Part shown: positions 1 to 64,000 of the stretch, piece by piece
How positions within the stretch are numbered: the first letter of the stretch is position 1
How the letters are laid out: the number at the start of each line of letters is the position of its first letter
Translations under genes and position numbers: made by a program
Assembly (NCBI GenBank): GCA_964387275.1
Contig: CAYLVW010000001.1
Location: forward strand, 150,619 to 214,618
DNA: 64,000 nt
Source of the DNA: an uncultured Candidatus Saccharibacteria bacterium
Lineage (GTDB): Bacteria > Patescibacteriota > WWE3 > UBA101185 > UBA10185
Reading direction: 5' to 3'
Notes under the pieces: generated by a model
Told to the model about the DNA's origin: nothing
Databases searched by the model: none
The model's input: only the letters and a program-made list of their open reading frames with translations

Positions 1-1
1 T

Positions 2-586
2 GCCTATACTATAGAGGTTCCTTCGAATGCAGAACCTGGTGGACATTTTGGATCTGTGATATTTAGAACAACTGCTGTTAGCAATAACAACACTACTGGT
101 ACATCCGTTGCCCAGGAGGTTGGTTCCTTGCTACTTGTTAAAGTTTCTGGTGATGTTAGAGAGAAATTAAAATTTGATTCATTTGTTGCTAAACAGAGTT
201 TTTATGAATATGGACCAGTCGATTTGGAGCTAAAGTTTACAAATACTGGTAACGTTCATGTAAAACCTACAGGGAGTGTAATTATTACAGATATATTCGG
301 CAATAAAGTAACAACAATTGATGTTGAAACAAAAAATGTTCTTCCCGGAGCTTCGAGAAGGATGGAAGCCGTCTGGAAATCAAAGCTCTTACTTGGAAAA
401 TATACTGCGGTTGCCACCTTAAATTATGGTGCTGACAAAGAATTGTTGACTTCTTCCACTAGTTTTACAGTAGTACCCTATAAACTTGTGACTGGTGTTG
501 TTGTGGTAGGATCACTTGCTCTTTATATAATTTTTAAAATGCGAAAAAGATTAGGTAAAGCGCTAAAAGTTCTATTTGGTAAATGA
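2..586 (+). CDS. Cell-surface protein, 5'-truncated at the window edge. Predicted beta-rich ectodomain with a C-terminal TM anchor and a basic tail (KMRKRLGK).
   Basis: The frame is open from position 2 with no upstream stop. The C-terminus is hydrophobic (VTGVVVVGSLALYIIF) followed by a KR-rich tail. No enzymatic motifs seen. Confidence 0.5.
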   Translation, partial: AYTIEVPSNAEPGGHFGSVIFRTTAVSNNNTTGTSVAQEVGSLLLVKVSGDVREKLKFDSFVAKQSFYEYGPVDLELKFTNTGNVHVKPTGSVIITDIFGNKVTTIDVETKNVLPGASRRMEAVWKSKLLLGKYTAVATLNYGADKELLTSSTSFTVVPYKLVTGVVVVGSLALYIIFKMRKRLGKALKVLFGK

Positions 587-1473
587 TAAACAAATACCTG
601 TCCGTTTGTGTTCTACTACTTATCTCATTTATTTTTACTGGGGTTGTTGTAGGCCAGACAAACATCTCAGTTTCGATGCAAATTGGGGAGCCCTATGGTT
701 CTCTTATAGTTGAGGGCCAAGCACCACCTCTATCCACTGTAACTATATTAATAGATAGCAACATAGTTGGAACAGTAATGTCTGATATAGATGGGAATTT
801 TTCAAAGGAGGTCACTTCGTTGGAGCCTGACATCATAGATGTAAGTTTGTACTATCAGACTCCAAACGGTGAAATTTCCCCTACCATTCATCAGCAGTTA
901 GCCATTATATCCGGCACTCAGATCCGTTTGTATAATTTAGTTTTACCTCCAACAATTAATGCTAAGTATTTGAAGGATACCAAAACAATATATGTTTATG
1001 GCTATGCAGTTAGAGGATCTACTGTCGTCGTTTTTACAGACAAATTAGCAGACTCTTTTCAATCTATCGCAAGTGATACTGGAAAATGGAGTGTTAGTTT
1101 TGATGTTTCTTCAAAAAAACTTTCAAAGCTAAAGGTTTATGCCAGGTCAACCGATAGCTCTGGAAAACAGAGTAAGCAAAGTCAAACCATTACTGTAACA
1201 GTTAAAAATGACTATATCTCAGAAATAGTTGATAGCATTCCAAACAATCTTATTAGAGATGTGGTTGAAAGATTTTTCAATCCTTTATCTGTGCTATATT
1301 CCGAGTTTGATCTTAACAAAGATGGTGTTATTACTAAAGATGAGGCATTTAATGTGGTTAAGACTTGGACAGGTTCCTGGAGAGGGAGTGATGGGTCCTG
1401 TGATCTTAATAACGATACTAAATGTAATATAGTAGATTTTTCAATTATGCTTTTTTATATCGATAGGAGATAA
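583..1473 (+). CDS. Secreted protein with an N-terminal signal peptide, Ig-like/beta-sandwich repeats and a C-terminal dockerin-like domain with two Ca-binding loops.
   Basis: Signal peptide MINKYLSVCVLLLISFIFTGVVVGQT. C-terminal DLNKDGVITKDE ... DLNNDTKCNIVD fits the dockerin D-x-N-x-D-G..D/E pattern twice, about 30 residues apart. Overlaps the upstream gene in an ATGA junction. Confidence 0.6.
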   Translation: MINKYLSVCVLLLISFIFTGVVVGQTNISVSMQIGEPYGSLIVEGQAPPLSTVTILIDSNIVGTVMSDIDGNFSKEVTSLEPDIIDVSLYYQTPNGEISPTIHQQLAIISGTQIRLYNLVLPPTINAKYLKDTKTIYVYGYAVRGSTVVVFTDKLADSFQSIASDTGKWSVSFDVSSKKLSKLKVYARSTDSSGKQSKQSQTITVTVKNDYISEIVDSIPNNLIRDVVERFFNPLSVLYSEFDLNKDGVITKDEAFNVVKTWTGSWRGSDGSCDLNNDTKCNIVDFSIMLFYIDRR

Positions 1474-1523
1474 GTTTTAGCTGTGTGATGGATTTTACTC
1501 ACAAAGCGTAATATCATATTTGT

Positions 1524-2603
1524 ATGGGACTGCCGGGAATTTTTATAGTATTTAAATTATTATCGTTTGTTTTTGCATCATGGGTTTTAATTCATGTATT
1601 TGCACTATTTGGTATTTTTGCGGCAATTACTTACACTTTTTGGTGGTATGTTGCTCCTAAACAAACCGTATGTTTTTTCTGTAAAGTAAAAAAAGAAGGT
1701 GAGCATTGTCCTGTTTGCCACACTTCCATTAAGAAATCGGAAGGAGATCACCCAAAGTCTTTTTTTTCTGCTATTGCCAATTCAATACTGTTGCTAATCT
1801 TTTCAGTTATTTCTGTAGGGATAGTTTTTGGTGAAAGCAGATTACTTTATATGCTGGGTTTTCCCGCCACACAAAAAACCGTAACTTTTTCTATTCCCAG
1901 TAAGGGTCAGTTTGAGGTTGGGGAGATTTTTCCATTTAAAGTTGAGATTGCTGGAATTCAAACTCCTATAAATACTGTCCAGGCCGATATAGGATTTGAT
2001 CCTACCATGCTAGAGTTAATTGATATATCAACAAAAGAATCGTTTGCAACGATTTTTGTTCAAAAGGATATAGATAACAAAGTTGGGTATGTGCGTCTGA
2101 CAGGGGGGCTTCCAAATCCAGGTTATGCCGAAAAGACTGGGGCTTTTACTACACTTTATTTTAGAGGTAAGAAGCCGGGGACCGTGGAAATTAAATTTTT
2201 ACCCACTACTTTAGTGCTTGCAAATGATGGTAGAGGTACAAACGTAGTAAGAGATTTAGCATCAACCTCTTTTTTGATACTTCCAGAAAAGATAGAGACT
2301 CTTAATAAACCTGAGACAACTGTACACGAGGAAACTCTAGATCTAGCCCCTACTATATTACCTGAGGATGGCTCTGTGCCTGACACTGGTGTTCTTGGTG
2401 CTCAATCTGATGATACGAGATGGTATTTTTACGAGGAGAAAGCTGAGGTTCTTGGTGAGAGCTCCAGTTCCACTCAAAATCAAAGGAATGATCAGTTTTC
2501 ATTGAGTAATATAAACTTTGCAAATGCAATTGCTGGGTACATTTTTTGGGTAGATACTTTGATAATGAGATTTTGGAGTGCTTTAATTGGTTTTATAGCC
2601 TAA
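1524..2603 (+). CDS. Membrane protein with an N-terminal TM, a CxxC..CxxC zinc ribbon, a second TM, an extracytoplasmic cohesin-like beta-sandwich domain and a C-terminal hydrophobic segment.
   Basis: CFFCKVKKEGEHCPVCH ribbon. The region TVTFSIPSKGQFEVGEIFPFKVEIAG...FDPTMLELIDIS...VGYVRLTGG...GTVEIKF resembles the cohesin domain pattern (type-specific set, a-fD-p-vLev-v pattern). Confidence 0.5.
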   Translation: MGLPGIFIVFKLLSFVFASWVLIHVFALFGIFAAITYTFWWYVAPKQTVCFFCKVKKEGEHCPVCHTSIKKSEGDHPKSFFSAIANSILLLIFSVISVGIVFGESRLLYMLGFPATQKTVTFSIPSKGQFEVGEIFPFKVEIAGIQTPINTVQADIGFDPTMLELIDISTKESFATIFVQKDIDNKVGYVRLTGGLPNPGYAEKTGAFTTLYFRGKKPGTVEIKFLPTTLVLANDGRGTNVVRDLASTSFLILPEKIETLNKPETTVHEETLDLAPTILPEDGSVPDTGVLGAQSDDTRWYFYEEKAEVLGESSSSTQNQRNDQFSLSNINFANAIAGYIFWVDTLIMRFWSALIGFIA

Positions 2604-2703
2604 ATTACTATTTTAAAGGGCAGAAAGGGGCTCAAACTATAAGTTATAGGAGGTATTTAGAAGGATTAGTTTCTGTATTGACGTTTAGGGAATCTAAATA
2701 CCC

Positions 2704-2732
2704 TTGACAACACTATATAGGATTTGTTAAAT
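2704..2732 (+). promoter_or_regulatory. Candidate sigma70-type promoter upstream of rpoB: TTGACA, 17 bp spacer, TTAAAT.
   Basis: TTGACA at 2704-2709 and TTAAAT at 2727-2732 with an exact 17-bp spacer, inside the 342-bp intergenic region preceding rpoB. Confidence 0.35.
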
Positions 2733-2945
2733 TATTCCCTGTCACAAAAGTGGGGGTTTTTGTACCCAAAAACACAACCATTTTTTGAGCTTATAAAGAA
2801 ATTTCCAAGAATATTAATTTGTCTTTTTTCTTGATTCTATGCGAGAAAAAGGAAGGCGGGATTAGGTTAATTACCAGTCCAGGCAAATGAGATAACTCGT
2901 AAAGGTGACAGGCCCCCTTTGCAGAAATCTTAAGAAAAATAATTA

Positions 2946-5900
2946 ATGCGACATAGTTTTTCAAAAAGAAAAGTAGTATTGCCTTTACCAAATTTATCAA
3001 GTGTTCAATTAAATTCTTATGATTGGTTACTTAGTCAAGGTTTAAATGAAATTCTTGAGGAGCTCGGAAACATTGAGGACTATTCCGGAAGAGGGTGGCT
3101 CGTTAAACTATCAAGCCCTCAAATAGATAAACCAAACTTAACAATTTCTCAAGCATTACACACCGGAAGAACATATGATGCTCCGTGGTACTTAGATGCA
3201 GTTATAGAAGATCCCCTTAAAAAGAAGAATAAAAAGCAACAAATATACATGGGAGACATTCCTTTAATGACACCTCAAGGTACTTTTATAGTAAATGGTG
3301 TGGAAAGAGTTATTGTAAATCAGCTAAGAAGATCCGAGGGTGTTATTTTCTCAGGTGAAAGATCACCAATTACTGGAGAATTACTAGCAGGTGCTAAGGT
3401 ACTTCCAAAAAACGGTGTCTGGTTAGAAATAGAGACTGCAAGAAGTGGAGTTATTAGCGTTAAAATAGACAGAAAGAGAAAAATTACTGTAACTACTTTG
3501 CTTAGAGTATTTGGACTTTCAACAGATGACGATATAAGAGAGGCTTTTAAATCTGTCGAAACAAACCCTGAATTGAACTACATAGAGTCTACTTTAGCAA
3601 GGGATCCTGCGTCTAACTTTGATGAGGCATGTATTGAGATATATCGAAAAATGCGACCAGGTGAGCCTCTAGTTTTAGAGAACGCCAGAGCTTTAGTTGA
3701 ATCTATGTTTTTTAACAAGAGAAGGTATTCTCTTGGGGAAGTTGGTAGATTTAAATTAAATCAGACACTTGGCATAAAGATTGTAAACGATGCAAATCAT
3801 AGACTATTACAGCAAGAGGATTTAGTAAAAATTATCTCCAGAGTTATTGATATTAATAATGGCACAGGTAAGGTAAGTGAGGTAGATCATCTAGGAAACA
3901 GAAGAGTTATAGGAGTAGGAGAGCTTCTTCAAAACCAGGTAAGAGTGGGGTTTTTGAGAATGGAAAAAAATATTAAAGAGAAGATGAGCTTGATGCCTAG
4001 AGAAGACTTGCCAGAACCATCACTTTTGATTTCTCCAAGGGCTGTTGCTGCAAATATCCATAGTTTTTTCGCAACAGGTCAATTATCCCAGTTCCAAGAT
4101 CAGCAGAACCCACTAACTTCCTTAACCCACTTAAGAAGATTGTCTGTAATGGGTCCTGGAGGTCTTACCAAGGAAAGAGCTAGCATGGCAGTTAGAGACG
4201 TACACTATTCTTCTTTTGGTAGAATTTGTCCGGTAAGAACACCGGAGGGCCCAAGTATCGGTCTTATAAACTACTTAGCTATGTACGCTCAGGTAAACAA
4301 GTATGGGTTTTTAGAAACCCCCTACCTTAAGCTTGAGAAAATAGATGGTAAGGTACGAGTAACCGATGAGGTAGTTTATCTTGCTGCATACGACGAAGAG
4401 GATCATTTTATTACAGACGCTTCAGTAAAAACAGATGAAAAGGGATTTATACTTGATCAACAAGTACCTCTTAGAAAGGGTGACATTTTTATTTTGGGCG
4501 ATGTTAATCAAGCTTCCTACATGGAGGTTGTTCCAAGACAGATTATAGGTATTGATGCAGGTCTTATTCCGTTCCTTGCAAATGATGAAGTTTCTAGAGC
4601 ATTGATGGGTACTCAGCAGATGTCACAGTCTGTACCTTTAGTAAAGCCTGAAGCTCCTTTGGTTGGAACTGGTATTGAAGCTGCTATTGCAGAAAATTCT
4701 CATGCTGTCACTCTTGCTGAGGCAGATGGTGAGGTAGTTTTTGCTGATGCTGCTAAAGTTATAGTTAAATATAACGGAGAAAAGATTAACAGGGAATATT
4801 ACCCAACAAAATTCCAGAAATCTAATTTGTACACTTGTTACAATCAGGTAGTTAAAGTTATAACAGGCCAAAAAGTAAAAAAGGGTGTTCCATTATTTGA
4901 GGGACCTGCAGTACAAAATGGTGAGTTAGCAATTGGTACAAATGTAAAAGTTGCCTACATGATTATGGAAGGTTATGAATTTGAAGACGGTATTATTCTG
5001 TCAGATAGACTAGTAAAGGAAGATATTCTTACTTCAATACACGTAACAGACCACACAATATCTGTACTTGAAACAAAGCTTGGGCCTGAGGAAATTACAA
5101 GAGATATTCCTAATGTTTCCGAGGAAGCTTTAAGAAATCTTGACGAGGATGGTATTGTTGCTATCGGTTCCAAAGTAAAGTCTGGTGATATTTTAGTAGG
5201 AAAGGTAGCTCCTAAAGGCGAGGTAGATTTGTCTGCAGAAGAAAGGCTTTTAAGAGCCATATTTGGTGAGAAGGCTAAAGATGTTAGGGACAATTCCCTT
5301 GTTATGCCTCATGGTGAGCACGGTGTTGTTATAAATGTTAAAAGAGTTACTAAGAAAGACAACGAGCAATTACCTGCAGGAACTTTGGAAGAAATTACTG
5401 TTTATGTTGCTCAACAGAAGAAGATTGAAATTGGTGATAAGTTAGCAGGTAGGCATGGTAATAAGGGTGTTATTTCTGCAATTGTACCTACAGTGGATAT
5501 GCCACATACTGAGCAGGGCGAGACAATAGACATTGTTTTCTCCTCAGAAGCAGTCTTAAAAAGAATGAATGTTGGTCAAATTTTAGAAGCTCCCCTAGGA
5601 ACAGCAGGTAGAATTCTTGGTAAAACTTACGAAATTCCCTCTCTGGAGCAATTCCCCTATTCTGATATAGATAATGAGCTTATGGAAGCTGGCATACCTG
5701 TGAGCGGTAAGGTAAAGCTTATAGACGGTAGAACCGGTGCTTATTTCCATGAAGAAGTTGTTGTAGGTGATACATATATACTAAAGCTTATTCACATGTC
5801 AGAGGATAAGATGCACGCAAGATCCACAGGCCCTTATTCTTTAATTACTCAACAACCATTGGGTGGTAAAGCTCAGATGGGTGGTCAAAGATTCGGAGAA

Positions 5901-6215
5901 ATGGAAGTTTGGGCATTAGAAGCTTACGGAGCATCACATGTACTTAGAGAGATGTTAACAATTAAGTCAGACGATCTAATAGGTAGAACCCAGTCTTATA
6001 GTTCAATGATTAAGGGTACTCCTATCCCAGAATCTACAGTTCCAGAAACCTTTAAACTGTTGGTTAGAAAACTCAATGGTTTAGGTTTAGGTATTGAGCC
6101 AATAATGTCTGAAGAACCAGTTGATGAATCTGCAAACACAGACGGAGAAAATCCATCCGAGGAAACCCCTAAAGTGGAAGAAAAATTAGTTTATGAAGGG
6201 GAGGAAACCTTATGA
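2946..6215 (+). CDS. rpoB: DNA-directed RNA polymerase beta subunit (1089 aa).
   Basis: N-terminus aligns to the RpoB motif SVQLNSYDWLL (E. coli LSIQLDSFQKF). Conserved GDKLAGRHGNKGVIS and MGGQRFGEMEVWALEAYGA segments. 4-nt overlap with rpoC. Confidence 0.97.
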   Translation: MRHSFSKRKVVLPLPNLSSVQLNSYDWLLSQGLNEILEELGNIEDYSGRGWLVKLSSPQIDKPNLTISQALHTGRTYDAPWYLDAVIEDPLKKKNKKQQIYMGDIPLMTPQGTFIVNGVERVIVNQLRRSEGVIFSGERSPITGELLAGAKVLPKNGVWLEIETARSGVISVKIDRKRKITVTTLLRVFGLSTDDDIREAFKSVETNPELNYIESTLARDPASNFDEACIEIYRKMRPGEPLVLENARALVESMFFNKRRYSLGEVGRFKLNQTLGIKIVNDANHRLLQQEDLVKIISRVIDINNGTGKVSEVDHLGNRRVIGVGELLQNQVRVGFLRMEKNIKEKMSLMPREDLPEPSLLISPRAVAANIHSFFATGQLSQFQDQQNPLTSLTHLRRLSVMGPGGLTKERASMAVRDVHYSSFGRICPVRTPEGPSIGLINYLAMYAQVNKYGFLETPYLKLEKIDGKVRVTDEVVYLAAYDEEDHFITDASVKTDEKGFILDQQVPLRKGDIFILGDVNQASYMEVVPRQIIGIDAGLIPFLANDEVSRALMGTQQMSQSVPLVKPEAPLVGTGIEAAIAENSHAVTLAEADGEVVFADAAKVIVKYNGEKINREYYPTKFQKSNLYTCYNQVVKVITGQKVKKGVPLFEGPAVQNGELAIGTNVKVAYMIMEGYEFEDGIILSDRLVKEDILTSIHVTDHTISVLETKLGPEEITRDIPNVSEEALRNLDEDGIVAIGSKVKSGDILVGKVAPKGEVDLSAEERLLRAIFGEKAKDVRDNSLVMPHGEHGVVINVKRVTKKDNEQLPAGTLEEITVYVAQQKKIEIGDKLAGRHGNKGVISAIVPTVDMPHTEQGETIDIVFSSEAVLKRMNVGQILEAPLGTAGRILGKTYEIPSLEQFPYSDIDNELMEAGIPVSGKVKLIDGRTGAYFHEEVVVGDTYILKLIHMSEDKMHARSTGPYSLITQQPLGGKAQMGGQRFGEMEVWALEAYGASHVLREMLTIKSDDLIGRTQSYSSMIKGTPIPESTVPETFKLLVRKLNGLGLGIEPIMSEEPVDESANTDGENPSEETPKVEEKLVYEGEETL

Positions 6216-9200
6216 AAGACTTAAACATATTCAGAAACTTTGACGCAATAAAGATATATCTATCTTCAAATGAAGAGATACTAACTTGGTCTCATGGTGA
6301 GGTCACCAAACCAGAAACAATAAACTACAGAACTTTTAGACCTGAAAGAGAAGGGCTATTCGATGAGAGGATTTTTGGACCCGCAAAAAACTACGAGTGT
6401 CACTGTGGTAAGTACAAGGGTATTAGATACAAAGGTGTTATTTGTGATAAGTGTGGTGTTGAGGTTACACATTCTAAAGTAAGAAGAGAAAGAATGGGTC
6501 ATATAACATTAGCAACACCTGTTGCACATGTTTGGTTTTTTAGAGGTATGCCTTCTAAGATGGCTTTGCTTCTTGATATGTCCCCAAGAAATGTAGAATC
6601 TGTAATCTACTTCTCATCATTTATTGTTACTGAGATTGATGGTACCAAGAAGGTAAACGCAATCGCCAAGATCGAAAAGGACTTAGAGAAGGAAAAGTCT
6701 CGAATAAATAGAGACTATGATATAGCTCAAAAAAATCTTGAAAAAGAGTTAGGCCACAAAGTATCTGAGAAAGACGATTTAGATTCCAGTGAATCTTCCC
6801 GAAAGTTCAGGGAAAAAGTTCAAACACTTAAAGTCTCATTTGATAAGAAATTTGAAGAAGCCGAAAGAAACTTCAAGATAATGCAAAAGAAAATTGAAGG
6901 GGTTGAGATGCACAGTATCTTAAGTGATACAGAGCAATTAGCACTTTCTGATTATCTAGATGAATTTTGTAAGGTAGAGATAGGTGCCGAGGCGCTTCAG
7001 GGTATTCTTGGGGCTTTAGATCTTAATGCTTTGGCTTCTGATCTAAGAGATGAGCTTAATGAGTCAAGAGGGCAGAAAGCTGCAAAAATTGCAAAAAGAC
7101 TTAGAGTCATAGAGCAGTTTAGAAGATCTGGCATATCTCCTGATAGGATGATATTTGGTGTAATACCTGTTATACCTCCTGATTTAAGGCCCTTAGTTCA
7201 ATTAGAGGGTGGTAGATTCGCTTCCTCAGATCTTAATGAACTCTATAGGAGACTAATAAATAGGAATAATAGATTGAATAGATTGCTGGATTTAGGTGCT
7301 CCTGAAATTATTATTAGGAACGAAAAAAGAATGCTTCAGGAAGCAGTTGATGCTCTGTTTGATTCTTCAAAACAAAGACAGAAGTTACGAAATACTAAGG
7401 GTAAGAAAGAACTAAGATCCCTCGCAGACATGCTAAAGGGGAAGCAGGGTATATTTAGGCTTAATTTACTTGGTAAAAGAGTAGACTACTCTGGTAGAGG
7501 CGTTATCATTAACGGACCTGAGCTTAAAATTAACGAATGTGGTTTACCAAAAGAGATGGCTTTAGAGCTATTTAAACCTTTCGTGTTAAGGGAAGTTTTA
7601 TCCAGAGGCTTTGCACCAAATATTAAAAGTGCAAAGACAGTACTTGATGCCAGAGGTGCTGAAATTTGGGATATTTTAGAAGAAGTGGTGAAAGATCACC
7701 CAGTACTTCTTAACAGAGCTCCAACTCTTTGGAGGCTTGGTATACAGGCATTTTATCCAAAACTTATTGAGGGTAACGCAATTAGACTACACCTTTGCGT
7801 GTGTTCTGGGTTTAACGCTGACTTTGATGGTGACCAGATGGCAGTTCACGTACCACTTTCTGAGAAAGCTATAGATGAGGCTCGAAATATCATAATTTCA
7901 ACAAACAACCTATTAAACCCATCTGATGGTTCTCCAATGTCAGTACCCAACAAGATTATGTTGTTTGGTATCTTCTACATTACTTCTATTGATGAGAAGT
8001 TTGAAGCTTACCCACGACCTATTTCCAGTAAGGAAGAACTAACTCACTTATTGGAGGTCAGTAAGAGACTAAAGTTAAGACAAAGAATAAAGTATAACTT
8101 GGATGGAGAGTTAGTAGATACCACAGCCGGTAGAGTTGTATTTAATGAGATTATCCCTACGTCATTTGGATTTGTTAATGATGAGATGACAAAAAAGAAG
8201 ATCAACGCTTTGATTGCACGCGCATTTGAAAGGGAAGACCATTCAGTAATTGTGAAGCTTATTGATGACTTAAAAGATATTGGGTTAAAGTATGGAACTA
8301 TTTCTGGTCAGTCAGTATCTTTACATGATGTAAAGATCCCAGAATCCAGAGTTGGATTAATAGAAGAAGGTAGAAAAGCAGTACTAGAGATCGATAAGAA
8401 CTTTAGACGAGGTTTAATCACAAAAAATGAATCTCAAAGACTTACAGAGGATGCATGGAACACTATAACTTCTAAGATTGATGATGAAGTATGGAATAAT
8501 CTAGAAGCCGACAACCCAGTTAAAGTACTAGTTAGGTCAGGTGCTACAAGAGCTTCAAGAGATCAAGTTAAACAAATAGCAGGTATTAAGGGTTTGATTA
8601 CAGATCCTACAGGTAAGACCGTACCTTTACCTATTTTAGGTAACTTTAAGCTTGGTTTATCCGGTCTTGAATACTTCGTCGGTGCTAGAGGTGCTAGAAA
8701 AGGTTTGGTAGATAAAGGTTTGAAGACCGCAGATGCAGGTTATTTAACAAGAAGACTTGTTGATGTTGCTCAAGATGTAATTGTAAGAGAAGAGGATTGT
8801 GAGACTGAACATGGCAGATTATTTACCGTCGGAGAATCTACAGTACTACATTCTTTTGCAGATAGAGTTGTAGGAAGATACTTAGCGACTGATATAAAAG
8901 ATGGTAACAAGATCATCTTAAGGAAAGGTACTCTTCTTGACAGAGATAATGTAAAACAACTTGAAGACGCCGGTGTTAAATCTTTCTATGTACGATCTCC
9001 TTTGGCTTGTGAGACAAGACGAGGTGTTTGTATGAAGTGTTATGGAATGGACTTAGTAACTAAAAAAGATGTAAGGATTGGTTCTGCTGTTGGTGTTGCT
9101 GCAGCTCAGTCTATTGGTGAGCCGGGTACACAGCTTACAATGAGAACCTTCCACACCGGAGGTATTGTTGGTAAAGATATTACTCAAGGTCTTCCAAGGG

Positions 9201-9886
9201 TTGAAGAGTTAGTAGAAGCCAGAGCACCTAAGTTTTTGTCTATTATGAGTGAAACAACAGGTAAGGTTAAGATCTACAAGAACGGTGATGAAAGAAGAGT
9301 TATTGTAACTGCAGTAGACAAATCTGAGGAAAATCAGATTATGGAATACATGGTAGACCCTGTGTCCGAAATAATTGTTGAGGAGGGTCAGTTAGTTGCT
9401 AAAGGTGAGAAGTTAACATCAGGTAACTTGGATCTTACTGATTTACTAAGAACAGTAGGTCCTGAAGAAACCAAGAAGTATATTATCTCTGAAATACAGA
9501 AAGTATATACATCTCAGGGTGTGTCTTTAAACGACAAGCACATTGAGATAATTGTAAGACAGATGTTTAACAACGTAAAAATTGAAGAACCTGGTGATAC
9601 CAATCTAATGATAGGTGAGGTTGTAACTAAGGCTTCATTTGTTGAAGAAAACGAGAAAGTATTAGCTTCGGGTGGTACTCCTGCTACTGCAAAAATGACT
9701 TTGCTTGGTATAACCAAGGCATCATTGAACACCGACTCTTTCTTGTCTGCAGCATCGTTTATTCAGACAAGTAGTGTATTGACCGATGCAGCAGCCTCTG
9801 GTAAAGTTGACAAGCTGTTGGGGCTTAAGGAAAACGTGATTATTGGAAGACTTATTCCAACAGGAGATGACGCAAGGTTAGGGTAA
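6212..9886 (+). CDS. rpoC: DNA-directed RNA polymerase beta' subunit (1224 aa).
   Basis: Zn-binding CHCGKYKG..CDKCGVEV, catalytic NADFDGDQMAVHVPLS, and trigger-loop/bridge-helix regions. Confidence 0.97.
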   Translation: MKDLNIFRNFDAIKIYLSSNEEILTWSHGEVTKPETINYRTFRPEREGLFDERIFGPAKNYECHCGKYKGIRYKGVICDKCGVEVTHSKVRRERMGHITLATPVAHVWFFRGMPSKMALLLDMSPRNVESVIYFSSFIVTEIDGTKKVNAIAKIEKDLEKEKSRINRDYDIAQKNLEKELGHKVSEKDDLDSSESSRKFREKVQTLKVSFDKKFEEAERNFKIMQKKIEGVEMHSILSDTEQLALSDYLDEFCKVEIGAEALQGILGALDLNALASDLRDELNESRGQKAAKIAKRLRVIEQFRRSGISPDRMIFGVIPVIPPDLRPLVQLEGGRFASSDLNELYRRLINRNNRLNRLLDLGAPEIIIRNEKRMLQEAVDALFDSSKQRQKLRNTKGKKELRSLADMLKGKQGIFRLNLLGKRVDYSGRGVIINGPELKINECGLPKEMALELFKPFVLREVLSRGFAPNIKSAKTVLDARGAEIWDILEEVVKDHPVLLNRAPTLWRLGIQAFYPKLIEGNAIRLHLCVCSGFNADFDGDQMAVHVPLSEKAIDEARNIIISTNNLLNPSDGSPMSVPNKIMLFGIFYITSIDEKFEAYPRPISSKEELTHLLEVSKRLKLRQRIKYNLDGELVDTTAGRVVFNEIIPTSFGFVNDEMTKKKINALIARAFEREDHSVIVKLIDDLKDIGLKYGTISGQSVSLHDVKIPESRVGLIEEGRKAVLEIDKNFRRGLITKNESQRLTEDAWNTITSKIDDEVWNNLEADNPVKVLVRSGATRASRDQVKQIAGIKGLITDPTGKTVPLPILGNFKLGLSGLEYFVGARGARKGLVDKGLKTADAGYLTRRLVDVAQDVIVREEDCETEHGRLFTVGESTVLHSFADRVVGRYLATDIKDGNKIILRKGTLLDRDNVKQLEDAGVKSFYVRSPLACETRRGVCMKCYGMDLVTKKDVRIGSAVGVAAAQSIGEPGTQLTMRTFHTGGIVGKDITQGLPRVEELVEARAPKFLSIMSETTGKVKIYKNGDERRVIVTAVDKSEENQIMEYMVDPVSEIIVEEGQLVAKGEKLTSGNLDLTDLLRTVGPEETKKYIISEIQKVYTSQGVSLNDKHIEIIVRQMFNNVKIEEPGDTNLMIGEVVTKASFVEENEKVLASGGTPATAKMTLLGITKASLNTDSFLSAASFIQTSSVLTDAAASGKVDKLLGLKENVIIGRLIPTGDDARLG

Positions 9887-9904
9887 TTTTGCGAAACAAT
9901 TTTT

Positions 9905-10324
9905 ATGCCAACTATTAATCAATTATTAAGAGCCGGAAGGCACGACAAGAAAGCAAAAGTTAAGACTAAAGCACTTACTGATATATGGAACTCCAAAAAA
10001 AGAGTTAACAAAGTAAGTCCGGGGCCTTTTAGAAAGGGAGTTTGCTTGCAGGTAAAAACTCAAACACCTAAAAAACCAAACTCTGCTTTAAGAAAGGTTG
10101 CCAGAGTTAGGCTTTCTAATAAAAGAGAGGTAACTGCTTACATACCTGGAGAAGGTCATACCTTGCAGGAACACTCTGTTGTTTTAGTAAGAGGTGGTAG
10201 AGTTAAAGACTTACCAGGTATCAAGTACACTATAGTAAGAGGTAAATTTGATTTGCAGGGTATTGAGAAGCGAAGAACTTCTAGATCCATTTATGGAACT
10301 AAACGACCTGCTAAGAAGAAATAA
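9905..10324 (+). CDS. rpsL: 30S ribosomal protein S12.
   Basis: [16 protein letters not shown]...[11 protein letters not shown] are hallmark S12 motifs. Confidence 0.97.
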
Positions 10325-10337
10325 TTAGGAGAAATTT

Positions 10338-10805
10338 ATGCGAGGTAAGTCACAAATCAAAAGACCAATACTAACTGACCCAATCTACAAGTCTAAAGTT
10401 GTATCAAGACTAATAAATGCCGTGATGTTGCATGGTAAGAAGTCTACCTCTGAGTCTATTGTATATGGGGCTTTGGAGAAGATTTCAGCCGACAAGAAAG
10501 ATGCGTTGACTTTTTTTGAGGCAGCAATTAAGAATGTTATGCCCACTCAAGAGGTTAGATCTAAGAGAGTTGGGGGAGCTACTTATCAGGTACCTATGCC
10601 TTTAAAGCATGAAAGATCTGAAGCCCTTGCTGTAAGATGGATTGTTGATTCTTGCAGAGGTAAGAGCGGTAAACCTATGGTTGATAGACTTTTTGAAGAG
10701 TTAAAGAATGCCCATGAGGGTCAGGGTTCTTCTATTAAGAAGAGAGACGACACTCATAGGATGGCTGAAGCTAACAGAGCTTTCGCTCATTTTGGTAGGT
10801 TTTAA
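10338..10805 (+). CDS. rpsG: 30S ribosomal protein S7.
   Basis: S7 family sequence (MPTQEVRSKRVGGATYQVP...RMAEANRAFAH) in the conserved position after rpsL. Confidence 0.95.
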   Translation: MRGKSQIKRPILTDPIYKSKVVSRLINAVMLHGKKSTSESIVYGALEKISADKKDALTFFEAAIKNVMPTQEVRSKRVGGATYQVPMPLKHERSEALAVRWIVDSCRGKSGKPMVDRLFEELKNAHEGQGSSIKKRDDTHRMAEANRAFAHFGRF

Positions 10806-10822
10806 TTAGGTTTTGTGTTTTT

Positions 10823-10845
10823 GGGGCGGGCCTTTGGCCCGCCCC
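10823..10845. promoter_or_regulatory. GC-rich perfect hairpin (GGGGCGGGCC-ttt-GGCCCGCCCC) between rpsG and fusA.
   Basis: 10-bp G/C-only stem in a roughly 35% GC genome. Flanked by a T-rich 5' side and an A-rich 3' side, so it is not a canonical hairpin-plus-U-tract terminator on either strand. Confidence 0.5.
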
Positions 10846-10946
10846 AAAACAAACCTAGCCCACCCAACAAAAGGACAGAAAAATAAAGTAAAAATTTAGT
10901 GCAGAATCTCTGCGAGTCTCACAAAGAGACACCAAAGAAAGAAAAT

Positions 10947-13025
10947 ATGGCAGAATCAATAAACAAACATTATCCATTAGAAAAAATCCGAAACATTGGG
11001 ATTATTGCTCATATTGATGCAGGTAAAACTACAACTACTGAAAGAGTTTTATACTATACAGGTGTTACTCATAAGATTGGTGAGGTTCACGAAGGTGCTG
11101 CTACTATGGACTGGATGGCCCAAGAAAGAGAACGAGGTATTACAATTACTTCGGCAGCTACTACTTGTTTTTGGGGAGATTGTAGGGTAAACATAATAGA
11201 TACTCCGGGACACGTTGATTTTACGGCTGAGGTAGAAAGATCTCTGAGAGTATTAGATGGCGGTGTAATCCTGTTGGATTCTTCTCAGGGTGTCGAGCCT
11301 CAAACTGAAACTGTTTGGAGACAGGCTCAAAAATATCACGTACCCCTAATCGTATTTGCAAATAAATTAGATAAGCTAGGCGGGGATTTCTACATGTCCA
11401 TGGATTCAATTCATGAGAGGATTTCCAAAGATGCCTATGCTGTACAACTACCAATTGGCTTTGAAGGAGATTTTAACGGAGTTGTTGATCTTATAACAAG
11501 AAAAGCCTATACCTTCGAAGGAAAGATGGGAAATGATATCAAGGAAGTTGAAATTCCTTCTGATATGGTCTCTAAGGTTGAGGAATATCGAACTAAACTA
11601 GTAGAAAAGGTTTGTGAATCTGATGAAGCGCTTATTGAGAAATATTTATCTGGAGAAGAGATTTCTATTGATGAGATTAAATCTGCCTTACGACAGTTGG
11701 TTATTACAACAAAAATCTACCCAGTATTTGCTGGAGCATCTCTTGCTAATGTTGGAGTCCAAAAAATGTTAGATGGTGTCATCGACTACCTACCAAGCCC
11801 TAAAGATGTTGGTGCTGTTAAGGGTTATAGGTCTGGTGTGGAAGAACCAATAATGATGGAAGCGGATGATAAGGCACCTTTTACTGCTCTGGCATTTAAA
11901 GTTCAGACGGATCCTTTTGTAGGTAGGCTTACTTACTTTAGAGTTTATTCTGGAAAGATTACAGCAGGTTCTTATGTATATAACTCCACAAAAGACAAGA
12001 AAGAGCGAATAGGTAGAATTCTTTTAATGCATGCAAATCACAGAGAGGAAGTTAAAGAAATTTCTGCTGGTGAGATTGGAGCTGCTGTAGGTCTTGATGC
12101 TACAACAGGTGATACGATTTGTTCTGAGTCAGACCCAATAGTACTTGAATCAATCAATTTTGCAGAACCGGTTATAGGTCTTGTTATTGAACCAAAAACA
12201 AAAGCAGATAGAGATAAACTGGGTGAATCTTTAAAGAAATTTACAGAAGAAGACCCCACATTTAAAGTAGGTTCTAATGCAGAGACTGGCGAAACCTTAG
12301 TTTACGGTATGGGTGAATTACATTTAGAAATTATCGTTGATAGATTAAGAAGAGAGTTTAATGTCGAAGTAAATACAGGTAAACCTCAGGTTGCCTATAG
12401 AGAAAGTATTAAGAATAAAGTAGATCAAGAAGGTAAATATATCAGGCAGTCGGGAGGTAGGGGGCAGTATGGTCATGTATTTATTACGCTAGAGCCTTTG
12501 GAACGCGGTAAAGGTTTTGAATTTGCAAATAAGATTGTAGGTGGATCTATACCCCGTGAGTATATACCGGCAGTTGAAAAAGGTGTTAGAGAAGCTATTC
12601 AGGCTGGTGTCGTAGCTGGATATCCTGTTGTTGATGTAAGGGTGTCCTTATTTGATGGATCTTTCCACGAAGTAGATTCTTCCGAAATGGCCTTTAAGTT
12701 TGCAGGTCTGGAAGCTTTCAAAGATGCTCAGAGAAAAGCACAGCCTTATTTGCTGGAGCCTATAATGAAGGTCGAGGTTACAACCCCTGAAGAGTTTATG
12801 GGGGATGTTATCGGTAACTTATCTAGTAAGAGAGGTAGGATCGAGGGAACTGAAACACGAGGTAATGCTAGAGTTATTACTGCAACCGTACCACTTGCAG
12901 AGATGTTTGGGTATGCTACTGAGCTTAGAGGTATGACACAGGGTAGAGCTGCATTTGTTATGGAACCAAGTCATTATGAAGAGGTTCCAGCAAGTATAGT
13001 AGAGAAGTTAGCAACTAAGAAGTAA
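10947..13025 (+). CDS. fusA: Elongation factor G.
   Basis: [20 protein letters not shown]-domain, and domains II to V conserved. The start is chosen at [13 protein letters not shown] (10947). An in-frame upstream start at 10899 is also possible. Confidence 0.95.
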
Positions 13026-13390
13026 ATTTCTGCGAACTAAATCGCGATTTACCTCTGGTCACATATTGCAGTGTACTTTTAGTAGGGCTAAAAGACTCGG
13101 TCTAAAAGCATAGTTTTAAGTAAACAGAGGAATTTTTAGGTAAATTACTTGCTTAGTGCCAAATTTGTTTTAAAATAAGCAAGAAACTACATAAAAGTCT
13201 TGCAATTGATTACAATTTTTGGTTAACTATACAACTAGCTCTGTTAACTACTAGTGCTTTAGCGTGGCAAGTTCTGACCCGCTTAGCGAAAAAGACAGTT
13301 GCACTATTGCTTTGTAAATAATTAATTATTTAAGACTTAAACTGAAGGTTTACGCGCTAGGAATAAGTCTTTAGTTTAGAAAGGTCAAAC

Positions 13391-14563
13391 ATGGCTGATT
13401 TCGTAAGAAATAAACTACACGTCAATGTTGGTACTATTGGTCACGTCGATCATGGTAAGACAACCTTGACAGCTGCTATCACAAAAGTATTAGCAGAAAA
13501 AGGACAGGCTCAATTTAGAGCATATGATTCCATTGATAAAGCTCCTGAAGAGAGAGCCAGAGGAATTACAATTAATATTACTCACGTAGAGTATGAAACT
13601 GCAAAAAGACATTACGCACATATTGATGCTCCAGGGCACGCAGATTACATTAAGAATATGATTACAGGTGCTGCACAAATGGATGGTGCTATTTTGGTAG
13701 TATCAGCTCCAGATGGACCTATGCCTCAGACCAGAGAGCATATTTTACTTGCTAAGCAGGTGAATGTTCCAGCTCTTGTGGTATTCATGAATAAGTGTGA
13801 CATGGTTCAAGACGCAGAAATTCTAGAATTAGTTGAAATGGAAGTTAAAGAATTACTTGCTAAGTATGGTTACAATGATGTTCCTGTTATCAAGGGTTCT
13901 GCTGTAAAAGCTTTAGAAGGTGATGCAGCTGCTGTAAAAGCCATTGAAGACTTAATGGACGCAGTAGATAATCACATTCCAGATCCAGTTAGAGAATTAG
14001 ACAAGCCATTCTTGATGCCCGTAGAAGATGTTTTCTCAATTATGGGAAGAGGTACAGTTGCTACCGGTAGAGCTGAAAGAGGAGTACTTAAGATCAACGA
14101 AGAAGTAGAAATTGTTGGTATTAAAGACACAAAAAAGGTAGTAGTAACCGGTATTGAAATGTTTAAGAAGTCAATGCAGGAATGTCAAGCTGGTGATAAC
14201 GTAGGCATATTGCTAAGAGGGGTTGAAAGAACTGACATCGAAAGAGGTCAAGTTTTAGCAAAACCAGGTTCAATTAAGCCACATACAGAGTTTGAAGCTC
14301 AGGTTTACGTACTTTCCAAAGACGAAGGTGGTAGACACAAGTCTTTCTTCTCTGGTTATAGACCACAGTTCTATTTAAGAACCACAGACGTTACTGGTGA
14401 GATTACACTCCCAGCAGGTGTCGAAATGGTAATGCCTGGAGATGATGTCAAACTTACTGTTAAGCTCATTACTCCAGTTGCTTTAGAAGATGGTTTAAGA
14501 TTTGCTATTAGAGAAGGTGGTCACACAGTTGGTGCTGGTGTTATCACTAAGGTAATAGCCTAA
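13391..14563 (+). CDS. tuf: Elongation factor Tu.
   Basis: [45 protein letters not shown]. 390 aa. Confidence 0.97.
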
Positions 14564-14574
14564 GAAAGAAATTT

Positions 14575-14895
14575 ATGGCAAAGGTAGCTAAAGAATACAA
14601 AATCAGAATAAAACTAAATGCTTATGATAGCAGGATTATGGATCTTAGCTGTTCCAAGATTGTAGACACTGCAATTAGAACCGGGGCTAAAGTGGTTGGC
14701 CCCGTACCTTTGCCCACTAGAACCGAGAGATTTACCGTTATTAGAGGACCTCACATTGATAAGAGGTCAAGAGAGCAATTTGAATTAAAGACTCATAAGA
14801 GAGTCATAGATATACTTAATCCCACAGGGTCTACAATTGACAGCCTGTCGCACTTAAGTCTTCCTGCGGGAGTAGGTATATCTATAAAGATGTGA
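14575..14895 (+). CDS. rpsJ: 30S ribosomal protein S10.
   Basis: [14 protein letters not shown]...[29 protein letters not shown] is canonical S10. Confidence 0.95.
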
Positions 14896-15022
14896 TAGAG
14901 CCACTTGGGTTGTCCGTACTATTAGTAATTTAGGGTTTCTGGCCCAGAAAAGCCTTTTTTGCTTGCAAATACTGGATAAAAACACATAAAAGTGATATAC
15001 TGAATGCCGTTTACAGTCGATT

Positions 15023-15042
15023 GGCGCAGTAGCGCCTTTTTT
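15023..15042 (+). terminator. Intrinsic-terminator-like hairpin (GGCGC-AGTA-GCGCC + TTTTTT) located between rpsJ and rplC.
   Basis: Perfect 5-bp GC stem followed by a 6-T tract ending 20 nt before the rplC ATG. The unusual placement inside the S10 operon suggests an attenuator. Confidence 0.45.
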
Positions 15043-15061
15043 GATGGAAATTAGGAAGAAT

Positions 15062-15487
15062 ATGGAACAAATACTAAAAGGAATAAAAGTAAATATGACT
15101 CAAATTTTCCAGGATGATGGAACACTCCTTCCTGTAACAATAGTAAAATCGGATTCTGATCTTAATAAAGATATGGAGAATAAGGATGTGGTGATTATTG
15201 GTACTTCCAAAGGTAAGGGTTTTGCTGGAGGCATGAAAAAATGGAATTTTAAAGGTCAGGAAATGACTAGAGGTATGTCGGATGGGCCAAGAAAACCTGG
15301 TTCTCCCGGAGCTCAGACCCCAGGTAGGGTTTTAAGAGGTAAAAAAATGGCAGGACGTCTTGGTGGGGAAAGAGTAACAGTAAAGGGTATTAGAATAGTA
15401 AAAATTGACGAGTCACAGAAGTTTGTTTATGTTTTAGGGCCAGTACCAGGTGCTAGGAACTCAAAAGTTGAGTTAAAGGTTTTATAA
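15062..15487 (+). CDS. rplC: 50S ribosomal protein L3.
   Basis: MEQILKGIKVNMTQIF matches the L3 N-terminus (GxKxGMTQIF). AGGAAG RBS 4 nt upstream. The start was moved from the ORF-track TTG at 15041. Confidence 0.93.
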   Translation: MEQILKGIKVNMTQIFQDDGTLLPVTIVKSDSDLNKDMENKDVVIIGTSKGKGFAGGMKKWNFKGQEMTRGMSDGPRKPGSPGAQTPGRVLRGKKMAGRLGGERVTVKGIRIVKIDESQKFVYVLGPVPGARNSKVELKVL

Positions 15488-15488
15488 T

Positions 15489-16115
15489 ATGAAATTAGAT
15501 GTACTAGATTTACAAGGAAATAAAGTAGAAACAATTGAGTTATCTAAAGAAGTATTTGGCGCCAAACCAAACTTAGATTTAATTGCTCAATATGTCAGAG
15601 TGTATTTAGCCAACCAAAGACAGGGCACTTCTTCAACTAAGACTAGGGCGGAAGTATCCGGTAGTGGTAAGAAACCTTGGAAACAAAAAGGTACTGGTAG
15701 AGCTCGTGTTAGTGCCTCTAGAATTCCTCTTTGGAGACATGGTGGTATTTCACATGGTCCTAAACCTAAGGATTGGTCACTAAACATGCCAAAAAAGATG
15801 AAACAACTTGCTTTAATTCACTCTATCTCAAAATACATAAATGCTGATGCTGTAAGGATTTTATCTGAAGTGAAGTTAGACACACCGAAGACTAAAACTA
15901 TGTCAGATTTGAGGAAGGCTTTAGGTATAAAAGGGAAGACTCTTTTAGTTACTAAAAGTACAAATACCAGCGTATTAAAAAGTACAAGAAATATCAAAGG
16001 TTTTGAGGTATCAGATGTAAAAACATTAAATGCATACTCAGTACTAAGTTCTAAGAATGTATTGTTTGTAAAAGATGCTGTAGAAGCATTAAAGGCTAGA
16101 TATGAGACTAAATAA
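15489..16115 (+). CDS. rplD: 50S ribosomal protein L4.
   Basis: L4 family (GSGKKPWKQKGTGRAR) in conserved order. Confidence 0.93.
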   Translation: MKLDVLDLQGNKVETIELSKEVFGAKPNLDLIAQYVRVYLANQRQGTSSTKTRAEVSGSGKKPWKQKGTGRARVSASRIPLWRHGGISHGPKPKDWSLNMPKKMKQLALIHSISKYINADAVRILSEVKLDTPKTKTMSDLRKALGIKGKTLLVTKSTNTSVLKSTRNIKGFEVSDVKTLNAYSVLSSKNVLFVKDAVEALKARYETK

Positions 16116-16392
16116 AGTATTAATTAAACCATTAGTAACTGAAAAAAGTGTTGCATTAAACGCTTTAAATAGATATATTTTTGAGGTTTCAATGCAGGCA
16201 ACAAAGGGATCTATTGTGGATGAAATCAAAAGTGTTTTTGGTGTTGACGTAACAGAGATAAGAACAATTATTATGCCTGGAAAGAAAAGAAGAATCGCAA
16301 AGACTAATAGATTTGGAAAAACAGCCAAGAGGAAGAAGGCTATAGTTACTCTAAAGGAAGGTCAAAAGATAGACTTTGTTAGTGAGAAGTAA
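16102..16392 (+). CDS. rplW: 50S ribosomal protein L23.
   Basis: 96 aa, L23-like (LIKPLVTEKS...FEV) in conserved order. Confidence 0.9.
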   Translation: MRLNKVLIKPLVTEKSVALNALNRYIFEVSMQATKGSIVDEIKSVFGVDVTEIRTIIMPGKKRRIAKTNRFGKTAKRKKAIVTLKEGQKIDFVSEK

Positions 16393-16413
16393 CAAGAATC
16401 TTCTAATAAGCAT

Positions 16414-17229
16414 ATGATAAAAACTTATAAACCAACTAGCGCAGGAATAAGATTTAGAAAAACACTCGTAAGAGAGGTTTCAAAAAGTAGACCTGAGAAA
16501 AGTCTTATTCAAGCTTTAAAAGGTAATGCAGGTAGAAATTCAGGTAAAATATCCAGTGGTGATAGGATTAGAGGTACCAAGAAATTTTATAGAATAATCG
16601 ATTTTAAAAGAAACAAGAAAGATATCGAAGGAATCGTTTCTCGTATTGAATATGATCCTAATAGAGGTCCAAATATTGCATTAATCAACTATAGAGACGG
16701 TGAAAAAAGATATATTTTGGCTCCGGAAGGTTTAAAAGAAGGAATGAAGGTCTTAGCTTCTGAAAAAGCTGAGATACTGCCAGGTAATGCTCTACCTTTG
16801 GGCAATATACCTTTAGGTACTACTGTTCATAACGTTGAAATAAACCCAGGTAGGGGCGGTCAGTTGGTAAGAGCTGCTGGTAACGGAGCTATGATTCTAG
16901 CTAAGGATGGGGCTTTCGTAAATTTACAATTACCAAGTGGATCTGTTATGAAGATTTTGACATCTTGTATAGCAACTGTTGGTACTCTTAGTAACTCCGA
17001 TTTACGAAATACAGTACTTGGTAAAGCAGGAAAGATGAAATATAAAGGCAGAAGACCTCACGTAAGAGGTGTTGCTATGGCAAACCCATCTGATCACCCT
17101 CATGCAGGTTCTTATAGAGATAACGGTGTTGGTATGACTCCTAAGACTCCTTGGGGTAAAAAAGCAAGAGGGGTTCCTACAAGACGAAGAAGAAATACAG
17201 ATAAGTTGATTGTTAAAAGAAGGAAATAA
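16414..17229 (+). CDS. rplB: 50S ribosomal protein L2.
   Basis: [12 protein letters not shown]...[12 protein letters not shown]...GRRP are conserved L2 motifs. Confidence 0.96.
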
Positions 17230-17231
17230 AA

Positions 17232-17510
17232 ATGTCACGATCTTTAACTAAAGGTCCCTTTACGGACGAAAAATTAATGGAAAAAGTCAAAAAGATGCTT
17301 ACTTCGGAAAAGAAGTCAGCAATAAGAACTTGGTCCAGGAGGTCTACGATTACACCAGAAATGGTAGGGCTTAGTTTTGAGGTCCACAATGGTAAAGATT
17401 TTTTGAATGTATTTGTTACTGAGGCTATGGTAGGTCATAAACTTGGAGAATTTTCACATACAAGGAAGTTTAGAGGACACTCATCTAAAAAGGGAGTAGA
17501 AGGAAAGTAG
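17232..17510 (+). CDS. rpsS: 30S ribosomal protein S19.
   Basis: SRSLTKGPF...[14 protein letters not shown]...VHNGK is S19. Confidence 0.95.
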
Positions 17511-17517
17511 TAAGTAT

Positions 17518-17865
17518 ATGAATAAAGCATTAGTTTACGCAAAATATAAGAGTGCTCGAATATCACCAAAGAAAGTGGCACCAATCTTGGATCTTGTAAG
17601 AGGTAAAGGTGTACATGATGCCCGATTGATATTATCTTTTGATCCTACAAAAGCCGCAAAACTTGCTCTTAAAGTTATAAATTCAGCGTTAGCCAACGCA
17701 AAAAACAACCTGTCTTTGGCTGAGAGTAACCTGTACGTTTCAGAATTACACGTTAGCGGTGGTGCAACTTTTAAAAGAGGTAGAGCTGGTTCAAGGCTAA
17801 GATATAGACCAATACTTAAAAGAACAAGTCATTTAATAGTAGGTTTGTCGGAAAGGACTAAATAA
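17518..17865 (+). CDS. rplV: 50S ribosomal protein L22.
   Basis: L22 family, position and size. Confidence 0.92.
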   Translation: MNKALVYAKYKSARISPKKVAPILDLVRGKGVHDARLILSFDPTKAAKLALKVINSALANAKNNLSLAESNLYVSELHVSGGATFKRGRAGSRLRYRPILKRTSHLIVGLSERTK

Positions 17866-17866
17866 A

Positions 17867-18499
17867 ATGGGTCAGAAGATAAATCCTTTAGGTTTTAGAA
17901 TAGGTATTACAAGAGACTGGACCTCCAGATGGTTTGCTGACAAAGTGAACTATTCAAAATACTTACTTGAGGATCAAAATATCAGAGGTTTCTTGAAGAA
18001 GAGATTTGAAGCAGCTGGTTTGAAAGAAATTGCTATAGAGAGAAATCTCAACGAATTAGGTATAACAGTAAGAGTTGCAAAGCCTGGTATGGTTATTGGT
18101 AAAGGAGGCGCTGGAGTAGAAGAAGTAGAAAAAGAGCTTAAGAAAATGACTAAGTCTAAAATTAAGCTGACAGCTGAAGAGGTTAAGACTCCTGAGATTG
18201 AGGCACAGTTGGTAGGGGATTACATAGCACGGCAGTTAAAAAGAAGAATGCCTTATAGAAGAGTGGGTATTTCAGCAATAACTTCTGCAATGGATAAGGG
18301 TGCAAAAGGTATAAAAATTAAATTTTCAGGACTACTTAGTGGAGGTAACTCTATCGCAAGAACAGAAGTTATGAAGAAGGGTTCTATCCCAGCACAGACC
18401 CTAAGAGCCGATGTAGATTATGCACAAATACATTGCCAGATGATTTACGGGACAATAGGCATAAAGGTATGGATTTATAGAGGAGAATTTAAAAAGTAA
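17867..18499 (+). CDS. rpsC: 30S ribosomal protein S3.
   Basis: MGQKINPLGFRIGITRDWTSRWFA is the S3 N-terminus. KH domain present. Confidence 0.96.
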   Translation: MGQKINPLGFRIGITRDWTSRWFADKVNYSKYLLEDQNIRGFLKKRFEAAGLKEIAIERNLNELGITVRVAKPGMVIGKGGAGVEEVEKELKKMTKSKIKLTAEEVKTPEIEAQLVGDYIARQLKRRMPYRRVGISAITSAMDKGAKGIKIKFSGLLSGGNSIARTEVMKKGSIPAQTLRADVDYAQIHCQMIYGTIGIKVWIYRGEFKK

Positions 18500-18517
18500 T
18501 TTTTATTAAGGACGTTT

Positions 18518-18931
18518 ATGTTACTACCTAAGAAAGTAAAATACAGAAAGCAGCAAAGAGGTACAAACAAAGGCTTAGCCGTCAGAGGTTTTTACATAGC
18601 TTTTGGTGAGTATGCTTTAAAATCTGAAGACAGGGGCATGCTTACATCTAGACAGATTGAAGCTGCCAGAAAAGCTATTGCTCATGAAACAAAAAGAGGT
18701 GGTAAGCTTTGGATAAGGGTATTCCCGGACAAGCCAATCTCAAAAAAACCTGCAGAAACAAGAATGGGTTCCGGTAAGGCTCCTGTTGATCATTATTCTG
18801 CCGTTGTTAAACCGGGAAAGATCATATTTGAGCTGCTTGGTGTTACAGAGGAGGTTGCTAAGGCTGCTTTTTCTAAGGCTTCAGCAAAGCTTCCCTTAAA
18901 AACCAGAGTAGTATATAAAGATAGGATTTAA
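18518..18931 (+). CDS. rplP: 50S ribosomal protein L16.
   Basis: [15 protein letters not shown] is the L16 N-terminus. Confidence 0.95.
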
Positions 18932-18936
18932 AATAT

Positions 18937-19137
18937 ATGAAAACAGCAGAATTAAGAAAAAAAACTGAACAAGAACTGACTGAGACTTTAAAGAAGCTTA
19001 TTAAAGAATCTGATGAGAATAGATTAAACATCTTGAAAGGTAAGGAAAAAAATGTTAAGAAGGGTAGTCTTTTAAAAAAGCAAATTGCACAAGTTAAGAC
19101 AGTTTTAACTGAGAAAAGGATTTTACAAAATGCCTAA
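18937..19137 (+). CDS. rpmC: 50S ribosomal protein L29.
   Basis: 66 aa helical protein (ELRKKTEQEL) at the conserved position. Confidence 0.88.
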   Translation: MKTAELRKKTEQELTETLKKLIKESDENRLNILKGKEKNVKKGSLLKKQIAQVKTVLTEKRILQNA

Positions 19138-19372
19138 GAAAATATTTAACGGAACTATAACTTCCGACAAAATGAATAAGACCGTTGTAGTTACTGTATA
19201 CATGACTAAAAGACATCCTATCTACTCCAAAGTAGTTAAGGTTACAAAGAAGTTAAAAGCTAGAAATGAAATTGGTGCAAAGCTAGGCGATGTAGTAGCT
19301 ATAGAAGAAGTAAAGCCATTTAGTAAGGATGTTACTTGGATTGTAAAAGAAAAGGTTTCTGAGAAAGCATAA
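19130..19372 (+). CDS. rpsQ: 30S ribosomal protein S17.
   Basis: GTITSDKMNKTVVVTV...HPIYSKVVK is an S17 OB fold. Confidence 0.93.
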   Translation: MPKKIFNGTITSDKMNKTVVVTVYMTKRHPIYSKVVKVTKKLKARNEIGAKLGDVVAIEEVKPFSKDVTWIVKEKVSEKA

Positions 19373-19377
19373 AGTAT

Positions 19378-19746
19378 ATGTTACAAAGAGGATCAATAAT
19401 TAAATTAGCAGATAATTCAGGTGCCAAAGCGTTAAAGCTTATTGGTATTCCTGGGGCTTCTAAAAAAATCTATGCTTACGTAGGAGATGTGGTTGTTTGT
19501 GCTGTTAATGGTGCCTCTTCAGTAGGTGTTGTTAAAGATCACTCCGTTGTTAAGGCTTTGATTGTCAGAGCCAGAAAAGAGTACAGAAGGAAAGACGGTA
19601 GTTACATTAGATTCGATGATAACGCCGCTGTCATTGTTGATAAAGATGGCAATATGGTTGGTTCCAGAGTTTTTGGACCCGTTGCTAGAGAGCTAAGGGA
19701 CCGAGGATTTTTGAAGGTTGTATCATTAGCTAAGGAGGTATGGTAA
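19378..19746 (+). CDS. rplN: 50S ribosomal protein L14.
   Basis: MLQRGSIIKLADNSGAK is the L14 N-terminus. Confidence 0.95.
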   Translation: MLQRGSIIKLADNSGAKALKLIGIPGASKKIYAYVGDVVVCAVNGASSVGVVKDHSVVKALIVRARKEYRRKDGSYIRFDDNAAVIVDKDGNMVGSRVFGPVARELRDRGFLKVVSLAKEVW

Positions 19747-19750
19747 TCAT

Positions 19751-20062
19751 ATGAAATTAAGAAAAGGCGATAAAGTACAAGTAATAGCAGGTAGAGACAA
19801 GGGTAAGACCGGTACAATCCTTAAGGTTTTTTTAGATAAGAATACAGCTGTTGTTGAAGGTGTAAACAAGATTAAAAAGCATGTAAAGCCGGGAGTTTTG
19901 TCAAAAGAAGGAGGTCTTATTTCAGTAGAAAGACCTATTAATGTCTCAAACCTCATGTTTGTAGACTCCAAATCAGGTAAACCTGTAAAAATAGGTTTCA
20001 AAATAGTGGAAGGTAAAAAGTACAGAATAGTAAAAAAGACAGGGGAAGTTATTGAGAAGTAA
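19751..20062 (+). CDS. rplX: 50S ribosomal protein L24.
   Basis: KLRKGDKVQVIAGRDKGKTG is a KOW motif. Confidence 0.94.
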   Translation: MKLRKGDKVQVIAGRDKGKTGTILKVFLDKNTAVVEGVNKIKKHVKPGVLSKEGGLISVERPINVSNLMFVDSKSGKPVKIGFKIVEGKKYRIVKKTGEVIEK

Positions 20063-20064
20063 AT

Positions 20065-20613
20065 ATGAATAGACTTAAAGAAAAATATACAAAAGAAATA
20101 ATAAAAGACATTCAAAAAGAATTTAAACTTGGTAATGTCATGGAAGTGCCTAGAATTATGAAGATAAGTATTAACTCTGGTGTAGGTTCTTTCAGAGATA
20201 ATAAAGAGGCTTTTGAATCTTTTACTCAAGAACTATCTGAAATTTCCGGCCAGAAAGTTTTTCAAAGGCAGGCTAGGATGTCCGAAGCTGGATTTAAGAT
20301 GAAGAAGGGTGATATAGTTGGTCTTACCGTAACATTAAGGGGCGAAAAGATGTGGGCATTTATGGATAAGCTTATTGGTATTGTTTTACCAAGAGTTAGA
20401 GATTTTAAAGGAATTAGTGTAGAATCTTTTGACCAAGACGGAAATTACTCTATGGGTATTAGAGAGCATACTATTTTCCCTGAAGTAAATGCAAATGTGA
20501 CCAAGGGTATTAGAGGGTTACAAGTTACTATTGTTATGTCCTCTTCCGATACAGATATGAACCGTGAAGTTTTGAAGAGACTTGGTTTTCCTTTCAGAAA
20601 GGATACTAAATAA
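20065..20613 (+). CDS. rplE: 50S ribosomal protein L5.
   Basis: L5 family ([14 protein letters not shown]...GLTVTLRG). Confidence 0.95.
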
Positions 20614-20614
20614 T

Positions 20615-20800
20615 ATGGCTAAAAAATCTATGATAGAAAAACATAAGAGAGGGGCAAAGTTTGAGGTTAGAGAAAGAAATCGATGTAACATTTGTGGTAA
20701 TCCTAGAGGTTACATGGGAAAATTTGGCATTTGTAGAAAATGTTTTAGAGAGCTTGCACACAAAGGTGAGCTTCCTGGTGTAAAGAAAGCGAGCTGGTAA
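20615..20800 (+). CDS. rpsZ: 30S ribosomal protein S14 type Z (zinc-binding, 61 aa).
   Basis: MAKKSMIEK...CNICGNPRG...CRKCFRE has four Cys. The start was moved to the ATG at 20615, immediately after the rplE stop. Confidence 0.92.
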
Positions 20801-20804
20801 TAAT

Positions 20805-21203
20805 ATGTCATTAGATAAAGTAACATACATGTTGAATAAATTAAAAAATAGTTCGATGGCTGGTAAGTCAACTGTGGAGGTTTTTTATACCAAGCAATGC
20901 GAAGCAATAGCTGAATCTTTAAAGAAAGCAGGATTTTTAACCGAAGTTAGGACTTTTAAAGAGTCAGGAAAGCCTTATAAAAGTTTGAGTCTTGAGATTG
21001 CTAAGGACTCTTTTGGTATGAAGCTTACTGATGTAAAAAGAGTATCAAGACCTGGTAGAAGAATATATAGAGGAGTTTCTGAAATACAGACTTTTTCTAA
21101 AGATGCCATTATGTCGGTTGTTTCTACTTCAAGAGGGATTATGTCCGGTTCTGAAGCAAAGAAAAAGAAGTTAGGTGGGGAGGTTATCTGCATAGTTAGA
21201 TAA
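20805..21203 (+). CDS. rpsH: 30S ribosomal protein S8.
   Basis: Aligns to the S8 N-terminus (MLNKLKNSSMAGK vs MLTRIRNANMV). 132 aa. Confidence 0.92.
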   Translation: MSLDKVTYMLNKLKNSSMAGKSTVEVFYTKQCEAIAESLKKAGFLTEVRTFKESGKPYKSLSLEIAKDSFGMKLTDVKRVSRPGRRIYRGVSEIQTFSKDAIMSVVSTSRGIMSGSEAKKKKLGGEVICIVR

Positions 21204-21217
21204 TACGGGGTAACAAT

Positions 21218-21757
21218 ATGTCAAGAATTGGAAAAAAACTAATTAATATACCACAGGGAGTTACAGTTACTGTAAACGGCAATTTGGTTAATGTGAAAGG
21301 TCCTAAGGGGGAGTTAAGTTCCACAGTGCGACCGGAGATAAGAGTTGTAGTAGCTGATAATACTATAACTTTTGAAGTAGTGAGAGAAGTTAAGGGTTAC
21401 AATGCTTTTTGGGGTCTAGTTAGGGCTACAGTTAATAATATGATTAAGGGTGTAACTGAGGGTTTTGAAAAGAGATTAGAAATGGTTGGAGTAGGTTACA
21501 GAGCTAAGCAAGAAGGAACTGGTGTTTTATTAACCGTAGGTTATTCACATCCAGTTATTTATCCAGCTCCGGCAGGAATTCAACTAGTAGTAGAAGACCA
21601 ACAAAATATCGTAGTTAGGGGAACTGATAAGCAATTAGTGGGGTTGGTAGCATCTAAAATAAGAGAGATTAGAAAGCCTGAGCCTTATAAAGGTAAGGGT
21701 ATAAAATATAAATCTGAATATATTAGAAGAAAGGCTGGTAAGTCCGGAAAGGCCTAA
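21218..21757 (+). CDS. rplF: 50S ribosomal protein L6.
   Basis: MSRIGKKLINIPQGVTV is the L6 N-terminus. Confidence 0.94.
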   Translation: MSRIGKKLINIPQGVTVTVNGNLVNVKGPKGELSSTVRPEIRVVVADNTITFEVVREVKGYNAFWGLVRATVNNMIKGVTEGFEKRLEMVGVGYRAKQEGTGVLLTVGYSHPVIYPAPAGIQLVVEDQQNIVVRGTDKQLVGLVASKIREIRKPEPYKGKGIKYKSEYIRRKAGKSGKA

Positions 21758-21762
21758 CGTAT

Positions 21763-22122
21763 ATGTATAAATTAATTCATAAAAAAAGTAATAGGGAAAA
21801 AAGAAAGCTTAAGATAAGAAGTAAAATTTTTGGTACAGCTGAAAGACCTAGACTATCTGTATTTAGGTCATCCAGATACACATATGCTCAGATTATCAAT
21901 GATGAATTAGGTACTACATTAGTTGACGTTATGGCTGAGGCCATGAAGCCAACAAAAGGCTCTAATAAATCAGATTTTGCTTTTGAGTTAGGTAAGAAAA
22001 TCGCTGAAAAAGCAAAATCAAAGGGTATTGAATCGGTAGTTTTTGATAGAAACGGTTATGTATATAAAGGTAGAGTTCAGAAATTAGTAGATGGTGCCAG
22101 AGAAGGAGGTTTACATGTTTAA
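21763..22122 (+). CDS. rplR: 50S ribosomal protein L18.
   Basis: RPRLSVFRSSRYTYAQIIND is L18. Confidence 0.93.
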   Translation: MYKLIHKKSNREKRKLKIRSKIFGTAERPRLSVFRSSRYTYAQIINDELGTTLVDVMAEAMKPTKGSNKSDFAFELGKKIAEKAKSKGIESVVFDRNGYVYKGRVQKLVDGAREGGLHV

Positions 22123-22600
22123 GAAAAACTTTGAAAGAAAAGATAGAAGGCCTGTAGCAGCAAATCCAAATGAGGAGAAGTTTGAGGAAAGGGTGCTTCA
22201 AATTAAGAGAACCACTAAAAAAACATCAGGAGGGAGTAAGATAGGTTTTAATGCCTTGATACTGCTGGGTAATAAAAAAGGTATGATTGGTACTGGGCTT
22301 GGTAAGGCTTCCGACGTTCAGACAGCTGTGCAAAAAGCTGTATCAGCTGCAAGAAGAAGTATGATTAAAGTGAACATTTCTGGAGACACTATCTCTTACC
22401 CCGTCGAGGAAAAGTACGGTTCCGCAAAGATTATTTTAAAGCCTGCTCCTGAAGGTACTGGAATAATTGCTGGTGGTTCTGTTAGAACCGTGGTTGAGTT
22501 AGTCGGGATTAAAAATATCTCCGGTAAAATGCTTGGGTCTAACAACAAGATTTGTAATGTTAAGTGCACCATAAACGCGCTTAAGAAGTTAAGGAGCTAG
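22115..22600 (+). CDS. rpsE: 30S ribosomal protein S5.
   Basis: S5 dsRBD and C-terminal domain (VLQIKRTTKKTSGGSKIGFNALILLGN). Start at ATG 22115 with a GGAGG RBS. Overlaps the rplR stop. Confidence 0.93.
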   Translation: MFKKNFERKDRRPVAANPNEEKFEERVLQIKRTTKKTSGGSKIGFNALILLGNKKGMIGTGLGKASDVQTAVQKAVSAARRSMIKVNISGDTISYPVEEKYGSAKIILKPAPEGTGIIAGGSVRTVVELVGIKNISGKMLGSNNKICNVKCTINALKKLRS

Positions 22601-22602
22601 TT

Positions 22603-23052
22603 ATGTATATTTCTAACATTAATGGATTAAAAAACAGAGTTAAAACCGCTAAAAGAGTTGGCAGGGGTATAGGGTCTGGTAAAGGTGGTCATACAACAGG
22701 TAGAGGTCAAAAAGGGCAAAAGTCCCGAGGTGGGAATAGCGTTCCTTTTGGTTTTGAGGGTGGTCAGGTACCTCTATACAAGAGAATACCTCAAATCGGT
22801 GGTTTTAAAAATGGAAGAGCTTTAAGAGTTGTTGATCTAGATATCTCTAAATTGAATGTTTTTGATGATGGTATGACCATCACAGTAAAAGAATTGATAG
22901 AAAAGGGATTTTTAGGAAGATCTTCCAAGTCTAAGGTAAAGTTGCTTGGTACCGGTGATCTAAATAAGAAACTAATTTTAAAAGGCTTTTTGTTTTCTGA
23001 ATCTGCTAAGAAGAAAGCGGAAAAAGCACAAGCCCAAATTATAAATGCTTAA
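22603..23052 (+). CDS. rplO: 50S ribosomal protein L15.
   Basis: GRGIGSGKGGHTTGRGQKGQKSR is L15. It directly follows rpsE with no rpmD in between. Confidence 0.94.
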   Translation: MYISNINGLKNRVKTAKRVGRGIGSGKGGHTTGRGQKGQKSRGGNSVPFGFEGGQVPLYKRIPQIGGFKNGRALRVVDLDISKLNVFDDGMTITVKELIEKGFLGRSSKSKVKLLGTGDLNKKLILKGFLFSESAKKKAEKAQAQIINA

Positions 23053-24301
23053 CGCATTAAAGCAACCTGAAATTAGAAATAAAATACTTTTTAGTTTATT
23101 AGTTATTTTTTTGTTTAGATTTTTAGCACATGTTCCTGTACCTTTTGTTGATCTCATAGCTTTAAGATCTCTCTTTAATGCAAATCCCCTACTTGGTTTA
23201 TTTGATGTTTTTTCAGGTGGAGGTTTCCAGAATTTTTCTGTTGTTTCTCTGGGCCTTAATCCTTACGTCACAGGTAGTATTATTATTCAGATGCTTACTT
23301 TTATGTTTCCATCGCTTGAGGCAATGCAGAAAGAAGGCGAACAAGGTAGAGAGAAGCTAAATATGTATTCGAGGCTTCTGGCTTTACCTATTTCCTTATT
23401 TCAGGCTTACGGTTTATATTTTTTATTAAATAGGCAGGGTGTGATTCCTCAGCTTGATGTATGGTCTTTGTCTATTCTCATTGCTACATTAACAGCAGGG
23501 ACAATGCTTTTGATGTGGATTGGTGAATTGGTTACAGAGTATGGGGTTGGTCAGGGGATTTCTCTTTTGATATTTGCGGGAATAATATCGAGTCTTCCTA
23601 CAACTTTTACACAAATTGTGACTACACTAAATTCTGATAATATATTTTCTTTTTTGATTCTAGGGTTTTCTACTTTCCTTCTTGTCATGGGAGTAGTATA
23701 CGCTAATGAAGGGACAAGAAATATTAAGATGGAATATGGTAGAAAAGGTATTAGATCCGAAAGCGTAGTAAATTATTTACCTATTAAGATCAATAATGCT
23801 GGTGTTATTCCTATCATTTTTGCAGTTTCTTTAGTTATCCTGCCTTCTATGCTGGCCCCCGGATTACAATCTATTCCTAATCAGACTGTACAGGAGATAG
23901 GGTTATTTTTGGCAAGAAACTTCACAAGTACATCATTACTTTACAATGTTCTATACTTCTTACTCATAATAGCTTTCACCTATTTTTATACTTCCATCCA
24001 ATTTAATCCAGAGAAGATATCCGATGATCTTAAAAAAAGAGGTGGTTACATAGCAGGTATTAGACCTGGTAAGGCTACTACAATGTATTTAGCAGGTATA
24101 ATAAACAGAATTACTTTAGTTGGGGCTGTATTTTTAGGTTTAATAGCCGTTATGCCTTACATACTGAGTAATTTTATTAATACTTCTAATTATGTTGTTG
24201 GAGGTACTAGCCTTTTGATCGTTGTCTCTGTGATAATAGAGACACTAAGGCAAATTCAGTCTCTTACAGTAAGCAGAAATTATAATTCATTTTTGGACTA
24301 A
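23045..24301 (+). CDS. secY: Preprotein translocase subunit SecY.
   Basis: 10-TM protein at the conserved post-L15 position, SecY-like (LGLNPYVTGSIIIQML). Confidence 0.94.
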   Translation: MLNALKQPEIRNKILFSLLVIFLFRFLAHVPVPFVDLIALRSLFNANPLLGLFDVFSGGGFQNFSVVSLGLNPYVTGSIIIQMLTFMFPSLEAMQKEGEQGREKLNMYSRLLALPISLFQAYGLYFLLNRQGVIPQLDVWSLSILIATLTAGTMLLMWIGELVTEYGVGQGISLLIFAGIISSLPTTFTQIVTTLNSDNIFSFLILGFSTFLLVMGVVYANEGTRNIKMEYGRKGIRSESVVNYLPIKINNAGVIPIIFAVSLVILPSMLAPGLQSIPNQTVQEIGLFLARNFTSTSLLYNVLYFLLIIAFTYFYTSIQFNPEKISDDLKKRGGYIAGIRPGKATTMYLAGIINRITLVGAVFLGLIAVMPYILSNFINTSNYVVGGTSLLIVVSVIIETLRQIQSLTVSRNYNSFLD

Positions 24302-24307
24302 AAATAT

Positions 24308-24577
24308 ATGTTAGATGAAGCAAAAAAACTACTAAAACTTAAAAAAATGCAGGACGATATAAAAAAGCAAACGGAAAACGTGGTTATAAGAAAAGAGAAG
24401 GATGGTATGGTCATAGTGTTACGTGGTGATAGGAAGGTTTTGAATCTTTCTTTTGACGGTGTCGAAGACAAGGAGTTAAAAGACTTCCTAAATGATGCAA
24501 TGAAAGAGTTAGACAAGAAGCTTGAAAAAGAATTCAGAAGTCAGAGCAGTGATATACTAGCATCATTAAAATCTTAA
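24308..24577 (+). CDS. Small YbaB/EbfC-like (nucleoid-associated) protein, tentative, inserted between secY and adk.
   Basis: 89 aa. KKMQDDIKKQ...GMVIVLRGDRKVLNLSFD...ELKDFLNDAMKE loosely follows the YbaB pattern (KMQe..k.qee..GsaGGGlVkV..nG...v.idp....ed.e.LEDLv.aAvNdA). Confidence 0.35.
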   Translation: MLDEAKKLLKLKKMQDDIKKQTENVVIRKEKDGMVIVLRGDRKVLNLSFDGVEDKELKDFLNDAMKELDKKLEKEFRSQSSDILASLKS

Positions 24578-24580
24578 AAC

Positions 24581-25213
24581 ATGAAAATCTTAATGCTTGG
24601 TCCACAAGGCTGTGGTAAAGGTACAATTGGTGAGAAATTAAGTAGTTTGTTTGAGCTGCCTCTAATTTCTGTCGGTCAGATACTTCGTGATTTGCCCTCT
24701 AGTTCTCCGTACTATAAGGATATTCATATTTCAATGTTAAAAGGAAACTTAGCTCCTAATGTGGAGGTTGCTTATGTACTAAAAGCAGAGCTTGAAAGCG
24801 GAAGATACTCGAGAGGTTTTGTTATGGATGGGTGGGCAAGACAAGTCGATGATCTTAATAAATATGATCCTGGATTTGATGTGGTTGTTTTGTTGAATAT
24901 AAGTGAAGAAACAACTCTTAAAAGGCTTTCCAGTAGAAGGACTTGTAGTTCATGTGGCAAAGTTTACAACGTACTTTTTAACAAACCAAAAACAGATAAT
25001 ATATGCGATGTTTGTGGAAATAAGCTAATTCAGCGTGAAGATGATAAAGAAGAAGCAATAAAGAACAGGCTTCATATATACCTTACTGAGACGGTACCTG
25101 TTATTGAAAAATATAGGAATGAGGGTAAAATCGTTGAGATTAATGCAGAACCTTCTATTGAAGAGGTTTTTAGGAGTACAGTTTTTGCACTCGCTAATTT
25201 AAATATTGTATGA
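24581..25213 (+). CDS. adk: Adenylate kinase with a zinc-binding LID.
   Basis: P-loop GPQGCGKGT and LID CSSCGKVYN...CDVCGNKL. Confidence 0.95.
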   Translation: MKILMLGPQGCGKGTIGEKLSSLFELPLISVGQILRDLPSSSPYYKDIHISMLKGNLAPNVEVAYVLKAELESGRYSRGFVMDGWARQVDDLNKYDPGFDVVVLLNISEETTLKRLSSRRTCSSCGKVYNVLFNKPKTDNICDVCGNKLIQREDDKEEAIKNRLHIYLTETVPVIEKYRNEGKIVEINAEPSIEEVFRSTVFALANLNIV

Positions 25214-25956
25214 AGTTAAAGACAAATTCTGAGATTAATATAATGAAAGAGTGTGGTTCCATAAGTACTTATGCTTTAAACGAAGTTTTGAAGCATGTTC
25301 ACCCAGGTATTACCCTTCTTGAGTTAGACAGGATTGCGGAAAAGGCCATTATTTCTAAAGGAGGTTCTCCTTCTTTTAAAACGGTTGACGACTACGCTTT
25401 TACTACCTGTATTAACGTAAATGATGGCATTGTTCACGGGTTACCAAATAACTACAAAATAAAAACCGGTGATCTTGTAAGTATAGATCTTGGTGCTTTA
25501 TATAAAGGTTTACACACAGACCTATCATATACAGTTGAAGTAGGTACTTTAAAGGAAGAGAAGTTTTTAAATGTAGGTATAGAGGCTCTACGTTCTGCAA
25601 TAGCAAATTGCAAGCCAGGTAACCCTATGGGGTTTGTCTCAAATACAATACAGAAAATGGTTGAGAAATGGGGATACACAGTTTCTAGGGAATTAGTAGG
25701 CCATGGAGTAGGACATGAACTTCACGAAGATCCGCTTGTGCCGGGTTATGGGAAACTCACTACAGGACCTAAACTTCAAGAGGGTATGACCCTTGCAATT
25801 GAGGTTATTTATCAAAAAGGTAGCCCGAAACTGAAAATTGATTCAGATGGATGGACAATTAAAACAGCAGATGGGAGCCTTTCTGCCCTATTTGAAGCAA
25901 CCGTAGCAATTACCAAAGACGGGCCCTTGATACTAACCCACTTTCCAATGTTATAA
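25210..25956 (+). CDS. map: Type I methionine aminopeptidase.
   Basis: Metal-ligand context (D...D, HGVGHELHEDP, E...E) and pita-bread fold motifs. Confidence 0.93.
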   Translation: MKLKTNSEINIMKECGSISTYALNEVLKHVHPGITLLELDRIAEKAIISKGGSPSFKTVDDYAFTTCINVNDGIVHGLPNNYKIKTGDLVSIDLGALYKGLHTDLSYTVEVGTLKEEKFLNVGIEALRSAIANCKPGNPMGFVSNTIQKMVEKWGYTVSRELVGHGVGHELHEDPLVPGYGKLTTGPKLQEGMTLAIEVIYQKGSPKLKIDSDGWTIKTADGSLSALFEATVAITKDGPLILTHFPML

Positions 25957-25964
25957 TTTCCCTA

Positions 25965-26978
25965 ATGCCAAAAGCCGCTAAAGTAGTAGCTACATCATGG
26001 AGAAGAAATCCTAAAGCTATAAAAAAATATACATTTCTACACCATTTCCTTCCAAATCAGTTTGGTGGTAACAGAGCTGTTTTGTTAGGAGCTAAGTACT
26101 TAGTAGTATATGCGTTACTGGCAATTTTTTCCTTAGGGTTTTTGAAAACTTTGCCCACCGTTGCGCCTGGTGTGTTGGGCTACGCCTCTGATATTAAGGT
26201 TGATGAACTATTAAATCTAACTAATAAAAAAAGAATAGAATCTGGTTTAGGAGTGCTTACCTTAAACAGTGCCTTATCAGAAGCGGCCTCAGGTAAGGCC
26301 AAGCATATGTTTACTAATGACTACTGGGCACATGTATCTCCAGACGGTACTACACCTTGGGATTTTATACTAGCAGAAAAGTATGATTATATTTATGCTG
26401 GGGAGAATTTAGCAAAGAATTTTAATACCTCCAAGCAAGTAGTAGAAGCATGGTATGACTCTCCGTCTCACAAAGAAAATCTACTTAACAAAAACTACAC
26501 CGAAGTTGGATTTGCTGTTGTTAATGGTGAGTTAGATGGATACGAGACAACTTTAGTTGTACAGATGTTTGGCAAGGCTCGCAATCCTTCTGCTGTAGCT
26601 ACTGTTGACACTGATGGTAGCGACGCTCTTACTTCTCAGGGCTCTGAGGAGCTACGGGAGATTAGTGAATCCTCTGATTTAATTACAGATACAAACTTGG
26701 CTCCAAAAGTTCTAAATCCTGAAAAGATTAAAGAGCTTGCGAATGTTGATTTAAGTTTTAGTCCTTCTGATAACAAATTTTTTGATGTTAGCAAAACTTC
26801 TTTAGCAGTAAATCTTGTAATAATAGGTTTTGTGCTTAGTTTATTGATGCTTGATGTGTGGTACTCTAGTAGACAGGGTATTATAAAACTAACTGGAAAT
26901 ACCATGATACATATAGTGTATTTTGTTTTAGCTGCTGCTGGTGTTTGGTTAGTAATGGCTCCTGGGAGGGTATTGTAA
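25965..26978 (+). CDS. CAP/SCP (PR-1-like, YkwD-type) domain protein flanked by N- and C-terminal TM segments.
   Basis: HMFTNDYWAHVSPDGTTPWDF...GENLAKNF...AWYDSPSHKENLLNKNYTEVGFAV are CAP-domain signature segments. Confidence 0.75.
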   Translation: MPKAAKVVATSWRRNPKAIKKYTFLHHFLPNQFGGNRAVLLGAKYLVVYALLAIFSLGFLKTLPTVAPGVLGYASDIKVDELLNLTNKKRIESGLGVLTLNSALSEAASGKAKHMFTNDYWAHVSPDGTTPWDFILAEKYDYIYAGENLAKNFNTSKQVVEAWYDSPSHKENLLNKNYTEVGFAVVNGELDGYETTLVVQMFGKARNPSAVATVDTDGSDALTSQGSEELREISESSDLITDTNLAPKVLNPEKIKELANVDLSFSPSDNKFFDVSKTSLAVNLVIIGFVLSLLMLDVWYSSRQGIIKLTGNTMIHIVYFVLAAAGVWLVMAPGRVL

Positions 26979-27244
26979 TGGGAAGTTTTTTTCATAAAAA
27001 GAACAACTTATTACACTATATGGGTTTAATAGTGGGTTTTTGCGTATTACTTAGTTTGTTTTATTTTTTTAGGTACTCGTATTTGGCAAAGGTCATAATC
27101 TCGTTATTAGTTTCTATTTATTATTTAGCTTGGGGCATAGCTCATCACAAAATTCACGAAAGACTTACTAAGGATATAGTATTTGAATATGTATCGTTTG
27201 GACTATTGGTTTTTGTGTTATTATTAGCTGCGTTAAATGTCTGA
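26978..27244 (+). CDS. Small two-TM membrane protein, hypothetical.
   Basis: Hydrophobic 88-aa ORF. GGGAGGG RBS 6 nt upstream. TAATG overlap with the preceding gene. The alternative start at 26945 is less likely. Confidence 0.5.
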   Translation: MGSFFHKKNNLLHYMGLIVGFCVLLSLFYFFRYSYLAKVIISLLVSIYYLAWGIAHHKIHERLTKDIVFEYVSFGLLVFVLLLAALNV

Positions 27245-27247
27245 GCT

Positions 27248-28366
27248 ATGAAAATAACACTAGTAATACCAACCTATAACGAAGTTGAAAATATTCGTCT
27301 CCTTTTACCAGCTCTCTTTGAGGAGTTTAACAAATACCCAGAACATGAGTGGTCAGTTTTGATAGTAGATGGAAATTCTCCTGATGGTACCGCCAGTGAA
27401 GTGAGGACTGTTATGTCTAATAATTCCAATGTACACATTATAGTTGAAAAAGAAAAACGTGGTTTGGGTAGCGCCTATATAACTGGGTTTAAAGAAGCAA
27501 TGAATGGTTTGAATGCTGATGCTGTTGTAGAAATGGATGCTGATTTCCAACACGATCCAAAAGATGTGATTAGGTTAGTAAGGGAGTTGGAAAATGGTTA
27601 CGATTATATAATAGGCTCGAGATTTGTGGCAGGGGGTTCTATTCCAAAAGAATGGGCGTTTTATAGGAAATTTTTGAGTGTTGGGGGGAGCATTTTTTCA
27701 AAGATAGTACTTGGTATTTATAATGTTAATGATTTTACCTCAGGATTTAAGTGCACAAGGGTTAGGGGTTTTCTAGAAAAGGTTGATTTTTCACAAGTTC
27801 TTTCCAAAGGATTTGCATACAAGATGGATCTTTTATACAAAATGTTTCTGCTTGGCGCTAAATTTAGGGAAGTTCCTATAGAATTCGGGTTAAGGGATCG
27901 GGGAGACTCTAAGATGGAGAATAACAACTTCATGGACTCCTTAAAAGTTATTTTATTGCTTAGATTTTATAAAAGTAAGAGTTTTTTCAAATTTGCTATA
28001 GTCGGTTTTGCTGGACTTTTTGTAGATATACTAATCTTTAATTTTGCTAGGTACTTAAGTGGACAATCCGGGTTATCTGCACTTATATCAGGCGCTATAG
28101 CAATGTTTACTACTTTTATGCTTAATAATTATTGGTCGTTTGGTGAAAGAAAGATTGAGAGGTTTTCCAAACAACTAGTTGGCATTATAATATATATTGC
28201 ATCTTCTGCTATACCAGTTTTGGTTAGGAGCAAGTTGGTGCATTATTCTACAGATACCTTTGGCGATACATTTATTGTTTCTAATGTAGCGTTTTTCATT
28301 GGGATAGTATTTGGTCTTATTTGGAACTATACAGTGTATAGCAGGGTAATCTGGAAAAAGAAATGA
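27248..28366 (+). CDS. GT2 polyprenyl-phosphate sugar synthase (Dpm1/Ppm1-like) fused to a C-terminal GtrA-like 4-TM domain.
   Basis: ITLVIPTYNE...VLIVDGNSPDGTA...DADFQHDP is a DPM1-type GT-A motif set. The C-terminal FAIVGFAGLFVDILIFN...NNYWSFGER is GtrA-like. Confidence 0.85.
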   Translation: MKITLVIPTYNEVENIRLLLPALFEEFNKYPEHEWSVLIVDGNSPDGTASEVRTVMSNNSNVHIIVEKEKRGLGSAYITGFKEAMNGLNADAVVEMDADFQHDPKDVIRLVRELENGYDYIIGSRFVAGGSIPKEWAFYRKFLSVGGSIFSKIVLGIYNVNDFTSGFKCTRVRGFLEKVDFSQVLSKGFAYKMDLLYKMFLLGAKFREVPIEFGLRDRGDSKMENNNFMDSLKVILLLRFYKSKSFFKFAIVGFAGLFVDILIFNFARYLSGQSGLSALISGAIAMFTTFMLNNYWSFGERKIERFSKQLVGIIIYIASSAIPVLVRSKLVHYSTDTFGDTFIVSNVAFFIGIVFGLIWNYTVYSRVIWKKK

Positions 28367-29112
28367 AGTTCTCTATTGTTATACCAGCATATAATGAGTC
28401 AGATAAAATTATAAATACTCTTTCTAATGTTGTTTCTTTTATGGATTATTTTAATCCTGATTACGAAGTTCTTGTATGTAATGACGGAAGTGTGGACAGT
28501 ACTGCATCGTTAGTTAGGGATTTTTCCAAAGAGCACCCTAAAATTAAACTTGTCGATAATTCTCATAGAGGAAAGGGTCCTACAATTTGGTCGGGTGTTA
28601 TGACTGCTGAGGGGGATTTTATTTATGTGGCGGATGCTGATTTGTCTGCCCCAATGTCTGAGTTAAAGAAAATGTATGTGTGGATTAGTGAACAAAACTA
28701 TGATTTAGTAATAGCTTCAAGAGAAGGCATTGGTGCTAATAGAGTGGGTGAGCCTTTTTATAGACATTTAATGGGCAGGATTTTTAACCTTCTCGTGCAA
28801 TCAGTTTTATTACCAGGGATAAAGGATTCTCAATGTGGATTTAAATTATTTAAAAAAGATGCAGCTAAACAACTTTTCGCAAAGCTTAAAGTATATGGCC
28901 CGGAGGCTTTGGAAATAAAAGATGCTTACTTAGGTGCTTTTGATGTTGAGGTGTTATATATTGCTAAAAAACTTGGATTTAGGGTAAAGGAAGTTCCTGT
29001 AACTTGGCAGTACGTCAAGACCACCAGACTTAACCCTATTGCTGATTCACTAAAAATGGCCAGAGATGTTTTATTAGTAAAAATTAATTACTCGAAAGGG
29101 GTCTATAAATAA
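28363..29112 (+). CDS. GT2 glycosyltransferase, Dpm1/dolichyl-phosphate glucosyltransferase-like (soluble/peripheral).
   Basis: FSIVIPAYNES...VLVCNDGSVDST...ADADLSAP are GT-A DxD motifs. Confidence 0.8.
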   Translation: MKFSIVIPAYNESDKIINTLSNVVSFMDYFNPDYEVLVCNDGSVDSTASLVRDFSKEHPKIKLVDNSHRGKGPTIWSGVMTAEGDFIYVADADLSAPMSELKKMYVWISEQNYDLVIASREGIGANRVGEPFYRHLMGRIFNLLVQSVLLPGIKDSQCGFKLFKKDAAKQLFAKLKVYGPEALEIKDAYLGAFDVEVLYIAKKLGFRVKEVPVTWQYVKTTRLNPIADSLKMARDVLLVKINYSKGVYK

Positions 29113-29114
29113 CT

Positions 29115-30446
29115 ATGAAGTTATGTATTATAGGTACAGGTTATATAGGTTTGGTTGGTGCTACAGTTTTCTCTGATTGGGGAAACGAAGTTATCGGAGT
29201 TGATGTAGACAAAAAGAAAATAGAGAGGATCCAAGCTGGGGATATGCCTATATACGAGCCTGGACTTTCAGAACTAGTGTTAAAGAATGTGGAGAATAAG
29301 CATCTTCGCTTTACTACAGATCTTGAAGATGGTGTCAGAAATTCAGAGATCATCTTTATATGTGTTGGTACCCCTCAGGATCATGACGGCTCTGCAAATT
29401 TATCCTACGTTTATGCCGCTGCTAAGGAGATTGCTACTCATATAAATGATTACAAGGTTATTGTGGTTAAGAGTACAGTTCCGGTTGGTACAAATGAACA
29501 AGTAAAAAGAATTATCAGCGAAAATATTAAAAAAGGAATAGAGTTTGATGTAGTCTCTAACCCAGAATTTTTAAGAGAAGGATCTTCCGTAGAAGATATG
29601 ATGAATACAGACAGAACTGTTTTAGGTTCTGACAGTAAGAGAGCTTTGGAAAAGATGAAAGCTTTGTATCAGCACCTAAATTCACCTATAGTTGAGTGTG
29701 ATTTAAGATCAGCTGAGCTTATTAAATATGCTTCTAACTCATTTTTGGCTACAAAGATTACTTTTATTAATGAAATAAGTCAGCTGTGCGAGAAGACTGG
29801 TGCTGATGTATCTATGGTTGCTAAGGGTATGGGCTTGGATAAAAGAATCGGACCTAGATTTTTAAATGCTGGGCTTGGTTATGGGGGCAGCTGTTTTCCT
29901 AAGGATGTATCCGCTTTATACAAAACTTCTATGGATTATGGTTACCATTTTAAAATTCTGGACTCAGTAATAAGTGCCAACGAAGCTCAGAAAAATGCAT
30001 ACATTTATAAAATAGTTCATATGTATGGCGAGAACCTAACAGGTAAGACTTTTGCTTGTCTTGGCCTTTCCTTTAAAGATAATACTGATGATGTTAGAGA
30101 ATCTGTAGCAATAAAGGTTATTAGAGCTTTGAGGGGTATGGGTGCAAAGATAAATGCATATGACCCTAAAGCTTTAGAGACTGGTAAAAAGGAGCTTGGT
30201 GATTCAAGCATTGAGTATTTCACAAGTCCTTATAAAGCAGTTATGGGAGTGGATGCTATTTGTATTCTTACTGAGTGGCAGGAGTTTGGTAGTTTAGATT
30301 TAGATATGGTGAGAAAATCTGTTAGATGGCCTGTGATATTTGACGGAAGAAATAAGGTAGACTCATTTGAGGCTTTAAAGAATGGTTTTGCTTACTATGG
30401 AATAGGTAGGAAGAGTACTTCTGATACGACACCTGGAGTCCAATAA
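29115..30446 (+). CDS. UDP-glucose 6-dehydrogenase family nucleotide-sugar dehydrogenase.
   Basis: N-terminal Rossmann GTGYIGLVGA and catalytic GGSCFPKD. Confidence 0.88.
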   Translation: MKLCIIGTGYIGLVGATVFSDWGNEVIGVDVDKKKIERIQAGDMPIYEPGLSELVLKNVENKHLRFTTDLEDGVRNSEIIFICVGTPQDHDGSANLSYVYAAAKEIATHINDYKVIVVKSTVPVGTNEQVKRIISENIKKGIEFDVVSNPEFLREGSSVEDMMNTDRTVLGSDSKRALEKMKALYQHLNSPIVECDLRSAELIKYASNSFLATKITFINEISQLCEKTGADVSMVAKGMGLDKRIGPRFLNAGLGYGGSCFPKDVSALYKTSMDYGYHFKILDSVISANEAQKNAYIYKIVHMYGENLTGKTFACLGLSFKDNTDDVRESVAIKVIRALRGMGAKINAYDPKALETGKKELGDSSIEYFTSPYKAVMGVDAICILTEWQEFGSLDLDMVRKSVRWPVIFDGRNKVDSFEALKNGFAYYGIGRKSTSDTTPGVQ

Positions 30447-30448
30447 AG

Positions 30449-31648
30449 ATGAAAAAGATACTATATTTTATACCAGAATTTCCGAAGCTCACCGAAACTT
30501 TTATTGAACGTGAAGTAAGTAAGTTGGTGGATTTGGGTGTTTTAGATGTAAGAGTTCTCAGTGTGAAGAAAGCCAGCGGTTTTTTGTCGCCTAATTTGAC
30601 CGAAAGGGTTACCTTTAGAGATATTAGTATTTTGGATTTTTTTCGGGGGATTAAGTATTTAATTTCATCTTTTGGAAGACTTCACGATATTTTGGTTATT
30701 ATATTTAGTGTAAATAGCCCGAAGCTGGCTGTATCAAATATGATTTACTTTTTGAAATCAGTTGGCTATGCATACGTTATAGATAGTTTTAAGCCCGATC
30801 ATATTCACTCACATTTTCTGTCTTATCCATCTACAATAGTCATGTTTGTATCAATTTTACTAGCCAAGCCTTTTAGCATATCTGGACACGCTAGAGATGT
30901 TTTTGTTGATGGCGAGTTAATACCTCAAAAAGTAGCAAGGGCAAAGTTTATTTCTATTTGTAATACATATGCTTGGAGCAAGTGTATAGAGCTTAGTAAG
31001 GGAGAGAATGCTTCCAATGTTCATAAGATATATCATGGGATGAATTTAACTTCTTTACTTGCTAAAGAGCCTAAGATGGTAAAGCCATCAAGACCACTTA
31101 TTTTTGCAGGTTCACGCTTAGTTGAAAAGAAAGGTTTAAAGTATCTTATAGAAGCTTCCAAAACATTAAAGGAGCGTGGGGTAAATCATGAGGTGCATAT
31201 AGTAGGGCCGGGGCCTTTATATCAACAGCTAGTAGATATGGTTAATTTTTTGGGTTTATCAGATACTGTTTTTATACCTGGTGCTGGAAAAGGAGTATCT
31301 AACGCAGATATTATGGAATATTTTAAGATAGCAGATATATTTGCTCATCCAAGTATTGAGACAGGGACTGGGGACGTGGATGGAGTTCCTACATTTGTTA
31401 TAGAATCCTCTATGGCTAAAGTTCCAGTTGTAACAACAAGAGCAGGTAGTATTACCGATCTTATAGATGACGAGACAGGAGTATTAGTTAAACAAAAAGA
31501 TCCATATTCTTTAGCTGATGGCCTGGAGAAGCTTATTGTAAGTCCTGAGCTTAGAAAATCTCTTGGTCAAAAAGCTTACGATAGGGCTAAGGTAATGTTT
31601 GATCTAGATGTTAATGTGACTTCGTTGCAGACTCTTTTTCTGGAGTAG
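30449..31648 (+). CDS. GT4 (GT-B, retaining) glycosyltransferase.
   Basis: C-terminal Glycos_transf_1 region (FAHPSIETGTGDVDGVPTFVIESSMAKVPVVTT; E-x7-E-like). Confidence 0.8.
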   Translation: MKKILYFIPEFPKLTETFIEREVSKLVDLGVLDVRVLSVKKASGFLSPNLTERVTFRDISILDFFRGIKYLISSFGRLHDILVIIFSVNSPKLAVSNMIYFLKSVGYAYVIDSFKPDHIHSHFLSYPSTIVMFVSILLAKPFSISGHARDVFVDGELIPQKVARAKFISICNTYAWSKCIELSKGENASNVHKIYHGMNLTSLLAKEPKMVKPSRPLIFAGSRLVEKKGLKYLIEASKTLKERGVNHEVHIVGPGPLYQQLVDMVNFLGLSDTVFIPGAGKGVSNADIMEYFKIADIFAHPSIETGTGDVDGVPTFVIESSMAKVPVVTTRAGSITDLIDDETGVLVKQKDPYSLADGLEKLIVSPELRKSLGQKAYDRAKVMFDLDVNVTSLQTLFLE

Positions 31649-31700
31649 TGTTTATTTTTATAGCTTTGTGGGTCAGTGTTTTTTTGATTTATATTAGGTA

Positions 31701-31738
31701 GGGCCGGGTTATTGGAGCGAAGCTCAATAACCCGGCCC
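31701..31738. terminator. 14-bp GC-rich inverted repeat (GGGCCGGGTTATTG / CAATAACCCGGCCC, 10-nt loop) between convergent genes.
   Basis: Perfect inverted repeat read directly from the sequence. It sits between the + strand GT4 gene (ends 31648) and the - strand gene (ends 31770). There is a T-rich stretch upstream and an A-rich stretch downstream. Confidence 0.5.
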
Positions 31739-31769
31739 CTAAGCCGTCCTACAAAACCAAAACAAAAGC

Positions 31770-32012
31770 CTAGCAAGGATAATACCTCTTACCAGTTTCA
31801 GGATCCAGAATGTAATATCCTCTAGGATACTGGAAAGAAACTATAACTTCACTAGATTCAGCCAGTTCTTTAGGAATATAGAACCTGGTCATAGCGCTAT
31901 AATCAGTATCATTAACTCTAAACATAAGCTTAGCTGTATTTTCCTCCATTGCCACAGTTATGTCTGAAACTTTAATAGTTGGCCAGTCTCTTGCTGGTAC
32001 AATAGAAAGCAT
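31770..32012 (-). CDS. Hypothetical 80-aa protein, the only minus-strand gene in the island.
   Basis: Strong RBS (AGAGGAGAG) 6 nt upstream of the ATG at 32012. The sequence MLSIVPARDWPTIKV...YPRGYYILDPETGKRYYPC has no recognisable family. The longer ORF-track version (to 32144) would overlap the divergent GT4 start. Confidence 0.45.
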   Translation of the reverse strand: MLSIVPARDWPTIKVSDITVAMEENTAKLMFRVNDTDYSAMTRFYIPKELAESSEVIVSFQYPRGYYILDPETGKRYYPC

Positions 32013-32078
32013 GATTCTCTCCTCTTTCACCAAAAGTCCTCTCTTAATTAAGACAATAATATCATGTACAATAACCTT

Positions 32079-33260
32079 ATGAAAATTGCTGTTTTTATAA
32101 AATCCACCACGTTTCACAAAACATACGGTGGTATGGAAACACAAAACAAATTATTGTGTGAAGAATTAGCTAGAAGAGGTTACCAAGTCACAGTATTCTC
32201 CCCCCAACTTGAACTTACAATTTCTGACAAGAATGAATTTGGGGTAAGGTATGAATTTATCAATTGTGACTACACAAATTCACTATTGTCATTTATAAAC
32301 CCTAATAGCTGGTTTAAGAAATCTTATGACCATTTTATAAAGCAGGACACTGAAAGAAATTTTGATATCATTATTTCTCAAAGCTCTGCCGCTCTTGGTG
32401 TTATAAAAAGAAGACGCTTTGTAAAAGCATCAATAATTTCAATCTCACATGGAACGACAATTAGCGAATACAAAAGCTACTTATCTTCTGCTAAATCTCT
32501 TAAATCTTACCTACGTTTTGTGCCTAATACTCTATATACTCTAAGAAATTTTTTTGGTAGGCAAAGAGAGTTTATACATGGTTCGGATGTCAATGTGGCA
32601 GTTTCAAATTTTGTTAAAACTAACTTGATCAATGAGACATTTGTTGAAGAGAATAAAGTTATTGTTATCAATAACGGTATAGACCCTAACCCATTTGAGA
32701 AGTTTCAGAGAACTTTCAAAACAGCCAGGAATCTTAAAGTGATGTATTCTGGAAGAGTTGACAGATCTAAGGGGGTATTTCAGTTACTAAGGTTGGCTAA
32801 AAAATTTCCCGAACTTCAGATAAACTTTTATGGAACAGGTGACGCTTATGAAGATCTATCCAAGCAAGTTATGAAAGACAGCATTAACAATGTTGTTATG
32901 CATGGCAAGGTACTGTACAAAGACATGGTGGCTAAATATTTTGAAAATGACGTTTTGGTATTGCCAACTATTCGAGTAGAGGGGTTACCGATGGTTATTA
33001 TTGAGGCGCAGTTTTCCAAATTACCAATTATTGCAAGTGACATGGGAGGTATAACTGACGCAATAAAAAACGGCAAAACAGGCTTGCTTATAAATGCTGG
33101 AGATTTTGAAGACTTAGCTGATAAAATAAAGATACTTATGTCGTCAATGGAAACCAGGAAAAAAGTTTCTGAGGGAGCCTACAATTTTGCAACAGAGAAT
33201 TTTACGATTACTAAGATGACAGATAGATACGAACAAATTATTAGAAAGCTTAGAAAATGA
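32079..33260 (+). CDS. GT4 glycosyltransferase.
   Basis: MKIAVFIKS...GGME N-terminus. C-terminal VLPTIRVEGLPMVIIEAQFSKLPIIASDMGG is the GT4 motif. Start chosen at 32079. Confidence 0.8.
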   Translation: MKIAVFIKSTTFHKTYGGMETQNKLLCEELARRGYQVTVFSPQLELTISDKNEFGVRYEFINCDYTNSLLSFINPNSWFKKSYDHFIKQDTERNFDIIISQSSAALGVIKRRRFVKASIISISHGTTISEYKSYLSSAKSLKSYLRFVPNTLYTLRNFFGRQREFIHGSDVNVAVSNFVKTNLINETFVEENKVIVINNGIDPNPFEKFQRTFKTARNLKVMYSGRVDRSKGVFQLLRLAKKFPELQINFYGTGDAYEDLSKQVMKDSINNVVMHGKVLYKDMVAKYFENDVLVLPTIRVEGLPMVIIEAQFSKLPIIASDMGGITDAIKNGKTGLLINAGDFEDLADKIKILMSSMETRKKVSEGAYNFATENFTITKMTDRYEQIIRKLRK

Positions 33261-34450
33261 AAATTCTTAGAATTGTATACGATTGGCCTCCACCCTGGGA
33301 CGGTTTAGGCCCACATCCTTATGAGGTGACTGTTTCTCAGGCCTTACTTGGTCATGATATTACAGTTTTTTGTGCGAGGTGGCCAAATGCTGGGAAAATT
33401 GAAGAACCTAAAGGTACCTCTGTGGTTGGTTTTATTAGAGAGCCCATTGAAGGTACCTGGTTTTTTACCACTTCTTTACTGATGTTTGGATATTATCTTT
33501 CTTGGAGGTCCCATAACACTCCAGATATTATTCATATACATGGCCATTTTGGTGCATGGATTTATCTTTATCGTAGATTTCTCGCAATATTTAATAAAAA
33601 CCACCCAGAATTATCTATACCTATTGTTTCTCACTTTCACAATACTGTAGCTGGTAGAAGAGCTAAATTTTTATCTATGAACAAACCAATAAAGACTATT
33701 TCTAAGTACTTGTCTTGGCCCATTGCTGAGTGGTCTGATAGGCAAGCTATAAAGCAGTCTAAGGCACATCTTTTTGTTAGCCAAGACACCAGAGACGAGG
33801 CAGTAAAGTTTTACTCCGCTTCTTTAGAAAAATGTTACTTAGTAGAAACTGGTGTTAATACACATTTATTTAGGCCGATAGGTACCGAGGAGTTTGAAAA
33901 AACTCGCAAAGATTTAGGTTTGGATTCCAGAGATATTGTTATTTTGAATTACGGGAAGATGGTTGAGAGAAAAAATATTCATCTACTGGTGGAAGCTTTA
34001 CCAAACTTACCCATAACTTACAAACTTCTGCTTGTTGGTTCTGGGGATAGTTCTTATATCGGGAGAATGAAAGAGCGAATTACAGAGCTTGGTTTAACAG
34101 ATCGGGTTATTTTTGTAGGTTATACTCCGTACCCAGAACTTCCTATAGCAATTCAGGCGTCAAATTTATTTGTTCTTCCTTCAAGCTGGGAGGGTTTACC
34201 AAAGGTTGTTATGGAAAGTTTGGCGTGTAAAGTTAAAGTATTAGCTTCAGGATTTAGAGTATCCGAGGACATTAGGGGTCTATTTTACTTAGAATCTTTG
34301 GAACCTATGGATATTGCAGCCAAAATACAGGAAGTGGTTCAAACTGAGGTTGACGTAGATAGGGATAGGATTATAGACAAATTTTCTTGGGATAAGCGTG
34401 TGCAAATTATTGAAAAGGTATATGAAAAAATCACTTCAGCAGATAATTAA
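33257..34450 (+). CDS. GT4 glycosyltransferase.
   Basis: LPSSWEGLPKVVMESLACKVKVLAS. ATGA overlap with the upstream gene. Confidence 0.8.
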   Translation: MKILRIVYDWPPPWDGLGPHPYEVTVSQALLGHDITVFCARWPNAGKIEEPKGTSVVGFIREPIEGTWFFTTSLLMFGYYLSWRSHNTPDIIHIHGHFGAWIYLYRRFLAIFNKNHPELSIPIVSHFHNTVAGRRAKFLSMNKPIKTISKYLSWPIAEWSDRQAIKQSKAHLFVSQDTRDEAVKFYSASLEKCYLVETGVNTHLFRPIGTEEFEKTRKDLGLDSRDIVILNYGKMVERKNIHLLVEALPNLPITYKLLLVGSGDSSYIGRMKERITELGLTDRVIFVGYTPYPELPIAIQASNLFVLPSSWEGLPKVVMESLACKVKVLASGFRVSEDIRGLFYLESLEPMDIAAKIQEVVQTEVDVDRDRIIDKFSWDKRVQIIEKVYEKITSADN

Positions 34451-36005
34451 TATAGATAAATTCTTCCATGAAAAAAGTACTATAAATTTTGTATTTGTAC
34501 TATTTATTACACTACACTTATTTTTACTAAACATTAACTTTGCAGAGTGGGGAGATTCGTACAGAATACTAAGGGCCTCTGAGTACCTACGCTCCTTTGA
34601 TTATCCTAGTGATGAGAAAAGGCCACCTCTGTATTCTCTGTTGCTTTCCATTAGGCCCTCTGTTGTAGATCCTATTATATGGGGCAAGATATTAATGTTA
34701 CTAATTAGCACGCTAACATTCATACTGTTCACTAAAATAGCCAGTGAGTTTTTTTCAAATAATTATTACAAAACAAATTTAGCTTCATTATTTTTGGCAC
34801 TTAACCCGGTGTTTTTATATTGGTCACTTAGAATTTATGCTGATGTTTTTTTTGCATTAATAGTACTTTTGGCGACTTTAGTTTATATAAAAAGGTATAA
34901 GAGAGTTAATTCGTATCTTAATATTTTCATATTAGGGTTTATTACATCCTTGGGAATAGTAACTAGATTTGAAGGTTTTATTCTTTTTGGGGCACTCGGG
35001 ATTGGAATTACTTTTTCAGAAGGCTTTGTTAACTTGACCTACCAAATAAGAGAAAACTTAGGTAAAGTCTTATCTTATGCCTTAACTGTTGTTTTAATGA
35101 TTTTTCCATACTTTATTTGGAGAAATCCTTTTACAAGCTCTTATTTATCTGAGCCATCAGGCAGAGTATTTGGGGTAAACGAAATAGTAATATTTTTTGC
35201 ATCCGTTGCTTTTTGTGGTGGTTCCATTTTGTATTTTATATTTATAAGCCAATCAATTAATACCATAAAAAAGTTTCTTGTTGAGAATACGTTTATTGGA
35301 AGCTACCTTCTTTTTATTTTAATACTTTCTTTGCTATGGCCCGCTGCTATTCCCAGATTACTGGTTTCTGCTATTCCCTTTGGGATATTATTGTTTGTTG
35401 TTCAGTACACATCTGTTCTTGAGTTTACAAAGAAACAGGTAATAATTGTTAGTTCTCTCCTTATTGGTTTTTATATATTAGTGCAGTATAAATACAAATT
35501 GCAGTTTTTGTTACCGAGTAAACAACTTATGGTTATTGTGATTCTTATGGGTCTTTTGTCACTACTTGCTTATTTGCTTAGGAACAAAAACCTTTTATTG
35601 CTATCTTTCATACTTTCTATGTTTGTCTGGTCATTAACTGTAGTATATTTGCATAAAGATATATTCAAGGTTGTAACATTAGGTGCCAAATTCGCAGGTA
35701 GGGGTTTGGATGGGGTTGTTGCTTACAACGATATCTCCGCTGTATCTGACTGGTATCTTAATAATGATCCTTTGAGAAATCCTAAAGTTAGTGGAAAATT
35801 TCTACCTTACTACAAAAAATCCGATGCTAGCTTATCTAATCTGAGGGCAATAGGGTCAGATTATCTTCTTATTACTAACGAGCATAATTTGAGTATGACA
35901 TTTGATGATAGCGACAAGCCTTATTTAGAAAAAGTAGCTGAATATACTGAAACAGTAAATGGAGGTAGTTTTTTTACCAAAGTATACAAGGTAAAGTATA
36001 ATTAA
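34422..36005 (+). CDS. GT-C fold membrane glycosyltransferase, ArnT/PMT-like (GT39/GT83-type).
   Basis: More than 10 predicted TM segments. The first extracytoplasmic loop reads YPSDEKRPPLYSLLLS, matching the ArnT-family DE...KPPL..W motif. C-terminal soluble domain. Start at 34422 (GAAAAGG RBS). Confidence 0.7.
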   Translation: MKKSLQQIINIDKFFHEKSTINFVFVLFITLHLFLLNINFAEWGDSYRILRASEYLRSFDYPSDEKRPPLYSLLLSIRPSVVDPIIWGKILMLLISTLTFILFTKIASEFFSNNYYKTNLASLFLALNPVFLYWSLRIYADVFFALIVLLATLVYIKRYKRVNSYLNIFILGFITSLGIVTRFEGFILFGALGIGITFSEGFVNLTYQIRENLGKVLSYALTVVLMIFPYFIWRNPFTSSYLSEPSGRVFGVNEIVIFFASVAFCGGSILYFIFISQSINTIKKFLVENTFIGSYLLFILILSLLWPAAIPRLLVSAIPFGILLFVVQYTSVLEFTKKQVIIVSSLLIGFYILVQYKYKLQFLLPSKQLMVIVILMGLLSLLAYLLRNKNLLLLSFILSMFVWSLTVVYLHKDIFKVVTLGAKFAGRGLDGVVAYNDISAVSDWYLNNDPLRNPKVSGKFLPYYKKSDASLSNLRAIGSDYLLITNEHNLSMTFDDSDKPYLEKVAEYTETVNGGSFFTKVYKVKYN

Positions 36006-36009
36006 ACTT

Positions 36010-36699
36010 ATGAAATTATCAGTCGTTATTCCAGTTTATAATGAAAAAAAAACTATTGAACAGATAATAGCATCTGTAAGATCTGTTACGGGGATTGAGA
36101 AGGAGATAGTAGTTGTAGACGATTTTTCTACCGACGGCACTCGGGAAATCCTTTCCGGAATATCAACAAAATATCCAGAGGTAAAAATATATTTTAAAGA
36201 ATTTAATTCAGGTAAGGGAGCTACTTTAAGGGAAGCATTTAGCCATACCACCGGAGATTTAGTAATAGTACAAGATGCTGATTTAGAGTATGACCCCAAA
36301 GATTACTCAGTGTTGGTTGAAGCTTACAATAAATTAGGTGGCAAGGCTGTAGTATATGGTTCAAGGTTTTCAGGAAATTACCAAGACATGACCAGTCTGC
36401 ATTATCATGGAAATCGGCTACTTACTATGATAACTAATTTTCTTTTTGGTACTTCACTTACTGATATGGAGACATGCTACAAACTCTTACCTGGGAATTT
36501 TGCTCGTGAAGTTAAAATTATTTCTAATAGATTTAACTTTGAGCCGGAGATCACAGCAAAAATTCTTAAATCTGGTTTTAAGATTGTAGAAGTCCCTATT
36601 ACTTATAAAGGCAGAAGTTTTTCAGAAGGAAAAAAAATTACATGGCGAGATGGTATATCTGCTTTGTACACATTAATTAGATTTAGAATTGCCAGTTAG
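36010..36699 (+). CDS. GT2 polyprenyl-phosphate sugar synthase-like glycosyltransferase.
   Basis: LSVVIPVYNEKKTIEQII...VVVDDFSTDGT...VQDADLEYDP. Confidence 0.82.
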   Translation: MKLSVVIPVYNEKKTIEQIIASVRSVTGIEKEIVVVDDFSTDGTREILSGISTKYPEVKIYFKEFNSGKGATLREAFSHTTGDLVIVQDADLEYDPKDYSVLVEAYNKLGGKAVVYGSRFSGNYQDMTSLHYHGNRLLTMITNFLFGTSLTDMETCYKLLPGNFAREVKIISNRFNFEPEITAKILKSGFKIVEVPITYKGRSFSEGKKITWRDGISALYTLIRFRIAS

Positions 36700-36702
36700 C
36701 TT

Positions 36703-38850
36703 ATGAAAAAACTAGTTAACTTTTTGACTAATAATAAATTGTTGGTGGTACTTTTTGTTTACAGTCTGTTTATTTTCGCTGTAAATATTAGGATAAACTA
36801 TTTTAGATACGATAATTTTGATTTTGGTAAGTTTGACTTGGGTAACATGTCTCAAATGTTATGGAATACCATGAATGGTAGGTTTATGTATCTTACTGAT
36901 TACTTTGGGACGAATCTACCTAGGTGGGCAATGAGCCATGTTGATCCTATCCTTCTTCTTTTCTTGCCGGTTTTTGCGATATTTCCGAATTCTATGACTC
37001 TGGTAGTAGGGCAGTTAATACTTGTTATTTTTGGGTCACTTATAGTCTACTATATTGCAAAGCAGCAACTTGGGTCTAGTTTATCTGGTTTTATTGCAGG
37101 ATTAATATACTTGTCTTACCCTGCTCTTGGGTTTTTGACTGCTTGGACTGGTTTTCATGGAGTTAGTGCTGCTATACCTTTTTTTCTTCTAGCTTTTTAT
37201 TTATTAGAACGAATGCATAAGTCTAATAATTTTAACCGTTTCGGTATTGGATTATTTTGGCTTTTGCTCATAATCTTGATGTCTGGAAAAGAGCAGATAT
37301 CTCTATATATTGTTATGTGGGGAATTTTTATTTTGTTTTTTAGAAGCAGCCTTGATTATTCTTCCATTAAAAACTTCAGTGTGACCAGATATATTGCTGA
37401 TGTTAGAACTAAGTTAGGTTTATCTATGGTACTAATTGGAGCATTGTGGTTCATATTTTGTTTTTTTGTAATAATTCCTGCCAATGCTCACTATAGGATT
37501 AATGGTTTTGATCGGTTTGCAAAGAGTTTGGATTTAAATCCAGAAGGTTTAAATGATGTATCAAAGGACAACTATTTTCTTAAGAGGTACGAATCTTTTG
37601 GGGATGGATATTTGGGTGTAGCTCTTGGAATACTAGGTAATCCTTCTGATACCATAAGGGTATTATTTGGTGGAGACAAGCTTGATAATTTTCGAGAGAC
37701 TTTGGAGCCACTCGGCTACCTACCTTTTTTGTACCCACAGGTGTTTTTGCTGGCACTACCTGATTTTGCAATTAATTATCTTACTACCCTAGATGGAGTT
37801 GGTACCTCTGAGATTTATAATCATAGAGTCTCTATGATAATACCAGTAGTTGTGGTTTCTGCAATTTATGCTGTTGGGTTTTTGTCCAGTTTACTTTCTG
37901 AGATAGGGATAAAAAACAAAAAACTTGATAAAAAATTAGTATCTACTGTTCTACTATTATTTGTTTTATTTCAAACCCTACTTAGTACATATAGATATAA
38001 TAATCCGGTTTATTTATGGTTTACACAAGCCATTCAAAAAAAACTTATTGGATCTGTTGCACTTGCAAAAACTGATACATCTTTAATTAACAAAGCGTTA
38101 GGGAAGGGTGATGTTGTGAGGATAACTACCTTGGAGAATAAAGACAGAGAGTGCGCTAAGCAGATTGTAGAAATGATACCAGAAGGTGTTAGTGTGAGCG
38201 GACCTGACTATTTAGGTGCTCATCTAGGACTTCGTGAAACTTATGCAATATTTCCGGCTTTATACAATGAGGCTGACTACGTTATCATAGATGTATTTTC
38301 CAAAAAGATACTAACAATATTGGATGCTGATGTGTCTTTAGTTAAGGATGTTTTGAAGGATGTATACACCAGCAAGGACTACGATATGGTGACTGGGTGT
38401 GGTAACTTGTTCGTTTTTAGAAAAATTCAGACATCCGAAACAGTATCAAAGCTGCCGTTACAAGAAAGATTTACATACGATGAGAAAGTTAGTATGGAAA
38501 TTTTTCAAACACTCACTGTGGTTGATTACATATATCCAGAGAGTATGAATCGCGGTAGTTCCTATCCATTTGAGATTGTCTACTCCAAAAAAGGTGATGG
38601 CAACTTATCTGATTATGTTTTATATACTACATTAATAAATAACAAAACAGGGCAAGTTTACCAATTTGCCAATCTACCTTCCTTTGCTATATCACCTGTA
38701 AAAGATTGGGTTGAGGATAGATACTATATCGAATCCTTTGGGGTTACTATTCCTGGATATATAGATGGAGGTAACTACAGATTGTTTGTTGGTATGACTA
38801 ATAACATTAGAAATAGAAGTATGTATTTAGGAGATATACAGGTCAATTAA
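36703..38850 (+). CDS. Large polytopic membrane protein (715 aa) with a C-terminal extracytoplasmic domain, putative GT-C glycosyltransferase.
   Basis: About 12 TM segments in the N-terminal 440 aa, then a soluble roughly 270-aa domain. No assignable named family from sequence alone. Confidence 0.5.
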   Translation: MKKLVNFLTNNKLLVVLFVYSLFIFAVNIRINYFRYDNFDFGKFDLGNMSQMLWNTMNGRFMYLTDYFGTNLPRWAMSHVDPILLLFLPVFAIFPNSMTLVVGQLILVIFGSLIVYYIAKQQLGSSLSGFIAGLIYLSYPALGFLTAWTGFHGVSAAIPFFLLAFYLLERMHKSNNFNRFGIGLFWLLLIILMSGKEQISLYIVMWGIFILFFRSSLDYSSIKNFSVTRYIADVRTKLGLSMVLIGALWFIFCFFVIIPANAHYRINGFDRFAKSLDLNPEGLNDVSKDNYFLKRYESFGDGYLGVALGILGNPSDTIRVLFGGDKLDNFRETLEPLGYLPFLYPQVFLLALPDFAINYLTTLDGVGTSEIYNHRVSMIIPVVVVSAIYAVGFLSSLLSEIGIKNKKLDKKLVSTVLLLFVLFQTLLSTYRYNNPVYLWFTQAIQKKLIGSVALAKTDTSLINKALGKGDVVRITTLENKDRECAKQIVEMIPEGVSVSGPDYLGAHLGLRETYAIFPALYNEADYVIIDVFSKKILTILDADVSLVKDVLKDVYTSKDYDMVTGCGNLFVFRKIQTSETVSKLPLQERFTYDEKVSMEIFQTLTVVDYIYPESMNRGSSYPFEIVYSKKGDGNLSDYVLYTTLINNKTGQVYQFANLPSFAISPVKDWVEDRYYIESFGVTIPGYIDGGNYRLFVGMTNNIRNRSMYLGDIQVN

Positions 38851-38894
38851 CTGGTGTTTGACGATCCCACCTAAATACCTGCACAATAAAGTAT

Positions 38895-40370
38895 ATGAAT
38901 TTTGAATCACTATCTAAATGGCAACTAGTTAGCTTACTATCAAGAGGCTTTGCGATGTCAATTGGTATTTTGCAAAGTTTTTTTATTGTAAGGATGCTTA
39001 CAGTTGGGGAGTGGGGTCTTATTCAGATTGCTATTTCTATAGGAGGCGCTCTTGGTATATATCAGCATTTAGGGCTTGCTTCTGGCTCAACTCGTGAAAT
39101 TTCTCAAGCTAAAAATGATGATGCTGTATTTAAGGTGTTTCTTACAAGTCTATTTGTGAGATACATGATGACTGTTCCTCTTGCCTTAGGGCTTTTTTTC
39201 TTTTCTGAGTATTTATCTATTGATAAATATTCCCACTCAGAATTGATTATTCCACTTAAGCTATATGCGATAGTTATGGTTTTTCAGGGAGCTCAGAGTA
39301 TACTAAATTCGGTTATTTCAGGCACAAAAAGGTTCAAACACCTATTTTTGTACCAAGCTTTAATTACTTTTGTAAGTTTAGTTTTGTTTATACCTTTTGT
39401 ATTTTTCTATAAAATTAACGGTTATTTTATTGCCATGTTGTTGTTTAACACAATATCTACCATTGTATTAGCTATTCTTGCGTTAAAACCACTAAAGACT
39501 ACTTTCCCTCTTCCTACTAAATCAGAATTTAAAACATTACTTAAAGACCTAATGACAATAAGTTTAGCCATCTATCTAGTAAAAGTAATTTATACACTTT
39601 GGGAGAAAATTGGGCCGCTTATTTTGGGACTTGAACTTACACCGGAGATTGTAGGTATTTTTGCTTTTGCTATGTTGTATGCAAAAAAGATTGTAAATGT
39701 CTCTGATGCAATTACTGATGTAAATCTGCCTGTTTTGTCAGAGAAATTTGTGAAAAATCTTGATGATTTTAAGATTACATTTAGTCAAAATTTTGATAAA
39801 GTTTTTGCTCTTATTTTATTTTTAGGTTTTACAGCTGTTTATTGGGCACCCCAAGTTGTTGTTGTTCTTGTAGGCAGCGATAAATACACACAGTCTCTGC
39901 AAATGATTATTCCTTTAACATACGCATTTATTATGTACTCTTTTATTAACATTGCTAAATCCAGTGTAATTATTCCGGCCAAACTAACAAAAGAACTAAT
40001 TGTTTCTTTTATAATTTTGATTTTACTCACTTTGGGATTTTATTATGGTACTTTTCAAATTTTAGGCAACCTAACAGCCATGTGCTACGGTATGTTGATA
40101 GGATCACTTGGAGGATTTGCATCTATGGTTATTTTTTCAATAACTAAGCTAAAGTATTCGTTTTGGACATTAGATCATACGTTGTTGCTGGTTCAAAGTT
40201 TTGCGATTAGTATGGTAACTGCAAATCCTATTTTGGTTCTGAAAGTAGTTTTATACATAATATTTTTCGCCCTATATTTGTGGGCAGTTAGGGAGAGTGG
40301 ATTTGTCAAGGACACCGATTTTAGGAGGTATACAGGCAAATTTTTAAATCTAAGGTTACTAAAAAAATGA
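38895..40370 (+). CDS. MOP-superfamily polysaccharide/oligosaccharide flippase (Wzx-like).
   Basis: About 14 TM segments. The N-terminus LLSRGFAMSIGILQSFFIVRMLTVGEWGLIQIAISIGGALG resembles the Polysacc_synt consensus. Confidence 0.7.
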   Translation: MNFESLSKWQLVSLLSRGFAMSIGILQSFFIVRMLTVGEWGLIQIAISIGGALGIYQHLGLASGSTREISQAKNDDAVFKVFLTSLFVRYMMTVPLALGLFFFSEYLSIDKYSHSELIIPLKLYAIVMVFQGAQSILNSVISGTKRFKHLFLYQALITFVSLVLFIPFVFFYKINGYFIAMLLFNTISTIVLAILALKPLKTTFPLPTKSEFKTLLKDLMTISLAIYLVKVIYTLWEKIGPLILGLELTPEIVGIFAFAMLYAKKIVNVSDAITDVNLPVLSEKFVKNLDDFKITFSQNFDKVFALILFLGFTAVYWAPQVVVVLVGSDKYTQSLQMIIPLTYAFIMYSFINIAKSSVIIPAKLTKELIVSFIILILLTLGFYYGTFQILGNLTAMCYGMLIGSLGGFASMVIFSITKLKYSFWTLDHTLLLVQSFAISMVTANPILVLKVVLYIIFFALYLWAVRESGFVKDTDFRRYTGKFLNLRLLKK

Positions 40371-41302
40371 AGAAGTATCTAAAAACCATTTTAAAAATTA
40401 CTATAAGTGTATTGTTGTTTTCGGTTTTAATCTATACCGTTGATTTTGACTCCGTTCTTACATCTGCTGAAAACTTTGATTATAGGTATGGGATTTACGC
40501 TATTATGTTTACTTGTTTAAACTACTTTATTTCTTCAGTACGGTGGAAAAATCTGTTAAGTATTTATGAGAACACAAAGCACATAACAGTTAAGCATCTA
40601 ACCTCGCTTTATTTTGTTGGTTCCTTCTTCAATAACTTTATGCCTACAAGTATTGGTGGCGATGCTTACAAAATATTTCGATTAGGTAAGCAAATTAATA
40701 GTGTTGAGAACGCATTTTCTGCCACTTTTATGGAGAGATTTACAGGTATGATTGCTCTTGTTTTTATATCTGTGTTTGGGTTGCTCGGATTATATACCGT
40801 TGAGCAGTCTCAACTTAAGGGTTTTGATAGTACTTGGGTGATGGTTGCTATACTAGCTGGATTATTATTTGTACTGATTTTTGGGTTTGTTGCAGGATTG
40901 AAAGTATTAGATTTTGCAAGAAAAAAGATTTCAAAGTTCGAGAAGATTTATGTATCTCTTGTTGCTTATCGCGGTAAGAATAGAGTGTTGGCCATAGCAT
41001 TTCTTACATCCTTTGCAGTTCAATTTCTATCGATATTTACTCAGTACTTTGTATTTAAGGGTTTGGGAATGGAGTTAGATATTTTAAAAACTCTATTTAT
41101 TTTTCCCATAATCACACTGGCTGGTTTTTTTATACCTTCCTTAAATGGAATTGGAGTTCAAGATGTTTTGTACAGAATGTCTTACACGTTTTTGTTGGTA
41201 ACCCCAGAGCTTGCTCTAACAGCCTCCATTATTTACCATTTCGTACGTTTATCCGTTAGTCTTATAGGAGGTTTATTGTACGTGGTAGATAAGAACCAAT
41301 AG
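40367..41302 (+). CDS. LPG-synthase-TM / UPF0104 flippase-like membrane protein.
   Basis: 8 TM segments. FFNNFMPTSIGGDAYKIFRL matches the conserved UPF0104 motif (P...GGD..R). Confidence 0.65.
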   Translation: MKKYLKTILKITISVLLFSVLIYTVDFDSVLTSAENFDYRYGIYAIMFTCLNYFISSVRWKNLLSIYENTKHITVKHLTSLYFVGSFFNNFMPTSIGGDAYKIFRLGKQINSVENAFSATFMERFTGMIALVFISVFGLLGLYTVEQSQLKGFDSTWVMVAILAGLLFVLIFGFVAGLKVLDFARKKISKFEKIYVSLVAYRGKNRVLAIAFLTSFAVQFLSIFTQYFVFKGLGMELDILKTLFIFPIITLAGFFIPSLNGIGVQDVLYRMSYTFLLVTPELALTASIIYHFVRLSVSLIGGLLYVVDKNQ

Positions 41303-41304
41303 CT

Positions 41305-42849
41305 ATGAACAAAAAACTTTTTGGTAGGGATTTAGACTATAGAAAAGTTTATGTACTTTTATTTATAGTCATATTTTTTATAACTAGATTTTTATTTGTT
41401 GGGTATGAAGAAATCAATCCTGATACAGTCAATTGGTATTATAGGTCTGAACAATTTATTGTCGGATTAAAAAGTTTACAGTTAGAAAAGACCTACCAAC
41501 ACTACCATCCTGGTACTACTTTAATGTGGATCATGGGTATATCCACGGAGATTATTAAGAAAATTGACGCAGTTGGCGAAGTCATAAACAATGAAAACTT
41601 TTTAGTTTTTCATATTGTGACTAAAGTAGTTTTTGGTTTGGTTCAATTAGTATTATCTTTAGCTATTTTATATTTACTTTCCAAAATACTCGGGTTTGTA
41701 AAGGCTCTTTTAGTAGTTTCTATTTTTTCATTTGAACCGTTTTTTATAGGGAATTCAAGGTTTTTACACTTGGATGTTTTGTTATCTCTTTTTATAATAA
41801 CCACACTGGCCCTATCATTCTATAATTATTATGTTAGGGAGAAGCCTTCTTCTTATATATCAATTATTATAGGCATCTTAGCACTACTTACTTTTTTAAC
41901 CAAAAGCATAGGTATTAGTGTTTTACCCATGATTGTATTGACTATAATGCTTGGTAATCCCAAATATAGACTTCAAAGTATTATTATTGTATTAAGTAGT
42001 TTGATATTAATGGCCCCGATATTCTTGCCTGCTCTTATTAAAGACTATTCAGGAACTATAGCACTTATTTTTAAAGAGGCACTAAGAATCGGGAATAAAA
42101 ATGGCCACGAGCAGATTTTCTTGGGAGAGGAAACTATAAATGCTGGGTTTTGGTTTTATTTTGTATCTCTACTGATAAAAGTTTCTCCCTTACTTATGGT
42201 GAGCACGGTAACTGGGGTTATAGTTTTTACTAGCAACATTAAAAAGAATATTACTAAGATAGATAAGTTTTATTTACTTAGTGCTCTTTACTATGTAGGT
42301 TATTTTGTAGTGATGAGTCTGCTATCTAAAAAGCTTGATAGGTATATGATTCCAATGTTTCCATTTTTTTCTTTGTTTGCTGTTTATGCATTTAGCAAGT
42401 TCTATGACACTAAAAGCAACTTTTCAAAAGTAATGTCTGTGGTTTTTACTCTTTGTTTGTTTTTAAATGTTTATTCCTTGATAAATTTATTTCCCTATTA
42501 TTTTGTTTATGCTAGTCAGCTATCTGGTGGGCCCGTATTAGCTAATTCACTAATTGCCCAGAAACCATTCGGTCAGGGAGTTGTTTGGCTAAAGGATTAC
42601 TTGCTTGATAAGTACGGGGAACCTAAAAACGTAGGAATTTATGATCGAAAACCCCTTAGCATGATTTATCCTAATTCTAAATTATTCGATGTTAGGGAAT
42701 ATGACCCAACCAAGTATGATATTTTAGTACTAGCAGTAAATGAGGAGATTCCCGAGAAAGTTGAGAACGGAGACGCTGCCTTTAACTTAATGAATATTTT
42801 ATATATCAATAACCTGCCTTATTGGAGAATCTATGAGAAAGTTAAGTAA
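41305..42849 (+). CDS. Polytopic membrane protein, putative GT-C glycosyltransferase (paralog of 44301..45881).
   Basis: Shares the YHPGTTLMW motif (YHPGVPLMW in the paralog). Multi-TM N-terminal region followed by a soluble C-terminal domain. Confidence 0.5.
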   Translation: MNKKLFGRDLDYRKVYVLLFIVIFFITRFLFVGYEEINPDTVNWYYRSEQFIVGLKSLQLEKTYQHYHPGTTLMWIMGISTEIIKKIDAVGEVINNENFLVFHIVTKVVFGLVQLVLSLAILYLLSKILGFVKALLVVSIFSFEPFFIGNSRFLHLDVLLSLFIITTLALSFYNYYVREKPSSYISIIIGILALLTFLTKSIGISVLPMIVLTIMLGNPKYRLQSIIIVLSSLILMAPIFLPALIKDYSGTIALIFKEALRIGNKNGHEQIFLGEETINAGFWFYFVSLLIKVSPLLMVSTVTGVIVFTSNIKKNITKIDKFYLLSALYYVGYFVVMSLLSKKLDRYMIPMFPFFSLFAVYAFSKFYDTKSNFSKVMSVVFTLCLFLNVYSLINLFPYYFVYASQLSGGPVLANSLIAQKPFGQGVVWLKDYLLDKYGEPKNVGIYDRKPLSMIYPNSKLFDVREYDPTKYDILVLAVNEEIPEKVENGDAAFNLMNILYINNLPYWRIYEKVK

Positions 42850-44296
42850 CTTATGGTTATATTTAATAGTTACAATAGCAATTGTACTACGAGTGTTGTT
42901 TTTTTGGCATGGTCACCCGTTTGTGTTTCATCCAGATGAGCCTACTGTTGTGAGGTCTGCTCTCGAAGTCAGATTTTACCCAAATCCTGGACATTTTGAT
43001 TGGCCCCATCTATATATTTACATAAACTACATCGTATATATGATTTTTGCTTTTGTACGAAATATACTTAGTACTTCTGGTCTTGTTACTGAGGGACCTC
43101 TATTTGATGAAACAACTATATTTTATTATTTAACTAGAGTTTTATCTGGAGTGCTTGGGGGACTTACGGTAATCCCTGTTTATCTTACTGCTAAAACTTT
43201 TTTTAATTCCTCTAGGGTAGGTCTATTGGCTGGTTTGGTTATTGCTTTAATGCCTCTTCATGTGTGGAATTCTCACTTAGCTCTAATTGATGTACCAATG
43301 ATATTTTTTGTTTCGTGGGTTTTATACTTTGGTGCTCAAATCTATACAACAAGAAATTTAAGGTATTACATATTGGCTGGTATTTTTGTTGGTTTGGCAG
43401 CGTCTACAAAATACCATGGGGCATTTTCTGGAATATTTATTGCAGTAGTACATTTTATAGACTACAAATCTTTTTGGAAAAACCTAAGAGAACTTTATAA
43501 AGCTATTATAGCTGGAATTGTTAGTTTATTAGGTTTCCTTGTTGGCACACCTTACGCTCTAATTGATTTCACTACTTTTATTCGGACAGATGGCCCAAAA
43601 GGTGCCTTATGGCAGTTTACTAATGTAGGTCATGTTCCTTTTACTACACAAGTTGGCAAGTTTATATATAATTTATTTATTAGAATCCCTGATGACATTG
43701 GATACACATTTGCAGTTGTGTTGGTACTGGGGTTAATCTACTTTTTGTTTTCTAAAACATTTTCAAAAGGTCTTTTTCTTTTTTATACTATGTACTTGTT
43801 CCTAGTTTTTTATATATCAGGATTTGAGAAATCAAGGTCCCACTACTTGATGATTTCCTACCCGTTTATAGCAGTAGTTGTTGGGTATATGTTAGAGGTT
43901 GTTTCAGTTAAGTTTTCAAAAGTTATTAAGTACCTAGTATTATTTCTTGTGTTTATAGTTCCGTTAGGTATATCGATTTGGCAAAACTATATTTTATCCA
44001 AGGAGGATACTAGGGTTCAGTTATACCATTGGGTGTTAAGGCAGGGAGTAGTTAACAACTCTTATAACTATAGTTCAAATAACTTGAATATAATTTGGGA
44101 TAAAATTTCTACTAATAATGTAAACCGTGTTTTAGAGTCTTCCTACTTACCCTCTAGCAGTTCTTACTACATAATATCTGAAGAAGATTCCGTAACAGCT
44201 TTAGATAAGTTTAATGATTTACCAGGCACTGTTAAGACTCTTGAGACTTTTTCTCCGATAAACAGAAGAGGTCCTGTGATTTTGATAGCACAATAA
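42833..44296 (+). CDS. GT-C membrane glycosyltransferase, PMT_2/GT39-like.
   Basis: FHPDEPTVV in the first loop (the DE motif of PMT/ArnT-type enzymes). About 11 TM segments. Confidence 0.6.
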   Translation: MRKLSNLWLYLIVTIAIVLRVLFFWHGHPFVFHPDEPTVVRSALEVRFYPNPGHFDWPHLYIYINYIVYMIFAFVRNILSTSGLVTEGPLFDETTIFYYLTRVLSGVLGGLTVIPVYLTAKTFFNSSRVGLLAGLVIALMPLHVWNSHLALIDVPMIFFVSWVLYFGAQIYTTRNLRYYILAGIFVGLAASTKYHGAFSGIFIAVVHFIDYKSFWKNLRELYKAIIAGIVSLLGFLVGTPYALIDFTTFIRTDGPKGALWQFTNVGHVPFTTQVGKFIYNLFIRIPDDIGYTFAVVLVLGLIYFLFSKTFSKGLFLFYTMYLFLVFYISGFEKSRSHYLMISYPFIAVVVGYMLEVVSVKFSKVIKYLVLFLVFIVPLGISIWQNYILSKEDTRVQLYHWVLRQGVVNNSYNYSSNNLNIIWDKISTNNVNRVLESSYLPSSSSYYIISEEDSVTALDKFNDLPGTVKTLETFSPINRRGPVILIAQ

Positions 44297-44300
44297 GCTT

Positions 44301-45881
44301 ATGAAAAAATATTTGGAGCTAATTAAATATGAGTTTGGCATTTCTGTACTTTTTATTTTGTCGCATCTACCTTCTTTAGGTATAGATAATTTCAATACAG
44401 ATGTGTGGAAATGGAAAAAAAGAATATTTGATTTTTCCAGTGGTGTTTTTGGTTTGAGACCTGAGGAGACAGTTCAAACATACCATCCCGGTGTTCCTTT
44501 AATGTGGTTAGGTACTATAGCAATTAAATTTTACAATCTATCTAAAGATATTTTTAATAATGGCCAGGATTATCCAGATGTTCGGGAGATTTTTTATCTT
44601 GATTTTGCGCAGAAGTTTTTAGTTGTTTTGGGCATAGCTGTTGGAGTATTTTTTATGCTATGTGCGCTACGGAAAATACTCGGAACAAAAGGTGTAGTTG
44701 TAGCTGGGTTGCTGCTTATGTTTGAGCCTTTCTATTTGGCCCTTACCAGGGTTATACATCTTGAGGGTTTAACTTCGACATATTTGGTAGCATCCTTGCT
44801 GTGGTTATATGTTTGGGGTCAGGCCAGAAAGAAACTGTATCTAAGTATTTCAGCTATACTTGGGGTTATAGCAGTGCTTACTAAGACTTCAGCCTTAATT
44901 ATTGTTCCATTTTCTTTTGTATATATTCTGTTATTGACTAAACATCCAAAAGATATACTAAAATGGTTTGCTGTTTTTGTAGTTACTGCACTTGTAATGT
45001 GGCCTGCCTTACTTTTCAAACCTATGTATGTTATTAACTACTTATATACAGGCGTAACTGAGGTAGGGATAGAGGAGGGGCATGATCAGTTCTACTTTGG
45101 TAATTATGTAACAGACCCGGGTTGGACTTTTTATTTTGTAAGTATCGCTTATAGAACATCTCCGGCTGTATTTGTTTTATTTATTGTTTCATTGCTCGGT
45201 TTGTTGCGATACAAATCAGAGAGTAGAAAGTTTATCTTTTATATATTGGCTTTTATTTTACTTTATTTGGTCGAAATTACGCTTCCGACTAAAAAATTAG
45301 ACAGGTACATGCTGCCAATACTAATTGCTATGGTTGTATGTAGTTCAGTATTTCTTAACTACGTGATGGAAGCATTCAAACACAGGTATGTTTGGGTCAT
45401 TTCACTATTGGCAATAGTGTCCAGTTTATTTTACTCGGTTACATCACACCCAATATACCTTAATTACTACAGCCCATTATTTGGCGGGTTAGGGGCGGGT
45501 ATTCATGTGATCGAACCTAAATGGTTAATTGGTACAAATGAGATTATTAGCTATTTTAGAGATGTAAAAAGTAAAGAAGGGCTCAGTGATTTTAAGCAAG
45601 GAGAGAATATTGAGAATCTATTATATAGTCCCTTGCTAGCTAGTAAATTAACTGTAGCATTTCCTGAAAAATACTATACTCAAATACACCCATTTTTTAG
45701 GTTGATAAATAGTTGGGCAGTAATAGAAGACTTATCTGGTCAGGCAGTAAAGACTAAGTTTTTTGTATATCCTGTTTGGGATGATTATTCAAACCGTGAG
45801 ACAAGGTTTAAACTTGAGTACTATGGTGACATAAGTATTGGGGAAGTGCCTGTATACAAAGTATATAAAAGGGTAATTTGA
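44301..45881 (+). CDS. Polytopic membrane protein, putative GT-C glycosyltransferase (paralog of 41305..42849).
   Basis: YHPGVPLMW motif and similar architecture to the 41305 gene. Confidence 0.5.
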   Translation: MKKYLELIKYEFGISVLFILSHLPSLGIDNFNTDVWKWKKRIFDFSSGVFGLRPEETVQTYHPGVPLMWLGTIAIKFYNLSKDIFNNGQDYPDVREIFYLDFAQKFLVVLGIAVGVFFMLCALRKILGTKGVVVAGLLLMFEPFYLALTRVIHLEGLTSTYLVASLLWLYVWGQARKKLYLSISAILGVIAVLTKTSALIIVPFSFVYILLLTKHPKDILKWFAVFVVTALVMWPALLFKPMYVINYLYTGVTEVGIEEGHDQFYFGNYVTDPGWTFYFVSIAYRTSPAVFVLFIVSLLGLLRYKSESRKFIFYILAFILLYLVEITLPTKKLDRYMLPILIAMVVCSSVFLNYVMEAFKHRYVWVISLLAIVSSLFYSVTSHPIYLNYYSPLFGGLGAGIHVIEPKWLIGTNEIISYFRDVKSKEGLSDFKQGENIENLLYSPLLASKLTVAFPEKYYTQIHPFFRLINSWAVIEDLSGQAVKTKFFVYPVWDDYSNRETRFKLEYYGDISIGEVPVYKVYKRVI

Positions 45882-45885
45882 TTTT

Positions 45886-47175
45886 ATGGTAAGAAAGCTG
45901 CTTAATTTTATTAAGACGACTCCTATATTTGATACTGCAATGGTTTCTGGAAGTATATTTATTGCAAGTTTTCTTGCCTATTTATTGCAGTTTTACCTTG
46001 GAAGATCCCTAAGTGTTAGCGACTACGGAGATTTTGGCGCGTTACTATCTTTGTCCTATCTAATTGGTGTACCAGCTACAGTGTTTGGCTTATCTCTGAC
46101 AAAACAGGTTTCAGAAGTATATGCTACTCATAAAGATCTAATACCCGCATATTTTACTAAGATATTTATATTAAGTGTTATTCCTGGTGTATTGTTGTTT
46201 ATTTTACTTAGTGGCTTATCTTCGTTTTTTGCTACATATTTTAATCTAAACAACTATCCGGTACTTATTGCCTTCTCAATATCTGCTGGTTTCTCCTTTT
46301 TTTCTTTGGTGGCGCCATCATTTTTGCAAGGACTTCAGAGATTTAAGTCCTACTCAGTTTTTGTGATTGTATACAATATTTTTAGAACTGTAATACCTGT
46401 GGTTTTTGTATTTCTTGGTTATAGACTAATTGGTGTATTTTTTGGACTCGCGTTGGCGGCTTTTTTTGGTTTCTTATATTCTTACGTTCATTTAAAAGAT
46501 ATTTTCTTTAAAAAAATTCAAACAAGTTTTGAGGATAATACCATATTAAAGAAGTATATATATAATTTGTTTTCTTTCTCAGTTCCTGTGTTGTTGGTTA
46601 ATCTTTCTATGATGGCTTTAAACAATATTGATGTGCTAATGGTGAAGAGGTATTTTTCTCCAGAAGAAGCTGGGCACTATGTGGCTCTAGTTACCGTCGG
46701 TAAAGTGTTGTTATTTGGGGCAGGAACTGTAGCAACTGTGATGTACCCAATGCTTACTGCTGAATTTGCAAAACGAACACTAACATTAAGTAAGTTTTTT
46801 TTGTACTTTACACTGCAAGTTGTCGTTGTTGTTGTTTCTATTTTAATTTTCAGCTTATTTCCTAACTTGATTGTTGGAGTTATGTTTGGGTCAAAGTTTT
46901 TGCCGATTGTGAGTTATTTGCCTCTATTTTCAGTTTTTATGGGCTTATATGTTTTGGTAAACTTTATGGTTTTGTTTTTTCTAAGTATCAGTAGAAGTAA
47001 GGTTTTTCTAATTCAAATTCCGTTTGTGTTAGGGCAGTTTTATTTACTTAATTCTAATATTTCCTCTATAACTTCGTACATAACTATAAATATAGCTATT
47101 TCCTTTGCCCTACTAGCTGTTCTTTTACTGTACGGCTATATACAATATTCAACATGGAGAAGTCTAAAAAAGTAG
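45886..47175 (+). CDS. MOP-superfamily flippase (Polysacc_synt_3/Wzx-like), the second in the island.
   Basis: 12 to 14 TM segments. The N-terminus IFIASFLAYLLQFYLGRSLSVSDYGDFGALLSLSYL resembles the family consensus. Confidence 0.65.
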   Translation: MVRKLLNFIKTTPIFDTAMVSGSIFIASFLAYLLQFYLGRSLSVSDYGDFGALLSLSYLIGVPATVFGLSLTKQVSEVYATHKDLIPAYFTKIFILSVIPGVLLFILLSGLSSFFATYFNLNNYPVLIAFSISAGFSFFSLVAPSFLQGLQRFKSYSVFVIVYNIFRTVIPVVFVFLGYRLIGVFFGLALAAFFGFLYSYVHLKDIFFKKIQTSFEDNTILKKYIYNLFSFSVPVLLVNLSMMALNNIDVLMVKRYFSPEEAGHYVALVTVGKVLLFGAGTVATVMYPMLTAEFAKRTLTLSKFFLYFTLQVVVVVVSILIFSLFPNLIVGVMFGSKFLPIVSYLPLFSVFMGLYVLVNFMVLFFLSISRSKVFLIQIPFVLGQFYLLNSNISSITSYITINIAISFALLAVLLLYGYIQYSTWRSLKK

Positions 47176-47978
47176 TATCAGTAATAGTACCTGTATACAA
47201 AAAAGAAGCCACCATAATAAGTGATATAGATAGTATCTATAAGGCATTAGACTCCAGTAGATGGTCGTTTGAAATTATTCCTGTTATAGATGGTTTTGTA
47301 GACCGTTCTTATGAGAATGCGCTTAAGATAAAATATCCAGAAGTTAAAGTAGTAGGTTATAAAACTAATAGAGGCAAAGGTTACGCTGTGAGGTATGGTA
47401 TGGCTCAGGCAACGGGAGATTACATAGCCTTTATTGATGCCGGTATGGATATAAATCCTAATGGAATATCTTTAATTCTTGAGCATATGGAATGGTACAG
47501 AGCGGATATTATAGTTGGCAGTAAGAGGCATCCTGCATCTAAAGTTAAGTATTCTGCATTAAGAAGAATATATAGTTTCTGTTATCAGATGTTGGTATTT
47601 TTGCTTTTCCGACTGAAAATTCGAGACACTCAGGTTGGTCTTAAGGTTTATAGGAGAGAGGTATTGGAGCGTGTACTCCCAAGGCTAGTAGTAAAAACTT
47701 TTGCTTTCGATATTGAACTTCTTGCTGTTTCAAATAGATTAGGTTTTACTAGATTATACGAAGCTCCGGTTGAAGTAGCACTGGATTTTTCGAGTTCAAG
47801 CTTTAACTTAAGAAAGCCCATGTTCCTAGATCCTCAGATTAGAAATATTTTATACGACACTATTGCTGTTTTTTATAGGATGCATTTTTTAAAATACTAT
47901 GATGATGAGAACAGAATTAAGTGGGTATATGATAAAGAGCTTCAAATGCGTGTAAATACCGGGGAGATCTTGGAATGA
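47154..47978 (+). CDS. GT2 glycosyltransferase.
   Basis: VSVIVPVYKKEATI...IIPVIDGFVD...FIDAGMD has a GT-A DxD. Confidence 0.78.
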   Translation: MEKSKKVVSVIVPVYKKEATIISDIDSIYKALDSSRWSFEIIPVIDGFVDRSYENALKIKYPEVKVVGYKTNRGKGYAVRYGMAQATGDYIAFIDAGMDINPNGISLILEHMEWYRADIIVGSKRHPASKVKYSALRRIYSFCYQMLVFLLFRLKIRDTQVGLKVYRREVLERVLPRLVVKTFAFDIELLAVSNRLGFTRLYEAPVEVALDFSSSSFNLRKPMFLDPQIRNILYDTIAVFYRMHFLKYYDDENRIKWVYDKELQMRVNTGEILE

Positions 47979-48802
47979 TTACCAATGGACCTTTAGTGTC
48001 TGTATTAATACCCGTTTACAATACTGAGAAATATATAAAAGATAGTGTAGATAGCATTATTTCACAGACATATTCCAACCTTGAGATAATTGTCGTAGAT
48101 GATGCCTCTACAGATTCTACATACAGTATATTAAGTTCCTATAATGATCCTAGACTTCGTCTATATAGAAATGAAACAAACCTTTATATAGCTGAGAATA
48201 GAAACAAGGCGATTAGCTATGCCACTGGCAAATACATCGTGTGGCAAGATGCTGACGATATTTCACTACCTACTAGAGTAGAAATTCTTGTTTCGTTTAT
48301 GGAAAGTCACTCCGATGTGGGGATCTGTGGTTCATATCTTCAATCCTTTGACGAAACAGGGGATAAGGATATAAGGGAATATGCTACAAATGACAGTATG
48401 CTTAGAAAGAACATTTTTAAGTATTCTCCTGTAGCTCAGCCAACCGCAATAATTCGTAGAGATATCTTAGACTTGGTAGGTAAATACAATCCAAAATTTC
48501 CGCCTGCTGAAGATTTGGATATGTCATTTAGAATAGGCTCAGTTAGTAAGTTTGCAAATGTACCACAGGTATTATTAAAGTATAGAGAGCATAGTGCATC
48601 AAATACATCAACTAGAATGCTAAGGCAAATCGATTCCACGCTAGATATACGTAAGTCTAATATGAATAATAGCAATTATAGCTTTGATATTTCAGATTAC
48701 GTAGCGTATTATTTAACAAGTATTACAAAATTATTGCCCCCATTTTTTGTAATTAAATTATTTAAAATTTCTAGATTAATTAGTAGGAAAATATTTAAAT
48801 GA
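47975..48802 (+). CDS. GT2 glycosyltransferase.
   Basis: [26 protein letters not shown]...[12 protein letters not shown]...QDADD. Confidence 0.85.
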
Positions 48803-50814
48803 AAAAAGCAATTATAACTGGTATTACAGGGCAAGATGGATCTTACCTTGCAGAGTTACTCCTCACCAAAGGTTATCAAGTTCACGGTATAGTAAGAAGG
48901 GCGTCAGAGTTTAATACATCTAGAATTGATCACTTATATAAAGACCCGCATATTCCTAACAATTCCTTTTTTTTACACTATGGGGATCTAACTGATAGTG
49001 GGGGTCTAGAAAGGCTTATTCGTGAGATAAATCCGGATGAAATATACAATATAGGGGCTCAAAGCCATGTAAAAGTCAGTTTTGAGATTCCTGAGTACAC
49101 AGCAAATACAGATGCTCTAGGTACAATGAGGATTTTAGAAATTATTAGAAATAACAATCCAAAAATAAAGTTCTATCAGGCTTCTAGTAGCGAGATGTTC
49201 GGTAAAGTTTTAGAAGTTCCTCAAAAAGAAACTACACCATTTTATCCAAGAAGTCCTTATGGTGTTTCTAAAGTTTTCGGACATCACATAGCAGTGAACT
49301 ACAGAGAAAGTTATGGAATTTTTGCCTGCTCAGGAATACTTTTTAACCACGAATCACCCAGACGCGGTAAGACTTTTGTTTCTCGCAAGATAGTCAGGGC
49401 TTTGGCAGATATAAAAACCGGCAAACAAGATATTTTATACTTAGGTAATTTGGATGCTAAAAGAGATTGGGGTTATGCAAAAGAGTATGTAAATGCTATG
49501 TGGTTAATGTTACAGCAGAAAGAACCTGATGACTTTGTTATTGCGACTGGTGAGACCCACACGGTTAGGGAGTTTGTGGAAGAAGCTGGAAAATACTTTG
49601 GTTACGATATAGTCTGGAAAGGTACTGGTTTTGATGAGATTGGGTATGACAAGAAAACTGATAAGATAATTGTAAAAATCGACAAAAACTACTATAGGCC
49701 TGCTGAAGTCGATTTACTCATTGGCGATTCCTCAAAAGCAAAAAAAGTATTGGGATGGGAACCTAAAGTAAAGTTTAAAGATCTCGTTACCATAATGTGC
49801 GACGCCGAAGTCATAGGCGAAAAAACTGAAGATTTCTCTCATTTACTCAAAATAAGCGTTGGGAAATTCGGAGACGATAAAGGCGCAAAAATTTATGTAG
49901 CAGGCCACAAGGGTTTGGTAGGATCTGCTATTGTTAGAAAACTTAATAAAGAAGGTTACACAAATCTTTTACTTAGAACTAAAGAAGAATTGGATCTTAC
50001 AAATGGAGATCAGGTCGCCAAATTTTTTTCTGATGAGAAACCTGAGTATGTATTTTTAGCTGCTGCTAAGGTCGGTGGGATACTTGCAAACCGTGACTTT
50101 GCAGCTGATTTTATTAGTGATAATTTAAGAATTCAAAACAATATAATACATAATTCTTATTTAAACGGTGTGAAGAAACTAGTATTTTTGGGTTCTACAT
50201 GCATATACCCTAAGCTTGCTCCACAACCATTAAAAGAAGAGTATTTACTGACAGGCCCTCTTGAGCCTACTAATGAAGCGTATGCGGTTGCAAAGATAGC
50301 TGGGATAAAAATGTGCGAGTACTACAACAAGCAGTATGGGACCAATTACATTTCTGTTATGCCTACAAATTTGTACGGGCAAAACGACAAATTTGATTTG
50401 CATACTTCTCATGTTCTTCCTGCTATGATTAGAAAGTTTTATGAAGCTAAAATAAACGGCAACACTGATGTGACATTATGGGGAACAGGTAATCCTAAGA
50501 GAGAGTTTTTGCATGTAGATGATTTAGCTGACGCTGTAGTATTTTTAATGCAAAATTATGATAGCAGCGAAATCATTAATATAGGTTACGGGGAGGATTT
50601 TAAAATCTCGGAGGTAGCCCAGATGATATCTGACATTGTTGGTTTTCAGGGTAAAGTTGTTTATGATTTGAGTAAGCCTGATGGCACACCAAGAAAACTT
50701 GTAGATACCACTAAGTTATTTAATTTAGGTTGGAGACCCAAATTTCATATAAAAGAGGGATTAAAACTTGCCATAGATTGGTATATTGAAAATGTCGCAA
50801 AAGGATCCAAATAA
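48799..50814 (+). CDS. gmd/fcl: Bifunctional fusion: GDP-mannose 4,6-dehydratase (N-terminal ~350 aa) plus GDP-L-fucose synthase / GDP-4-keto-6-deoxymannose 3,5-epimerase-4-reductase (C-terminal ~315 aa).
   Basis: The N-terminal half aligns along its length with E. coli Gmd ([22 protein letters not shown]...FNHESPRRG...YYRPAEVD). The C-terminal half aligns with E. coli Fcl ([19 protein letters not shown]...LAAAKVGGI...GSTCIYPK...KPDGTPRKL). It is a single uninterrupted ORF with a short linker ([13 protein letters not shown]). Confidence 0.88.
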
Positions 50815-51448
50815 TATTAAGGATTATTTTGAGAAGCAGTTTAAAGTTGATTTATTTAGTAAACTGGATTTCCCGTTTGAGGAAGGGAAATCCTTACTTG
50901 ATGCTGGGTGTGGAGATGCTGTAAATAGTGATATATTTCAATCTTTTTATAAGCTTAAGCTGAAGTCTTTTGACTTATACGAGCACCAAAATATTAAAAA
51001 GTTTCAAATTGATTTTAGAATTGGGTCAGTTCTTGATATACCTTTTGCAGATAACACATTTGACTATGTTTACTTACAGGATGTTTTACATCACATCGAT
51101 GAAGAAAATCAGGACAGGGATAAACATATAAAAGCACTCTATGAACTTAAAAGAGTAGTAAAACCAGGGGGTTATGTAATTATTGTAGAAGCAAAAAGAT
51201 ATAACCCTATGTTTTATCCATTTATGGTTAAATACCTAGGCCACGACCATTTTACTCATGGATATTATAAGAAGCTTGTTTCTGAGGCTTTTTCAGACTG
51301 TCCAGAGCAATTGCATAAGAGTTTTGAAGCACATTTTTACTTTTCAAGAGTATTAAGCTTTTGGAAATTGTACGAAAGATTTATGGAGAAATATAGTCCA
51401 GTAGACTTCTTAGCTTATAATGCATCTATTATTAAAAAACCTTTATGA
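50786..51448 (+). CDS. Class I SAM-dependent methyltransferase.
   Basis: [12 protein letters not shown] (motif I) and [10 protein letters not shown] (post-II). Confidence 0.75.
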
Positions 51449-52572
51449 AAAGTTTTTTGATTGTAACTCATAAGTTTCTTACATTACCTGATGACGAGCT
51501 TGTTTCTTATCTAATTGACAAAAACATTTCAGTATTGCACATTAATCATTCATTTAATGATGCTCCAGATAGAGTGAGTAAGTGCGAATACTATGTGGGT
51601 GGTAAAAGAGTTTCCACTTGTAAGTCTTGGGATTTTAAGTTTCTACCAGAACCTTTAATTTACTTGAAGGAGTTGTTGTTTACATTTTATTACGTAGCTA
51701 GGTATTTTAAGAAATACGATTACTACATTGGTCTGGATGGTTTATGTGTTTTTTTTGGGTTATTATTGAGGTTTTTTGGAGTAGTTGGTAAGGTAGTATA
51801 TTGGGCTATTGATTTTGTGCCAAAGGATAGGTTTAGTTCTAAGCTTAAAAATTTTATATATACAAGTATTAATATTCTAGGTTATAGAAATTGTGATGAG
51901 ATGTGGGATTTATCTCCGAGGATGCAGGAAGCAAGATCTGAATTTTTGGGAGTATCTACTAAAGACTATAAATCTCTAAAGGTAGTTCCGTATGGGTTTT
52001 GGACTACCCGTATTAAAACTTACAAATATGAAGAATCTGACAAGAAAAAATTAGTTTTCATGGGTCACTTGATTGAAAAGCAGGGAGTTCAATTGTTGTT
52101 GCAAGCCTTAGTGTTATTGCCAGATGAAATTACATTAAAAATTATTGGCATAGGAAACTATAAAGAAAGTCTCGTAGGTTTGTCAAAATCTTTGGGTATT
52201 TATCACAGATGTGAATTTGTTGGTAAAATCGAAGACATCAGAATTTTAGAAGATGAGATAGCTAAATGTGCAATAGCTGTTGCTCCCTACATAAAATCTT
52301 TAGATACTTGGACTTATTATGCAGATCCAGGCAAAGTTAAAACATATATTGCCTGTGGTGTACCGATTTTACTTACAGATCTTCCTTGGAATAGTTCTGA
52401 CATAGTAGAGAGTAAATGTGGGTTTATAATCCAGGAAGATCCAAAAGATATTGCTGATAAGGTACTAGTATTATTAGATATTAAGCTAAATAATTTATAT
52501 CGTGAGAATTGTATTAACTATTCCAAATCTTATGATTATGAAAAAATATTTAGTGGGGCTGTAAGTTTATGA
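51445..52572 (+). CDS. GT-B glycosyltransferase (GT4-like C-terminal domain).
   Basis: [22 protein letters not shown]...FVGKIED...[21 protein letters not shown] resembles a Glycos_transf_1 core. Confidence 0.6.
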
Positions 52573-53051
52573 CACAGGATATAATTTACGAAAAAACGAT
52601 ACCTAGAAAGAATCTATTAATAACTGGATTACTTTTTTTAAAGTTCCCTCTATATATACCTTTTGTTAATATGTTGGTGAGGAAATGGCTAAAGCACAGT
52701 TCTGATATAGAAATCATCCCTGGTTTTATGAGTTTTTACGCAAATATCTATGCTAAAAACGCATTTTTATGTGACACATATTTTGCAGATTATGCGCCGG
52801 TGCACATTGGTGAGGGTACACATTTTTCATTTCAATGTATGGTTTTAACATCAAAACATGATAAATCAGATTTCCAGAAAATTATTTGTTCTCCGGTTAA
52901 TATAGGAAAAAATGTATATATAGGAGCTAGGGTTTTGATACTTCCCGGTGTGAGTATTGGAGATAATGCTGTAATTGGTTCTGGGTGCGTCGTTTCTAAA
53001 GATGTCCCTAGTGGGGCTTTTGTGGTGGGAAACCCTATGGTGATAAAGTGA
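52569..53051 (+). CDS. Left-handed beta-helix (hexapeptide repeat) O-acetyltransferase, maltose/galactoside acetyltransferase-like.
   Basis: [45 protein letters not shown] contains tandem hexapeptide repeats. Confidence 0.8.
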
Positions 53052-54100
53052 AAGTTTTATACCATGTGCCACATTTAAATACCGTATATGCTGGAAGAAC
53101 TATATATAAGGGTTACGAAAATGCTTGGAAGTACCTAGGGCACTCATTTAGATTTCTCACGTCTGAGGATAAAGCCAAAGAGGTATTTTACTCCTATGAG
53201 CCGGATATTTTTGTAACAAGTTTAAATATTTATAACCTCAAGTTTTTAGATCTTAGCTTGCTTAAACAAGTAAAAAAGGACCTAAGGACAAAAGTTTTTG
53301 TTAATACACCTTTTTGGAACTCTCCATTTACAGTACTTAGGCCTAACGAGGCGGGCAGTTTAGCTAAAAATAGAAGCTACATTGAGCTTATTAAGTCAGG
53401 TAACTATGGTGATGTTTACTATAATGTGTGTGAGAAGGACGATGAGAGAATGGCGGGTTTTGATAAAGAATTTGGATTTGGTCACGAAACTATATTACTT
53501 GCCGCAGACGATATTATTAATTACCCCGAGACTTCTGAGCTATTCACATCAGATATTTCATTTTTAGGGACAAATTTACCAGATAAGAGAAAATTTTTTG
53601 AAGAAAGACTTTTTCCGTTAGGTGAGAAATATAAACTTCGCCTATATGGTCAGGATTGGTCTTACTTAGATAAACTAACTGGGATGGTAAAAAAATTTGG
53701 CCAATTGTTTGATGTTCCTTATTTAAAAAATCTACAGAAACCAACACTAGCGCTTGAAGATGAGAGGAAGATTTATTTTAATTCCATAATTAGTTTGAAC
53801 ATACACGAAGAATACCAGAGGATATATGGAGGAGATTGTAATGAGAGGACATTTAAAATCCCTCTGTGTGGAGGATTTGAGGTTGTAGACGATATTTCCT
53901 GTATTAGAAAATATTTTATAGACGGAAAAGACATAATAATTGCAAAAGACAAGAATGACTGGTTTGAGAAAATCGATTATTATATTAGAAATCCGGAGAA
54001 AAGAGCTCCGATAATTGAAGCAGGTCGAGAAAAAGTAGCAAATAAACACACATATAAAAACAGAGTTAATCAAATTATAGGGATTTATAATAAACTATGA
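53048..54100 (+). CDS. CgeB-like glycosyltransferase (Glyco_trans_1_2 family).
   Basis: C-terminal [18 protein letters not shown]...[31 protein letters not shown] matches the CgeB-family consensus (N.RtFEipacGg...YYL.nPeeR..IA..G...v...HTY..R). Confidence 0.65.
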
Positions 54101-54687
54101 GCAATAAAGTTATATTAAATTTAGGTTGTGGGAAGACACGTATTCCTAATTCTGTAGGAGTGGACTATTCGCAAATCCCTGGTTTTACTGATGTAGTACA
54201 TGATTTGGACACTATCCCATACCCCTTTGACTCGAATAGTGTTGATGAGATACATATGTACCATGTACTTGAACATCTCTCAAGTCCGATAAAAAAGCTA
54301 GAAGAGTTGCATAGAATTCTCAAGAAAGGTGGAATGCTTTACATGAGAATGCCTCATTTTTCTTCTATGGGAGCTTTTACAGATATCACTCATGTAAGAC
54401 CTTTTGGATTCTATTCATTTGATTGCTTTGAGCCCAACCATTATCAGCATTTCTATACTAAAGCAGAGTTTGAAATTGTTGAGAGAAGAATCAAATATTT
54501 CGGTTTGTGTGGTAATAAAGGTGACTATGCTAAATATATACATGGTAATTCATGCCCTATTCTTATAGTTCCTTTTGTAACTGTACTAGACTTTTTTATA
54601 AATATAAATCCGATGTTTTTTGAGAGATTTTGGGGATATTTAGTGGGAGGCGCTACAGAGGTAGTTGTTACTTTAAAAAAGCTATGA
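54097..54687 (+). CDS. Class I SAM-dependent methyltransferase.
   Basis: VILNLGCGKTRIP (motif I), DEIHMYHVLEHL and KKGGMLYMRMPH. Confidence 0.75.
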   Translation: MSNKVILNLGCGKTRIPNSVGVDYSQIPGFTDVVHDLDTIPYPFDSNSVDEIHMYHVLEHLSSPIKKLEELHRILKKGGMLYMRMPHFSSMGAFTDITHVRPFGFYSFDCFEPNHYQHFYTKAEFEIVERRIKYFGLCGNKGDYAKYIHGNSCPILIVPFVTVLDFFININPMFFERFWGYLVGGATEVVVTLKKL

Positions 54688-56135
54688 GTAATATCGAGAA
54701 AGATCAAGAAAAGTTTTTTAATGAAAATTCAGTTAAAAACTTTAAGATAAAAAAGGACTTATTTTATGATTGGGCTAATAAGGAGCAATTTGAAGGTTTT
54801 GATTGGTTATCTGACTCACAGACAATATTGGAGTATGGTTGTGGGACAGGTGGTTCTCTTGATGTACTATTTGATAGACATGACAGAGCAAAATTCAATA
54901 TTATAGGTGTTGACATAGCTGAGATGGCTCTTGAGAAAGCTAAGGAAGCATACCCAGAGTTTAAATTTATTAAGATTACTGATAATTCTATACCTGATGT
55001 TTTAGAAAAGTCAGTAGATGCGTCTTTTATGTTTCATGTACTTCATCATTCAACTGGACATCAGAAAATGTTTGATGAGATATTCTCAAAACTAAAGCCT
55101 GGTGGGAAATTTCTAATTAATGATTTAACTTCTAGAAACCCAATAGTGTTATTGGGTAGGGAGGTTTTTTCGAGATTTAGTTTTTTCTTTGCTCCGAAAT
55201 TTGAAGAAGACTTAGTTGTAGATGGTAAAATACCGGAAAAGTATCGTGTAGATGTAAGTGAGAAGGTACAACAGCTCCAACAGGCTGGTTTTATAATAAG
55301 TGAGGTGTCTTATGGTCATTTATTCTTTTTTCTTTTCCACTGGATTGACAAATTTACTAATTTATCCCAGTTTAGTTTTGTAAAATATATATACAGTCTG
55401 ATTATTAATATAGAGAGTATCTTTACAAAGATTCCGTTTTTTCACAATTTTTGTGAAGTGGTTAGTATTAAAGCTATCAAGCCCCATGACTCTCAGAAGC
55501 TAAATTCTGTGTTAGGGTCAGGGGACTATTCCGATTCTTTTAATATGGAAGTATACAATCAGGTAAGTGTTAATTCCCATTGTCTTGATGTTGGGTGTTG
55601 GAGTGGGAATTTGGGTAAGAAATTGGTAGTTTCAAAAGGTTGTACTGTTGAGGGAGTTGAGATAAATGAGACCGCTATTATTAAAGCTTTGGGTAACGGG
55701 TATGCTAAGGTTTATAGAGTAAACTTGAACTCTGAGAAACTAGATTTTTCTGATATAACTACAAAGTATGACTATATTGTTCTTGCAGATGTTTTAGAGC
55801 ATCTAGTAAACCCTGAAGCTGTACTTACAATTTTAAAAGACTTTTTAAAAGAAGATGGGAAGTTGGTTGTGTCTGTTCCAAATGTAGCTTTTATTTTGAA
55901 CAGATTGAACCTACTTATTGGTAATTGGAACTATCGGGATTTTGGTACATTAGACAAAACACATCTAAAGTTTTATACGTTTTCTACGATACAAAAACTA
56001 CTAAAAGACTGTGGTTTTAATATCGTCAAAATAAAAGGTTATAACCAGTTTGCAAGTCTAAAAACTCTTGGGTTGTTTAAAGTATTTTTTCCGAAGATAT
56101 TTTCATACCAGATACTTATAACTGCTAGAATATAG
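54684..56135 (+). CDS. Tandem two-domain SAM-dependent methyltransferase.
   Basis: Domain 1 has ILEYGCGTGGSLDVL...FMFHVLHH...LKPGGKFLIND. Domain 2 has CLDVGCWSGNLGKKL...VLADVLEHL...LKEDGKLVVSVPN. Start moved to MSNIEK (54684), a 4-nt overlap with the upstream stop. Confidence 0.75.
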   Translation: MSNIEKDQEKFFNENSVKNFKIKKDLFYDWANKEQFEGFDWLSDSQTILEYGCGTGGSLDVLFDRHDRAKFNIIGVDIAEMALEKAKEAYPEFKFIKITDNSIPDVLEKSVDASFMFHVLHHSTGHQKMFDEIFSKLKPGGKFLINDLTSRNPIVLLGREVFSRFSFFFAPKFEEDLVVDGKIPEKYRVDVSEKVQQLQQAGFIISEVSYGHLFFFLFHWIDKFTNLSQFSFVKYIYSLIINIESIFTKIPFFHNFCEVVSIKAIKPHDSQKLNSVLGSGDYSDSFNMEVYNQVSVNSHCLDVGCWSGNLGKKLVVSKGCTVEGVEINETAIIKALGNGYAKVYRVNLNSEKLDFSDITTKYDYIVLADVLEHLVNPEAVLTILKDFLKEDGKLVVSVPNVAFILNRLNLLIGNWNYRDFGTLDKTHLKFYTFSTIQKLLKDCGFNIVKIKGYNQFASLKTLGLFKVFFPKIFSYQILITARI

Positions 56136-56137
56136 GT

Positions 56138-57187
56138 ATGGATAAACCACTTCTTACTATTTGTATACCAGCATATAACAGACCTGATACCTTATCTGAA
56201 GTATTAGAATCCATAAAAAAACAAAACTCCGCAGAAATTAGAGTAATTGTGTCAGATGATGCATCACCAGATGCTAATGCTATGAGAATTGCAGTAGATC
56301 CGTATCTACAGAGTATGGAGAACCTTTCTTATCACAGAAAGGAGAGTAACGTTGGGTATAGTGCAAATGTTATTTCCCTATACGAGATGGCTGATACAAG
56401 GTACATTTGGTTTTTTTGTGATGATGACATTCCATTGGAGGGTTCTATACAAACAGTCTTAGGGCAAATTAAATCAAAGGAACCTGTTGTCGCTGTTTTT
56501 AATCATATGCAATTTGATCCTTATGAGCGATATATTGAAGCTGGTGTGAAGCATGATGTTGTATATACAGATATCTCCCAGATAAGAGACTATCAAGAGC
56601 TTCAAAGAATAACTTTTTTGTCAGTCCTTGTTGTTGAGAAGAGAGATATTAGTCTGGAGCAGTTAAAGCAGACAGATTACACTAATAATGTGTTTGTCCA
56701 ACTCACTTTATCTTTGATGCTTTTAAGTGACAAGTTTAGATACTGCCAGTTAGCAAAACCTATACTCCATAGAAATGTGGGATATAACTACGGAGATTTT
56801 TTCAAATTCTATATAGTGGATCATTTGCGAGCCGTAAACATTGTTAAAACCAAATTTGATCCGAATAAGTTTTTATTTTGGTCATTTAGGCACCTTCCTA
56901 TAGCATTCAATCTTTACCTATCTCAGAAACTTGGTTTATACGCGTACAGAAAAAGGCCAACTCTTAAAACTATTAAAGATATTTTTAGGTATTGGGGAGC
57001 GCTGGGAATACTTCCGATCGTAATTCCAGTAGTATCATTTTTTATACCCTCAATACTTCTTAAAGGTATATTTATGCTTATGTTAATCAAAGATCATGGC
57101 TATGAGAGAGCAAAATACTTATATGCAAAAAACATCAACCGTGCTTATAATGATACAAGAAAAACAGGATTTATAAATTATAGATAG
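56138..57187 (+). CDS. GT2 glycosyltransferase.
   Basis: LLTICIPAYNRPDTLSEVLESIKKQ...VIVSDDASPD...FCDDD. Confidence 0.8.
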   Translation: MDKPLLTICIPAYNRPDTLSEVLESIKKQNSAEIRVIVSDDASPDANAMRIAVDPYLQSMENLSYHRKESNVGYSANVISLYEMADTRYIWFFCDDDIPLEGSIQTVLGQIKSKEPVVAVFNHMQFDPYERYIEAGVKHDVVYTDISQIRDYQELQRITFLSVLVVEKRDISLEQLKQTDYTNNVFVQLTLSLMLLSDKFRYCQLAKPILHRNVGYNYGDFFKFYIVDHLRAVNIVKTKFDPNKFLFWSFRHLPIAFNLYLSQKLGLYAYRKRPTLKTIKDIFRYWGALGILPIVIPVVSFFIPSILLKGIFMLMLIKDHGYERAKYLYAKNINRAYNDTRKTGFINYR

Positions 57188-57191
57188 GCAT

Positions 57192-57902
57192 ATGAAATAC
57201 TTTACAAAATTTTTTACATATTTCAACTTTTTGAAGACATACCTTATCCCTGGTAGTAAGAATTCAGTAATAGATGCTTTTCACACGTTATACTACGACT
57301 CTTACTTGGTGGGAGGTACTTGGTCTAGAAACACATTTTTAGGAACTCCTATACAGAAATGTCCGATGGATCTTCAAACCTATCAAGAAATACTATATGA
57401 AACTAAGCCAGATCTCATAATCGAATGTGGCACTGCCTTTGGTGGGGGTGCCTTATACCTGGCTAGTTTGTGTGATTTGATAGGCGTTGGCGAAGTTGTG
57501 ACTATTGATGTAGTAAATAGACCTGAATTCCCAAAACACCCAAAAATTACTTATCTAACTGGTTCCTCTACTGATCCAGAGATAGTAGCTAAAGTAAGAG
57601 ATCTAGCTAAAGGAAAAAGTAGGGTTATGGTCATATTAGACTCAGATCATAGAATGTCTCACGTTCTTACAGAACTTGAACTCTATCATTCATTTGTAAC
57701 TGCTGGGTGTTATCTAATAGTAGAAGATACTAATGTAAACGGTCATCCTGTAAGGCCTGAGCATGGTGAAGGCCCTTATGAGGCACTTACAAGGTTTTTG
57801 GAAATCAACAAAAGCTTTGAGATAGATAAGCTAAGGGAAAGCGGTTATATAACTTTTAACCCTAGTGGCTATCTTAAGAAAATAAAAACTCAGAATTTGT
57901 AG
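57192..57902 (+). CDS. CmcI/cephalosporin-hydroxylase-family (PF04989-type) sugar O-methyltransferase.
   Basis: YLVGGTWSRNTFLGTPIQKCPMDLQTYQEILYETKPDLIIECGTAFGGGALYLA matches the CmcI-family core used by rhamnosyl/fucosyl O-methyltransferases. Confidence 0.7.
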   Translation: MKYFTKFFTYFNFLKTYLIPGSKNSVIDAFHTLYYDSYLVGGTWSRNTFLGTPIQKCPMDLQTYQEILYETKPDLIIECGTAFGGGALYLASLCDLIGVGEVVTIDVVNRPEFPKHPKITYLTGSSTDPEIVAKVRDLAKGKSRVMVILDSDHRMSHVLTELELYHSFVTAGCYLIVEDTNVNGHPVRPEHGEGPYEALTRFLEINKSFEIDKLRESGYITFNPSGYLKKIKTQNL

Positions 57903-57928
57903 AAGTTTTCTATTACTGCCCTCATAAA

Positions 57929-59908
57929 ATGAAAAAAACTTTAGCGTTACTGATATTTGTAACTATATTAATATTTATTTCCATTTTCTCTAAAATACCT
58001 AATGACAGTTTTTTGTTTATACATGATGAGTATTTAGTCTTTACTAAAGATGAAGCATTGAACTCTTTTTTTGTACGAAGCAGCAATGATCTAGGTTATT
58101 CAACATTTTCTATAATTCTTGTTACTTTTTGGGACAGGGTTCTTTACTTGGTTTTATATTATCTAGGGTTATCTCTTCCTTACGTTTCAAAAGTAAGTTA
58201 TCTTATTAAGTTTCTATTGATCACAGTATTACCTTTTTTTGGTTTCAAAAAGATTATTGAGCATATGGGTAGGGTAGATTGGTTAAGTTTATTTTTTCTT
58301 AGTTTATTTTATGCATTTGGTTCATTCCCATTAGTATATTGGCATGGTAATGGATTTTCCTTAAGTTTACTAATATTTTATTCCTTAGCTCCTCTGGCTT
58401 TTTGGTATGTAATAGAAATATGTCGGAGAGAGCTTGCTTTAATTGAATTGATAAGTTTCGTTATTCTGCTTTTTTTTATGAGTTTTGGTTTTTACATTTA
58501 CTTAGTATTTATATTTGTATCTTTCTTGTATGTCTTGTTCTTAGGTAGAAATAAGTTTTTTGTGACTAATTTGGTTAAGTTGTTTTTGTTATTTTTACCA
58601 TTTATTAGTTTACTTTGGCTTATTGTTTATGATATGTTTTTTACTTCGGTTCAAAATGTGAACTTTTCCGGTGGAGAAACATACAATCAGATCAGAGGAG
58701 GTTTTCTTTACCCACTATTTCAATGGTTTTCTTGGGGCATTTATACTATTTGGACTCCCAGATCAATCTTTACTTTTTACGAATATTTACAAGGCCCTTT
58801 CTACATTTTACCTCTTGTGGGTATGTACATATACATAGGTTATTTAAGTTACAAGTATAAGTTTTGTCGTTTTTTCTACATACTGCTTGGAATAATGCTT
58901 TTTGTTTTGTTATTAGTGAAAGGCTCTCAGCCGCCATTTAACGACTTATATTTATATTTAGTTGAAAACGTAGCAATATTTAGGGTATTTAGATCTCCAG
59001 ATAATAAGTTTGGCTTTGGGGTATTCTTTGTGCTTACACTTATTATTTCGTATGTAGTGTCAAAGTACTACTCGTTTAGGGTAAGGCATAAAGTGTTGTT
59101 TGTTGGTTTTCTATCTATTTTTGTTTTGTCTCAAGTTTGGGTTTTTATTTCTTCAAGAGGTTTAATCGGTGAGGATTCATCAGTATCTTCTGACAGGGTT
59201 GTTAGTATACCTGAAAATTACACTAGCTTGGCTAATTTTATAAATAGGTTACCTTATGGCTATATTATTACCTCACCGGAATCAGATTTTAGCTATTTTT
59301 CAATAGGTGAAGATAGGCATTTCGGGCAGGACATTCTACCAAAAATTATCTTTAAGCCTTTTATTTACACCAATGAGCACTCTTCAATTTCAAAAGATGC
59401 CAGCTTAATAATAAAAGACGCTATACAAAGTGCTGATTATACAAAAACCCCAATAAAATACTACTTGCTTAGAAAAGACAATATTTTAAAACTAAAACCT
59501 GAGATTATCCCGGGTGACTGGCCTTTACTATATTCAGATTCCACATTTTCTCTTTATTCTGTAATAGAAAGTATGGAAGTAATCTCCTCCACCTCCCCTA
59601 TTAGATTTGAGTATAAATCTCCTATATTATTTAAAATTGTGACTACAACTGGAAATTCCCAAAATATTACTTTAAATGAGAATTATTCATTAGGCTGGGG
59701 GTTATTGGGTGGGAATTCAGTATTAAAAGCAAGTAGAGTTGGGGCTTCAGATTATGGTAATTATTGGGAGCTTGAAGCAAGTGAGGTTTCAAGAGAAATG
59801 ATGTTATACTATGAGCCTCAGAACTATTTATACTTAGGAATTATTATATCTTTAGTATATTTATTGCTACTGGTTATTGCCCGACTGGTTTTCTGGTTAA
59901 GATCATGA
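57929..59908 (+). CDS. Large polytopic membrane protein (659 aa), putative GT-C glycosyltransferase. Paralog of 59905..61998.
   Basis: About 13 TM segments plus a C-terminal soluble domain and a final TM. Shares colinear motifs with the next gene (IHDEYLVF/IGDQFLRF, GSQPPFNDLYLY/AAQPPFGEIFMF, FRVFRSPDNKFGFGV/FGVFRSADARFGLAV). Confidence 0.5.
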   Translation: MKKTLALLIFVTILIFISIFSKIPNDSFLFIHDEYLVFTKDEALNSFFVRSSNDLGYSTFSIILVTFWDRVLYLVLYYLGLSLPYVSKVSYLIKFLLITVLPFFGFKKIIEHMGRVDWLSLFFLSLFYAFGSFPLVYWHGNGFSLSLLIFYSLAPLAFWYVIEICRRELALIELISFVILLFFMSFGFYIYLVFIFVSFLYVLFLGRNKFFVTNLVKLFLLFLPFISLLWLIVYDMFFTSVQNVNFSGGETYNQIRGGFLYPLFQWFSWGIYTIWTPRSIFTFYEYLQGPFYILPLVGMYIYIGYLSYKYKFCRFFYILLGIMLFVLLLVKGSQPPFNDLYLYLVENVAIFRVFRSPDNKFGFGVFFVLTLIISYVVSKYYSFRVRHKVLFVGFLSIFVLSQVWVFISSRGLIGEDSSVSSDRVVSIPENYTSLANFINRLPYGYIITSPESDFSYFSIGEDRHFGQDILPKIIFKPFIYTNEHSSISKDASLIIKDAIQSADYTKTPIKYYLLRKDNILKLKPEIIPGDWPLLYSDSTFSLYSVIESMEVISSTSPIRFEYKSPILFKIVTTTGNSQNITLNENYSLGWGLLGGNSVLKASRVGASDYGNYWELEASEVSREMMLYYEPQNYLYLGIIISLVYLLLLVIARLVFWLRS

Positions 59909-61998
59909 GACGTTTTATTATTGAACATAGGCATAAGATAATTGTTTTAACTGCATCAATTATTATTTCATTGTTATTTGTTAGAGTCGTTTTTGCTCCA
60001 GTTTCAAAAAGCGAGTTTTTACTAATAGGGGATCAATTTCTTAGGTTCAGTTTTGCGGAAACGTACAACAATTCTTTTTTTATTTTGAAATCAGAGAATT
60101 TTGGAATACACAACGCGTGGGTATTTGTTGTCCAGTTTTGGGACACAATTTATTTTTATGTTTCCTATCTTTTGGGTTTAAAGTTACTTGAAGCAGAGAA
60201 GTTGCAGTTTTTTACAACAGTGCTAGTAAGTTTAATTTTCTCATATGTAGGTTTCTATAAACTATCTGAAAAATACGACCGGAAAATTAAATATATACCG
60301 TTAGGATTAATATCTTTATGGTATGTTTTTAATCCATACACTCTTACACTGTGGCATGGTGGTGTTTATAATATAGGGCTTGCCCTCACTTACTCACTTG
60401 CTCCACTTGTGTTTTATTATTTAAATAAGATACTTTTTGATACATATAGACGCTTGGATATCTTATTATTGGTTATTCTGATTTTTCTGAGCTCTTTTGT
60501 TTTTTGGGCATTTGCTTCTGTAATATTCTTGTTAATAGTTTACACAATTACAAGGTATTGTTTTGAGCCTAGGTATTTAAAGAGGCTATTATCAAGGGAT
60601 GTAATATTGTTAGTTTTACTTACAATTTCTTCATTAAGTTATATCTTATTTTCACAAGTTTTTGAATTTAGTAGACTAACTGGGTTTGGCAATCCCTTTA
60701 CTTCTCCATCATTTGGAAATCAGCAGGGTGGTTTGTGGTATCAGATTCTGATGTACTTTTCTTGGGGAATATACACCGAATGGGTCCCCCGTACTCTATA
60801 TCCTTTTAATAAGTTCTTTTTTACAAACGAATATATTGTAGCCACTTTGTCTATATACCTACTTATGCTGGCTTCAATAATCAAGAGTTTGCCCAGAAAT
60901 AAGAGACTAATTGTATTCTTGCTAATAACACTTCTTGTAAGTTTATTCTTTGCGAAAGCAGCTCAGCCTCCATTTGGGGAAATATTTATGTTTCTATACA
61001 CAAAGGTACCTTTTTTCGGAGTTTTTAGGAGTGCTGATGCGAGATTTGGCTTAGCCGTAGTGTTGGTTATTGCTTTGCTTCTTAACACTACAAAAGAAAA
61101 AGTAAGTTGGAAATTGTATCTACCAATTATGTTATTCATCATTTTAATTCAGAATAAGCCCGTTATTCAGGGGTACGGTATATATGGTTTAAATGTAGAC
61201 AATAGATTTTATGATCGTATCATAAGTATTCCCGAACAGTATGTTCGTATCTCTGATATTATAAACTCTGATAAAGACCACTTCTATGTGTTATCAGATC
61301 CTCCTATAGTTCAAGGCCACATACTTTTAAACCAAGATAGTCATCATATAGGACAAGATATGCTTTCTAAACTTATTGAAAAACCTATGGTATATATTTC
61401 CACTAATGACACTAGATTACATAGTGATGCCGAGTCCTTACTAAGTAGCATCAAACGCAGTAAAAGGTACGATAAATTCTGGTCTTTACCTATTAAGTAT
61501 TTCTTAGTTCGTAAGGATTTTGTCTGCCAGGATTGTAAATATTTGGATGACATTGAAATGAGTAAGTATTTTGAAAAGTTGTATGTTGGGGATAGCGTAA
61601 TACTTTACAAGAACCCTTACTACACAAGCATCTTTGGGGATACAGTTGATGGTGAGTATATTAATCCAACTAGGTTTTACATAAGTAATGGAGGTTTTGA
61701 TAATCAAGAATTTAATTTTATGCTTACTTATTCAGATGATTGGGTCTTATATAAACTAAATTCTAAGAGAGAGGCTTATTATCCAGATTTGTACTATATG
61801 TTTAAAGATGAGTACAGCTCGCAAACTCATGAAAAGTATTCTGAATATGCTAACAGGTGGCAAATAGATAAGGGAAGTTTTTTAGTATATTACAAGCCTC
61901 AAATCATGTACAAGTTTTTCTTGTATCTAAGTATTACGACAATAGCATGTGTTGCGTTGTTGATTATTTATACCTATATTAATTATAGGAGAAAATAA
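59905..61998 (+). CDS. Large polytopic membrane protein (697 aa), putative GT-C glycosyltransferase. Paralog of 57929..59908.
   Basis: See the previous entry. ATGA overlap with the upstream gene. Confidence 0.5.
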   Translation: MRRFIIEHRHKIIVLTASIIISLLFVRVVFAPVSKSEFLLIGDQFLRFSFAETYNNSFFILKSENFGIHNAWVFVVQFWDTIYFYVSYLLGLKLLEAEKLQFFTTVLVSLIFSYVGFYKLSEKYDRKIKYIPLGLISLWYVFNPYTLTLWHGGVYNIGLALTYSLAPLVFYYLNKILFDTYRRLDILLLVILIFLSSFVFWAFASVIFLLIVYTITRYCFEPRYLKRLLSRDVILLVLLTISSLSYILFSQVFEFSRLTGFGNPFTSPSFGNQQGGLWYQILMYFSWGIYTEWVPRTLYPFNKFFFTNEYIVATLSIYLLMLASIIKSLPRNKRLIVFLLITLLVSLFFAKAAQPPFGEIFMFLYTKVPFFGVFRSADARFGLAVVLVIALLLNTTKEKVSWKLYLPIMLFIILIQNKPVIQGYGIYGLNVDNRFYDRIISIPEQYVRISDIINSDKDHFYVLSDPPIVQGHILLNQDSHHIGQDMLSKLIEKPMVYISTNDTRLHSDAESLLSSIKRSKRYDKFWSLPIKYFLVRKDFVCQDCKYLDDIEMSKYFEKLYVGDSVILYKNPYYTSIFGDTVDGEYINPTRFYISNGGFDNQEFNFMLTYSDDWVLYKLNSKREAYYPDLYYMFKDEYSSQTHEKYSEYANRWQIDKGSFLVYYKPQIMYKFFLYLSITTIACVALLIIYTYINYRRK

Positions 61999-63629
61999 TG
62001 AACATCATTAACTCAATACTTTATATTTACAACGATATGGCTGTTTTATTCGTCGATGCTATAAGACTAAAGTATGGTTATAATCTTTTTCCTTTATTTG
62101 ATCCTACAATAAAGATTTCTGGTATAGATTTTTTAAACTCAGTGTCATTAGTAGTATTGTTTAGAGTTTTTGACCCTGTTGTCGGAGCTAATATTCTTTC
62201 TATTTTTTATTTGTCTATGCTTCTATTTTTTTCGTATAAGCTGTTCTCGTATTTTGATGTTAACAAGTTGCTAGTTATAGTATTTTCTGTTACTAACACT
62301 TTTAGTATCTACATGCTTTATAGGATTATATCTTTCACTCCAAATATCTATCAGGTTTTTTTCTTTCCCCTTGTCTTATTGTTACTACTTAAAAATAAAT
62401 TAAGTCCGCTTAAACTAGGATTAGTAGTTTTTTTGTTTTTTGCTTCCAGTCTTTATAATGGGTACTACTCCTTCTGGTTAATAATTTTTTGGTGGTTATC
62501 AGAGTTAATTTATTCTCTTTTGTTAAAGAAAGGGGAGTGCCTACCTGCTGTTAAATCTTTTATAGCAAAAGTTCTATTATTTTCTTTCCCCTTACTATTG
62601 ATGGGGGGCATAGCTTTTGGATCTTTGGCCATCAAAACCCTACCTTTCTTGGCCAAATTTGATAAGAGCCCTCAAAATAAAGTCATTACTAATACCCCAG
62701 GTGCCTATAGGCCTATTGAAAATTTCTATAACCTTACATTTAGGCCATGGTATTTTGTTATACCTCCAAAGAACTCATTATTTTTTGGCGATTTTTCTAA
62801 AAATACATATAAAGCCATTGAAGGTACAGGGTACTATCTTGCAAATGACTATACTGAGGAGGAAGCGGCCGGGAGTTTCATTGGGTGGCATATGTTACTT
62901 GGGGTATTTTTAGCCTTTGGGATACTATTGTTTGGCAATAAATACAGTCTATTTTTTCCAACACTTTTTAATTATAAGCAGGTGGTTTTTAAGGCATTAT
63001 TGTCTATTTTCCTCATATTCCTTATCTCAGGACCTCCTTCTTTTACGGTAAATGGCTTTACATTTTACACCCCTTCTTACTTACTATATTTTGTTTTGCC
63101 AATATTCCGTACTTTAGTAAGATTCTCATCTATAATTTTTATGTTAGTTTTGGTAATCAATATTTTTTTGTATAACGATTTATTATTTCACATTAGAAGT
63201 AAGGTTCTAAAGTTTTTAGTTTTTTTTCTTCTGATTACAATGAACTTTATTTTCTTTGCAATAAAACTTCCGGTTATAGATATAAATAAACCGCCTAAAG
63301 AATTCGCAACTATAAAGCTCCTACCTGAGAATTCAATGGTTGCTGTTTATCCAAAAGCCGATTATAAATCCATGTTTTGGACATCCTACACCAGGGTCAA
63401 ACTAGCAAATCCTAATGGTTTTATTAATCTAAATAGTGGATTTAGTTCTGATTCTTTTACAAAAAGACTAACTACACAAGGCGGCATTGATGAAGGTAAG
63501 TTATTAGGTATAACACATATACTTTATTACAGGGACAATGGCTTACCTGAAACAGAGGCTTTATTCAAGAAAAATGCATCAGAAATTATTGATATCGATA
63601 CAAGCTATGTTATCTACAAGATTAACTAA
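61998..63629 (+). CDS. Large polytopic membrane protein (543 aa) with a C-terminal soluble domain, possibly a third member of the same GT-C-like group.
   Basis: At least 10 TM segments in the N-terminal 420 aa. Its start overlaps the upstream stop by 1 nt (TAATG). Confidence 0.45.
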   Translation: MNIINSILYIYNDMAVLFVDAIRLKYGYNLFPLFDPTIKISGIDFLNSVSLVVLFRVFDPVVGANILSIFYLSMLLFFSYKLFSYFDVNKLLVIVFSVTNTFSIYMLYRIISFTPNIYQVFFFPLVLLLLLKNKLSPLKLGLVVFLFFASSLYNGYYSFWLIIFWWLSELIYSLLLKKGECLPAVKSFIAKVLLFSFPLLLMGGIAFGSLAIKTLPFLAKFDKSPQNKVITNTPGAYRPIENFYNLTFRPWYFVIPPKNSLFFGDFSKNTYKAIEGTGYYLANDYTEEEAAGSFIGWHMLLGVFLAFGILLFGNKYSLFFPTLFNYKQVVFKALLSIFLIFLISGPPSFTVNGFTFYTPSYLLYFVLPIFRTLVRFSSIIFMLVLVINIFLYNDLLFHIRSKVLKFLVFFLLITMNFIFFAIKLPVIDINKPPKEFATIKLLPENSMVAVYPKADYKSMFWTSYTRVKLANPNGFINLNSGFSSDSFTKRLTTQGGIDEGKLLGITHILYYRDNGLPETEALFKKNASEIIDIDTSYVIYKIN

Positions 63630-63644
63630 TGGTACACTAAAATA

Positions 63645-64000
63645 GTGATAGAAATCCTAAGAACTAATAATGTAATAATCCCAATTGTAACCATTATTAT
63701 TGTTGTGATTCTTTCAATAGTAAATACTTCGATTTTTAATAAAATTAGGGTATTTACTATGGTGCTTGCTGGCTCTGCACTACTATACGGATTACAAACA
63801 ATCTCTGTGTTTTTGATGATGCTTTTTGTAGTGTCCGTGTTGCACTACATTTCAACTTACAATATTCGAAGTAAGACTTTACTCTTACTGGCACTTTTTT
63901 CTCTATTATTATCTGTGATACTGTATTTTACTTCATATTATGAAGCTTCTTTGTTTGTTATTGAATTATTTGTAGTAACCTTAATTTTATTAGTATATAA
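63645..64000 (+). CDS. 3'-truncated ORF encoding the N-terminus of another polytopic membrane protein (polymerase or ligase/Wzy-like, or another GT-C, is possible).
   Basis: The frame is open from the GTG at 63645 (or ATG 63759) to the window end. The translation is strongly hydrophobic. It is not in the ORF track because no stop falls within the window. Confidence 0.35.
   Translation, partial: MIEILRTNNVIIPIVTIIIVVILSIVNTSIFNKIRVFTMVLAGSALLYGLQTISVFLMMLFVVSVLHYISTYNIRSKTLLLLALFSLLLSVILYFTSYYEASLFVIELFVVTLILLVY

Follow-up and report, generated by a model that had tools for sequence, protein, structure and literature searches.

The spacer between rpsJ and rplC (14896-15061, 166 nt, + strand) in the window, that is, the entire 64-kb stretch of DNA under analysis, contains a compact terminator-type hairpin at 15023-15042, which probably throttles transcription into the large ribosomal-protein operon. 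The best explanation, to which we give about an even chance of being correct, is that the rplC operon has a lineage-specific transcription attenuator in its 5′ leader, with this hairpin as the terminator. On the + strand, it is composed of GGCGC (15023-15027), an AGTA loop and GCGCC (15032-15036), followed by TTTTTT (15037-15042), and the T-run ends 19 nt before the rplC ATG. The stem of five GC pairs and its AGUA loop fall within the range of short GC-rich terminator stems with loops of 3-8 nt, and in the sense orientation of the flanking genes the stem is directly followed by the T6 run, in the position of a terminator U-tract. As the 5′ side of the stem is not accompanied by an A-run, the hairpin has the shape of a one-directional terminator. 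Its predicted folding energy ranges from -8.4 to -9.7 kcal/mol, with a z score of -2.6 against shuffled sequences.

Scanning of the window revealed that this hairpin is the sole all-GC terminator-like site within 9-28 kb, and the pattern GGCGC-N3-7-GCGCC occurs once in 64 kb, compared to 0.01 occurrences expected. With a strict definition of a terminator (at least 5 bp, at least 4 GC pairs and at least 6 T in the next 9 nt), applied to both strands of the 64-kb window, there is only one other + strand site, at 53004; this site (53004-53026) reads GTCCC-TAGT-GGGGC followed by TTTTGTGGT. A sequence-only reading of the spacer had reported the hairpin, the 166-nt spacing of the two genes and a TGaTATACT extended -10 between two stems. 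All three were confirmed at 15023-15042, 14896-15061 and 14993-15001, respectively, and the hairpin proved to be unique in the window and conserved.

According to the open reading frames and their translations, the locus comprises, all on the + strand, rpoC (ending at about 9886), rpsL (9905), rpsG (10338), fusA (10899-13025), tuf (13391-14563), rpsJ (14575-14895) and rplC (15062-15487); the GC content is about 36%. The 106-residue product of rpsJ was assigned to S10 by a Pfam Ribosomal_S10 match on the identical protein in the relative L081. The rpsJ gene follows tuf at a distance of 11 nt and is the final gene ahead of the break; all genes downstream from rplC are tightly packed, and the rpsJ-rplC spacer is one of just two breaks across rpoC-to-rplR. 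The tuf-rpsJ gap is also 11 nt in L081 and mostly 48-69 nt in other WWE3, where it may carry its own GC hairpin with a T-rich tail, as seen in L082 (881-903), L001 (2545-2562) and L173 (2510-2531). The 365-nt gap between fusA and tuf (13026-13390, + strand) has two blocks that are near-identical between the window and L081 (966-1230). The first is promoter-like, around 13176-13232, and the second consists of the 78 nt directly before the tuf ATG (13313-13390), with one mismatch against L081. The latter holds an inverted repeat, AAGACTTA...TAAGTCTT, at about 13317-13353 and resembles a conserved tuf 5′ leader; the fusA-tuf spacer has no Rfam match.

The rplC start at 15062, which is preceded by a Shine-Dalgarno sequence AGGAAG (15053-15058, + strand, by direct sequence reading), is kept as TATGGAA in five relatives in the spacer alignment. 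Two in-frame starts further upstream, TTG at 15041 and ATG at 15044, were rejected in view of this alignment. The counterpart of this upstream region in L174 is ATGGCTTAA, a two-codon mini-ORF ending in a stop, and L081 also has an ATG in frame upstream of its rplC start. Gene callers may over-extend L3 across 15041-15061 and, in relatives such as L166, across the hairpin itself. The L3 of the window has only 141 residues, and its closest homologues are L3 proteins of 130-157 residues; those named belong to candidate division WWE3 or ‘Patescibacteria group’ genomes. We regard the source of the window as a WWE3-like bacterium of the Candidate Phyla Radiation (CPR). In an ordinary bacterial L3 of about 210 residues, the stretch from the N-terminal PVT(I/V) strand to the GxSKGKGF motif has approximately 65 residues that are missing here, as they are in all top homologues.

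Loci of relatives, designated by L numbers, were collected by a metagenome scan, a genome scan and twelve exact-protein look-ups, which together yielded 18 distinct WWE3 lineages, several of them related to one another, with L3 identities to the window of 57% to 84%. The genome-contig scan with an L3 alignment used over-general peptide patterns and returned mostly Proteobacteria, with only 2 WWE3 loci. The rpsJ-rplC spacers of these lineages are 97-295 nt in length. The sequence-only reading had proposed to compare the same spacer in relatives and had named absence of the hairpin there as its refutation; a GC-rich hairpin of 4-7 bp with a loop of 3-6 nt was found in 18 of the 18 distinct spacers. 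The T-run after the hairpin is kept in 17 of them and is degenerate in L176. The distance from the hairpin end to the rplC start is 11-38 nt, with the exception of L082 (78 nt).

The stem differs in sequence among lineages, being GGCGC/GCGCC in the window, L174, L081 and L083/L089, GCGCC(C)/(G)GGCGC in the L002 clade, L082, L166, L172, L173 and L090, CCCTC/GAGGG in L001 and CCGG/CCGG in L176. At least four stem sequences thus occur over the 18 spacers, the structure being kept while the sequence changes. Covariation within the stem is modest because the terminator stem is largely a self-complementary GGCGCC. Outside the hairpin element, the spacers are unalignable between WWE3 lineages; even in the closest relatives, L174 and L081, conservation is restricted to the last ~130 nt of the spacer, from ~14928. 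As MAFFT misregistered the stems between lineages, a covariance model was dropped in favor of explicit hairpin scans and permutation tests. The same loci, 152 kb in total, contain six other + strand hairpins of the same definition. Given this background, the same position in every one of the 18 WWE3 lineages indicates that the placement of the hairpin is not due to chance.

Spacers measured by hand outside WWE3 are 22-37 nt long (Dojkabacteria L060 and the low-GC loci L097, L103 and L110). In 90 other, mostly proteobacterial loci, for which starts were found by a rough method, the rpsJ-rplC distance has a median of 43 nt and exceeds 90 nt in 25. The earlier statement that the two genes are normally nearly contiguous is therefore correct only in part, and with a quarter of these loci above 90 nt, a long spacer is not specific to WWE3. 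About 1 kb is inserted between rpsJ and rplC in L094, L120 and L149, and L126 and L115 (GC 0.53-0.58) have spacers of 140-160 nt, that of L126 with a clear terminator directly after rpsJ; the S10/L3 junction has thus been broken more than once in bacteria. A tandem (GTTACAA)n repeat takes up the S10-L3 spacer of L151 (2106-2312) and L152 (427-605), two contigs of another CPR lineage (L3 about 40% identical), and its copy number differs between them. At the start of the 282-nt spacer of L090 (538-820), a 35-nt unit (GACGCTAACGCTACCAATTAGCTAACGCCAATTGT) occurs almost three times as a direct repeat.

Upstream of the hairpin lies a promoter-like element on the + strand, consisting of a -35-like TGGATA (14973-14978) and, after a 17-nt spacer, an extended -10 TGaTATACT (14993-15001), both recognized as consensus matches. 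The -10 ends 21 nt before the hairpin stem of the window, and transcription would be expected to start near 15008. Taken as a whole, the promoter scan showed no enrichment over shuffles, and no promoter-like site was found between the stem and the rplC ATG of the window. The three relatives closest to the window preserve a block that runs from about 14928 up to the hairpin. The sequence TGATATACT recurs unchanged in L174, L081 and L176; its counterpart in L175 is TGGTATAAT. As the nonamer is constant even where the hairpin differs (L175 and L176), it appears to be kept as a DNA signal rather than as an RNA pairing partner. Moreover, TGnTAnnnT is present upstream of the hairpin in 8 of 12 independent lineages, compared to 2.4 in shuffles (p = 0.0006), and in one of the 12 in the reverse-strand control. 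Promoter-like sequences of other types are TGGATT-17-TAATAT in the L002 clade and TTGAAA-16-TATAAT in L090. Between the -10 and the hairpin lie 19-30 nt in the window clade; several others have 47-60 nt there, and the L002 clade has about 95 nt. In L176, L090 and perhaps L001, this distance falls to just -1 to 4 nt, and a transcript from that promoter would start within the stem. No promoter can fit into the 11-38 nt that separate the hairpin from the start codon, and the rplC mRNA must therefore cross the hairpin in most lineages.

The fold of the whole 166 nt has no unusual stability (z = 0.06 against shuffles), and a large structured RNA was rejected on this ground. A search of the whole window against Rfam 15 gave no family at gathering score, and at E values up to 10, region 14800-15150 gave only a chance-level match to the rnk leader (17 bits against a gathering threshold of 55). 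The sequence-only reading had also described a second, weaker T-tract stem. An AU-rich hairpin, UUUCUG-GCC-CAGAAA, does exist at 14936-14950 (+ strand), but it is not terminator-like: its fold is weak (-6.8 kcal/mol, z = 0.33), and four nucleotides (AGCC) detach it from the T6 run at 14955-14960, for which reasons it was rejected as a terminator of rpsJ. Versions of this stem occur in L081 (UUUUA-GCCC-UAAAA) and, in shorter form, in L174 (UUG-GCC-CAA). The GCC(C) loop is constant in both relatives, the L081 stem has two compensatory changes, and the L174 stem is shortened symmetrically by 3+3 nt. The AU-rich hairpin may thus be functional despite its non-terminator look.

The WWE3 lineages outside the window clade have, 11-21 nt ahead of the hairpin, a purine-rich strand whose sequence complements the loop together with the last 2-3 nt of the 5′ arm; where the loop sequence varies, this strand varies with it. 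The pairs of upstream strand and arm top plus loop are CAAGGG:CCCTTG in the L002 clade, ACAAGG:CCTTGT in L090, CTAAAGG:CCTTTAG in L172, CTTGGG:CCCGAG with one G-U pair in L166, AAAGAG:CTCTTT in L001, TAGGGT:GCCCTA in L082 and CAAGGGGT:GCCCTTTG in L173. In a permutation test over 11 independent lineages, the summed complementarity of matched pairs reached 60.0, compared to 47.9 for cross-lineage pairs (p = 2e-5). The signal persisted with Watson-Crick pairs only (p = 1.6e-4, 11 lineages) and upon leaving out the window clade (p = 2.6e-4). Against shuffled upstream sequence, the sum over 13 lineages was 71.5 compared to 53.2 +/- 2.6, and a control target on the 3′ arm gave no signal (p = 0.66).

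The presence of G-U pairs points to an interaction at the RNA level more than to a DNA palindrome. Folding of the RNA just as far as the loop end, to mimic a nascent transcript whose 3′ arm has yet to emerge, places the competing pairing in the minimum-energy structure of most lineages. An H-type pseudoknot between the upstream strand and the loop was rejected, as 0-1 nt would have to span a helix of 5-7 bp, and the pairing moreover consumes 2-3 nt of the stem. With a pseudoknot being sterically implausible, the competing and terminator pairings should be mutually exclusive. The covarying upstream strand is, at the sequence level, the signature of an antiterminator in these other WWE3 lineages. 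A leader peptide following the SD-like strand was rejected, as by eye the starts and frames are inconsistent between lineages, and the resemblance to a BoxA-like motif of Nus-dependent antitermination is only vague.

The corresponding strand in the window is a candidate at 14998-15009 (+ strand). It could form two pairings, UACUG (14998-15002) with CAGUA (15027-15031) and UGCCG (15005-15009) with UGGCG (15022-15026). The nascent fold has a predicted energy of -10.2 kcal/mol, and the fold with the terminator blocked is nearly isoenergetic with the full fold (-10.7 and -11.6 kcal/mol, respectively). The UACUG half overlaps the -10 box, and would be present only in transcripts that start further upstream. 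The window clade shows no covariation of the competing strand, and the loop change in L081 is uncompensated. An antiterminator in the window itself is thus an uncertain candidate, suggested by family resemblance to the other WWE3 lineages. In addition, the RNAalifold consensus contains a pairing of CCGUU (15007-15011) with GAUGG (15043-15047) across the terminator and the U-run; the window, L174 and L081 all retain this pairing, with no covariation.

The promoter-like site upstream of the hairpin and the covarying competing strand in relatives make an attenuator the best of the three options that the sequence-only reading had offered, the others being a site that sets the stoichiometry of S10 against the downstream genes and an internal promoter/terminator pair. 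We propose a model whose start site, actual termination, direction of regulation and sensor we infer from sequence. The boundary between transcription units in WWE3 would lie between S10 and L3, not ahead of S10, such that tuf and rpsJ form one unit and the genes from rplC onward form the next. RNA polymerase would reach the site by reading through from tuf-rpsJ or after initiation at the spacer promoter, near 15008, and would transcribe GGCGC-AGUA-GCGCC-U6 about 20 nt ahead of the rplC start codon. A fraction of the polymerases would be released at the U-run, setting the output of the downstream ribosomal-protein operon. In the other WWE3 lineages, the upstream purine strand would pair with the arm top and loop before the 3′ arm exists, and the competition of this pairing with the terminator fold could make the terminated fraction adjustable. 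The most plausible input would be an excess of a protein encoded downstream, L4 being suggested only by analogy with E. coli; its binding would block the competing pairing or stabilize a paused complex, leading to more termination. Several observations count against an attenuator: the -10 of L176 and L090 abuts the hairpin, which fits a terminator-promoter overlap better; at 5 bp, the stem is rather short for efficient termination; its covariation is modest; the promoter scan lacks enrichment; and the competing strand of the window clade does not covary. Neither a ligand nor rRNA mimicry was recognized for the leader.

The main rival, in our view possible but rather unlikely, is a constitutive leaky terminator between operons, free of any sensor, that ends most tuf-rpsJ transcripts. 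EF-Tu and S10/NusE would be made in excess over the proteins encoded from rplC onward, and the nearby promoter would top up rplC. The spacer would then be a junction like those joining translation operons in Salmonella (PMC6735719), which L176 and L090 resemble. The 11-nt distance between tuf and rpsJ fits this picture, as does the fact that the hairpin is the first terminator-like site after tuf. The extra tuf-rpsJ hairpin of some relatives and the true terminator-promoter overlap in L176 and L090 point the same way. However, most lineages have 19-95 nt between the promoter-like site and the hairpin downstream of it, and the transcripts of that site would therefore be terminated as well, which is odd for a plain boundary, and the covarying competing strand would have no role. 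The earlier interpretation is thus partly supported: an attenuator before L3 fits best, and a constitutive, stoichiometry-setting terminator is its live rival.

The hairpin might instead act on the finished mRNA as a 5′ stabilizing stem, a processing site or a translation element, the last either as a U-rich ribosome landing site or through release and sequestration of the SD-like upstream strand. In the window, some 15 nt would separate the hairpin from the inferred 5′ end, the complementary strand upstream is SD-like (AAGGG, AGAGG and AAAGG), and the L002 clade has no SD in the mere 11 nt between hairpin and ATG. We nevertheless consider such a post-transcriptional role improbable: the 6-8 U directly after the stem in nearly all lineages are a hallmark of intrinsic termination that neither stabilizers nor processing sites need, the distance between hairpin and ATG varies from 11 to 78 nt, and the window has its own SD downstream of the hairpin. 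Less probable still is a small RNA gene lodged between rpsJ and rplC with the hairpin as its terminator. The succession of promoter-like site and terminator would suit it, and the L002 clade has an interval of about 120 nt with a further conserved CCGG hairpin; but the window has only about 35 nt there and L176 about 0, the sequence of the interval lacks conservation between lineages, neither the window nor the spacer matched an Rfam family, and rplC would be left promoterless. A functionless chance hairpin, for which it might be said that the total of terminator-like sites in 9-28 kb equals the shuffle expectation, has a negligible likelihood and is effectively refuted by conservation, given that the element recurs with different sequences at the same place in all the distinct WWE3 spacers and is unique in the window.

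In E. coli, L4 together with NusA stimulates termination about 30 nt before the first cistron of the S10 operon, within a leader of 172 nt and five hairpins that is confined to Gammaproteobacteria (work of Zengel and Lindahl, summarized in PMC3616713). The WWE3 element resembles this leader in having a terminator hairpin and U-run tens of nt before the first cistron of an L3/L4/L23/L2 operon, downstream of the operon promoter (here a promoter-like site). By analogy, the expected logic would also be the same, with excess ribosomal protein leading to more termination. Unlike the E. coli leader, however, the WWE3 element comes after rpsJ instead of before it, and the window leader, measured from the -10 to the ATG, is about 55 nt with a single hairpin and none of the HA-HE and HG set. 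No homology in sequence or structure was detected, and the host, WWE3, belongs to a different phylum. In addition, the E. coli leader uses no antiterminator, in contrast to the candidate in WWE3 relatives. A relocated E. coli S10 attenuator, as the sequence-only reading had considered, is unsupported, given the lack of homology, the different phylum and a leader far too short; the best reading is that the WWE3 element would work like the E. coli S10 leader while standing outside that family.

Ribosomal-protein leaders of the Firmicutes type operate by terminator/antiterminator switching, for instance the L20 leader of infC-rpmI-rplT. They have the order of promoter, mutually exclusive pairings, intrinsic terminator and ribosomal-protein genes that is proposed for the WWE3 element, but differ in operon and sequences; no rRNA-mimic site was identified and no Rfam model matched here. 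Another comparison is the L4-Archaeoglobi r-leader candidate upstream of rplC-rplD-rplW-rplB (Eckert and Weinberg 2020, PMC7247131), likewise a cis-element directly before an operon beginning with L3. In contrast to the WWE3 hairpin, it is archaeal, does not represent a Rho-independent terminator and is unrelated in sequence, and the Rfam models gave no match here. In Archaea, S10 follows EF-1alpha and is always apart from L3-L4-L23-L2 (PMC10833476), a boundary similar to that of WWE3, where S10 is tied to tuf and the next unit would begin at L3.

The translation operons of Salmonella show inter-operon terminator-promoter overlaps, termed ‘operon concatenation’ (PMC6735719). The WWE3 spacer similarly combines a terminator and a promoter-like site in one short spacer between collinear translation-machinery operons. 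However, in the window and most WWE3 a considerable distance separates the promoter-like site from the hairpin downstream of it, with no overlap in the window, and the WWE3 relatives have a covarying competing strand in addition. Among WWE3, only L176 and L090 look like a true overlap of the Salmonella type.

We tentatively put forward, as a possibility well short of an even chance, a WWE3-wide riboregulator before rplC. Its SD-like purine strand and anti-SD-like pyrimidine stretch would form the antiterminator, and occupancy of the strand would gate the operon from L3 onward. Candidates for the occupant are, by analogy, a ribosomal protein encoded downstream, for instance L4, and, at a more speculative level, free 30S subunits acting via their anti-SD.

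Feedback control of ribosomal-protein operons is well characterized mainly in E. coli and Bacillus, and in the literature we found no comparable element described for WWE3, Patescibacteria or the Candidate Phyla Radiation. The conserved module of promoter, competing strand and terminator before rplC, which in the window spans less than 60 nt, would, if true, be the first r-leader candidate of the CPR, and attenuation of the L3/L4 operon would have evolved independently at another gene boundary. The riboregulator, if true, would represent an independent functional analogue of the E. coli S10 attenuator at an archaeal-type S10/L3 boundary, in a reduced-genome phylum with almost no gene regulation described. 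The gene arrangement suggests that the locus marks a bacterial lineage in which S10 would be transcriptionally tied to EF-Tu, as in Archaea.

Follow-up and report, generated by a model that had tools for sequence, protein, structure and literature searches.

The window, i.e., the whole stretch of 64,000 nucleotides under analysis, comes from a tiny-genome bacterium of the candidate phyla radiation, a WWE3-like Patescibacterium. Between 27248 and 63629 it carries 29 complete ORFs in succession, all on the + strand, and ORF calling places a 30th, partial one from 63645. Ten junctions in this run have 4-nucleotide start/stop overlaps (nine ATGA and one GTGA), and only two gaps exceed 30 nucleotides (415 at 31649-32063 and 44 at 38851-38894). 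The initial annotation had described a co-directional run of about 30 genes with frequent overlaps, and this description holds. Its gene assignments, including two MOP flippases, a UPF0104/LPG-synthase-TM protein, GT4, GT2 and CgeB-like transferases, GDP-fucose and UDP-GlcA supply, four methyltransferases and an acetyltransferase, proved essentially correct in Pfam and NCBIfam profile searches. The genes are as follows.

25965-26978, +: CAP-domain membrane protein, conserved left-hand neighbour (Pfam CAP, 67 bits)
26945-27244, +: small protein of roughly 85-99 aa and about 2 TM segments, immediately 5' of the GT2-GtrA gene (ORF call)
27248-28366, +: GT2 fused to a GtrA/DPMS TM domain (Pfam GT2, 85 bits; GtrA_DPMS_TM, 52.5 bits)
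28363-29112, +: soluble Dpm1/GtrB-like GT2 (Pfam)
29115-30446, +: UDP-glucose 6-dehydrogenase, supplying UDP-GlcA (Pfam, three UDPG_MGDP_dh domains)
30449-31648, +: cytoplasmic GT4 (Pfam Glycos_transf_1)
32064-33260, +: cytoplasmic GT4 (Pfam)
33257-34450, +: cytoplasmic GT4 (Pfam)
34422-36005, +: GT-C, PMT_2/ArnT-like (family homologues; DEKRPPL motif after TM1)
36010-36699, +: soluble Dpm1/AglJ-like GT2, paired with 36703 (Pfam GT2, 120 bits)
36703-38850, +: polytopic membrane protein of the DUF2079 family, with an ectodomain at its C-terminus (Pfam DUF2079, 112 bits)
38895-40370, +: MOP (Wzx-type) flippase (Pfam Polysacc_synt, Polysacc_synt_3)
40367-41302, +: UPF0104/LPG_synthase_TM flippase-like protein (Pfam, 147 bits; TIGR00374, 73 bits, above cut-off)
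41305-42849, +: GT-C, PMT_2/ArnT-like, paralogue of 44301 (phmmer 1e-32)
42833-44296, +: GT-C, PMT_2 family (PMT_2 50.5 bits, PMT 41.8 bits, both above cut-off)
44301-45881, +: GT-C, PMT_2/ArnT-like (weak PMT_2 match, 0.0076; family evidence shared with 41305)
45886-47175, +: second MOP flippase (Pfam Polysacc_synt, 69 bits)
47154-47978, +: GT2, start of module B (Pfam; L009 orthologue, E 3e-122)
47975-48802, +: GT2, EpsE/TuaG-like (Pfam, 135 bits; NCBIfam; kept in L005, L006, L009 and L010)
48799-50814, +: GDP-mannose 4,6-dehydratase fused to GDP-L-fucose synthase (gmd at 570 bits against a cut-off of 415; Fcl at 490 bits against 500)
50786-51448, +: SAM methyltransferase (Pfam Methyltransf_11)
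51445-52572, +: GT4 (Pfam; orthologues in L005, L007 and L009, E 1e-124 to 1e-138)
52569-53051, +: hexapeptide O-acetyltransferase (Pfam, NCBIfam)
53048-54100, +: CgeB-like Glyco_trans_1_2 transferase (Pfam, 86 bits; orthologues in 7 loci, E ~1e-124 to 1e-141)
54097-54687, +: methyltransferase (Pfam; kept in 7 loci)
54630-56135, +: two-domain methyltransferase (Pfam, two MT stretches)
56138-57187, +: GT2 (Pfam; kept in 8 loci)
57192-57902, +: CmcI/rhamnosyl-O-methyltransferase-like sugar O-methyltransferase (RMNT_CmcI 207 bits; RhmsylMtase 160 bits, not reaching its cut-off of 400)
57929-59908, +: AftD-like GT-C, paralogous to 59905 (phmmer 3.5e-62; in alignment A1), that has an ectodomain and is anchored by a C-terminal TM segment
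59905-61998, +: AftD-like GT-C of a family essentially without Pfam assignment (top structural match AftD)
61998-63629, +: GT-C of a family without Pfam assignment (profile or fold evidence)
63645-64000, +: small protein of 121 aa with about 4 TM segments, truncated where the window stops; it opens module C (full ORF in L002, 11648-12013)

The span of the island had been given as 27248-64000. The gene run itself stands, but the right edge does not: contig L002, which matches the window at 99.5% identity over 12 kb, carries the island about 9.6 kb further. This extension encodes the GT-C d527 (hhalign to the PMT_2-like family, probability 96.5%, E 8e-10), three GT4 genes and a Wzy_C-PMT fusion (Pfam Wzy_C 50 bits, PMT 70 bits), whose Wzy_C domain is the only one seen across the whole region. 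On the left, the boundary probably lies at 25965 and takes in 25965-27244. Orthologues of the CAP-domain protein (48-51% identity) directly precede the island in loci L096 and L098, where homologous 85-aa genes also occupy the position of 26945; in L098, the CAP protein and the island sit in a genomic context unlike the others. In total, the island measures at least 46 kb, with all genes on the same strand and about ten GT-C enzymes.

All eight of the large membrane proteins (34422, 36703, 41305, 42833, 44301, 57929, 59905 and 61998) are polytopic. Searched as single sequences against Pfam and NCBIfam, five of them are unmatched, a result in line with their being transporters or other non-glycosyltransferases of an ordinary capsule- or O-antigen-like locus. 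We consider this extremely improbable, because profile or fold evidence identifies seven of the eight as GT-C, as had been proposed for several of them, and rules out a transporter identity for these seven; formally, such an identity remains for 36703 only. Homologues of 34422 (about 40% identity, E ~1e-110) have the domains PF13231/PF02366 and bear GT39 or ArnT family names; the ORF at 34398 is the same gene, and the database gene call P0113 (527 aa) uses the start at 34422. The family of 41305 and 44301 has a profile that matches ArnT 5ezm (E 3.5e-9) and PMT_2 matches in 31 of 40 members, and 42833 matches yeast Pmt1 6p25 (1e-8). Two of the predicted GT-C families match no Pfam family. The loop motifs quoted in the initial annotation are present (SDEKRPPLYS in 34398, HPDEPT in 42833, IHDEY in 57929), and the family alignments contain conserved acidic residues in the N-terminal part of the proteins (D43, E52 and D80 in A1; D13 and D44 in A2; E35 and D40 in A3; the invariant E44 and D45 in A5), which fall shortly after TM1 in A1 and A3. 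For 36703, hhalign and a PDB sequence search gave no link to GT-C. Its DUF2079 gene always lies directly behind a Dpm1-like GT2, a pair kept in L096 and L098, and we presume that it too encodes a GT-C.

The proposal that 27248, 28363 and 36010 are polyprenyl-phosphate-sugar synthases, the first fused to GtrA, is supported by their top NCBIfam matches, which are all to such synthases (PgfS, ArnC, AglJ, Dol-P-hexose transferase and PpgS) at scores far below the curated cut-offs. For 27248, a putative synthase with a built-in flippase-type domain, these are PgfS, AglJ, ArnC and PpgS; for 28363, PgfS and ArnC; and 36010 matches AglJ over its full length with 106 bits, again under the cut-off. The arrangement resembles the two-step pairs GtrB/GtrA/GtrC, ArnC/ArnT, CsbB/YfhO, Ppm1/Pmt and PgfS/PgfM1/PgfM2 in the GT2-GtrA fusion, in the PgfS, ArnC and AglJ matches and in a GT2 adjoining a GT-C (36010 and the presumed GT-C 36703). 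It differs from them in number, with about ten GT-C enzymes and three synthases where they have a single pair, and in scores far below the equivalog cut-offs.

Among the remaining genes, 29115 has TuaD as its best NCBIfam match (538 bits, cut-off 700) and exceeds the cut-off of an NDP-sugar dehydrogenase subfamily (471 bits, cut-off 190). The 54630 gene probably starts near 54684; its counterpart is called as 483 aa in L002 and corresponds to two separate genes in L004, L005 and L007. Apart from GMD and the NDP-sugar dehydrogenase subfamily, matches to characterised enzymes (PgfS, ArnC, AglJ, Tua, rhamnosyl O-methyltransferase) stay well below the curated NCBIfam cut-offs, and sugar identities are therefore weakly constrained. 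No island ORF matches Bac_transf or Glycos_transf_4 in Pfam, in agreement with the earlier remark that the window lacks an initiating phosphoglycosyltransferase (PGT). That remark had suggested looking downstream for Wzy, Wzz, a ligase or the PGT: a Wzy_C domain is there, in the fusion, and neither a PGT nor Wzz/TuaF was found in the region read, i.e., the window and the 9.6 kb beyond. In 4 related loci, a PglC-type PGT (178 bits) is encoded no more than 10 kb away.

We think it likely that the island assembles an envelope heteroglycan by two routes, one cytoplasmic on a lipid carrier and the other extracytoplasmic from polyprenyl-phosphate sugars. In the first, nucleotide sugars, among them UDP-GlcA (Ugd) and GDP-fucose (GMD-Fcl fusion), would be joined into an oligosaccharide on a polyprenyl carrier by the GT4, GT2 and CgeB-like transferases. 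The four methyltransferases and the acetyltransferase would modify it, the MOP flippases would carry it out, and the Wzy_C domain of the downstream fusion would then polymerise or ligate it. With no initiating PGT in the window or the 9.6 kb beyond, this route is without its first enzyme at this locus, which counts against the reading. In the second, the three Dpm1/GtrB-like GT2 would produce polyprenyl-phosphate monosaccharides, which would cross the membrane by way of the GtrA domain and the UPF0104 protein. On its outer side, about ten GT-C enzymes would transfer these sugars to the growing polymer, to proteins or to both. The initial annotation envisaged only the latter, a build-up sugar by sugar from lipid-phosphate donors. 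This stands as one half of the likely chemistry but not as the sole route, because eight cytoplasmic GT4/GT2/CgeB-like enzymes, two or three MOP flippases and the downstream Wzy_C also suggest a block-assembled, lipid-diphosphate-linked oligosaccharide. It also counts against the two-route reading that no role can be assigned to d636 ('p754'), a family of conserved membrane proteins.

We consider an anionic heteropolysaccharide or lipoglycan, anchored to the wall or membrane, a more likely acceptor than protein. The assembly of mycobacterial and corynebacterial lipomannan, lipoarabinomannan and arabinogalactan (Ppm1 with PimE, MptA/B/C, Emb and AftA-D) is similar, in that polyprenyl-phosphate-sugar synthases feed many GT-C enzymes extending an envelope glycan outside the membrane. 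The Pfam GT-C_AftD model accepts a positional homologue in L030, which ties 59905 and 57929 to it, whereas the island proteins themselves fail this model. The island also differs in forming one contiguous co-directional block, in a Patescibacterium, and in adding GDP-fucose, GlcA and methylation chemistry; neither decaprenyl-phosphate-arabinose genes (UbiA/DprE type) nor a PimA/B-type signature appear among its Pfam matches. Like the Wzx/Wzy-dependent pathways and the teichuronic acid genes of Bacillus subtilis (tuaA-H), the island has MOP flippases, GT4, GT2 and a TuaD-like UDP-Glc dehydrogenase, with weak matches to TuaC, TuaG and TuaH and a Wzy_C domain downstream. Unlike them, it shows neither a TuaA-type PGT nor Wzz/TuaF over the region read, its Wzy_C is fused to a PMT-type GT-C, and its many GT-C are missing from Tua loci.

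S-layer glycan pathways feature O-methyl capping and Wzy_C-type O-oligosaccharyltransferases. The island can be compared with clusters for S-layer and general protein O-glycosylation (Geobacillus WsaA-P, Tannerella, PglL/PilO), where its sugar O-methyltransferases could cap chains and its Wzy_C-type domain could be an O-oligosaccharyltransferase. It might serve mainly in general protein O-glycosylation, with PMT-like GT-C using polyprenyl-phosphate sugars to mannosylate or otherwise glycosylate Ser/Thr residues in proteins that are secreted or form part of the S-layer or pili, in the manner of actinobacterial Ppm1/Pmt or the streptococcal Pgf system, and a PglL/WsaB-type Wzy_C transferring a methyl-capped oligosaccharide to protein. 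The PMT/PMT_2 lineage accounts for five proteins or domains, PgfS is the top NCBIfam match of both 27248 and 28363, and the membrane-anchored CAP-domain protein, possibly a component or substrate of the pathway, adjoins the island in three genomes. We nevertheless judge this unlikely: PMT_2 also takes in enzymes modifying lipids and polysaccharides, e.g., ArnT, which is the top structural match of the A3 family in place of a PMT, and 59905 has as its own the polysaccharide-extending AftD. Pfam detected no MIR or other PMT-specific luminal domains, known systems need far fewer than ten GT-C, and the island differs from these clusters in having no ABC exporter, identified target protein or PGT.

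Comparison between loci indicates that the island is not one unit but three conserved modules (A, B and C), inherited within WWE3 and related Patescibacteria; it is therefore not a strain-specific insertion. Module A was found in two WWE3 genomes (40-67% identity), module B occurs in MAGs of WWE3, Levybacteria, Roizmanbacteria and other Patescibacteria, and module C in all 26 of the 26 long metagenomic loci, only a minority of which have module B genes within 10 kb of it. Since the modules differ in phylogenetic spread, their products may be distinct, with module A giving a teichuronic-acid-like polymer or decoration that contains GlcA, module B a methylated glycan containing fucose and module C a separate, widely conserved polymer, through independent pathways that are no more than neighbours. 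In L098, unrelated genes break up module A, and every module has its own flippase candidate. We regard such a supercluster as possible if somewhat doubtful, given that the genes are co-directional and tightly packed, with overlaps (given as ATGA) across the module junctions 45886/47154 and 59905/61998, that the order B then C recurs in L005, L008, L009 and L016, and that just one Wzy_C domain was seen across the whole region. Around module C, a MOP flippase lies on the 3' side in 32 loci, and small TM proteins adjoin the 61998 homologue in many.

The glycan island is a co-directional block in which 29 complete ORFs, every one on the + strand, lie between 27248 and 63629, while a 30th starts at 63645 and is cut by the window end. 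The initial annotation had described about 30 consecutive + strand genes with ATGA overlaps, and this layout holds: ten junctions have a 4-nt overlap (nine ATGA, one GTGA), and only two intergenic gaps within the island exceed 30 nt. The G+C content drops from ~0.36-0.39 upstream of the island to 0.31-0.35 inside. Upstream are rpoB, a run of ORFs likened by size only to a ribosomal-protein cluster, SecY, Adk, Map and a CAP-domain protein. Rfam and tRNA scans across the window gave no matches, and promoter and terminator scans of 26800-32200 gave no more matches than shuffled sequence. The sole long non-coding stretch within the island is the 415-nt gap at 31649-32063, which separates the first GT4 gene from the second. 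Its only ORFs are small and implausible, and it has no Rfam match or consensus terminator; it may harbour an internal promoter. The soluble enzymes and flippases recognised earlier from the sequence are all borne out by Pfam and NCBIfam, and are listed here with the two genes at the left edge.

Soluble enzymes, flippases and left-edge genes, by start coordinate or range in the window; genes from 27248 onwards are on the + strand.
25965-26978: membrane-anchored CAP-domain protein (cysteine-rich secretory protein family), left of the GT2-GtrA gene
26945-27244: small protein, 85-99 aa, about two TM segments, directly before the GT2-GtrA gene
27248: GT2 fused to a GtrA/DPMS TM domain (GtrA_DPMS_TM; Pfam)
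28363, 36010: short soluble GT2 enzymes (Pfam)
29115: nucleotide-sugar dehydrogenase; top match TuaD-type UDP-glucose 6-dehydrogenase at 538 bits (cut-off 700), subfamily model passed
30449, 32064, 33257, 51445: GT4 (Pfam)
38895, 45886: MOP flippases (Pfam)
40367: LPG_synthase_TM/UPF0104, flippase-like (Pfam/NCBIfam)
47154, 47975, 56138: further GT2 genes (Pfam)
48799: GDP-mannose dehydratase (570 bits, above cut-off) fused to GDP-fucose synthase (490 bits, cut-off 500)
50786, 54097, 54630 (two domains), 57192 (CmcI/rhamnosyl-O-methyltransferase-like): methyltransferases
52569: hexapeptide acetyltransferase
53048: CgeB-like, Glyco_trans_1_2 (Pfam)

The top NCBIfam models for the GT2 enzymes 27248, 28363 and 36010 are all polyprenyl-phosphate-sugar synthases (PgfS, ArnC, AglJ, Dol-P-hexose transferase/DPhHxTase, PpgS). 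Since their scores (40-106 bits) are far under the curated cut-offs (325-529), we treat the label Dpm1-like as a well-supported lead rather than as demonstrated membership. Pairing of such enzymes with a GtrA-type flippase and a GT-C protein is found in the fusion of 27248 to GtrA_DPMS_TM and in the adjacency of 36010 to the gene for the presumed GT-C protein DUF2079, which is kept in the related loci L096 and L098.

The eight large membrane proteins are all polytopic and form two paralogous pairs, 41305/44301 (E 1e-32) and 57929/59905 (E 1e-60), plus four singletons. Their identification as GT-C enzymes, which annotation as unrelated transporters would have overturned, survives for seven of the eight by profile, family or fold, with a polytopic core resembling solved GT-C enzymes. 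NCBIfam has no match for any of the eight, and nothing was returned by single-sequence PDB searches with 34398, 44301, 59905, 61998 and 36703, nor by profile PDB searches with three family alignments: A1 (59905/57929), A2 (61998) and A5 (another GT-C family). Protein 42833 passes the Pfam models PMT_2 (50.5 bits, cut-off 26.1) and PMT, and matches yeast Pmt1. The gene with alternative starts at 34398 and 34422 has no Pfam match of its own; its homologues (~40% identity, E ~1e-110) often carry PMT_2/PMT, many with precomputed PF13231, and those in Patescibacteria are named GT39 or ArnT family. In the remaining PMT_2-like pair, 44301 scores under the PMT_2 cut-off (16.9 bits) and 41305 has no match of its own; PMT_2 is matched by 31 of the 40 sequences in the 41305 family (E <= 0.01), and the profile of the 41305/44301 family (A3, 40 sequences) finds ArnT (5ezm) at 3.5e-9 and a PMT at 5e-5.

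The other two families have no such Pfam assignment. Neither 59905 nor 57929 matches Pfam, and only one of 51 members of the 59905 family reaches GT-C_AftD, at 8e-4. The AF2 model of 59905, built from 51 sequences (pLDDT 91.3), has a beta-rich ectodomain of ~230 residues followed by a C-terminal TM helix, and its best fold match is AftD. At 660-700 aa with an ectodomain of that size, 59905 and 57929 are related to AftD without being members of GT-C_AftD (PF11847) or mycobacterial AftD proteins. At the AftD-like position of another related locus (L030), a gene passes GT-C_AftD (34 bits) and is linked by phmmer (~1e-30) to members of the 59905 family. No member of the 61998 family matches any Pfam model; the model of 61998 has a pLDDT of 86.9, and Foldseek agrees with its assignment to GT-C. 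On this fold evidence from 59905 and 61998, a transporter identity for the membrane proteins was rejected. Unlike canonical GT-C enzymes, 61998 seemingly lacks TM1 before its conserved N-terminal YND motif (D13; 61998-62130), and the overlap with the stop codon of 59905 leaves its ORF no room to extend upstream.

Protein 36703 belongs to DUF2079 (Pfam, 112 bits, cut-off 28.2). Neither hhalign against four GT-C family profiles nor a PDB search linked DUF2079 to GT-C, and the literature on DUF2079/PF09852 gave no confirmation of GT-C membership. Its place among the GT-C enzymes is thus presumed, on three grounds: DUF2079 is, as we take it, a member of the Pfam GT-C clan; acidic residues stand directly after TM1; and its position right behind a Dpm1-like GT2 gene is conserved.

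Each family has conserved acidic residues towards the N-terminus: D43 (49 of 51 sequences), E52 and D80 in A1, E35 and D40 in A3, invariant E44 and D45 in A5, and D13 and D44 in A2. In A1 and A3 they come shortly after TM1. The alignments place conserved acidic residues in the first loop after TM1, with 61998 having no obvious TM1 before D13/D44. We regard these residues as candidate catalytic residues in a predicted extracytoplasmic loop. The co-located Dpm1-like GT2 genes and the GtrA and UPF0104 proteins suggest that the GT-C enzymes would use polyprenyl-phosphate- or diphosphate-linked donors.

The island does not end with the window, which is taken from an NCBI contig of 420 kb. A 32-kb ENA contig (L002) matches 51998-64000 at 99.5% identity and runs 9.6 kb further, encoding in order a 121-aa membrane protein, a 636-aa membrane protein (d636), a 527-aa polytopic protein (d527), three GT4 enzymes and a 958-aa fusion of Wzy_C to PMT/PMT_2 (PMT 70 bits, PMT_2 68 bits, Wzy_C 50 bits). 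The profile of the d527 family aligns with A3 (96.5% probability, E 8e-10), so d527 is also GT-C. With d527 and the fusion, the island spans at least ~46 kb and includes about ten GT-C domains and one Wzy_C domain. MOP flippases and Wzy_C are thus both present, the two MOP genes in the window and the Wzy_C domain outside it.

We found no initiating phosphoglycosyltransferase (PGT), of WbaP/PglC or WecA type, between 27248 and 64000 or over the further 9.6 kb of L002. Pfam matches no island ORF to a PGT family, in agreement with the initial annotation. The search beyond the window that the initial annotation called for turned up a Wzy_C domain; no PGT or Wzz was found within those 9.6 kb. Only four of the related loci have a PglC-type PGT (Bac_transf, 178 bits) at a distance of up to 10 kb from the block that runs from d527 to the fusion. 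The gene for the absent PGT may sit at another place in the genome, as with most related loci.

Comparison with other genomes divides the island into three conserved modules, and all named homologues come from Patescibacteria, mainly candidate division WWE3. (A genome-contig search with 61998 alone found nothing, and no record matched 59905 exactly.) Module A (~25965-47175) recurs gene for gene in L096 and L098 at 40-67% identity, in the order CAP, small TM protein, GT2-GtrA, GT2, Ugd, three GT4, GT-C, GT2, DUF2079, MOP, UPF0104, three GT-C and MOP. The L096 copy, too, stands behind SecY-Adk-Map. A recent strain-specific horizontal insertion was rejected, since module A holds the same place after SecY-Adk-Map-CAP in another WWE3 genome. 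The CAP and small TM genes precede GT2-GtrA in three WWE3 genomes (window 25965-27244, L096 2836-4051, L098 1498-2853); in L098 the flank differs, with HU and a GT4 where SecY-Adk-Map otherwise stand. As the pair precedes the island in two other genomes, one with a different flank, it is probably part of the locus, and its proteins may be island components or an island substrate.

Counterparts of module B (47154-63629) occur in MAGs of WWE3, Levybacteria, Roizmanbacteria and other Patescibacteria, the best E-values reaching 1e-141. The module opens with two GT2 genes and runs on through GMD-Fcl, a methyltransferase, a GT4, an acetyltransferase and a CgeB-like transferase to two methyltransferases, a GT2, the CmcI methyltransferase, two AftD-like GT-C genes and, last, the GT-C gene 61998. 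Module C consists of d527, the three GT4 and the Wzy_C-PMT fusion; all 26 metagenomic loci of at least 15 kb contain it with its gene order unchanged. Ahead of it there is usually a gene like 61998, one for a small TM protein and one for a large membrane protein that is AftD-like or unassigned; behind it there is usually a MOP flippase (32 loci). That the three modules make separate products is a reading we consider rather unlikely.

A hybrid pathway with a cytoplasmic and an extracytoplasmic route accounts best for the gene set; families, folds and synteny are observed, and the routes are inferred from them. In the first, GT4, GT2 and CgeB-like enzymes would use UDP-GlcA, GDP-fucose and other donors to build a lipid-linked oligosaccharide, which would be O-methylated and acetylated, flipped by the MOP proteins, and polymerised or ligated by the Wzy_C domain. 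In the second, the three Dpm1-like GT2 enzymes would load polyprenyl phosphate with monosaccharides, GtrA and UPF0104 would flip the resulting sugars, and the GT-C enzymes would take them as donors outside the membrane. The principal gap in this hybrid pathway is the missing PGT. Protein O-glycosylation as the main role of the island would accommodate the PMT-type matches; we consider it quite unlikely. The best structural relatives are AftD, AftA and ArnT, i.e., polysaccharide- or lipid-modifying GT-C enzymes, and these, together with several Tua-like matches and the many GT-C enzymes, lead us to regard an anionic heteroglycan anchored in the wall or membrane as the probable acceptor.

The closest functional likeness of the hybrid pathway is to actinobacterial LM/LAM/arabinogalactan assembly and to two-step systems of the GtrB/ArnC/CsbB type, grafted onto a Wzx/Wzy-like pathway. 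The island belongs to none of these. It matches neither the Pfam model nor the architecture of mycobacterial AftD (a large periplasmic domain with carbohydrate-binding modules); no DPA pathway genes of arabinan systems were seen in it; the region read lacks the PGT and Wzz of Wzx/Wzy pathways; and its GT2 enzymes do not reach the cut-offs of the GtrB/ArnC-type equivalogs. The pathway logic is ordinary and demonstrates no new principle; GT-C enzymes are unusually dense in the island. Also notable are two GT-C families unassigned in Pfam, the recurrent Wzy_C-PMT fusion and the poorly understood phylogenetic setting. Literature searches returned no description of the fusion or of a Patescibacteria GT-C or glycan cluster like this one; the nearest published report describes EPS genes that are essential in a Saccharibacterium (PMC10633639).

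A large part of the island is shared by several candidate phyla. Patescibacteria make up a large share of bacterial diversity and have extremely reduced genomes, typically of ~1 Mb; to our knowledge, their envelope chemistry is essentially undescribed. The retention of a >46-kb island with about ten GT-C enzymes in a reduced genome suggests that the surface glycoconjugate is important. We propose, tentatively and at somewhat less than an even chance, that the block of AftD-like GT-C, small TM protein, 61998-type protein, d636-family protein (also p754), d527, three GT4, Wzy_C-PMT and MOP makes an envelope polymer that has yet to be described, a "CPR lipoglycan or secondary wall glycan", widespread in Patescibacteria and involving at least two new GT-C families. 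Such a polymer could be central to envelope integrity or host-cell attachment in organisms so reduced. For researchers on CPR envelopes and GT-C enzymes, the island offers testable material: three putative polyprenyl-phosphate-sugar synthases, the fusion, two Pfam-unassigned GT-C families for which there are high-confidence models and Asp residues that may be catalytic, predicted sugars (GlcA, O-methylated or acetylated fucose), and markers for this envelope trait in metagenomes.

The Wzy_C-PMT/PMT_2 fusion, ~950-1020 aa, recurs in 26 of 26 long related loci (e.g., L002 19066-21632, L010 16186-19257, L012 9404-12448). The gene for d636, just past the window end (L002 12016-13926), has homologues in L009 (14266-16407) and L016 (5340-7604); one local HMM family covers the proteins at this position (E 2.4e-24). 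They are 636-754 aa long, with an N-terminal signal/TM segment, a ~170-aa ectodomain, 5-7 TM segments and a ~250-aa C-terminal ectodomain. Their place between the 61998-type and d527-type GT-C genes is conserved and their sequence fast-evolving; having no Pfam match and no hhalign link to the GT-C families, they are not detectably GT-C. The GMD and GDP-fucose synthase domains form one 671-aa protein here (48799-50814) and two overlapping genes in L005 (574-2545), and the two-domain methyltransferase 54630 is a single gene here and in L009 and L013 and split in L004, L005 and L007. The 59905 homologue of L016 (1126-3353) is broken into two ORFs, 137 and 603 aa long, pointing to a frameshift or assembly error; L016 has a third copy of the family at 7788-9938. 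A 59905-family gene also occurs on a short contig (5.1 kb) binned as "uncultured Neisseria sp." (CAYZUJ010000103.1), probably misbinned, as every other match is from Patescibacteria. Finally, the UDP-glucose dehydrogenase of L096 has shrunk to a 33-aa remnant (6007-6108) within an otherwise intact module A, so that this lineage may not need the GlcA supply or may have it from elsewhere.

Follow-up and report, generated by a model that had tools for sequence, protein, structure and literature searches.

What are the three membrane proteins encoded in tandem in this stretch of WWE3 DNA, and does the YHPGxxLMW sequence found in two of them mark a new kind of enzyme or a branch of a known family? 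Genes A (41305..42849, 514 aa), B (42833..44296, 487 aa), and C (44301..45881, 526 aa) lie on the + strand of the window (the whole 64,000-nucleotide stretch that was analysed), as do all other features described here. The preferred reading, with a probability of about 80%, is that all three are GT-C-fold, lipid-sugar-dependent glycosyltransferases of the PMT/ArnT kind, and that A and C are ancient paralogs forming one uncharacterised GT-CA subfamily (HPGVT subfamily) in the PMT (GT39), ArnT (GT83), and PMT_2 clan, which makes them a branch of a known family. A and C are 29% identical over 408 aa (BLASTP, E=1e-33) in a colinear alignment and their AF2 secondary-structure strings are likewise colinear, as expected from the original prediction that the two are paralogs with the same architecture.

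Neither A nor C passes the Pfam or NCBIfam thresholds by itself, and phmmer searches with each singly against PDB sequences give no meaningful match. For PF13231 (PMT_2, threshold 26.1 bits), A has no match and C reaches 16.9 bits (E=0.0076); for PF02366 (PMT), neither has a match at E<=0.1. Membership in PF13231 is nevertheless clear at the level of family profiles because most A and C orthologs pass, though the A and C sequences themselves fall short; several orthologs also pass PF02366, with 24-36 bits against the 22.7-bit cutoff. Searched against PDB sequences, the A/C family profile matches ArnT (E=0.0011) and Pmt4 (0.03), aligning D157, H268, and Y347 of A with ArnT D158, H267, and Y345. 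Together with the orthologs that pass PMT_2 or PMT, these matches bear out the claim that A and C are GT-C-like. An hhalign comparison of the A/C family with the single E. coli ArnT sequence is weak (probability 1.7%, with only residues 155-357 aligned and loop 1 outside), and is consistent with the alignment to the C. metallidurans ArnT structure 5ezm. GT-CA enzymes have a conserved N-terminal module of seven TM helices and, after it, a variable TM module; their first extracytoplasmic loop has two helices, the first of which carries the catalytic base (PMC13503287). Both A and C have a 7-TM N-terminal module followed by a variable TM module, and their models have a two-helix loop 1 with the predicted acidic base on the first helix.

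The motif is YHPGTTLMW in A (Y67 to W75, 41503..41529; from sequence, model, and hhalign) and YHPGVPLMW in C (Y61 to W69, 44481..44507; from sequence and family alignment), and no further YHPG string occurs in a six-frame translation of the window. As originally proposed, YHPG(T/V)xLMW is common to both proteins, and in both models it forms the end of extracytoplasmic loop 1, where TM2 starts. YHPG[VIT]x[LF]M[WL]-like strings are found in 117 of 120 A-type and in all 120 C-type database homologs, most commonly as YHPGVTLMW; since the motif is near-invariant (237/240), it is shared through homology and strong purifying selection and not by chance. In published work the motif at this position of loop 1 contacts the polyprenyl phosphate (PMC8698208, PMC7801869). 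In PMTs it is V-H-P-P (residues V158, H159, and P161 in S. coelicolor), and H159, equivalent to ArnT K85, has been placed beside the phosphate in a model and was one of the residues changed by mutation (PMC8698208). In ArnT it is F-E84-K85-P-P and in TMTCs SHKSYRP, with H89/K90 of the latter having been discussed (PMC7801869). Where PMTs have V-H-P-P at the end of loop 1, A and C have the variant Y-H-P-G. When the A/C family is compared by hhalign with the family of PMT2x, a fourth PMT/ArnT-like protein of the locus, H68-P-G-V-T is aligned with R-P-P-L-F of “DEKRPPL.” Distant members of the A/C family have KPGVT or QPGVT in place of HPGVT, and the Pfam PMT alignments of A/C orthologs begin immediately after the motif. 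The residue-level mapping rests on this transitive hhalign, on spacing, and on variant patterns, not on structural superposition; a profile of the N-terminal ~135 residues matched no PDB sequence at E<=10, so the motif is not directly alignable to ArnT or PMT sequences. The original prediction held that the motif could not be assigned to a named family, a wording these alignments do not bear out, since they place it at the known PMT/ArnT loop-1 position. YHPGxxLMW is therefore best read as a subfamily variant of the known donor-phosphate-binding motif, and because of this A and C belong to a known family, as one of its uncharacterised branches, and are not a new kind of enzyme.

It is quite improbable that the YHPGxxLMW proteins instead constitute a genuinely new subgroup of GT-C enzymes, with a chemistry of their own that stems from some novel element of the active site, for instance a metal site built on His and absent from PMT and ArnT. 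Such a subgroup would fit the near-invariance of the motif across more than 1,400 clusters at 50% identity, and two conserved His (H66 and H68) together with H268 recall the Zn site of ArnT, formed by E84, H265, and H267 (PMC7801869). A search found no characterised member, the motif string was not found in the literature, and A and C fall below the Pfam thresholds. However, the position, spacing, and flanking residues match the known HPP/KPP motif (PMC8698208), the remaining catalytic and phosphate-binding positions agree with ArnT, and replacement of the His by K or Q in relatives favours a phosphate-binding or hydrogen-bonding role over that of an obligatory metal ligand. Literature searches with the strings YHPGV and HPGVT returned nothing related, and a search for GT-C proteins in Patescibacteria returned nothing. 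The suggestion of an undescribed GT-C-like subgroup thus holds in part: the proteins are GT-C-like and belong to a large HPGVT subgroup for which no characterised member was found, but the motif is a known one, many orthologs pass PF13231 or PF02366 and are hence visible to databases, and several homologs carry the NCBI name “glycosyltransferase family 39 protein.” The subfamily comprises 1,436 clusters at E<=1e-30 (~1,400 at 50% identity), mainly from WWE3/Patescibacteria with at least one member from Chloroflexota. The HPGVT signature sets these proteins apart as a distinct sub-branch of the PMT/ArnT clan, and xHPGVTxMW offers a practical way to recognise them, since Pfam models catch only part of the group.

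The loop-1 Asp is invariant in the A and C families. The A model has loop-1 helices at 39-56 and 60-63, with the predicted catalytic base D40 (41422..41424, in NPD; from conservation and model) at the N-terminus of the first; the C model has helices at 35-50 and 54-57, with the corresponding D34 (44400..44402, in NTD; from the family alignment) just before the first. A and C lack the Glu of the classical DE pair, A reading PDT and C reading TDV, and distant HPGVT members have [TA]DE, the classical GT-C DE motif, at the D40 position. D157 of A (41773..41775), which is E in the C group so that the position is acidic in both, aligns with ArnT D158 in the profile alignment to 5ezm (chain index equal to natural numbering + 3). 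By alignment and conservation, H268 (42106..42108) of an invariant G-H-x-Q corresponds to ArnT H267, a metal ligand in loop 4, and Y347 (42343..42345) of an invariant KKxDRY corresponds to ArnT Y345, a polyprenyl-phosphate ligand close to the phosphate (PMC7801869). ArnT D55 has its counterpart by motif and spacing; His stands in place of K85, and R270 is not retained, A having I271. Both groups conserve 32 residues, among them D40, Y67, P69, G70, M74, W75, R152, H155, H268, Q270, and K342-Y347. D40, H68, D157, H268, and Y347 can thus be named as candidate catalytic and donor-binding residues of A. For one or both proteins to be a non-catalytic GT-C-fold scaffold, like PIG-U/GAB1 of the GPI transamidase, is highly improbable, given that in both groups, over orthologs of ~45% identity, the loop-1 Asp, the His of HPG, H268, and KKxDRY do not vary. 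Against a scaffold there is also the finding that the first Asp alone suffices in many active GT-C enzymes (PMC7801869). A pseudo-enzyme reading was rejected on the invariance of the catalytic residues.

In the proposed mechanism of the preferred reading, a lipid-linked sugar would be flipped to the outer face of the membrane, where an extracytoplasmic acceptor, whether an envelope glycan, a lipoglycan, or a protein, would receive a sugar from each of A, B, and C. The invariant loop-1 Asp (D40 in A, D34 in C) would act as catalytic base. YHPGxxLMW would cap TM2, its His taking the place of ArnT K85 and PMT H159; because of this position, the His, along with H268 and Y347, would help to keep the donor phosphate in place. 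A polyprenyl-phosphate-sugar donor is suggested for A and C by the neighbouring Dpm1/ArnC-like GT2s and by the residues aligned to the phosphate ligands of ArnT; this donor type, like the residue roles and any order in which A, B, and C would act, is something we infer. All three are likely to glycosylate an envelope glycan or protein on the extracytoplasmic side. WWE3 membrane proteins that have been labelled “hypothetical” can now be described as putative GT-CA polyprenyl-phosphate-sugar glycosyltransferases of the PMT/ArnT clan.

Gene B, between A and C, was correctly described as PMT_2/GT39-like: it passes Pfam PMT_2 (3.6e-13) and PMT (1.2e-10), it matches yeast Pmt1 (6p25_A, E=1.1e-8), and hhalign relates its family to that of A and C with a probability of 96%. 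Its loop 1 has the sequence FHPDEPTVV (F32 to V40, 42926..42952) with a DE catalytic motif, and 56 of 66 B-type ORFs carry an xHPDE string, most often FHPDEP. B therefore appears to be a third and more canonical PMT-type member. Compared with PMTs (GT39, PF02366; yeast Pmt1/Pmt2/Pmt4 and S. coelicolor Pmt), A and C lack the MIR domain and the Glu of DE, have Gly for the second Pro of the motif followed by VTLMW, fall below the Pfam thresholds, and have their own C-terminal alpha/beta extracytoplasmic domain of ~110 aa. PMT_2 (PF13231), a broad bacterial ArnT/PMT-like family passed by B and by most A/C orthologs, spans only TM3-TM7 (protein residues ~102-235) and so does not cover the motif. 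ArnT (GT83; C. metallidurans 5ezm/5f15) transfers L-Ara4N to lipid A. The sequenced WWE3 genome RAAC2 has no lipid A synthesis genes (PMC3812714), which makes a lipid A acceptor implausible, and a scan of cluster genes of the window turned up a UDP-glucose dehydrogenase but no ArnA, ArnB, or ArnD of the Ara4N pathway. An ArnT-type lipid A function of A and C was rejected on these grounds.

Across 146 ORFs, mean identity is 45% within the A group, 47% within the C group, and 25% between them, and the nearest neighbour is in every case (146/146) a member of the same group. The A/C duplication is therefore older than the WWE3 radiation. The majority of fixed differences between the groups lie in the C-terminal extracytoplasmic domain, and the two proteins probably use different acceptors or form different linkages. 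The A-B-C trio is kept in 66 of 78 WWE3 species loci. This strict adjacency of both paralogs could also mean that A and C, possibly with B, are not independent enzymes but an obligate heteromeric complex, as GT-C paralog pairs do form heterodimers and 6p25 (Pmt1-Pmt2) and 7bvf (EmbA-EmbB) are among the PDB matches. Adjacency in an operon is expected equally for sequential enzymes, however, and full sets of catalytic residues in both proteins fit either arrangement; an obligate complex is unlikely, though compatible with the preferred reading of A, B, and C as glycosyltransferases.

The operon is of wider interest than the motif. Upstream of A are PMT2x (34398..36005), a GT2 resembling polyprenyl-phosphate glycosyltransferases (36010..36699), a polytopic DUF2079 membrane protein (36703..38850; Pfam 4.2e-32, syntenic), a Wzx/MOP-type flippase (38895..40370; Polysacc_synt_3 and Polysacc_synt), and an LPG_synthase_TM-family membrane protein (40367..41302; Pfam 8.8e-43); a second Wzx/MOP-type flippase follows C (45886..47175; Polysacc_synt, 4.8e-19). 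PMT2x has no Pfam match but is related to the A/C family by hhalign over its full length (probability 94%), and its ortholog in one other locus (L001) carries PF13231. NCBIfam has no match for A, B, C, PMT2x, or the DUF2079 protein. The GT2 at 36010 is a candidate donor synthase by its PDB matches and conserved operon position, its best matches being Dol-P-Man synthase (5mlz, 9.5e-19) and ArnC (7.6e-14), with GtrB (5ekp, 2e-8) weaker. A second, DPMS-like GT2 (27248..28366) has a GtrA-type TM domain (Pfam Glycos_transf_2 and GtrA_DPMS_TM) and matches 5mlz over its full length (4.1e-40). The Dpm1/ArnC-like GT2s, the two flippases, DUF2079, and the fourth PMT-like protein form a conserved operon around A-B-C.

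This follows the logic of the established three-component lipid-sugar systems (Gtr, CsbB/GtcA/YfhO), which combine a GT2 polyprenyl-P-sugar synthase, a flippase, and a GT-C enzyme (PMC11127046, PMC8035078). Instead of one component each, the WWE3 operon has several GT-Cs (PMT2x, A, B, and C) with DUF2079 and two Wzx-type flippases, and a small GtrA-type flippase is seen in the locus only as the domain fused to the GT2 at 27248. Because the genes keep nearly the same order throughout WWE3, the probable product of the operon is a core glycoconjugate in the envelope of these uncultured, ultra-small bacteria, which makes the operon a sensible target for heterologous reconstitution. A bolder and improbable extension is that, outside the membrane, PMT2x, A, B, C, DUF2079, the two Wzx proteins, and the Dpm1-like GT2s assemble a major, lineage-defining glycopolymer of the envelope, much as Emb/Aft enzymes assemble arabinan in mycobacteria, with A and C as a possible heterodimeric polymerising or branching pair and HPGVT marking such enzymes. 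As context, the first complete genome of the lineage has no identifiable complete peptidoglycan pathway. The order DUF2079-Wzx...A-B-C-Wzx is kept in 52 loci, and the LPG_synthase_TM-family gene is present in most loci, not all.

Three tandem membrane-protein genes, here called A (41305-42849, 514 amino acids), B (42833-44296, 487 amino acids), and C (44301-45881, 526 amino acids), lie on the plus strand exactly where the original prediction had placed them. A and C were proposed to be paralogs sharing a YHPGxxLMW motif, and they align colinearly over 408 residues with 29% identity (E=1e-33). The motif is YHPGTTLMW in A (Y67 to W75; nt 41503-41529, plus strand) and YHPGVPLMW in C (Y61 to W69; nt 44481-44507, plus strand), and no other YHPG string occurs in any of the six reading frames of the window. 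It is present in 117 of 120 A-type and all 120 C-type homologs, mostly as YHPGVTLMW, so A and C share it through homology and under strong constraint rather than by chance. B has the loop motif FHPDEPTVV (nt 42926-42952, plus strand) and is PMT_2/GT39-like, as had been suggested; it passes the Pfam models PMT_2 (3.6e-13) and PMT (1.2e-10) and matches yeast Pmt1 (6p25_A, E=1.1e-8).

The A, B, and C proteins belong to the PMT/ArnT/PMT_2 clan of GT-CA enzymes and are predicted to work like its members. A has no match in Pfam or NCBIfam, and C has only a PMT_2 match below the Pfam threshold. A profile of 42 sequences from the HPGVT family (A, C, and their relatives) matches ArnT of C. metallidurans (5ezm) with E=0.0011, as well as Pmt4 of C. 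thermophilum (9i5k) with E=0.03. The AlphaFold2 models of A (pLDDT 92.5, pTM 0.92) and C (pLDDT 91.1, pTM 0.92) are confident; the best matches for C are Pmt4 (24.1), ALG12 (24.0), Pmt2 (23.8), and ArnT (23.1), and the Foldseek result is consistent with these. The GT-CA class, which includes ALG3/9/12, ArnT, ALG6, EmbA-C, and AftD, is defined by a conserved 7-TM module, a variable module, and a two-helix first luminal loop, with the catalytic base on the first of the two loop-1 helices (PMC13503287). The models of A and C have this layout, with TM1 of A at residues 12-29, loop-1 helices at 39-56 and 60-63, and TM2 from residue 71. The two proteins had been proposed to form an undescribed GT-C-like subgroup. 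The sub-branch is indeed uncharacterised, but orthologs at 40-58% identity mostly pass PF13231 and/or PF02366 and several are named "glycosyltransferase family 39 protein" by NCBI; A and C are best described as an uncharacterised HPGVT sub-branch that is already loosely annotated as GT39-like. Orthology to ArnT was rejected, since the sequenced WWE3 genome is without genes for lipid A (PMC3812714), the cluster genes scanned in the window include none for Ara4N synthesis, and ArnT K85 and R270 are not kept in A and C. Identity as canonical PMTs was also rejected: A and C have no MIR domain, keep the Asp but not the Glu of the DE pair, and are below the PF02366 threshold.

The motif had been considered not assignable to a named family, but its position matches the known donor-phosphate motif of PMT and ArnT. 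In the models of A and C, loop 1 ends with YHPG, and TM2 opens with VTLMW as its first turn. The first of the two loop-1 helices has an invariant Asp (D40 in the "NPD" of A, D34 in the "NTD" of C) at its N-terminus, where more distant family members have "[TA]DE", the DE motif typical of classical GT-C enzymes. The corresponding ArnT stretch is PD55EGRY...YF-E84-K85-PPFHMW (from the alignment of E. coli ArnT with 5ezm, where the chain index is the natural numbering + 3), and the spacing from the Asp to the basic residue is 28 in A versus 30 in ArnT. Four lines of evidence tie H68 of A to its putative counterpart, ArnT K85. The first is an hhalign comparison of the A and C family with that of PMT2x, a 535-amino acid membrane protein (34398-36005, plus strand) with the canonical ArnT-like motif DEKRPPL; the match has a probability of 94%, is full length with the C-terminal domain included, and pairs H-P-G-V-T with R-P-P-L-F. 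Some family members have KPGVT or QPGVT instead of HPGVT, and the Pfam PMT alignments of two orthologs start at the Leu directly after HPGVT (profile position 56). Finally, ArnT K85 has been equated with H159 of S. coelicolor Pmt, one of the conserved loop-1 residues V158, H159, P161, and K164, which was modelled adjoining polyprenyl phosphate (PMC8698208); the TMTC equivalent is H89/K90 in the motif "SHKSYRP" (PMC7801869). The profile also pairs D157 of A with ArnT D158, H268 (within the invariant GHxQ) with H267, and Y347 (within the invariant KKxDRY) with Y345; in ArnT, H267 binds a metal and Y345 is at the UndP phosphate (PMC7801869). Together with the mapping of H68, these pairings argue that YHPGxxLMW is a subfamily-specific form of the known donor-phosphate/active-site motif. 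Truly novel active-site chemistry is unlikely because of the apparent one-to-one correspondence with ArnT and PMT positions, and a role for A and C as non-catalytic scaffolds is unlikely because the predicted catalytic residues are invariant in both.

When 1.84 billion cluster representatives were scanned in full, 10,780 proteins matched with E<=1e-3, of which 1,436 reached E<=1e-30, and almost all full-length proteins among the best 150 have xHPGVT[LTV]MW. The closest database relatives are from MAGs of candidate division WWE3 (Katanobacteria, Patescibacteria/CPR), and relatives are encoded by 116 stretches in 185,579 species genomes, those listed being all from WWE3/Patescibacteria-type MAGs; the distant family members include one from Chloroflexota, named "glycosyltransferase family 39 protein." Mean identity is 45% within A and 47% within C but 25% between them, and each of the 146 ORFs is closest to another member of its own group. 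A and C are separate orthologous groups, and their duplication is therefore older than the diversification of the sampled WWE3. The 32 residues conserved in both groups include the proposed active-site set, and six of the nine fixed differences are in the C-terminal extracytoplasmic alpha/beta domain, which suggests that A and C diverged in acceptor recognition. By analogy with Pmt1-Pmt2 or EmbA-EmbB, an A-C heteromer would be compatible with the data. Two MAGs have an extra A-like gene beyond the conserved operon (loci L068 and L075, from the same MAGs as L050 and L033), an additional HPGVT-family paralog without adjoining B or C.

The rpoB/rpoC genes and ribosomal protein operon fill the first ~27 kb of the window, followed by a glycan-biosynthesis block of ~37 kb, which is directly downstream of the rpoBC/str/S10-spc-alpha operons (1-27000). 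The window is low in GC (~35%), and all its genes are on the plus strand with GC skew positive throughout, the pattern that a streamlined CPR genome should show within one replichore. The order (UGDH - GT4 x3 -) PMT2x - GT2 - DUF2079 - Wzx - [LPG_synthase_TM] - A - B - C - Wzx - GT2 (- GT2) is nearly invariant across ~29100-48800 of the window and the operon loci L001-L082, from ~78 WWE3 species-level genomes whose proteins are just ~45% identical; of the elements, only the LPG_synthase_TM gene is often missing. A-B-C is present in 66 of 78 species loci, and the others reach a contig end after A or A-B (nine), have an A-like gene alone (two), or have A followed directly by C (one). The extended order is found in 52 loci. 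PMT2x, a remote full-length paralog of A and C, has no match in Pfam or NCBIfam; about 50 nt of its ORF also belong to the GT4 gene before it, and the GTG taken as its start codon is uncertain. For the GT2 at 36010, the best matches are Dol-P-Man synthase (5mlz, 9.5e-19) and ArnC, with GtrB weaker, and the GT2 at 27248, which has a GtrA-type TM domain, has a full-length match to DPMS (4.1e-40).

In its gene logic of GT2, flippase, and GT-C, the A-B-C operon resembles multi-component extracytoplasmic glycosylation systems (PMC11127046, PMC8035078), and A, B, and C are therefore proposed to be polyprenyl-P-sugar transferases. In such systems a GT2 puts a sugar onto polyprenyl phosphate, the lipid-sugar is flipped across the membrane, and a GT-C transfers the sugar outside it; A, B, and C would each draw on polyprenyl-P-monosaccharide donors and add a sugar to one common envelope acceptor. 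This acceptor may be either a glycan that the neighbouring GT4 and GT2 enzymes would build and the Wzx proteins export, or a surface protein. A hexuronic acid donor is a guess, made because the block includes a UDP-glucose dehydrogenase (29115). A more novel reading, in which this conserved operon with its several GT-C enzymes makes an envelope polymer that defines the lineage, is rather improbable, at roughly one chance in eight. The published description of the first complete WWE3 genome reports an unusual abundance of glycosyltransferases and no peptidoglycan pathway that is identifiable as complete (PMC3812714).

Further along the block, a 671-amino acid protein (48799-50814, plus strand) has two tandem SDR-type domains; two matches each to the Pfam models for GDP-mannose 4,6-dehydratase and for epimerase/reductase suggest that it is a fusion of Gmd and Fcl, for GDP-fucose or 6-deoxyhexose synthesis. 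A second tandem pair of paralogous polytopic membrane proteins (57929-59908 and 59905-61998, plus strand; 659 and 697 amino acids) has 28% identity over ~690 amino acids (E=5e-61), with QPPF, VFRSxDxxFG, and SIPExY in common and HDE/GDQ in the first loop, and is followed by a third large membrane protein (61998-63629, plus strand, 543 amino acids). These three have no Pfam match even at E<=5 and are less well annotated than A-B-C; possibly they too are GT-C-like enzymes, or else polymerase-like ones.

Follow-up and report, generated by a model that had tools for sequence, protein, structure and literature searches.

An in-frame Gmd-Fcl fusion predicted to carry the whole route from GDP-mannose to GDP-L-fucose in a WWE3-like member of the Patescibacteria

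Introduction

[quoted passage not shown] The reading frame considered here lies in a 64,000-nucleotide stretch of contig CAYLVW010000001.1 (positions 150,619 to 214,618), hereafter the window, which comes from a WWE3-like member of the Patescibacteria with a tiny, reduced genome. An initial annotation, made from the letters of the DNA, had proposed a single-chain fusion of the two enzymes. The analysis below supports the view that the 671-aa protein is a real in-frame fusion, predicted to encode the whole route from GDP-mannose to GDP-L-fucose. The protein is a real variant of a familiar pathway, predicted to be bifunctional, and both of its component enzymes are thoroughly known.

Results

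A single reading frame with two full-length domains

The fused gene runs without an internal stop from an ATG to a TAA and encodes 671 aa, exactly as initially annotated. Its ATG overlaps the TGA of an upstream GT2 gene (ATGA, 48799-48802), it is translationally coupled to its neighbours within a glycan island, and its GC content is uniform between the gmd half and the fcl half. The features of the gene are as follows.

48799..50814, + strand: complete fused gmd-fcl ORF (identical protein called in the JGI, Logan and NCBI assemblies)
48799..49812, + strand: N-terminal GDP-mannose 4,6-dehydratase domain (TIGR01472, PDB matches, AF2)
49186..49272, + strand: Gmd catalytic residues S130 (49186-49188), E132 (49192-49194), Y154 (49258-49260) and K158 (49270-49272), by alignment
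49813..49881, + strand: inter-domain linker, aa 339-361 (gap between profile matches)
49882..50796, + strand: GDP-L-fucose synthase (Fcl/WcaG/GMER, EC 1.1.1.271) domain, aa 362-666 (NF047922, 1bsv)
50194..50412, + strand: Fcl catalytic residues S466 (50194-50196), C468 (50200-50202), Y495 (50281-50283), K499 (50293-50295) and H538 (50410-50412), by 1bsv alignment

The Gmd half matched TIGR01472 with 570.7 bits (cutoff 415), aa 2-337 covering profile positions 1-338 of 342, whereas models of dTDP/UDP-glucose dehydratases reached at most 180 bits on the fused protein, far under their cutoffs. Solved Gmd structures, human GMDS and E. coli 1db3 among them, were matched with E=1e-141 to 1e-122 (7kf3 on aa 2-338, E=1.8e-141), and the AF2 model of this domain had a pLDDT mostly above 85. 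The homology to Gmd claimed at the outset was thus correct, but it extends beyond the proposed end point at YYRPAEVD to about aa 338. A Rossmann NADP(H)-binding motif of the GxxGxxG type is present as G8-I-T-G11-Q-D-G14, and its three glycines are invariant among 26 fused homologues. We take S130, E132, Y154 and K158 to correspond to T133, E135, Y157 and K161 of E. coli Gmd, a numbering that reportedly goes back to Somoza et al. 2000. The catalytic Glu, Tyr and Lys were found in 187 of 187 Gmd domains. At the Thr position the fused protein reads QASSSE against QASTSE in the solved-structure alignment; a reading of Ser130 as the sign of an impaired or fusion-specific dehydratase was rejected, because 67 of 143 unfused Gmds (47%) also have Ser at this position, which makes it a normal variant.

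For the Fcl half, the match to NF047922 runs from end to end (aa 362-666 on profile positions 2-305 of 308), with a score of 490.3 bits within the whole protein and 478.9 bits for the isolated half, i.e. 10-21 bits under the cutoff of 500; the next-best family scored 83.5 bits. Two fused homologues scored 523.7 bits (P0028, which passes) and 481.8 bits (P0033) on the same profile. E. coli Fcl (1bsv) matched aa 364-666 with an E-value of about 1e-105 (2.6e-105 / 2e-106), and full-length PDB matches to both halves at such E-values exclude chance. Here too the initially noted homology held but stopped short, since it continues past KPDGTPRKL to about aa 666 (...DWYIEN). The NADPH-binding motif of this half is G369-x-x-G372-x-x-G375. 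In the residue-by-residue alignment with 1bsv, S466 falls on S107, C468 on C109, Y495 on Y136, K499 on K140 and H538 on H179, so that the catalytic S-Y-K set which had been recognised earlier is indeed present, and C468, Y495, K499 and H538 are invariant among the 26 fused homologues. In E. coli GMER, S107, Y136 and K140 form the SDR triad for C4 reduction, and C109 and H179 are established as the acid/base pair for epimerisation.

Between the two profile matches lie about 23 residues (aa 339-361) instead of the 8-10 estimated at first, and within them only about 10 (aa 346-355) have an AF2 pLDDT below 50. This linker is poorly conserved, with 57% aa identity to that of a diverged relative (P0002), and the linkers of fused homologues vary in sequence and span 12-37 aa or more. 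The linker lacks any in-frame ATG, GTG or TTG at which a separate Fcl could start, the only near candidates being ATA and ATT codons; the ancestral fcl start Met is gone from it, while many fused homologues retain theirs.

Conservation of the fused frame

Identical DNA of the fused gene was found in JGI 3300005324, in Logan SRR12762304 and on an NCBI 420-kb contig, and two of the retrieved loci (L001, L002) match the window at 100% identity. Because these three assemblies may share one population, independent support comes mainly from P0002 (SRR29476910), which has the same architecture and frame at 83% protein and 73% nucleotide identity. Synonymous sites are saturated between the two genes, and the sole indel in the linker is one of 6 nt, in frame. 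The same comparison gave a pN of 0.11/0.12 against a pS of 0.90/0.81 across the two domains, which shows that both are under purifying selection. A third member of this fused lineage is P0003. The stop or frameshift near nt 49860 that would have separated two genes was absent from all three assemblies, and the full-length profile matches, intact catalytic residues and selection on both halves bear out the proposed in-frame fusion.

Distribution of Gmd-Fcl fusions

None of 80 related GTDB loci has a single ORF that spans both domains, in agreement with the earlier remark that the activities are normally separate proteins. In these loci gmd and fcl are separate genes, mostly adjacent or overlapping, which provides a one-step route to a fusion. 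The 70 or more full-length GTDB matches were considered as possible fusions, and this was rejected, since ORF analysis returned adjacent pairs of separate genes each time.

A survey of homologous fusions, as the initial annotation had suggested, placed fused proteins in at least 44 clusters (90% identity). Both domain orders are represented, Gmd→Fcl by 24 clusters and Fcl→Gmd by 20, and several clusters are present on multiple contigs and samples. They occur across bacteria and in at least one green alga. In a representative library at 50% identity the best match was a 661-aa Fcl→Gmd protein with 46% identity, but this library merges fused proteins with unfused representatives and hence gives no census of fusions. 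An apparent case of two fused paralogues (P0013 and P0025) on one 128,635-bp contig was discarded, the two having no sequence overlap and a GC content of 0.446 versus 0.511. By these sequence comparisons, the Gmd-Fcl fusion is rare yet recurrent. At least two origins can safely be assumed and many are probable, the NJ trees having too little resolution for an exact count of fusion events.

A glycan island around the fused gene

The fused gene is embedded in a co-directional island of glycan-biosynthesis genes, identified by Pfam and NCBIfam scans (where single positions are given, they are those of the individual genes).

27248..63629, + strand: glycan-biosynthesis island, ~36 kb
27248, 28363, 36010, 47154, 47975 and 56138, + strand: GT2 genes
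30449, 32064, 33257 and 51445, + strand: GT4 genes
53048, + strand: Glyco_trans_1_2 gene
29115, + strand: UDP-Glc/GDP-Man dehydrogenase
38895 and 45886, + strand: two flippases
42833, + strand: PMT_2/GT-C gene
36703, + strand: DUF2079 gene
50792, 54097 and 54630, + strand: methyltransferases
57192, + strand: rhamnosyl-O-methyltransferase-like gene
52569, + strand: hexapeptide acetyltransferase

The genes downstream of the fusion are partly syntenic with the P0002 locus (L083). This island is the likely consumer of GDP-fucose. The Pfam and NCBIfam scans of the window showed no GDP-mannose supply genes (manB/manC), no recognisable dedicated fucosyltransferase family and no DegT/ColD-type enzyme of the colitose/perosamine branch; the last of these means that the keto-intermediate is not diverted nearby to colitose or perosamine. 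No second copy of gmd or fcl is found within the window, and Rfam gave no match in it.

Proposed mechanism

The sequence shows a real fusion with two intact domains, whose chemistry, product and benefit we infer. The best explanation, which we hold to be highly probable, is an inherited fusion with both domains intact that makes GDP-L-fucose for the surrounding glycan island. The fusion would have arisen in an adjacent gene pair in which gmd lost its stop and fcl its start, giving one chain of 671 aa with gmd preceding fcl. The N-terminal domain, with bound NADP+, would carry out oxidation at C4, loss of water across C5-C6 and re-reduction, and so yield GDP-4-keto-6-deoxy-D-mannose. The C-terminal domain would then epimerise C3 and C5, with Cys468 and His538 as acid and base, and reduce C4 with NADPH via Ser466, Tyr495 and Lys499, and the resulting GDP-L-fucose would pass to the glycosyltransferases of the cell-surface glycan island. 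The benefit would most likely lie in obligatory 1:1 co-expression, and in enforced proximity and stabilisation on a flexible tether of ~23 aa, in a reduced genome.

Alternative explanations

Since the source is a metagenome assembly and the gmd and fcl ORFs of related genomes often abut or overlap in different frames, one spurious indel could have merged two neighbouring genes in silico, and the loci identical to the window (L001, L002) perhaps do not stem from independent populations. The same sequence was nevertheless obtained from three different assemblers and sources, P0002 keeps the frame at 73% nucleotide identity with its 6-nt linker indel, P0003 adds a further member to the lineage, the relic fcl start Met has been replaced within a 23-codon linker that has no stop, and there are dozens of further fused clusters, of which several recur on more than one contig. 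We therefore regard such an artefact as extremely improbable. Scarcely more credible is a protein that is effectively monofunctional, in which one domain is a decayed, non-catalytic passenger. Nothing specific speaks for it apart from the fact that databases give such proteins one function only ('GDP-mannose 4,6-dehydratase' or 'GDP-L-fucose synthase'), and it conflicts with catalytic and cofactor-binding residues that are intact in both halves, with a pN/pS that is equally low in both, and with the lack of another gmd or fcl in the window to supply the missing step.

A real fusion might also have a C-terminal Fcl paralogue that makes a different GDP-6-deoxyhexose, for instance of the 6-deoxy-L-talose or colitose type. 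The NF047922 score below the cutoff keeps this conceivable, the Fcl-like domains of some other fused homologues are clearly diverged (197-310 bits), and the neighbouring methyltransferases, with the rhamnosyl-O-methyltransferase-like protein, point to a modified deoxyhexose in the glycan. However, the shortfall is just 10 bits on a profile covered end to end, every one of the best solved relatives is a GDP-fucose synthase (E around 1e-105), the equivalents of S107, C109, Y136, K140 and H179 are all kept, and the window has no ColD/RfbH-type 3-dehydratase as needed for colitose, so that a product other than GDP-L-fucose appears improbable. A separate matter is how the two active sites would cooperate in a GDP-L-fucose-forming fusion. 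Channelling of GDP-4-keto-6-deoxymannose, as initially put forward, is conjecture: the AF2 monomer consists of two confident domains and a low-confidence linker (pTM 0.55, pLDDT 88; linker pLDDT <50) with no confident inter-domain interface. In its full form, the domains would be docked in a fixed geometry, possibly in a higher-order oligomer, and pass the intermediate directly between active sites. Both Gmd and Fcl are oligomeric, as established from crystal structures, so that fused chains might come together compactly, and convergent fusion in both orders suggests selection for physical association. In addition, Arabidopsis MUR1 and GER1 are reported to form a non-covalent GMD-GER complex that stabilises GMD (Nakayama et al. 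2003, cited from PMC11501016). Yet the linkers vary in length and sequence, the AF2 monomer has no confident domain packing, and either domain order works, which argues against one specific geometry; we consider direct transfer unlikely, and see no sign of a rigid substrate tunnel.

Discussion

In the full-text literature searched, which included 2'-fucosyllactose strains, brown-alga fusions and giant-virus glycan reviews, no Gmd-Fcl fusion, whether natural or engineered, was described, nor did we find biochemical data on a natural one, and the natural fusion is apparently undescribed. With the two-protein pathway (E. coli colanic-acid Gmd and Fcl/WcaG; human GMDS and TSTA3/FX) it shares domain families, predicted chemistry and catalytic residues, and its order, Gmd then Fcl, is that of the usual adjacent genes; the difference is that the pathway is encoded by separate ORFs, in 80/80 of the GTDB loci, and here by one chain with a ~23-aa tether and no internal start codon. 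An architectural parallel is found in plant RHM1-3. These enzymes, which are described as products of gene fusion (PMC8987622), perform the three activities of their 6-deoxyhexose pathway together, and likewise have in one chain a 4,6-dehydratase SDR at the N terminus and a 3,5-epimerase/4-reductase SDR at the C terminus. They convert UDP-glucose to UDP-L-rhamnose, however, with other SDR subfamilies (the lineage of UDP-glucose dehydratase and UDP-rhamnose synthase, NRS/ER), and because the two halves of the present protein match the Gmd and Fcl profiles, the latter 10 bits under its cutoff, it is RHM-like in architecture but not a member of the RHM family.

Another pair of consecutive GDP-fucose-forming enzymes, L-fucokinase plus GDP-fucose pyrophosphorylase, is fused in Fkp / FK-GFPP of Bacteroides and brown algae (PMC6418280; PMC12732313). 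That enzyme serves salvage from free fucose with unrelated kinase and nucleotidyltransferase folds, whereas the present route is de novo from GDP-mannose; the 'gene fusion' of brown algae was accordingly dismissed as a Gmd-Fcl precedent, being FK-GFPP. In MUR1-GER1 the same two enzymes are physically associated, though as separately encoded, non-covalently bound eukaryotic proteins, and a fusion would make such an association permanent ('Rosetta stone').

It is possible, though we think it doubtful, that recurrent fusion in both orders marks a physical coupling of Gmd and Fcl which is under selection and matters for function, the benefit of which could be stabilisation of a labile dehydratase, protection of the reactive 4-keto intermediate or altered feedback control by GDP-fucose. 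Were this so, the Patescibacteria protein would obligately produce GDP-fucose on a single chain, with kinetics beyond those of the separate enzymes, and could become a compact part for the engineering of fucosylated glycans.

On the preferred reading, that of an inherited fusion with two intact domains, an active protein would be the GDP-fucose counterpart of plant RHM, with dehydration, double epimerisation and reduction carried out by one polypeptide. It would offer a compact, stoichiometrically fixed GDP-fucose module for biotechnology, e.g. for human-milk oligosaccharides, a natural system in which channelling of the unstable 4-keto intermediate can be tested, and Rosetta-stone evidence for a functional Gmd-Fcl interaction. 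The enzymology is textbook, which makes the advance incremental. Because fused proteins are annotated with one of their two functions, the capacity for fucose synthesis is misjudged in some genomes. For the biology of the Patescibacteria, the fusion flags a surface glycan that would contain fucose and is probably O-methylated and acetylated.

One reading frame encodes complete Gmd and Fcl domains

A single ATG-to-TAA open reading frame at 48799-50814 (+) encodes 671 residues with zero internal stops, as seen both in the ORF listing and in the raw sequence. Its start overlaps the stop of the upstream GT2 gene (ATG and TGA shared as ATGA) and its 3' end is overlapped by a downstream methyltransferase gene; gene packing this tight, on both sides, is what an operon would show. 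Pfam matched GDP_Man_Dehyd and Epimerase twice each in the protein. In NCBIfam, residues 2-337 covered positions 1-338 of 342 of the gmd profile TIGR01472 (570.7 bits vs a cutoff of 415), and residues 362-666 covered positions 2-305 of 308 of the Fcl profile NF047922, with a score of 490.3 bits that is 10 bits below the curated equivalog cutoff of 500. No model for a bifunctional Gmd-Fcl form came back from NCBIfam. Residues 2-338 matched bacterial, human and plant Gmd structures (E=1e-141 to 1e-122) and residues 364-666 matched the solved E. coli Fcl (E=2.6e-105). The stop-free Gmd-Fcl frame proposed in the initial annotation was therefore borne out by the ORF call and by full-length profile and structure matches, whereas its linker of 8-10 residues was not: the gap between the profile matches is ~23 residues (339-361).

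Judged by their sequences, both domains are ordinary Gmd and Fcl family members. In the Gmd half, the Rossmann glycines G8, G11 and G14 and residues E132, Y154 and K158 were invariant among 26 fused homologues, the latter three being unchanged in all 187 Gmd domains compared. Ser130 occupies the position of E. coli Thr133; since Ser is also found in 67 of 143 unfused Gmds, we consider it a normal variant. A residue-level alignment of the Fcl half with E. coli Fcl (1bsv) equated S466, C468, Y495, K499 and H538 with S107, C109, Y136, K140 and H179, respectively, which, after the roles in E. coli GMER, we take to be the reductase triad and the epimerisation acid/base pair. C468, Y495, K499 and H538 were invariant across the fused set.

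The fusion is maintained through divergence

The two activities had been described as normally separate proteins, and indeed gmd and fcl were separate ORFs in 80 of 80 loci recovered from GTDB species representatives (0/80 fused). In related genomes the two genes lie side by side, and often their ORFs touch or overlap in different reading frames, so that one indel could fuse them, whether in the cell or during assembly. That the fusion is genuine and not such an assembly error is shown by four lines of evidence. The identical 671-aa protein was present on four contigs (JGI 3300005324, Logan SRR12762304 and a 420-kb NCBI contig), and two retrievable loci matched the window DNA at 100% over 8.0 and 5.5 kb; these copies are independent of the assembler, though they possibly derive from one population. 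In addition, a homologue from a separate run (P0002, SRR29476910) has the same architecture at 83% protein and 73% DNA identity. Synonymous sites between the two are saturated (pS 0.81-0.90), and pN for the Gmd domain, the Fcl domain and the linker is 0.11, 0.12 and 0.30, respectively; the sole linker indel is exactly 6 nt. We therefore conclude that selection kept the reading frame through substantial divergence; no frameshift or stop separates the halves in the identical assemblies or in P0002.

Many Gmd→Fcl homologues keep a Met 4-5 residues ahead of the Fcl motif AKIYVAGH, plausibly the ancestral fcl start. This Met is replaced by D in the window protein and by L in P0002. From M333 to the Fcl domain, the window ORF lacks any ATG, GTG or TTG codon in frame. 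Fcl is therefore producible only within the fusion. GC content is uniform (0.36 in both halves), and the window holds no second gmd or fcl.

Fusions recur in both domain orders

The initial annotation had called for a survey of homologous fusions, and dozens were found. Domain-wise BLAST, clustered at 90% identity, gave 24 full-length Gmd→Fcl and 20 Fcl→Gmd fusions among the best 120 clusters, plus truncated ones. Several recur: P0004 lies on 4 contigs from 3 samples, P0025 on 3 contigs, and the P0033 cluster has 27 members. Because both orders exist, there were at least two origins. In rough bootstrapped NJ trees the fused proteins were scattered among unfused ones, and the window protein grouped only with P0002 (bootstrap 100); the origins are probably many, the trees being too weak for an exact count. 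Database labels name one half: P0011 is only 'GDP-mannose 4,6-dehydratase [Candidatus Magasanikbacteria]' at NCBI, and other fused proteins are solely 'GDP-L-fucose synthase' at JGI.

The searches also returned other arrangements. In the three P0004 loci L084-L086 the fusion gene is inserted between two genes of a polysaccharide export system of the ABC-transporter-dependent type, wzm (ABC2_membrane) and wzt (ABC_tran + Wzt_C). It adjoins a gene for an 809-aa protein in which a flavin oxidase/GLF-like domain is joined to NeuB. P0028, from the green alga Tetraselmis striata (EukProt TSEL_038975, 655 aa), is an essentially linkerless Gmd→Fcl protein with both halves above NCBIfam cutoffs (564 and 524 bits), which may reflect contamination, horizontal transfer or independent fusion. 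In fusions of both orders (P0041, P0043-P0046, P0048, P0049, P0051 and P0057), the second domain is about 33-39% identical to the window Fcl half and scores 197-310 bits vs the cutoff of 500; it may be a eukaryote-like GDP-fucose synthase or a paralogue with another product. In P0074 (735 aa, 17-kb Logan contig) the partner of Gmd is an RfbH/ColD-like PLP enzyme (NF011936, 185 bits; Pfam DegT). Gmd fusions thus extend to a different downstream enzyme, and this one may serve a 3,6-dideoxyhexose (colitose-type) route. P0087, P0102, P0111, P0117 and several representatives (e.g. P0142, P0156, P0187, P0232, P0238, P0260) are interrupted Gmds of about 670-740 aa, with an insert of about 330 aa carrying a LAGLIDADG_3 domain in the conserved active-site motif NHE/SPRRG, between E185 and S186 (window numbering). 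The P0087 insert begins with Cys and ends with His-Asn followed by Ser, the canonical intein signature.

Linker and proposed mechanism

The fusion is one chain with two intact SDR domains under purifying selection and a flexible, poorly conserved tether. The AlphaFold2 model has a mean pLDDT of 88.4 and a pTM of 0.55, with linker residues 346-355 below pLDDT 50, and the linkers of homologues vary in length, the shortest being about 12 aa and the longest 37 aa or more. The N-terminal domain would form GDP-4-keto-6-deoxymannose; the C-terminal domain would epimerise C3 and C5 and reduce C4, and the resulting GDP-L-fucose would pass to glycosyltransferases of the surrounding island. Channelling was initially proposed; a strict tunnel-type form of it is possible but gains no support from the variable linker, the two domain orders or the model. 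The advantage is likely fixed stoichiometry, co-folding, stabilisation and proximity. Nakayama 2003, as summarised in PMC11501016, reported that the separate Arabidopsis MUR1 (GMD) depends on complexing with GER1 to be stable and active.

A glycan island surrounds the fusion

RpoB (2946-6212) is 74-78% identical to proteins of candidate division WWE3 and 'Patescibacteria group'. The window has 35% GC, 52 of its 55 ORFs of at least 120 aa lie on the + strand (1-64000), and no Rfam family, tRNAs included, reached the gathering threshold across the 64 kb. After rpoB/rpoC and ribosomal-protein genes comes a glycan island (about 27.2 to 63.6 kb) encoding glycosyltransferases (six GT2, four GT4, one Glyco_trans_1_2), one UDP-Glc/GDP-Man dehydrogenase, two Wzx-like flippases, a PMT_2/GT-C protein, a DUF2079 protein, a hexapeptide acetyltransferase and several methyltransferases, including a rhamnosyl-O-methyltransferase/CmcI-like one.

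Methyltransferase genes flanking the fusion and large island ORFs with no Pfam match at E<=1e-5
50792-51448, +, methyltransferase
54097-54687, +, methyltransferase
54630-56135, +, methyltransferase
57192-57902, +, methyltransferase
34398-36005, +, unmatched ORF
41305-42849, +, unmatched ORF
44301-45881, +, unmatched ORF
57929-59908, +, unmatched ORF
59905-61998, +, unmatched ORF
61998-63629, +, unmatched ORF

With no ColD/DegT enzyme encoded in the island, there is no obvious diversion of the keto-intermediate. manB and manC are absent from the window, and no dedicated fucosyltransferase family was recognised there; the GT4 gene a short way downstream of the fusion, syntenic in the P0002 locus (L083), is by inference a candidate fucosyltransferase. 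The flanking methyltransferases suggest that the 6-deoxyhexose of the glycan is O-methylated. One of them is a 501-aa double-methyltransferase fusion, and the CmcI-like product scored 206.7 bits in Pfam and 159.6 in NCBIfam (cutoff 400). In L083, neither the 218-aa methyltransferase nor the acetyltransferase (52569-53051) has a counterpart. The six unmatched ORFs (514-697 aa) probably encode uncharacterised proteins of this Patescibacteria lineage: membrane glycan polymerases, GT-C-like proteins or surface proteins.

Comparison with known systems

In architecture, the window fusion is to GDP-fucose what the trifunctional RHM synthases of plants are to UDP-rhamnose. A 2022 review of nucleotide-sugar dehydratases (PMC8987622) describes trifunctional fusions for the rhamnose route only and treats the synthesis of GDP-fucose, in all life, as the work of two enzymes. 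The known GDP-fucose fusions, Fkp and FK-GFPP, are different in that they belong to the salvage pathway (PMC6418280). Full-text searches, which covered a minority of subscription journals, turned up neither a natural nor an engineered Gmd-Fcl fusion, a weak form of negative evidence. A specialist would not be surprised by such a fusion, given that gmd and fcl usually lie next to each other and that their products are known to associate. Altogether, two textbook enzymes have been joined here in a fusion that is real and inherited, and that is rare yet recurrent; it is useful for annotation and possibly for glycoengineering.
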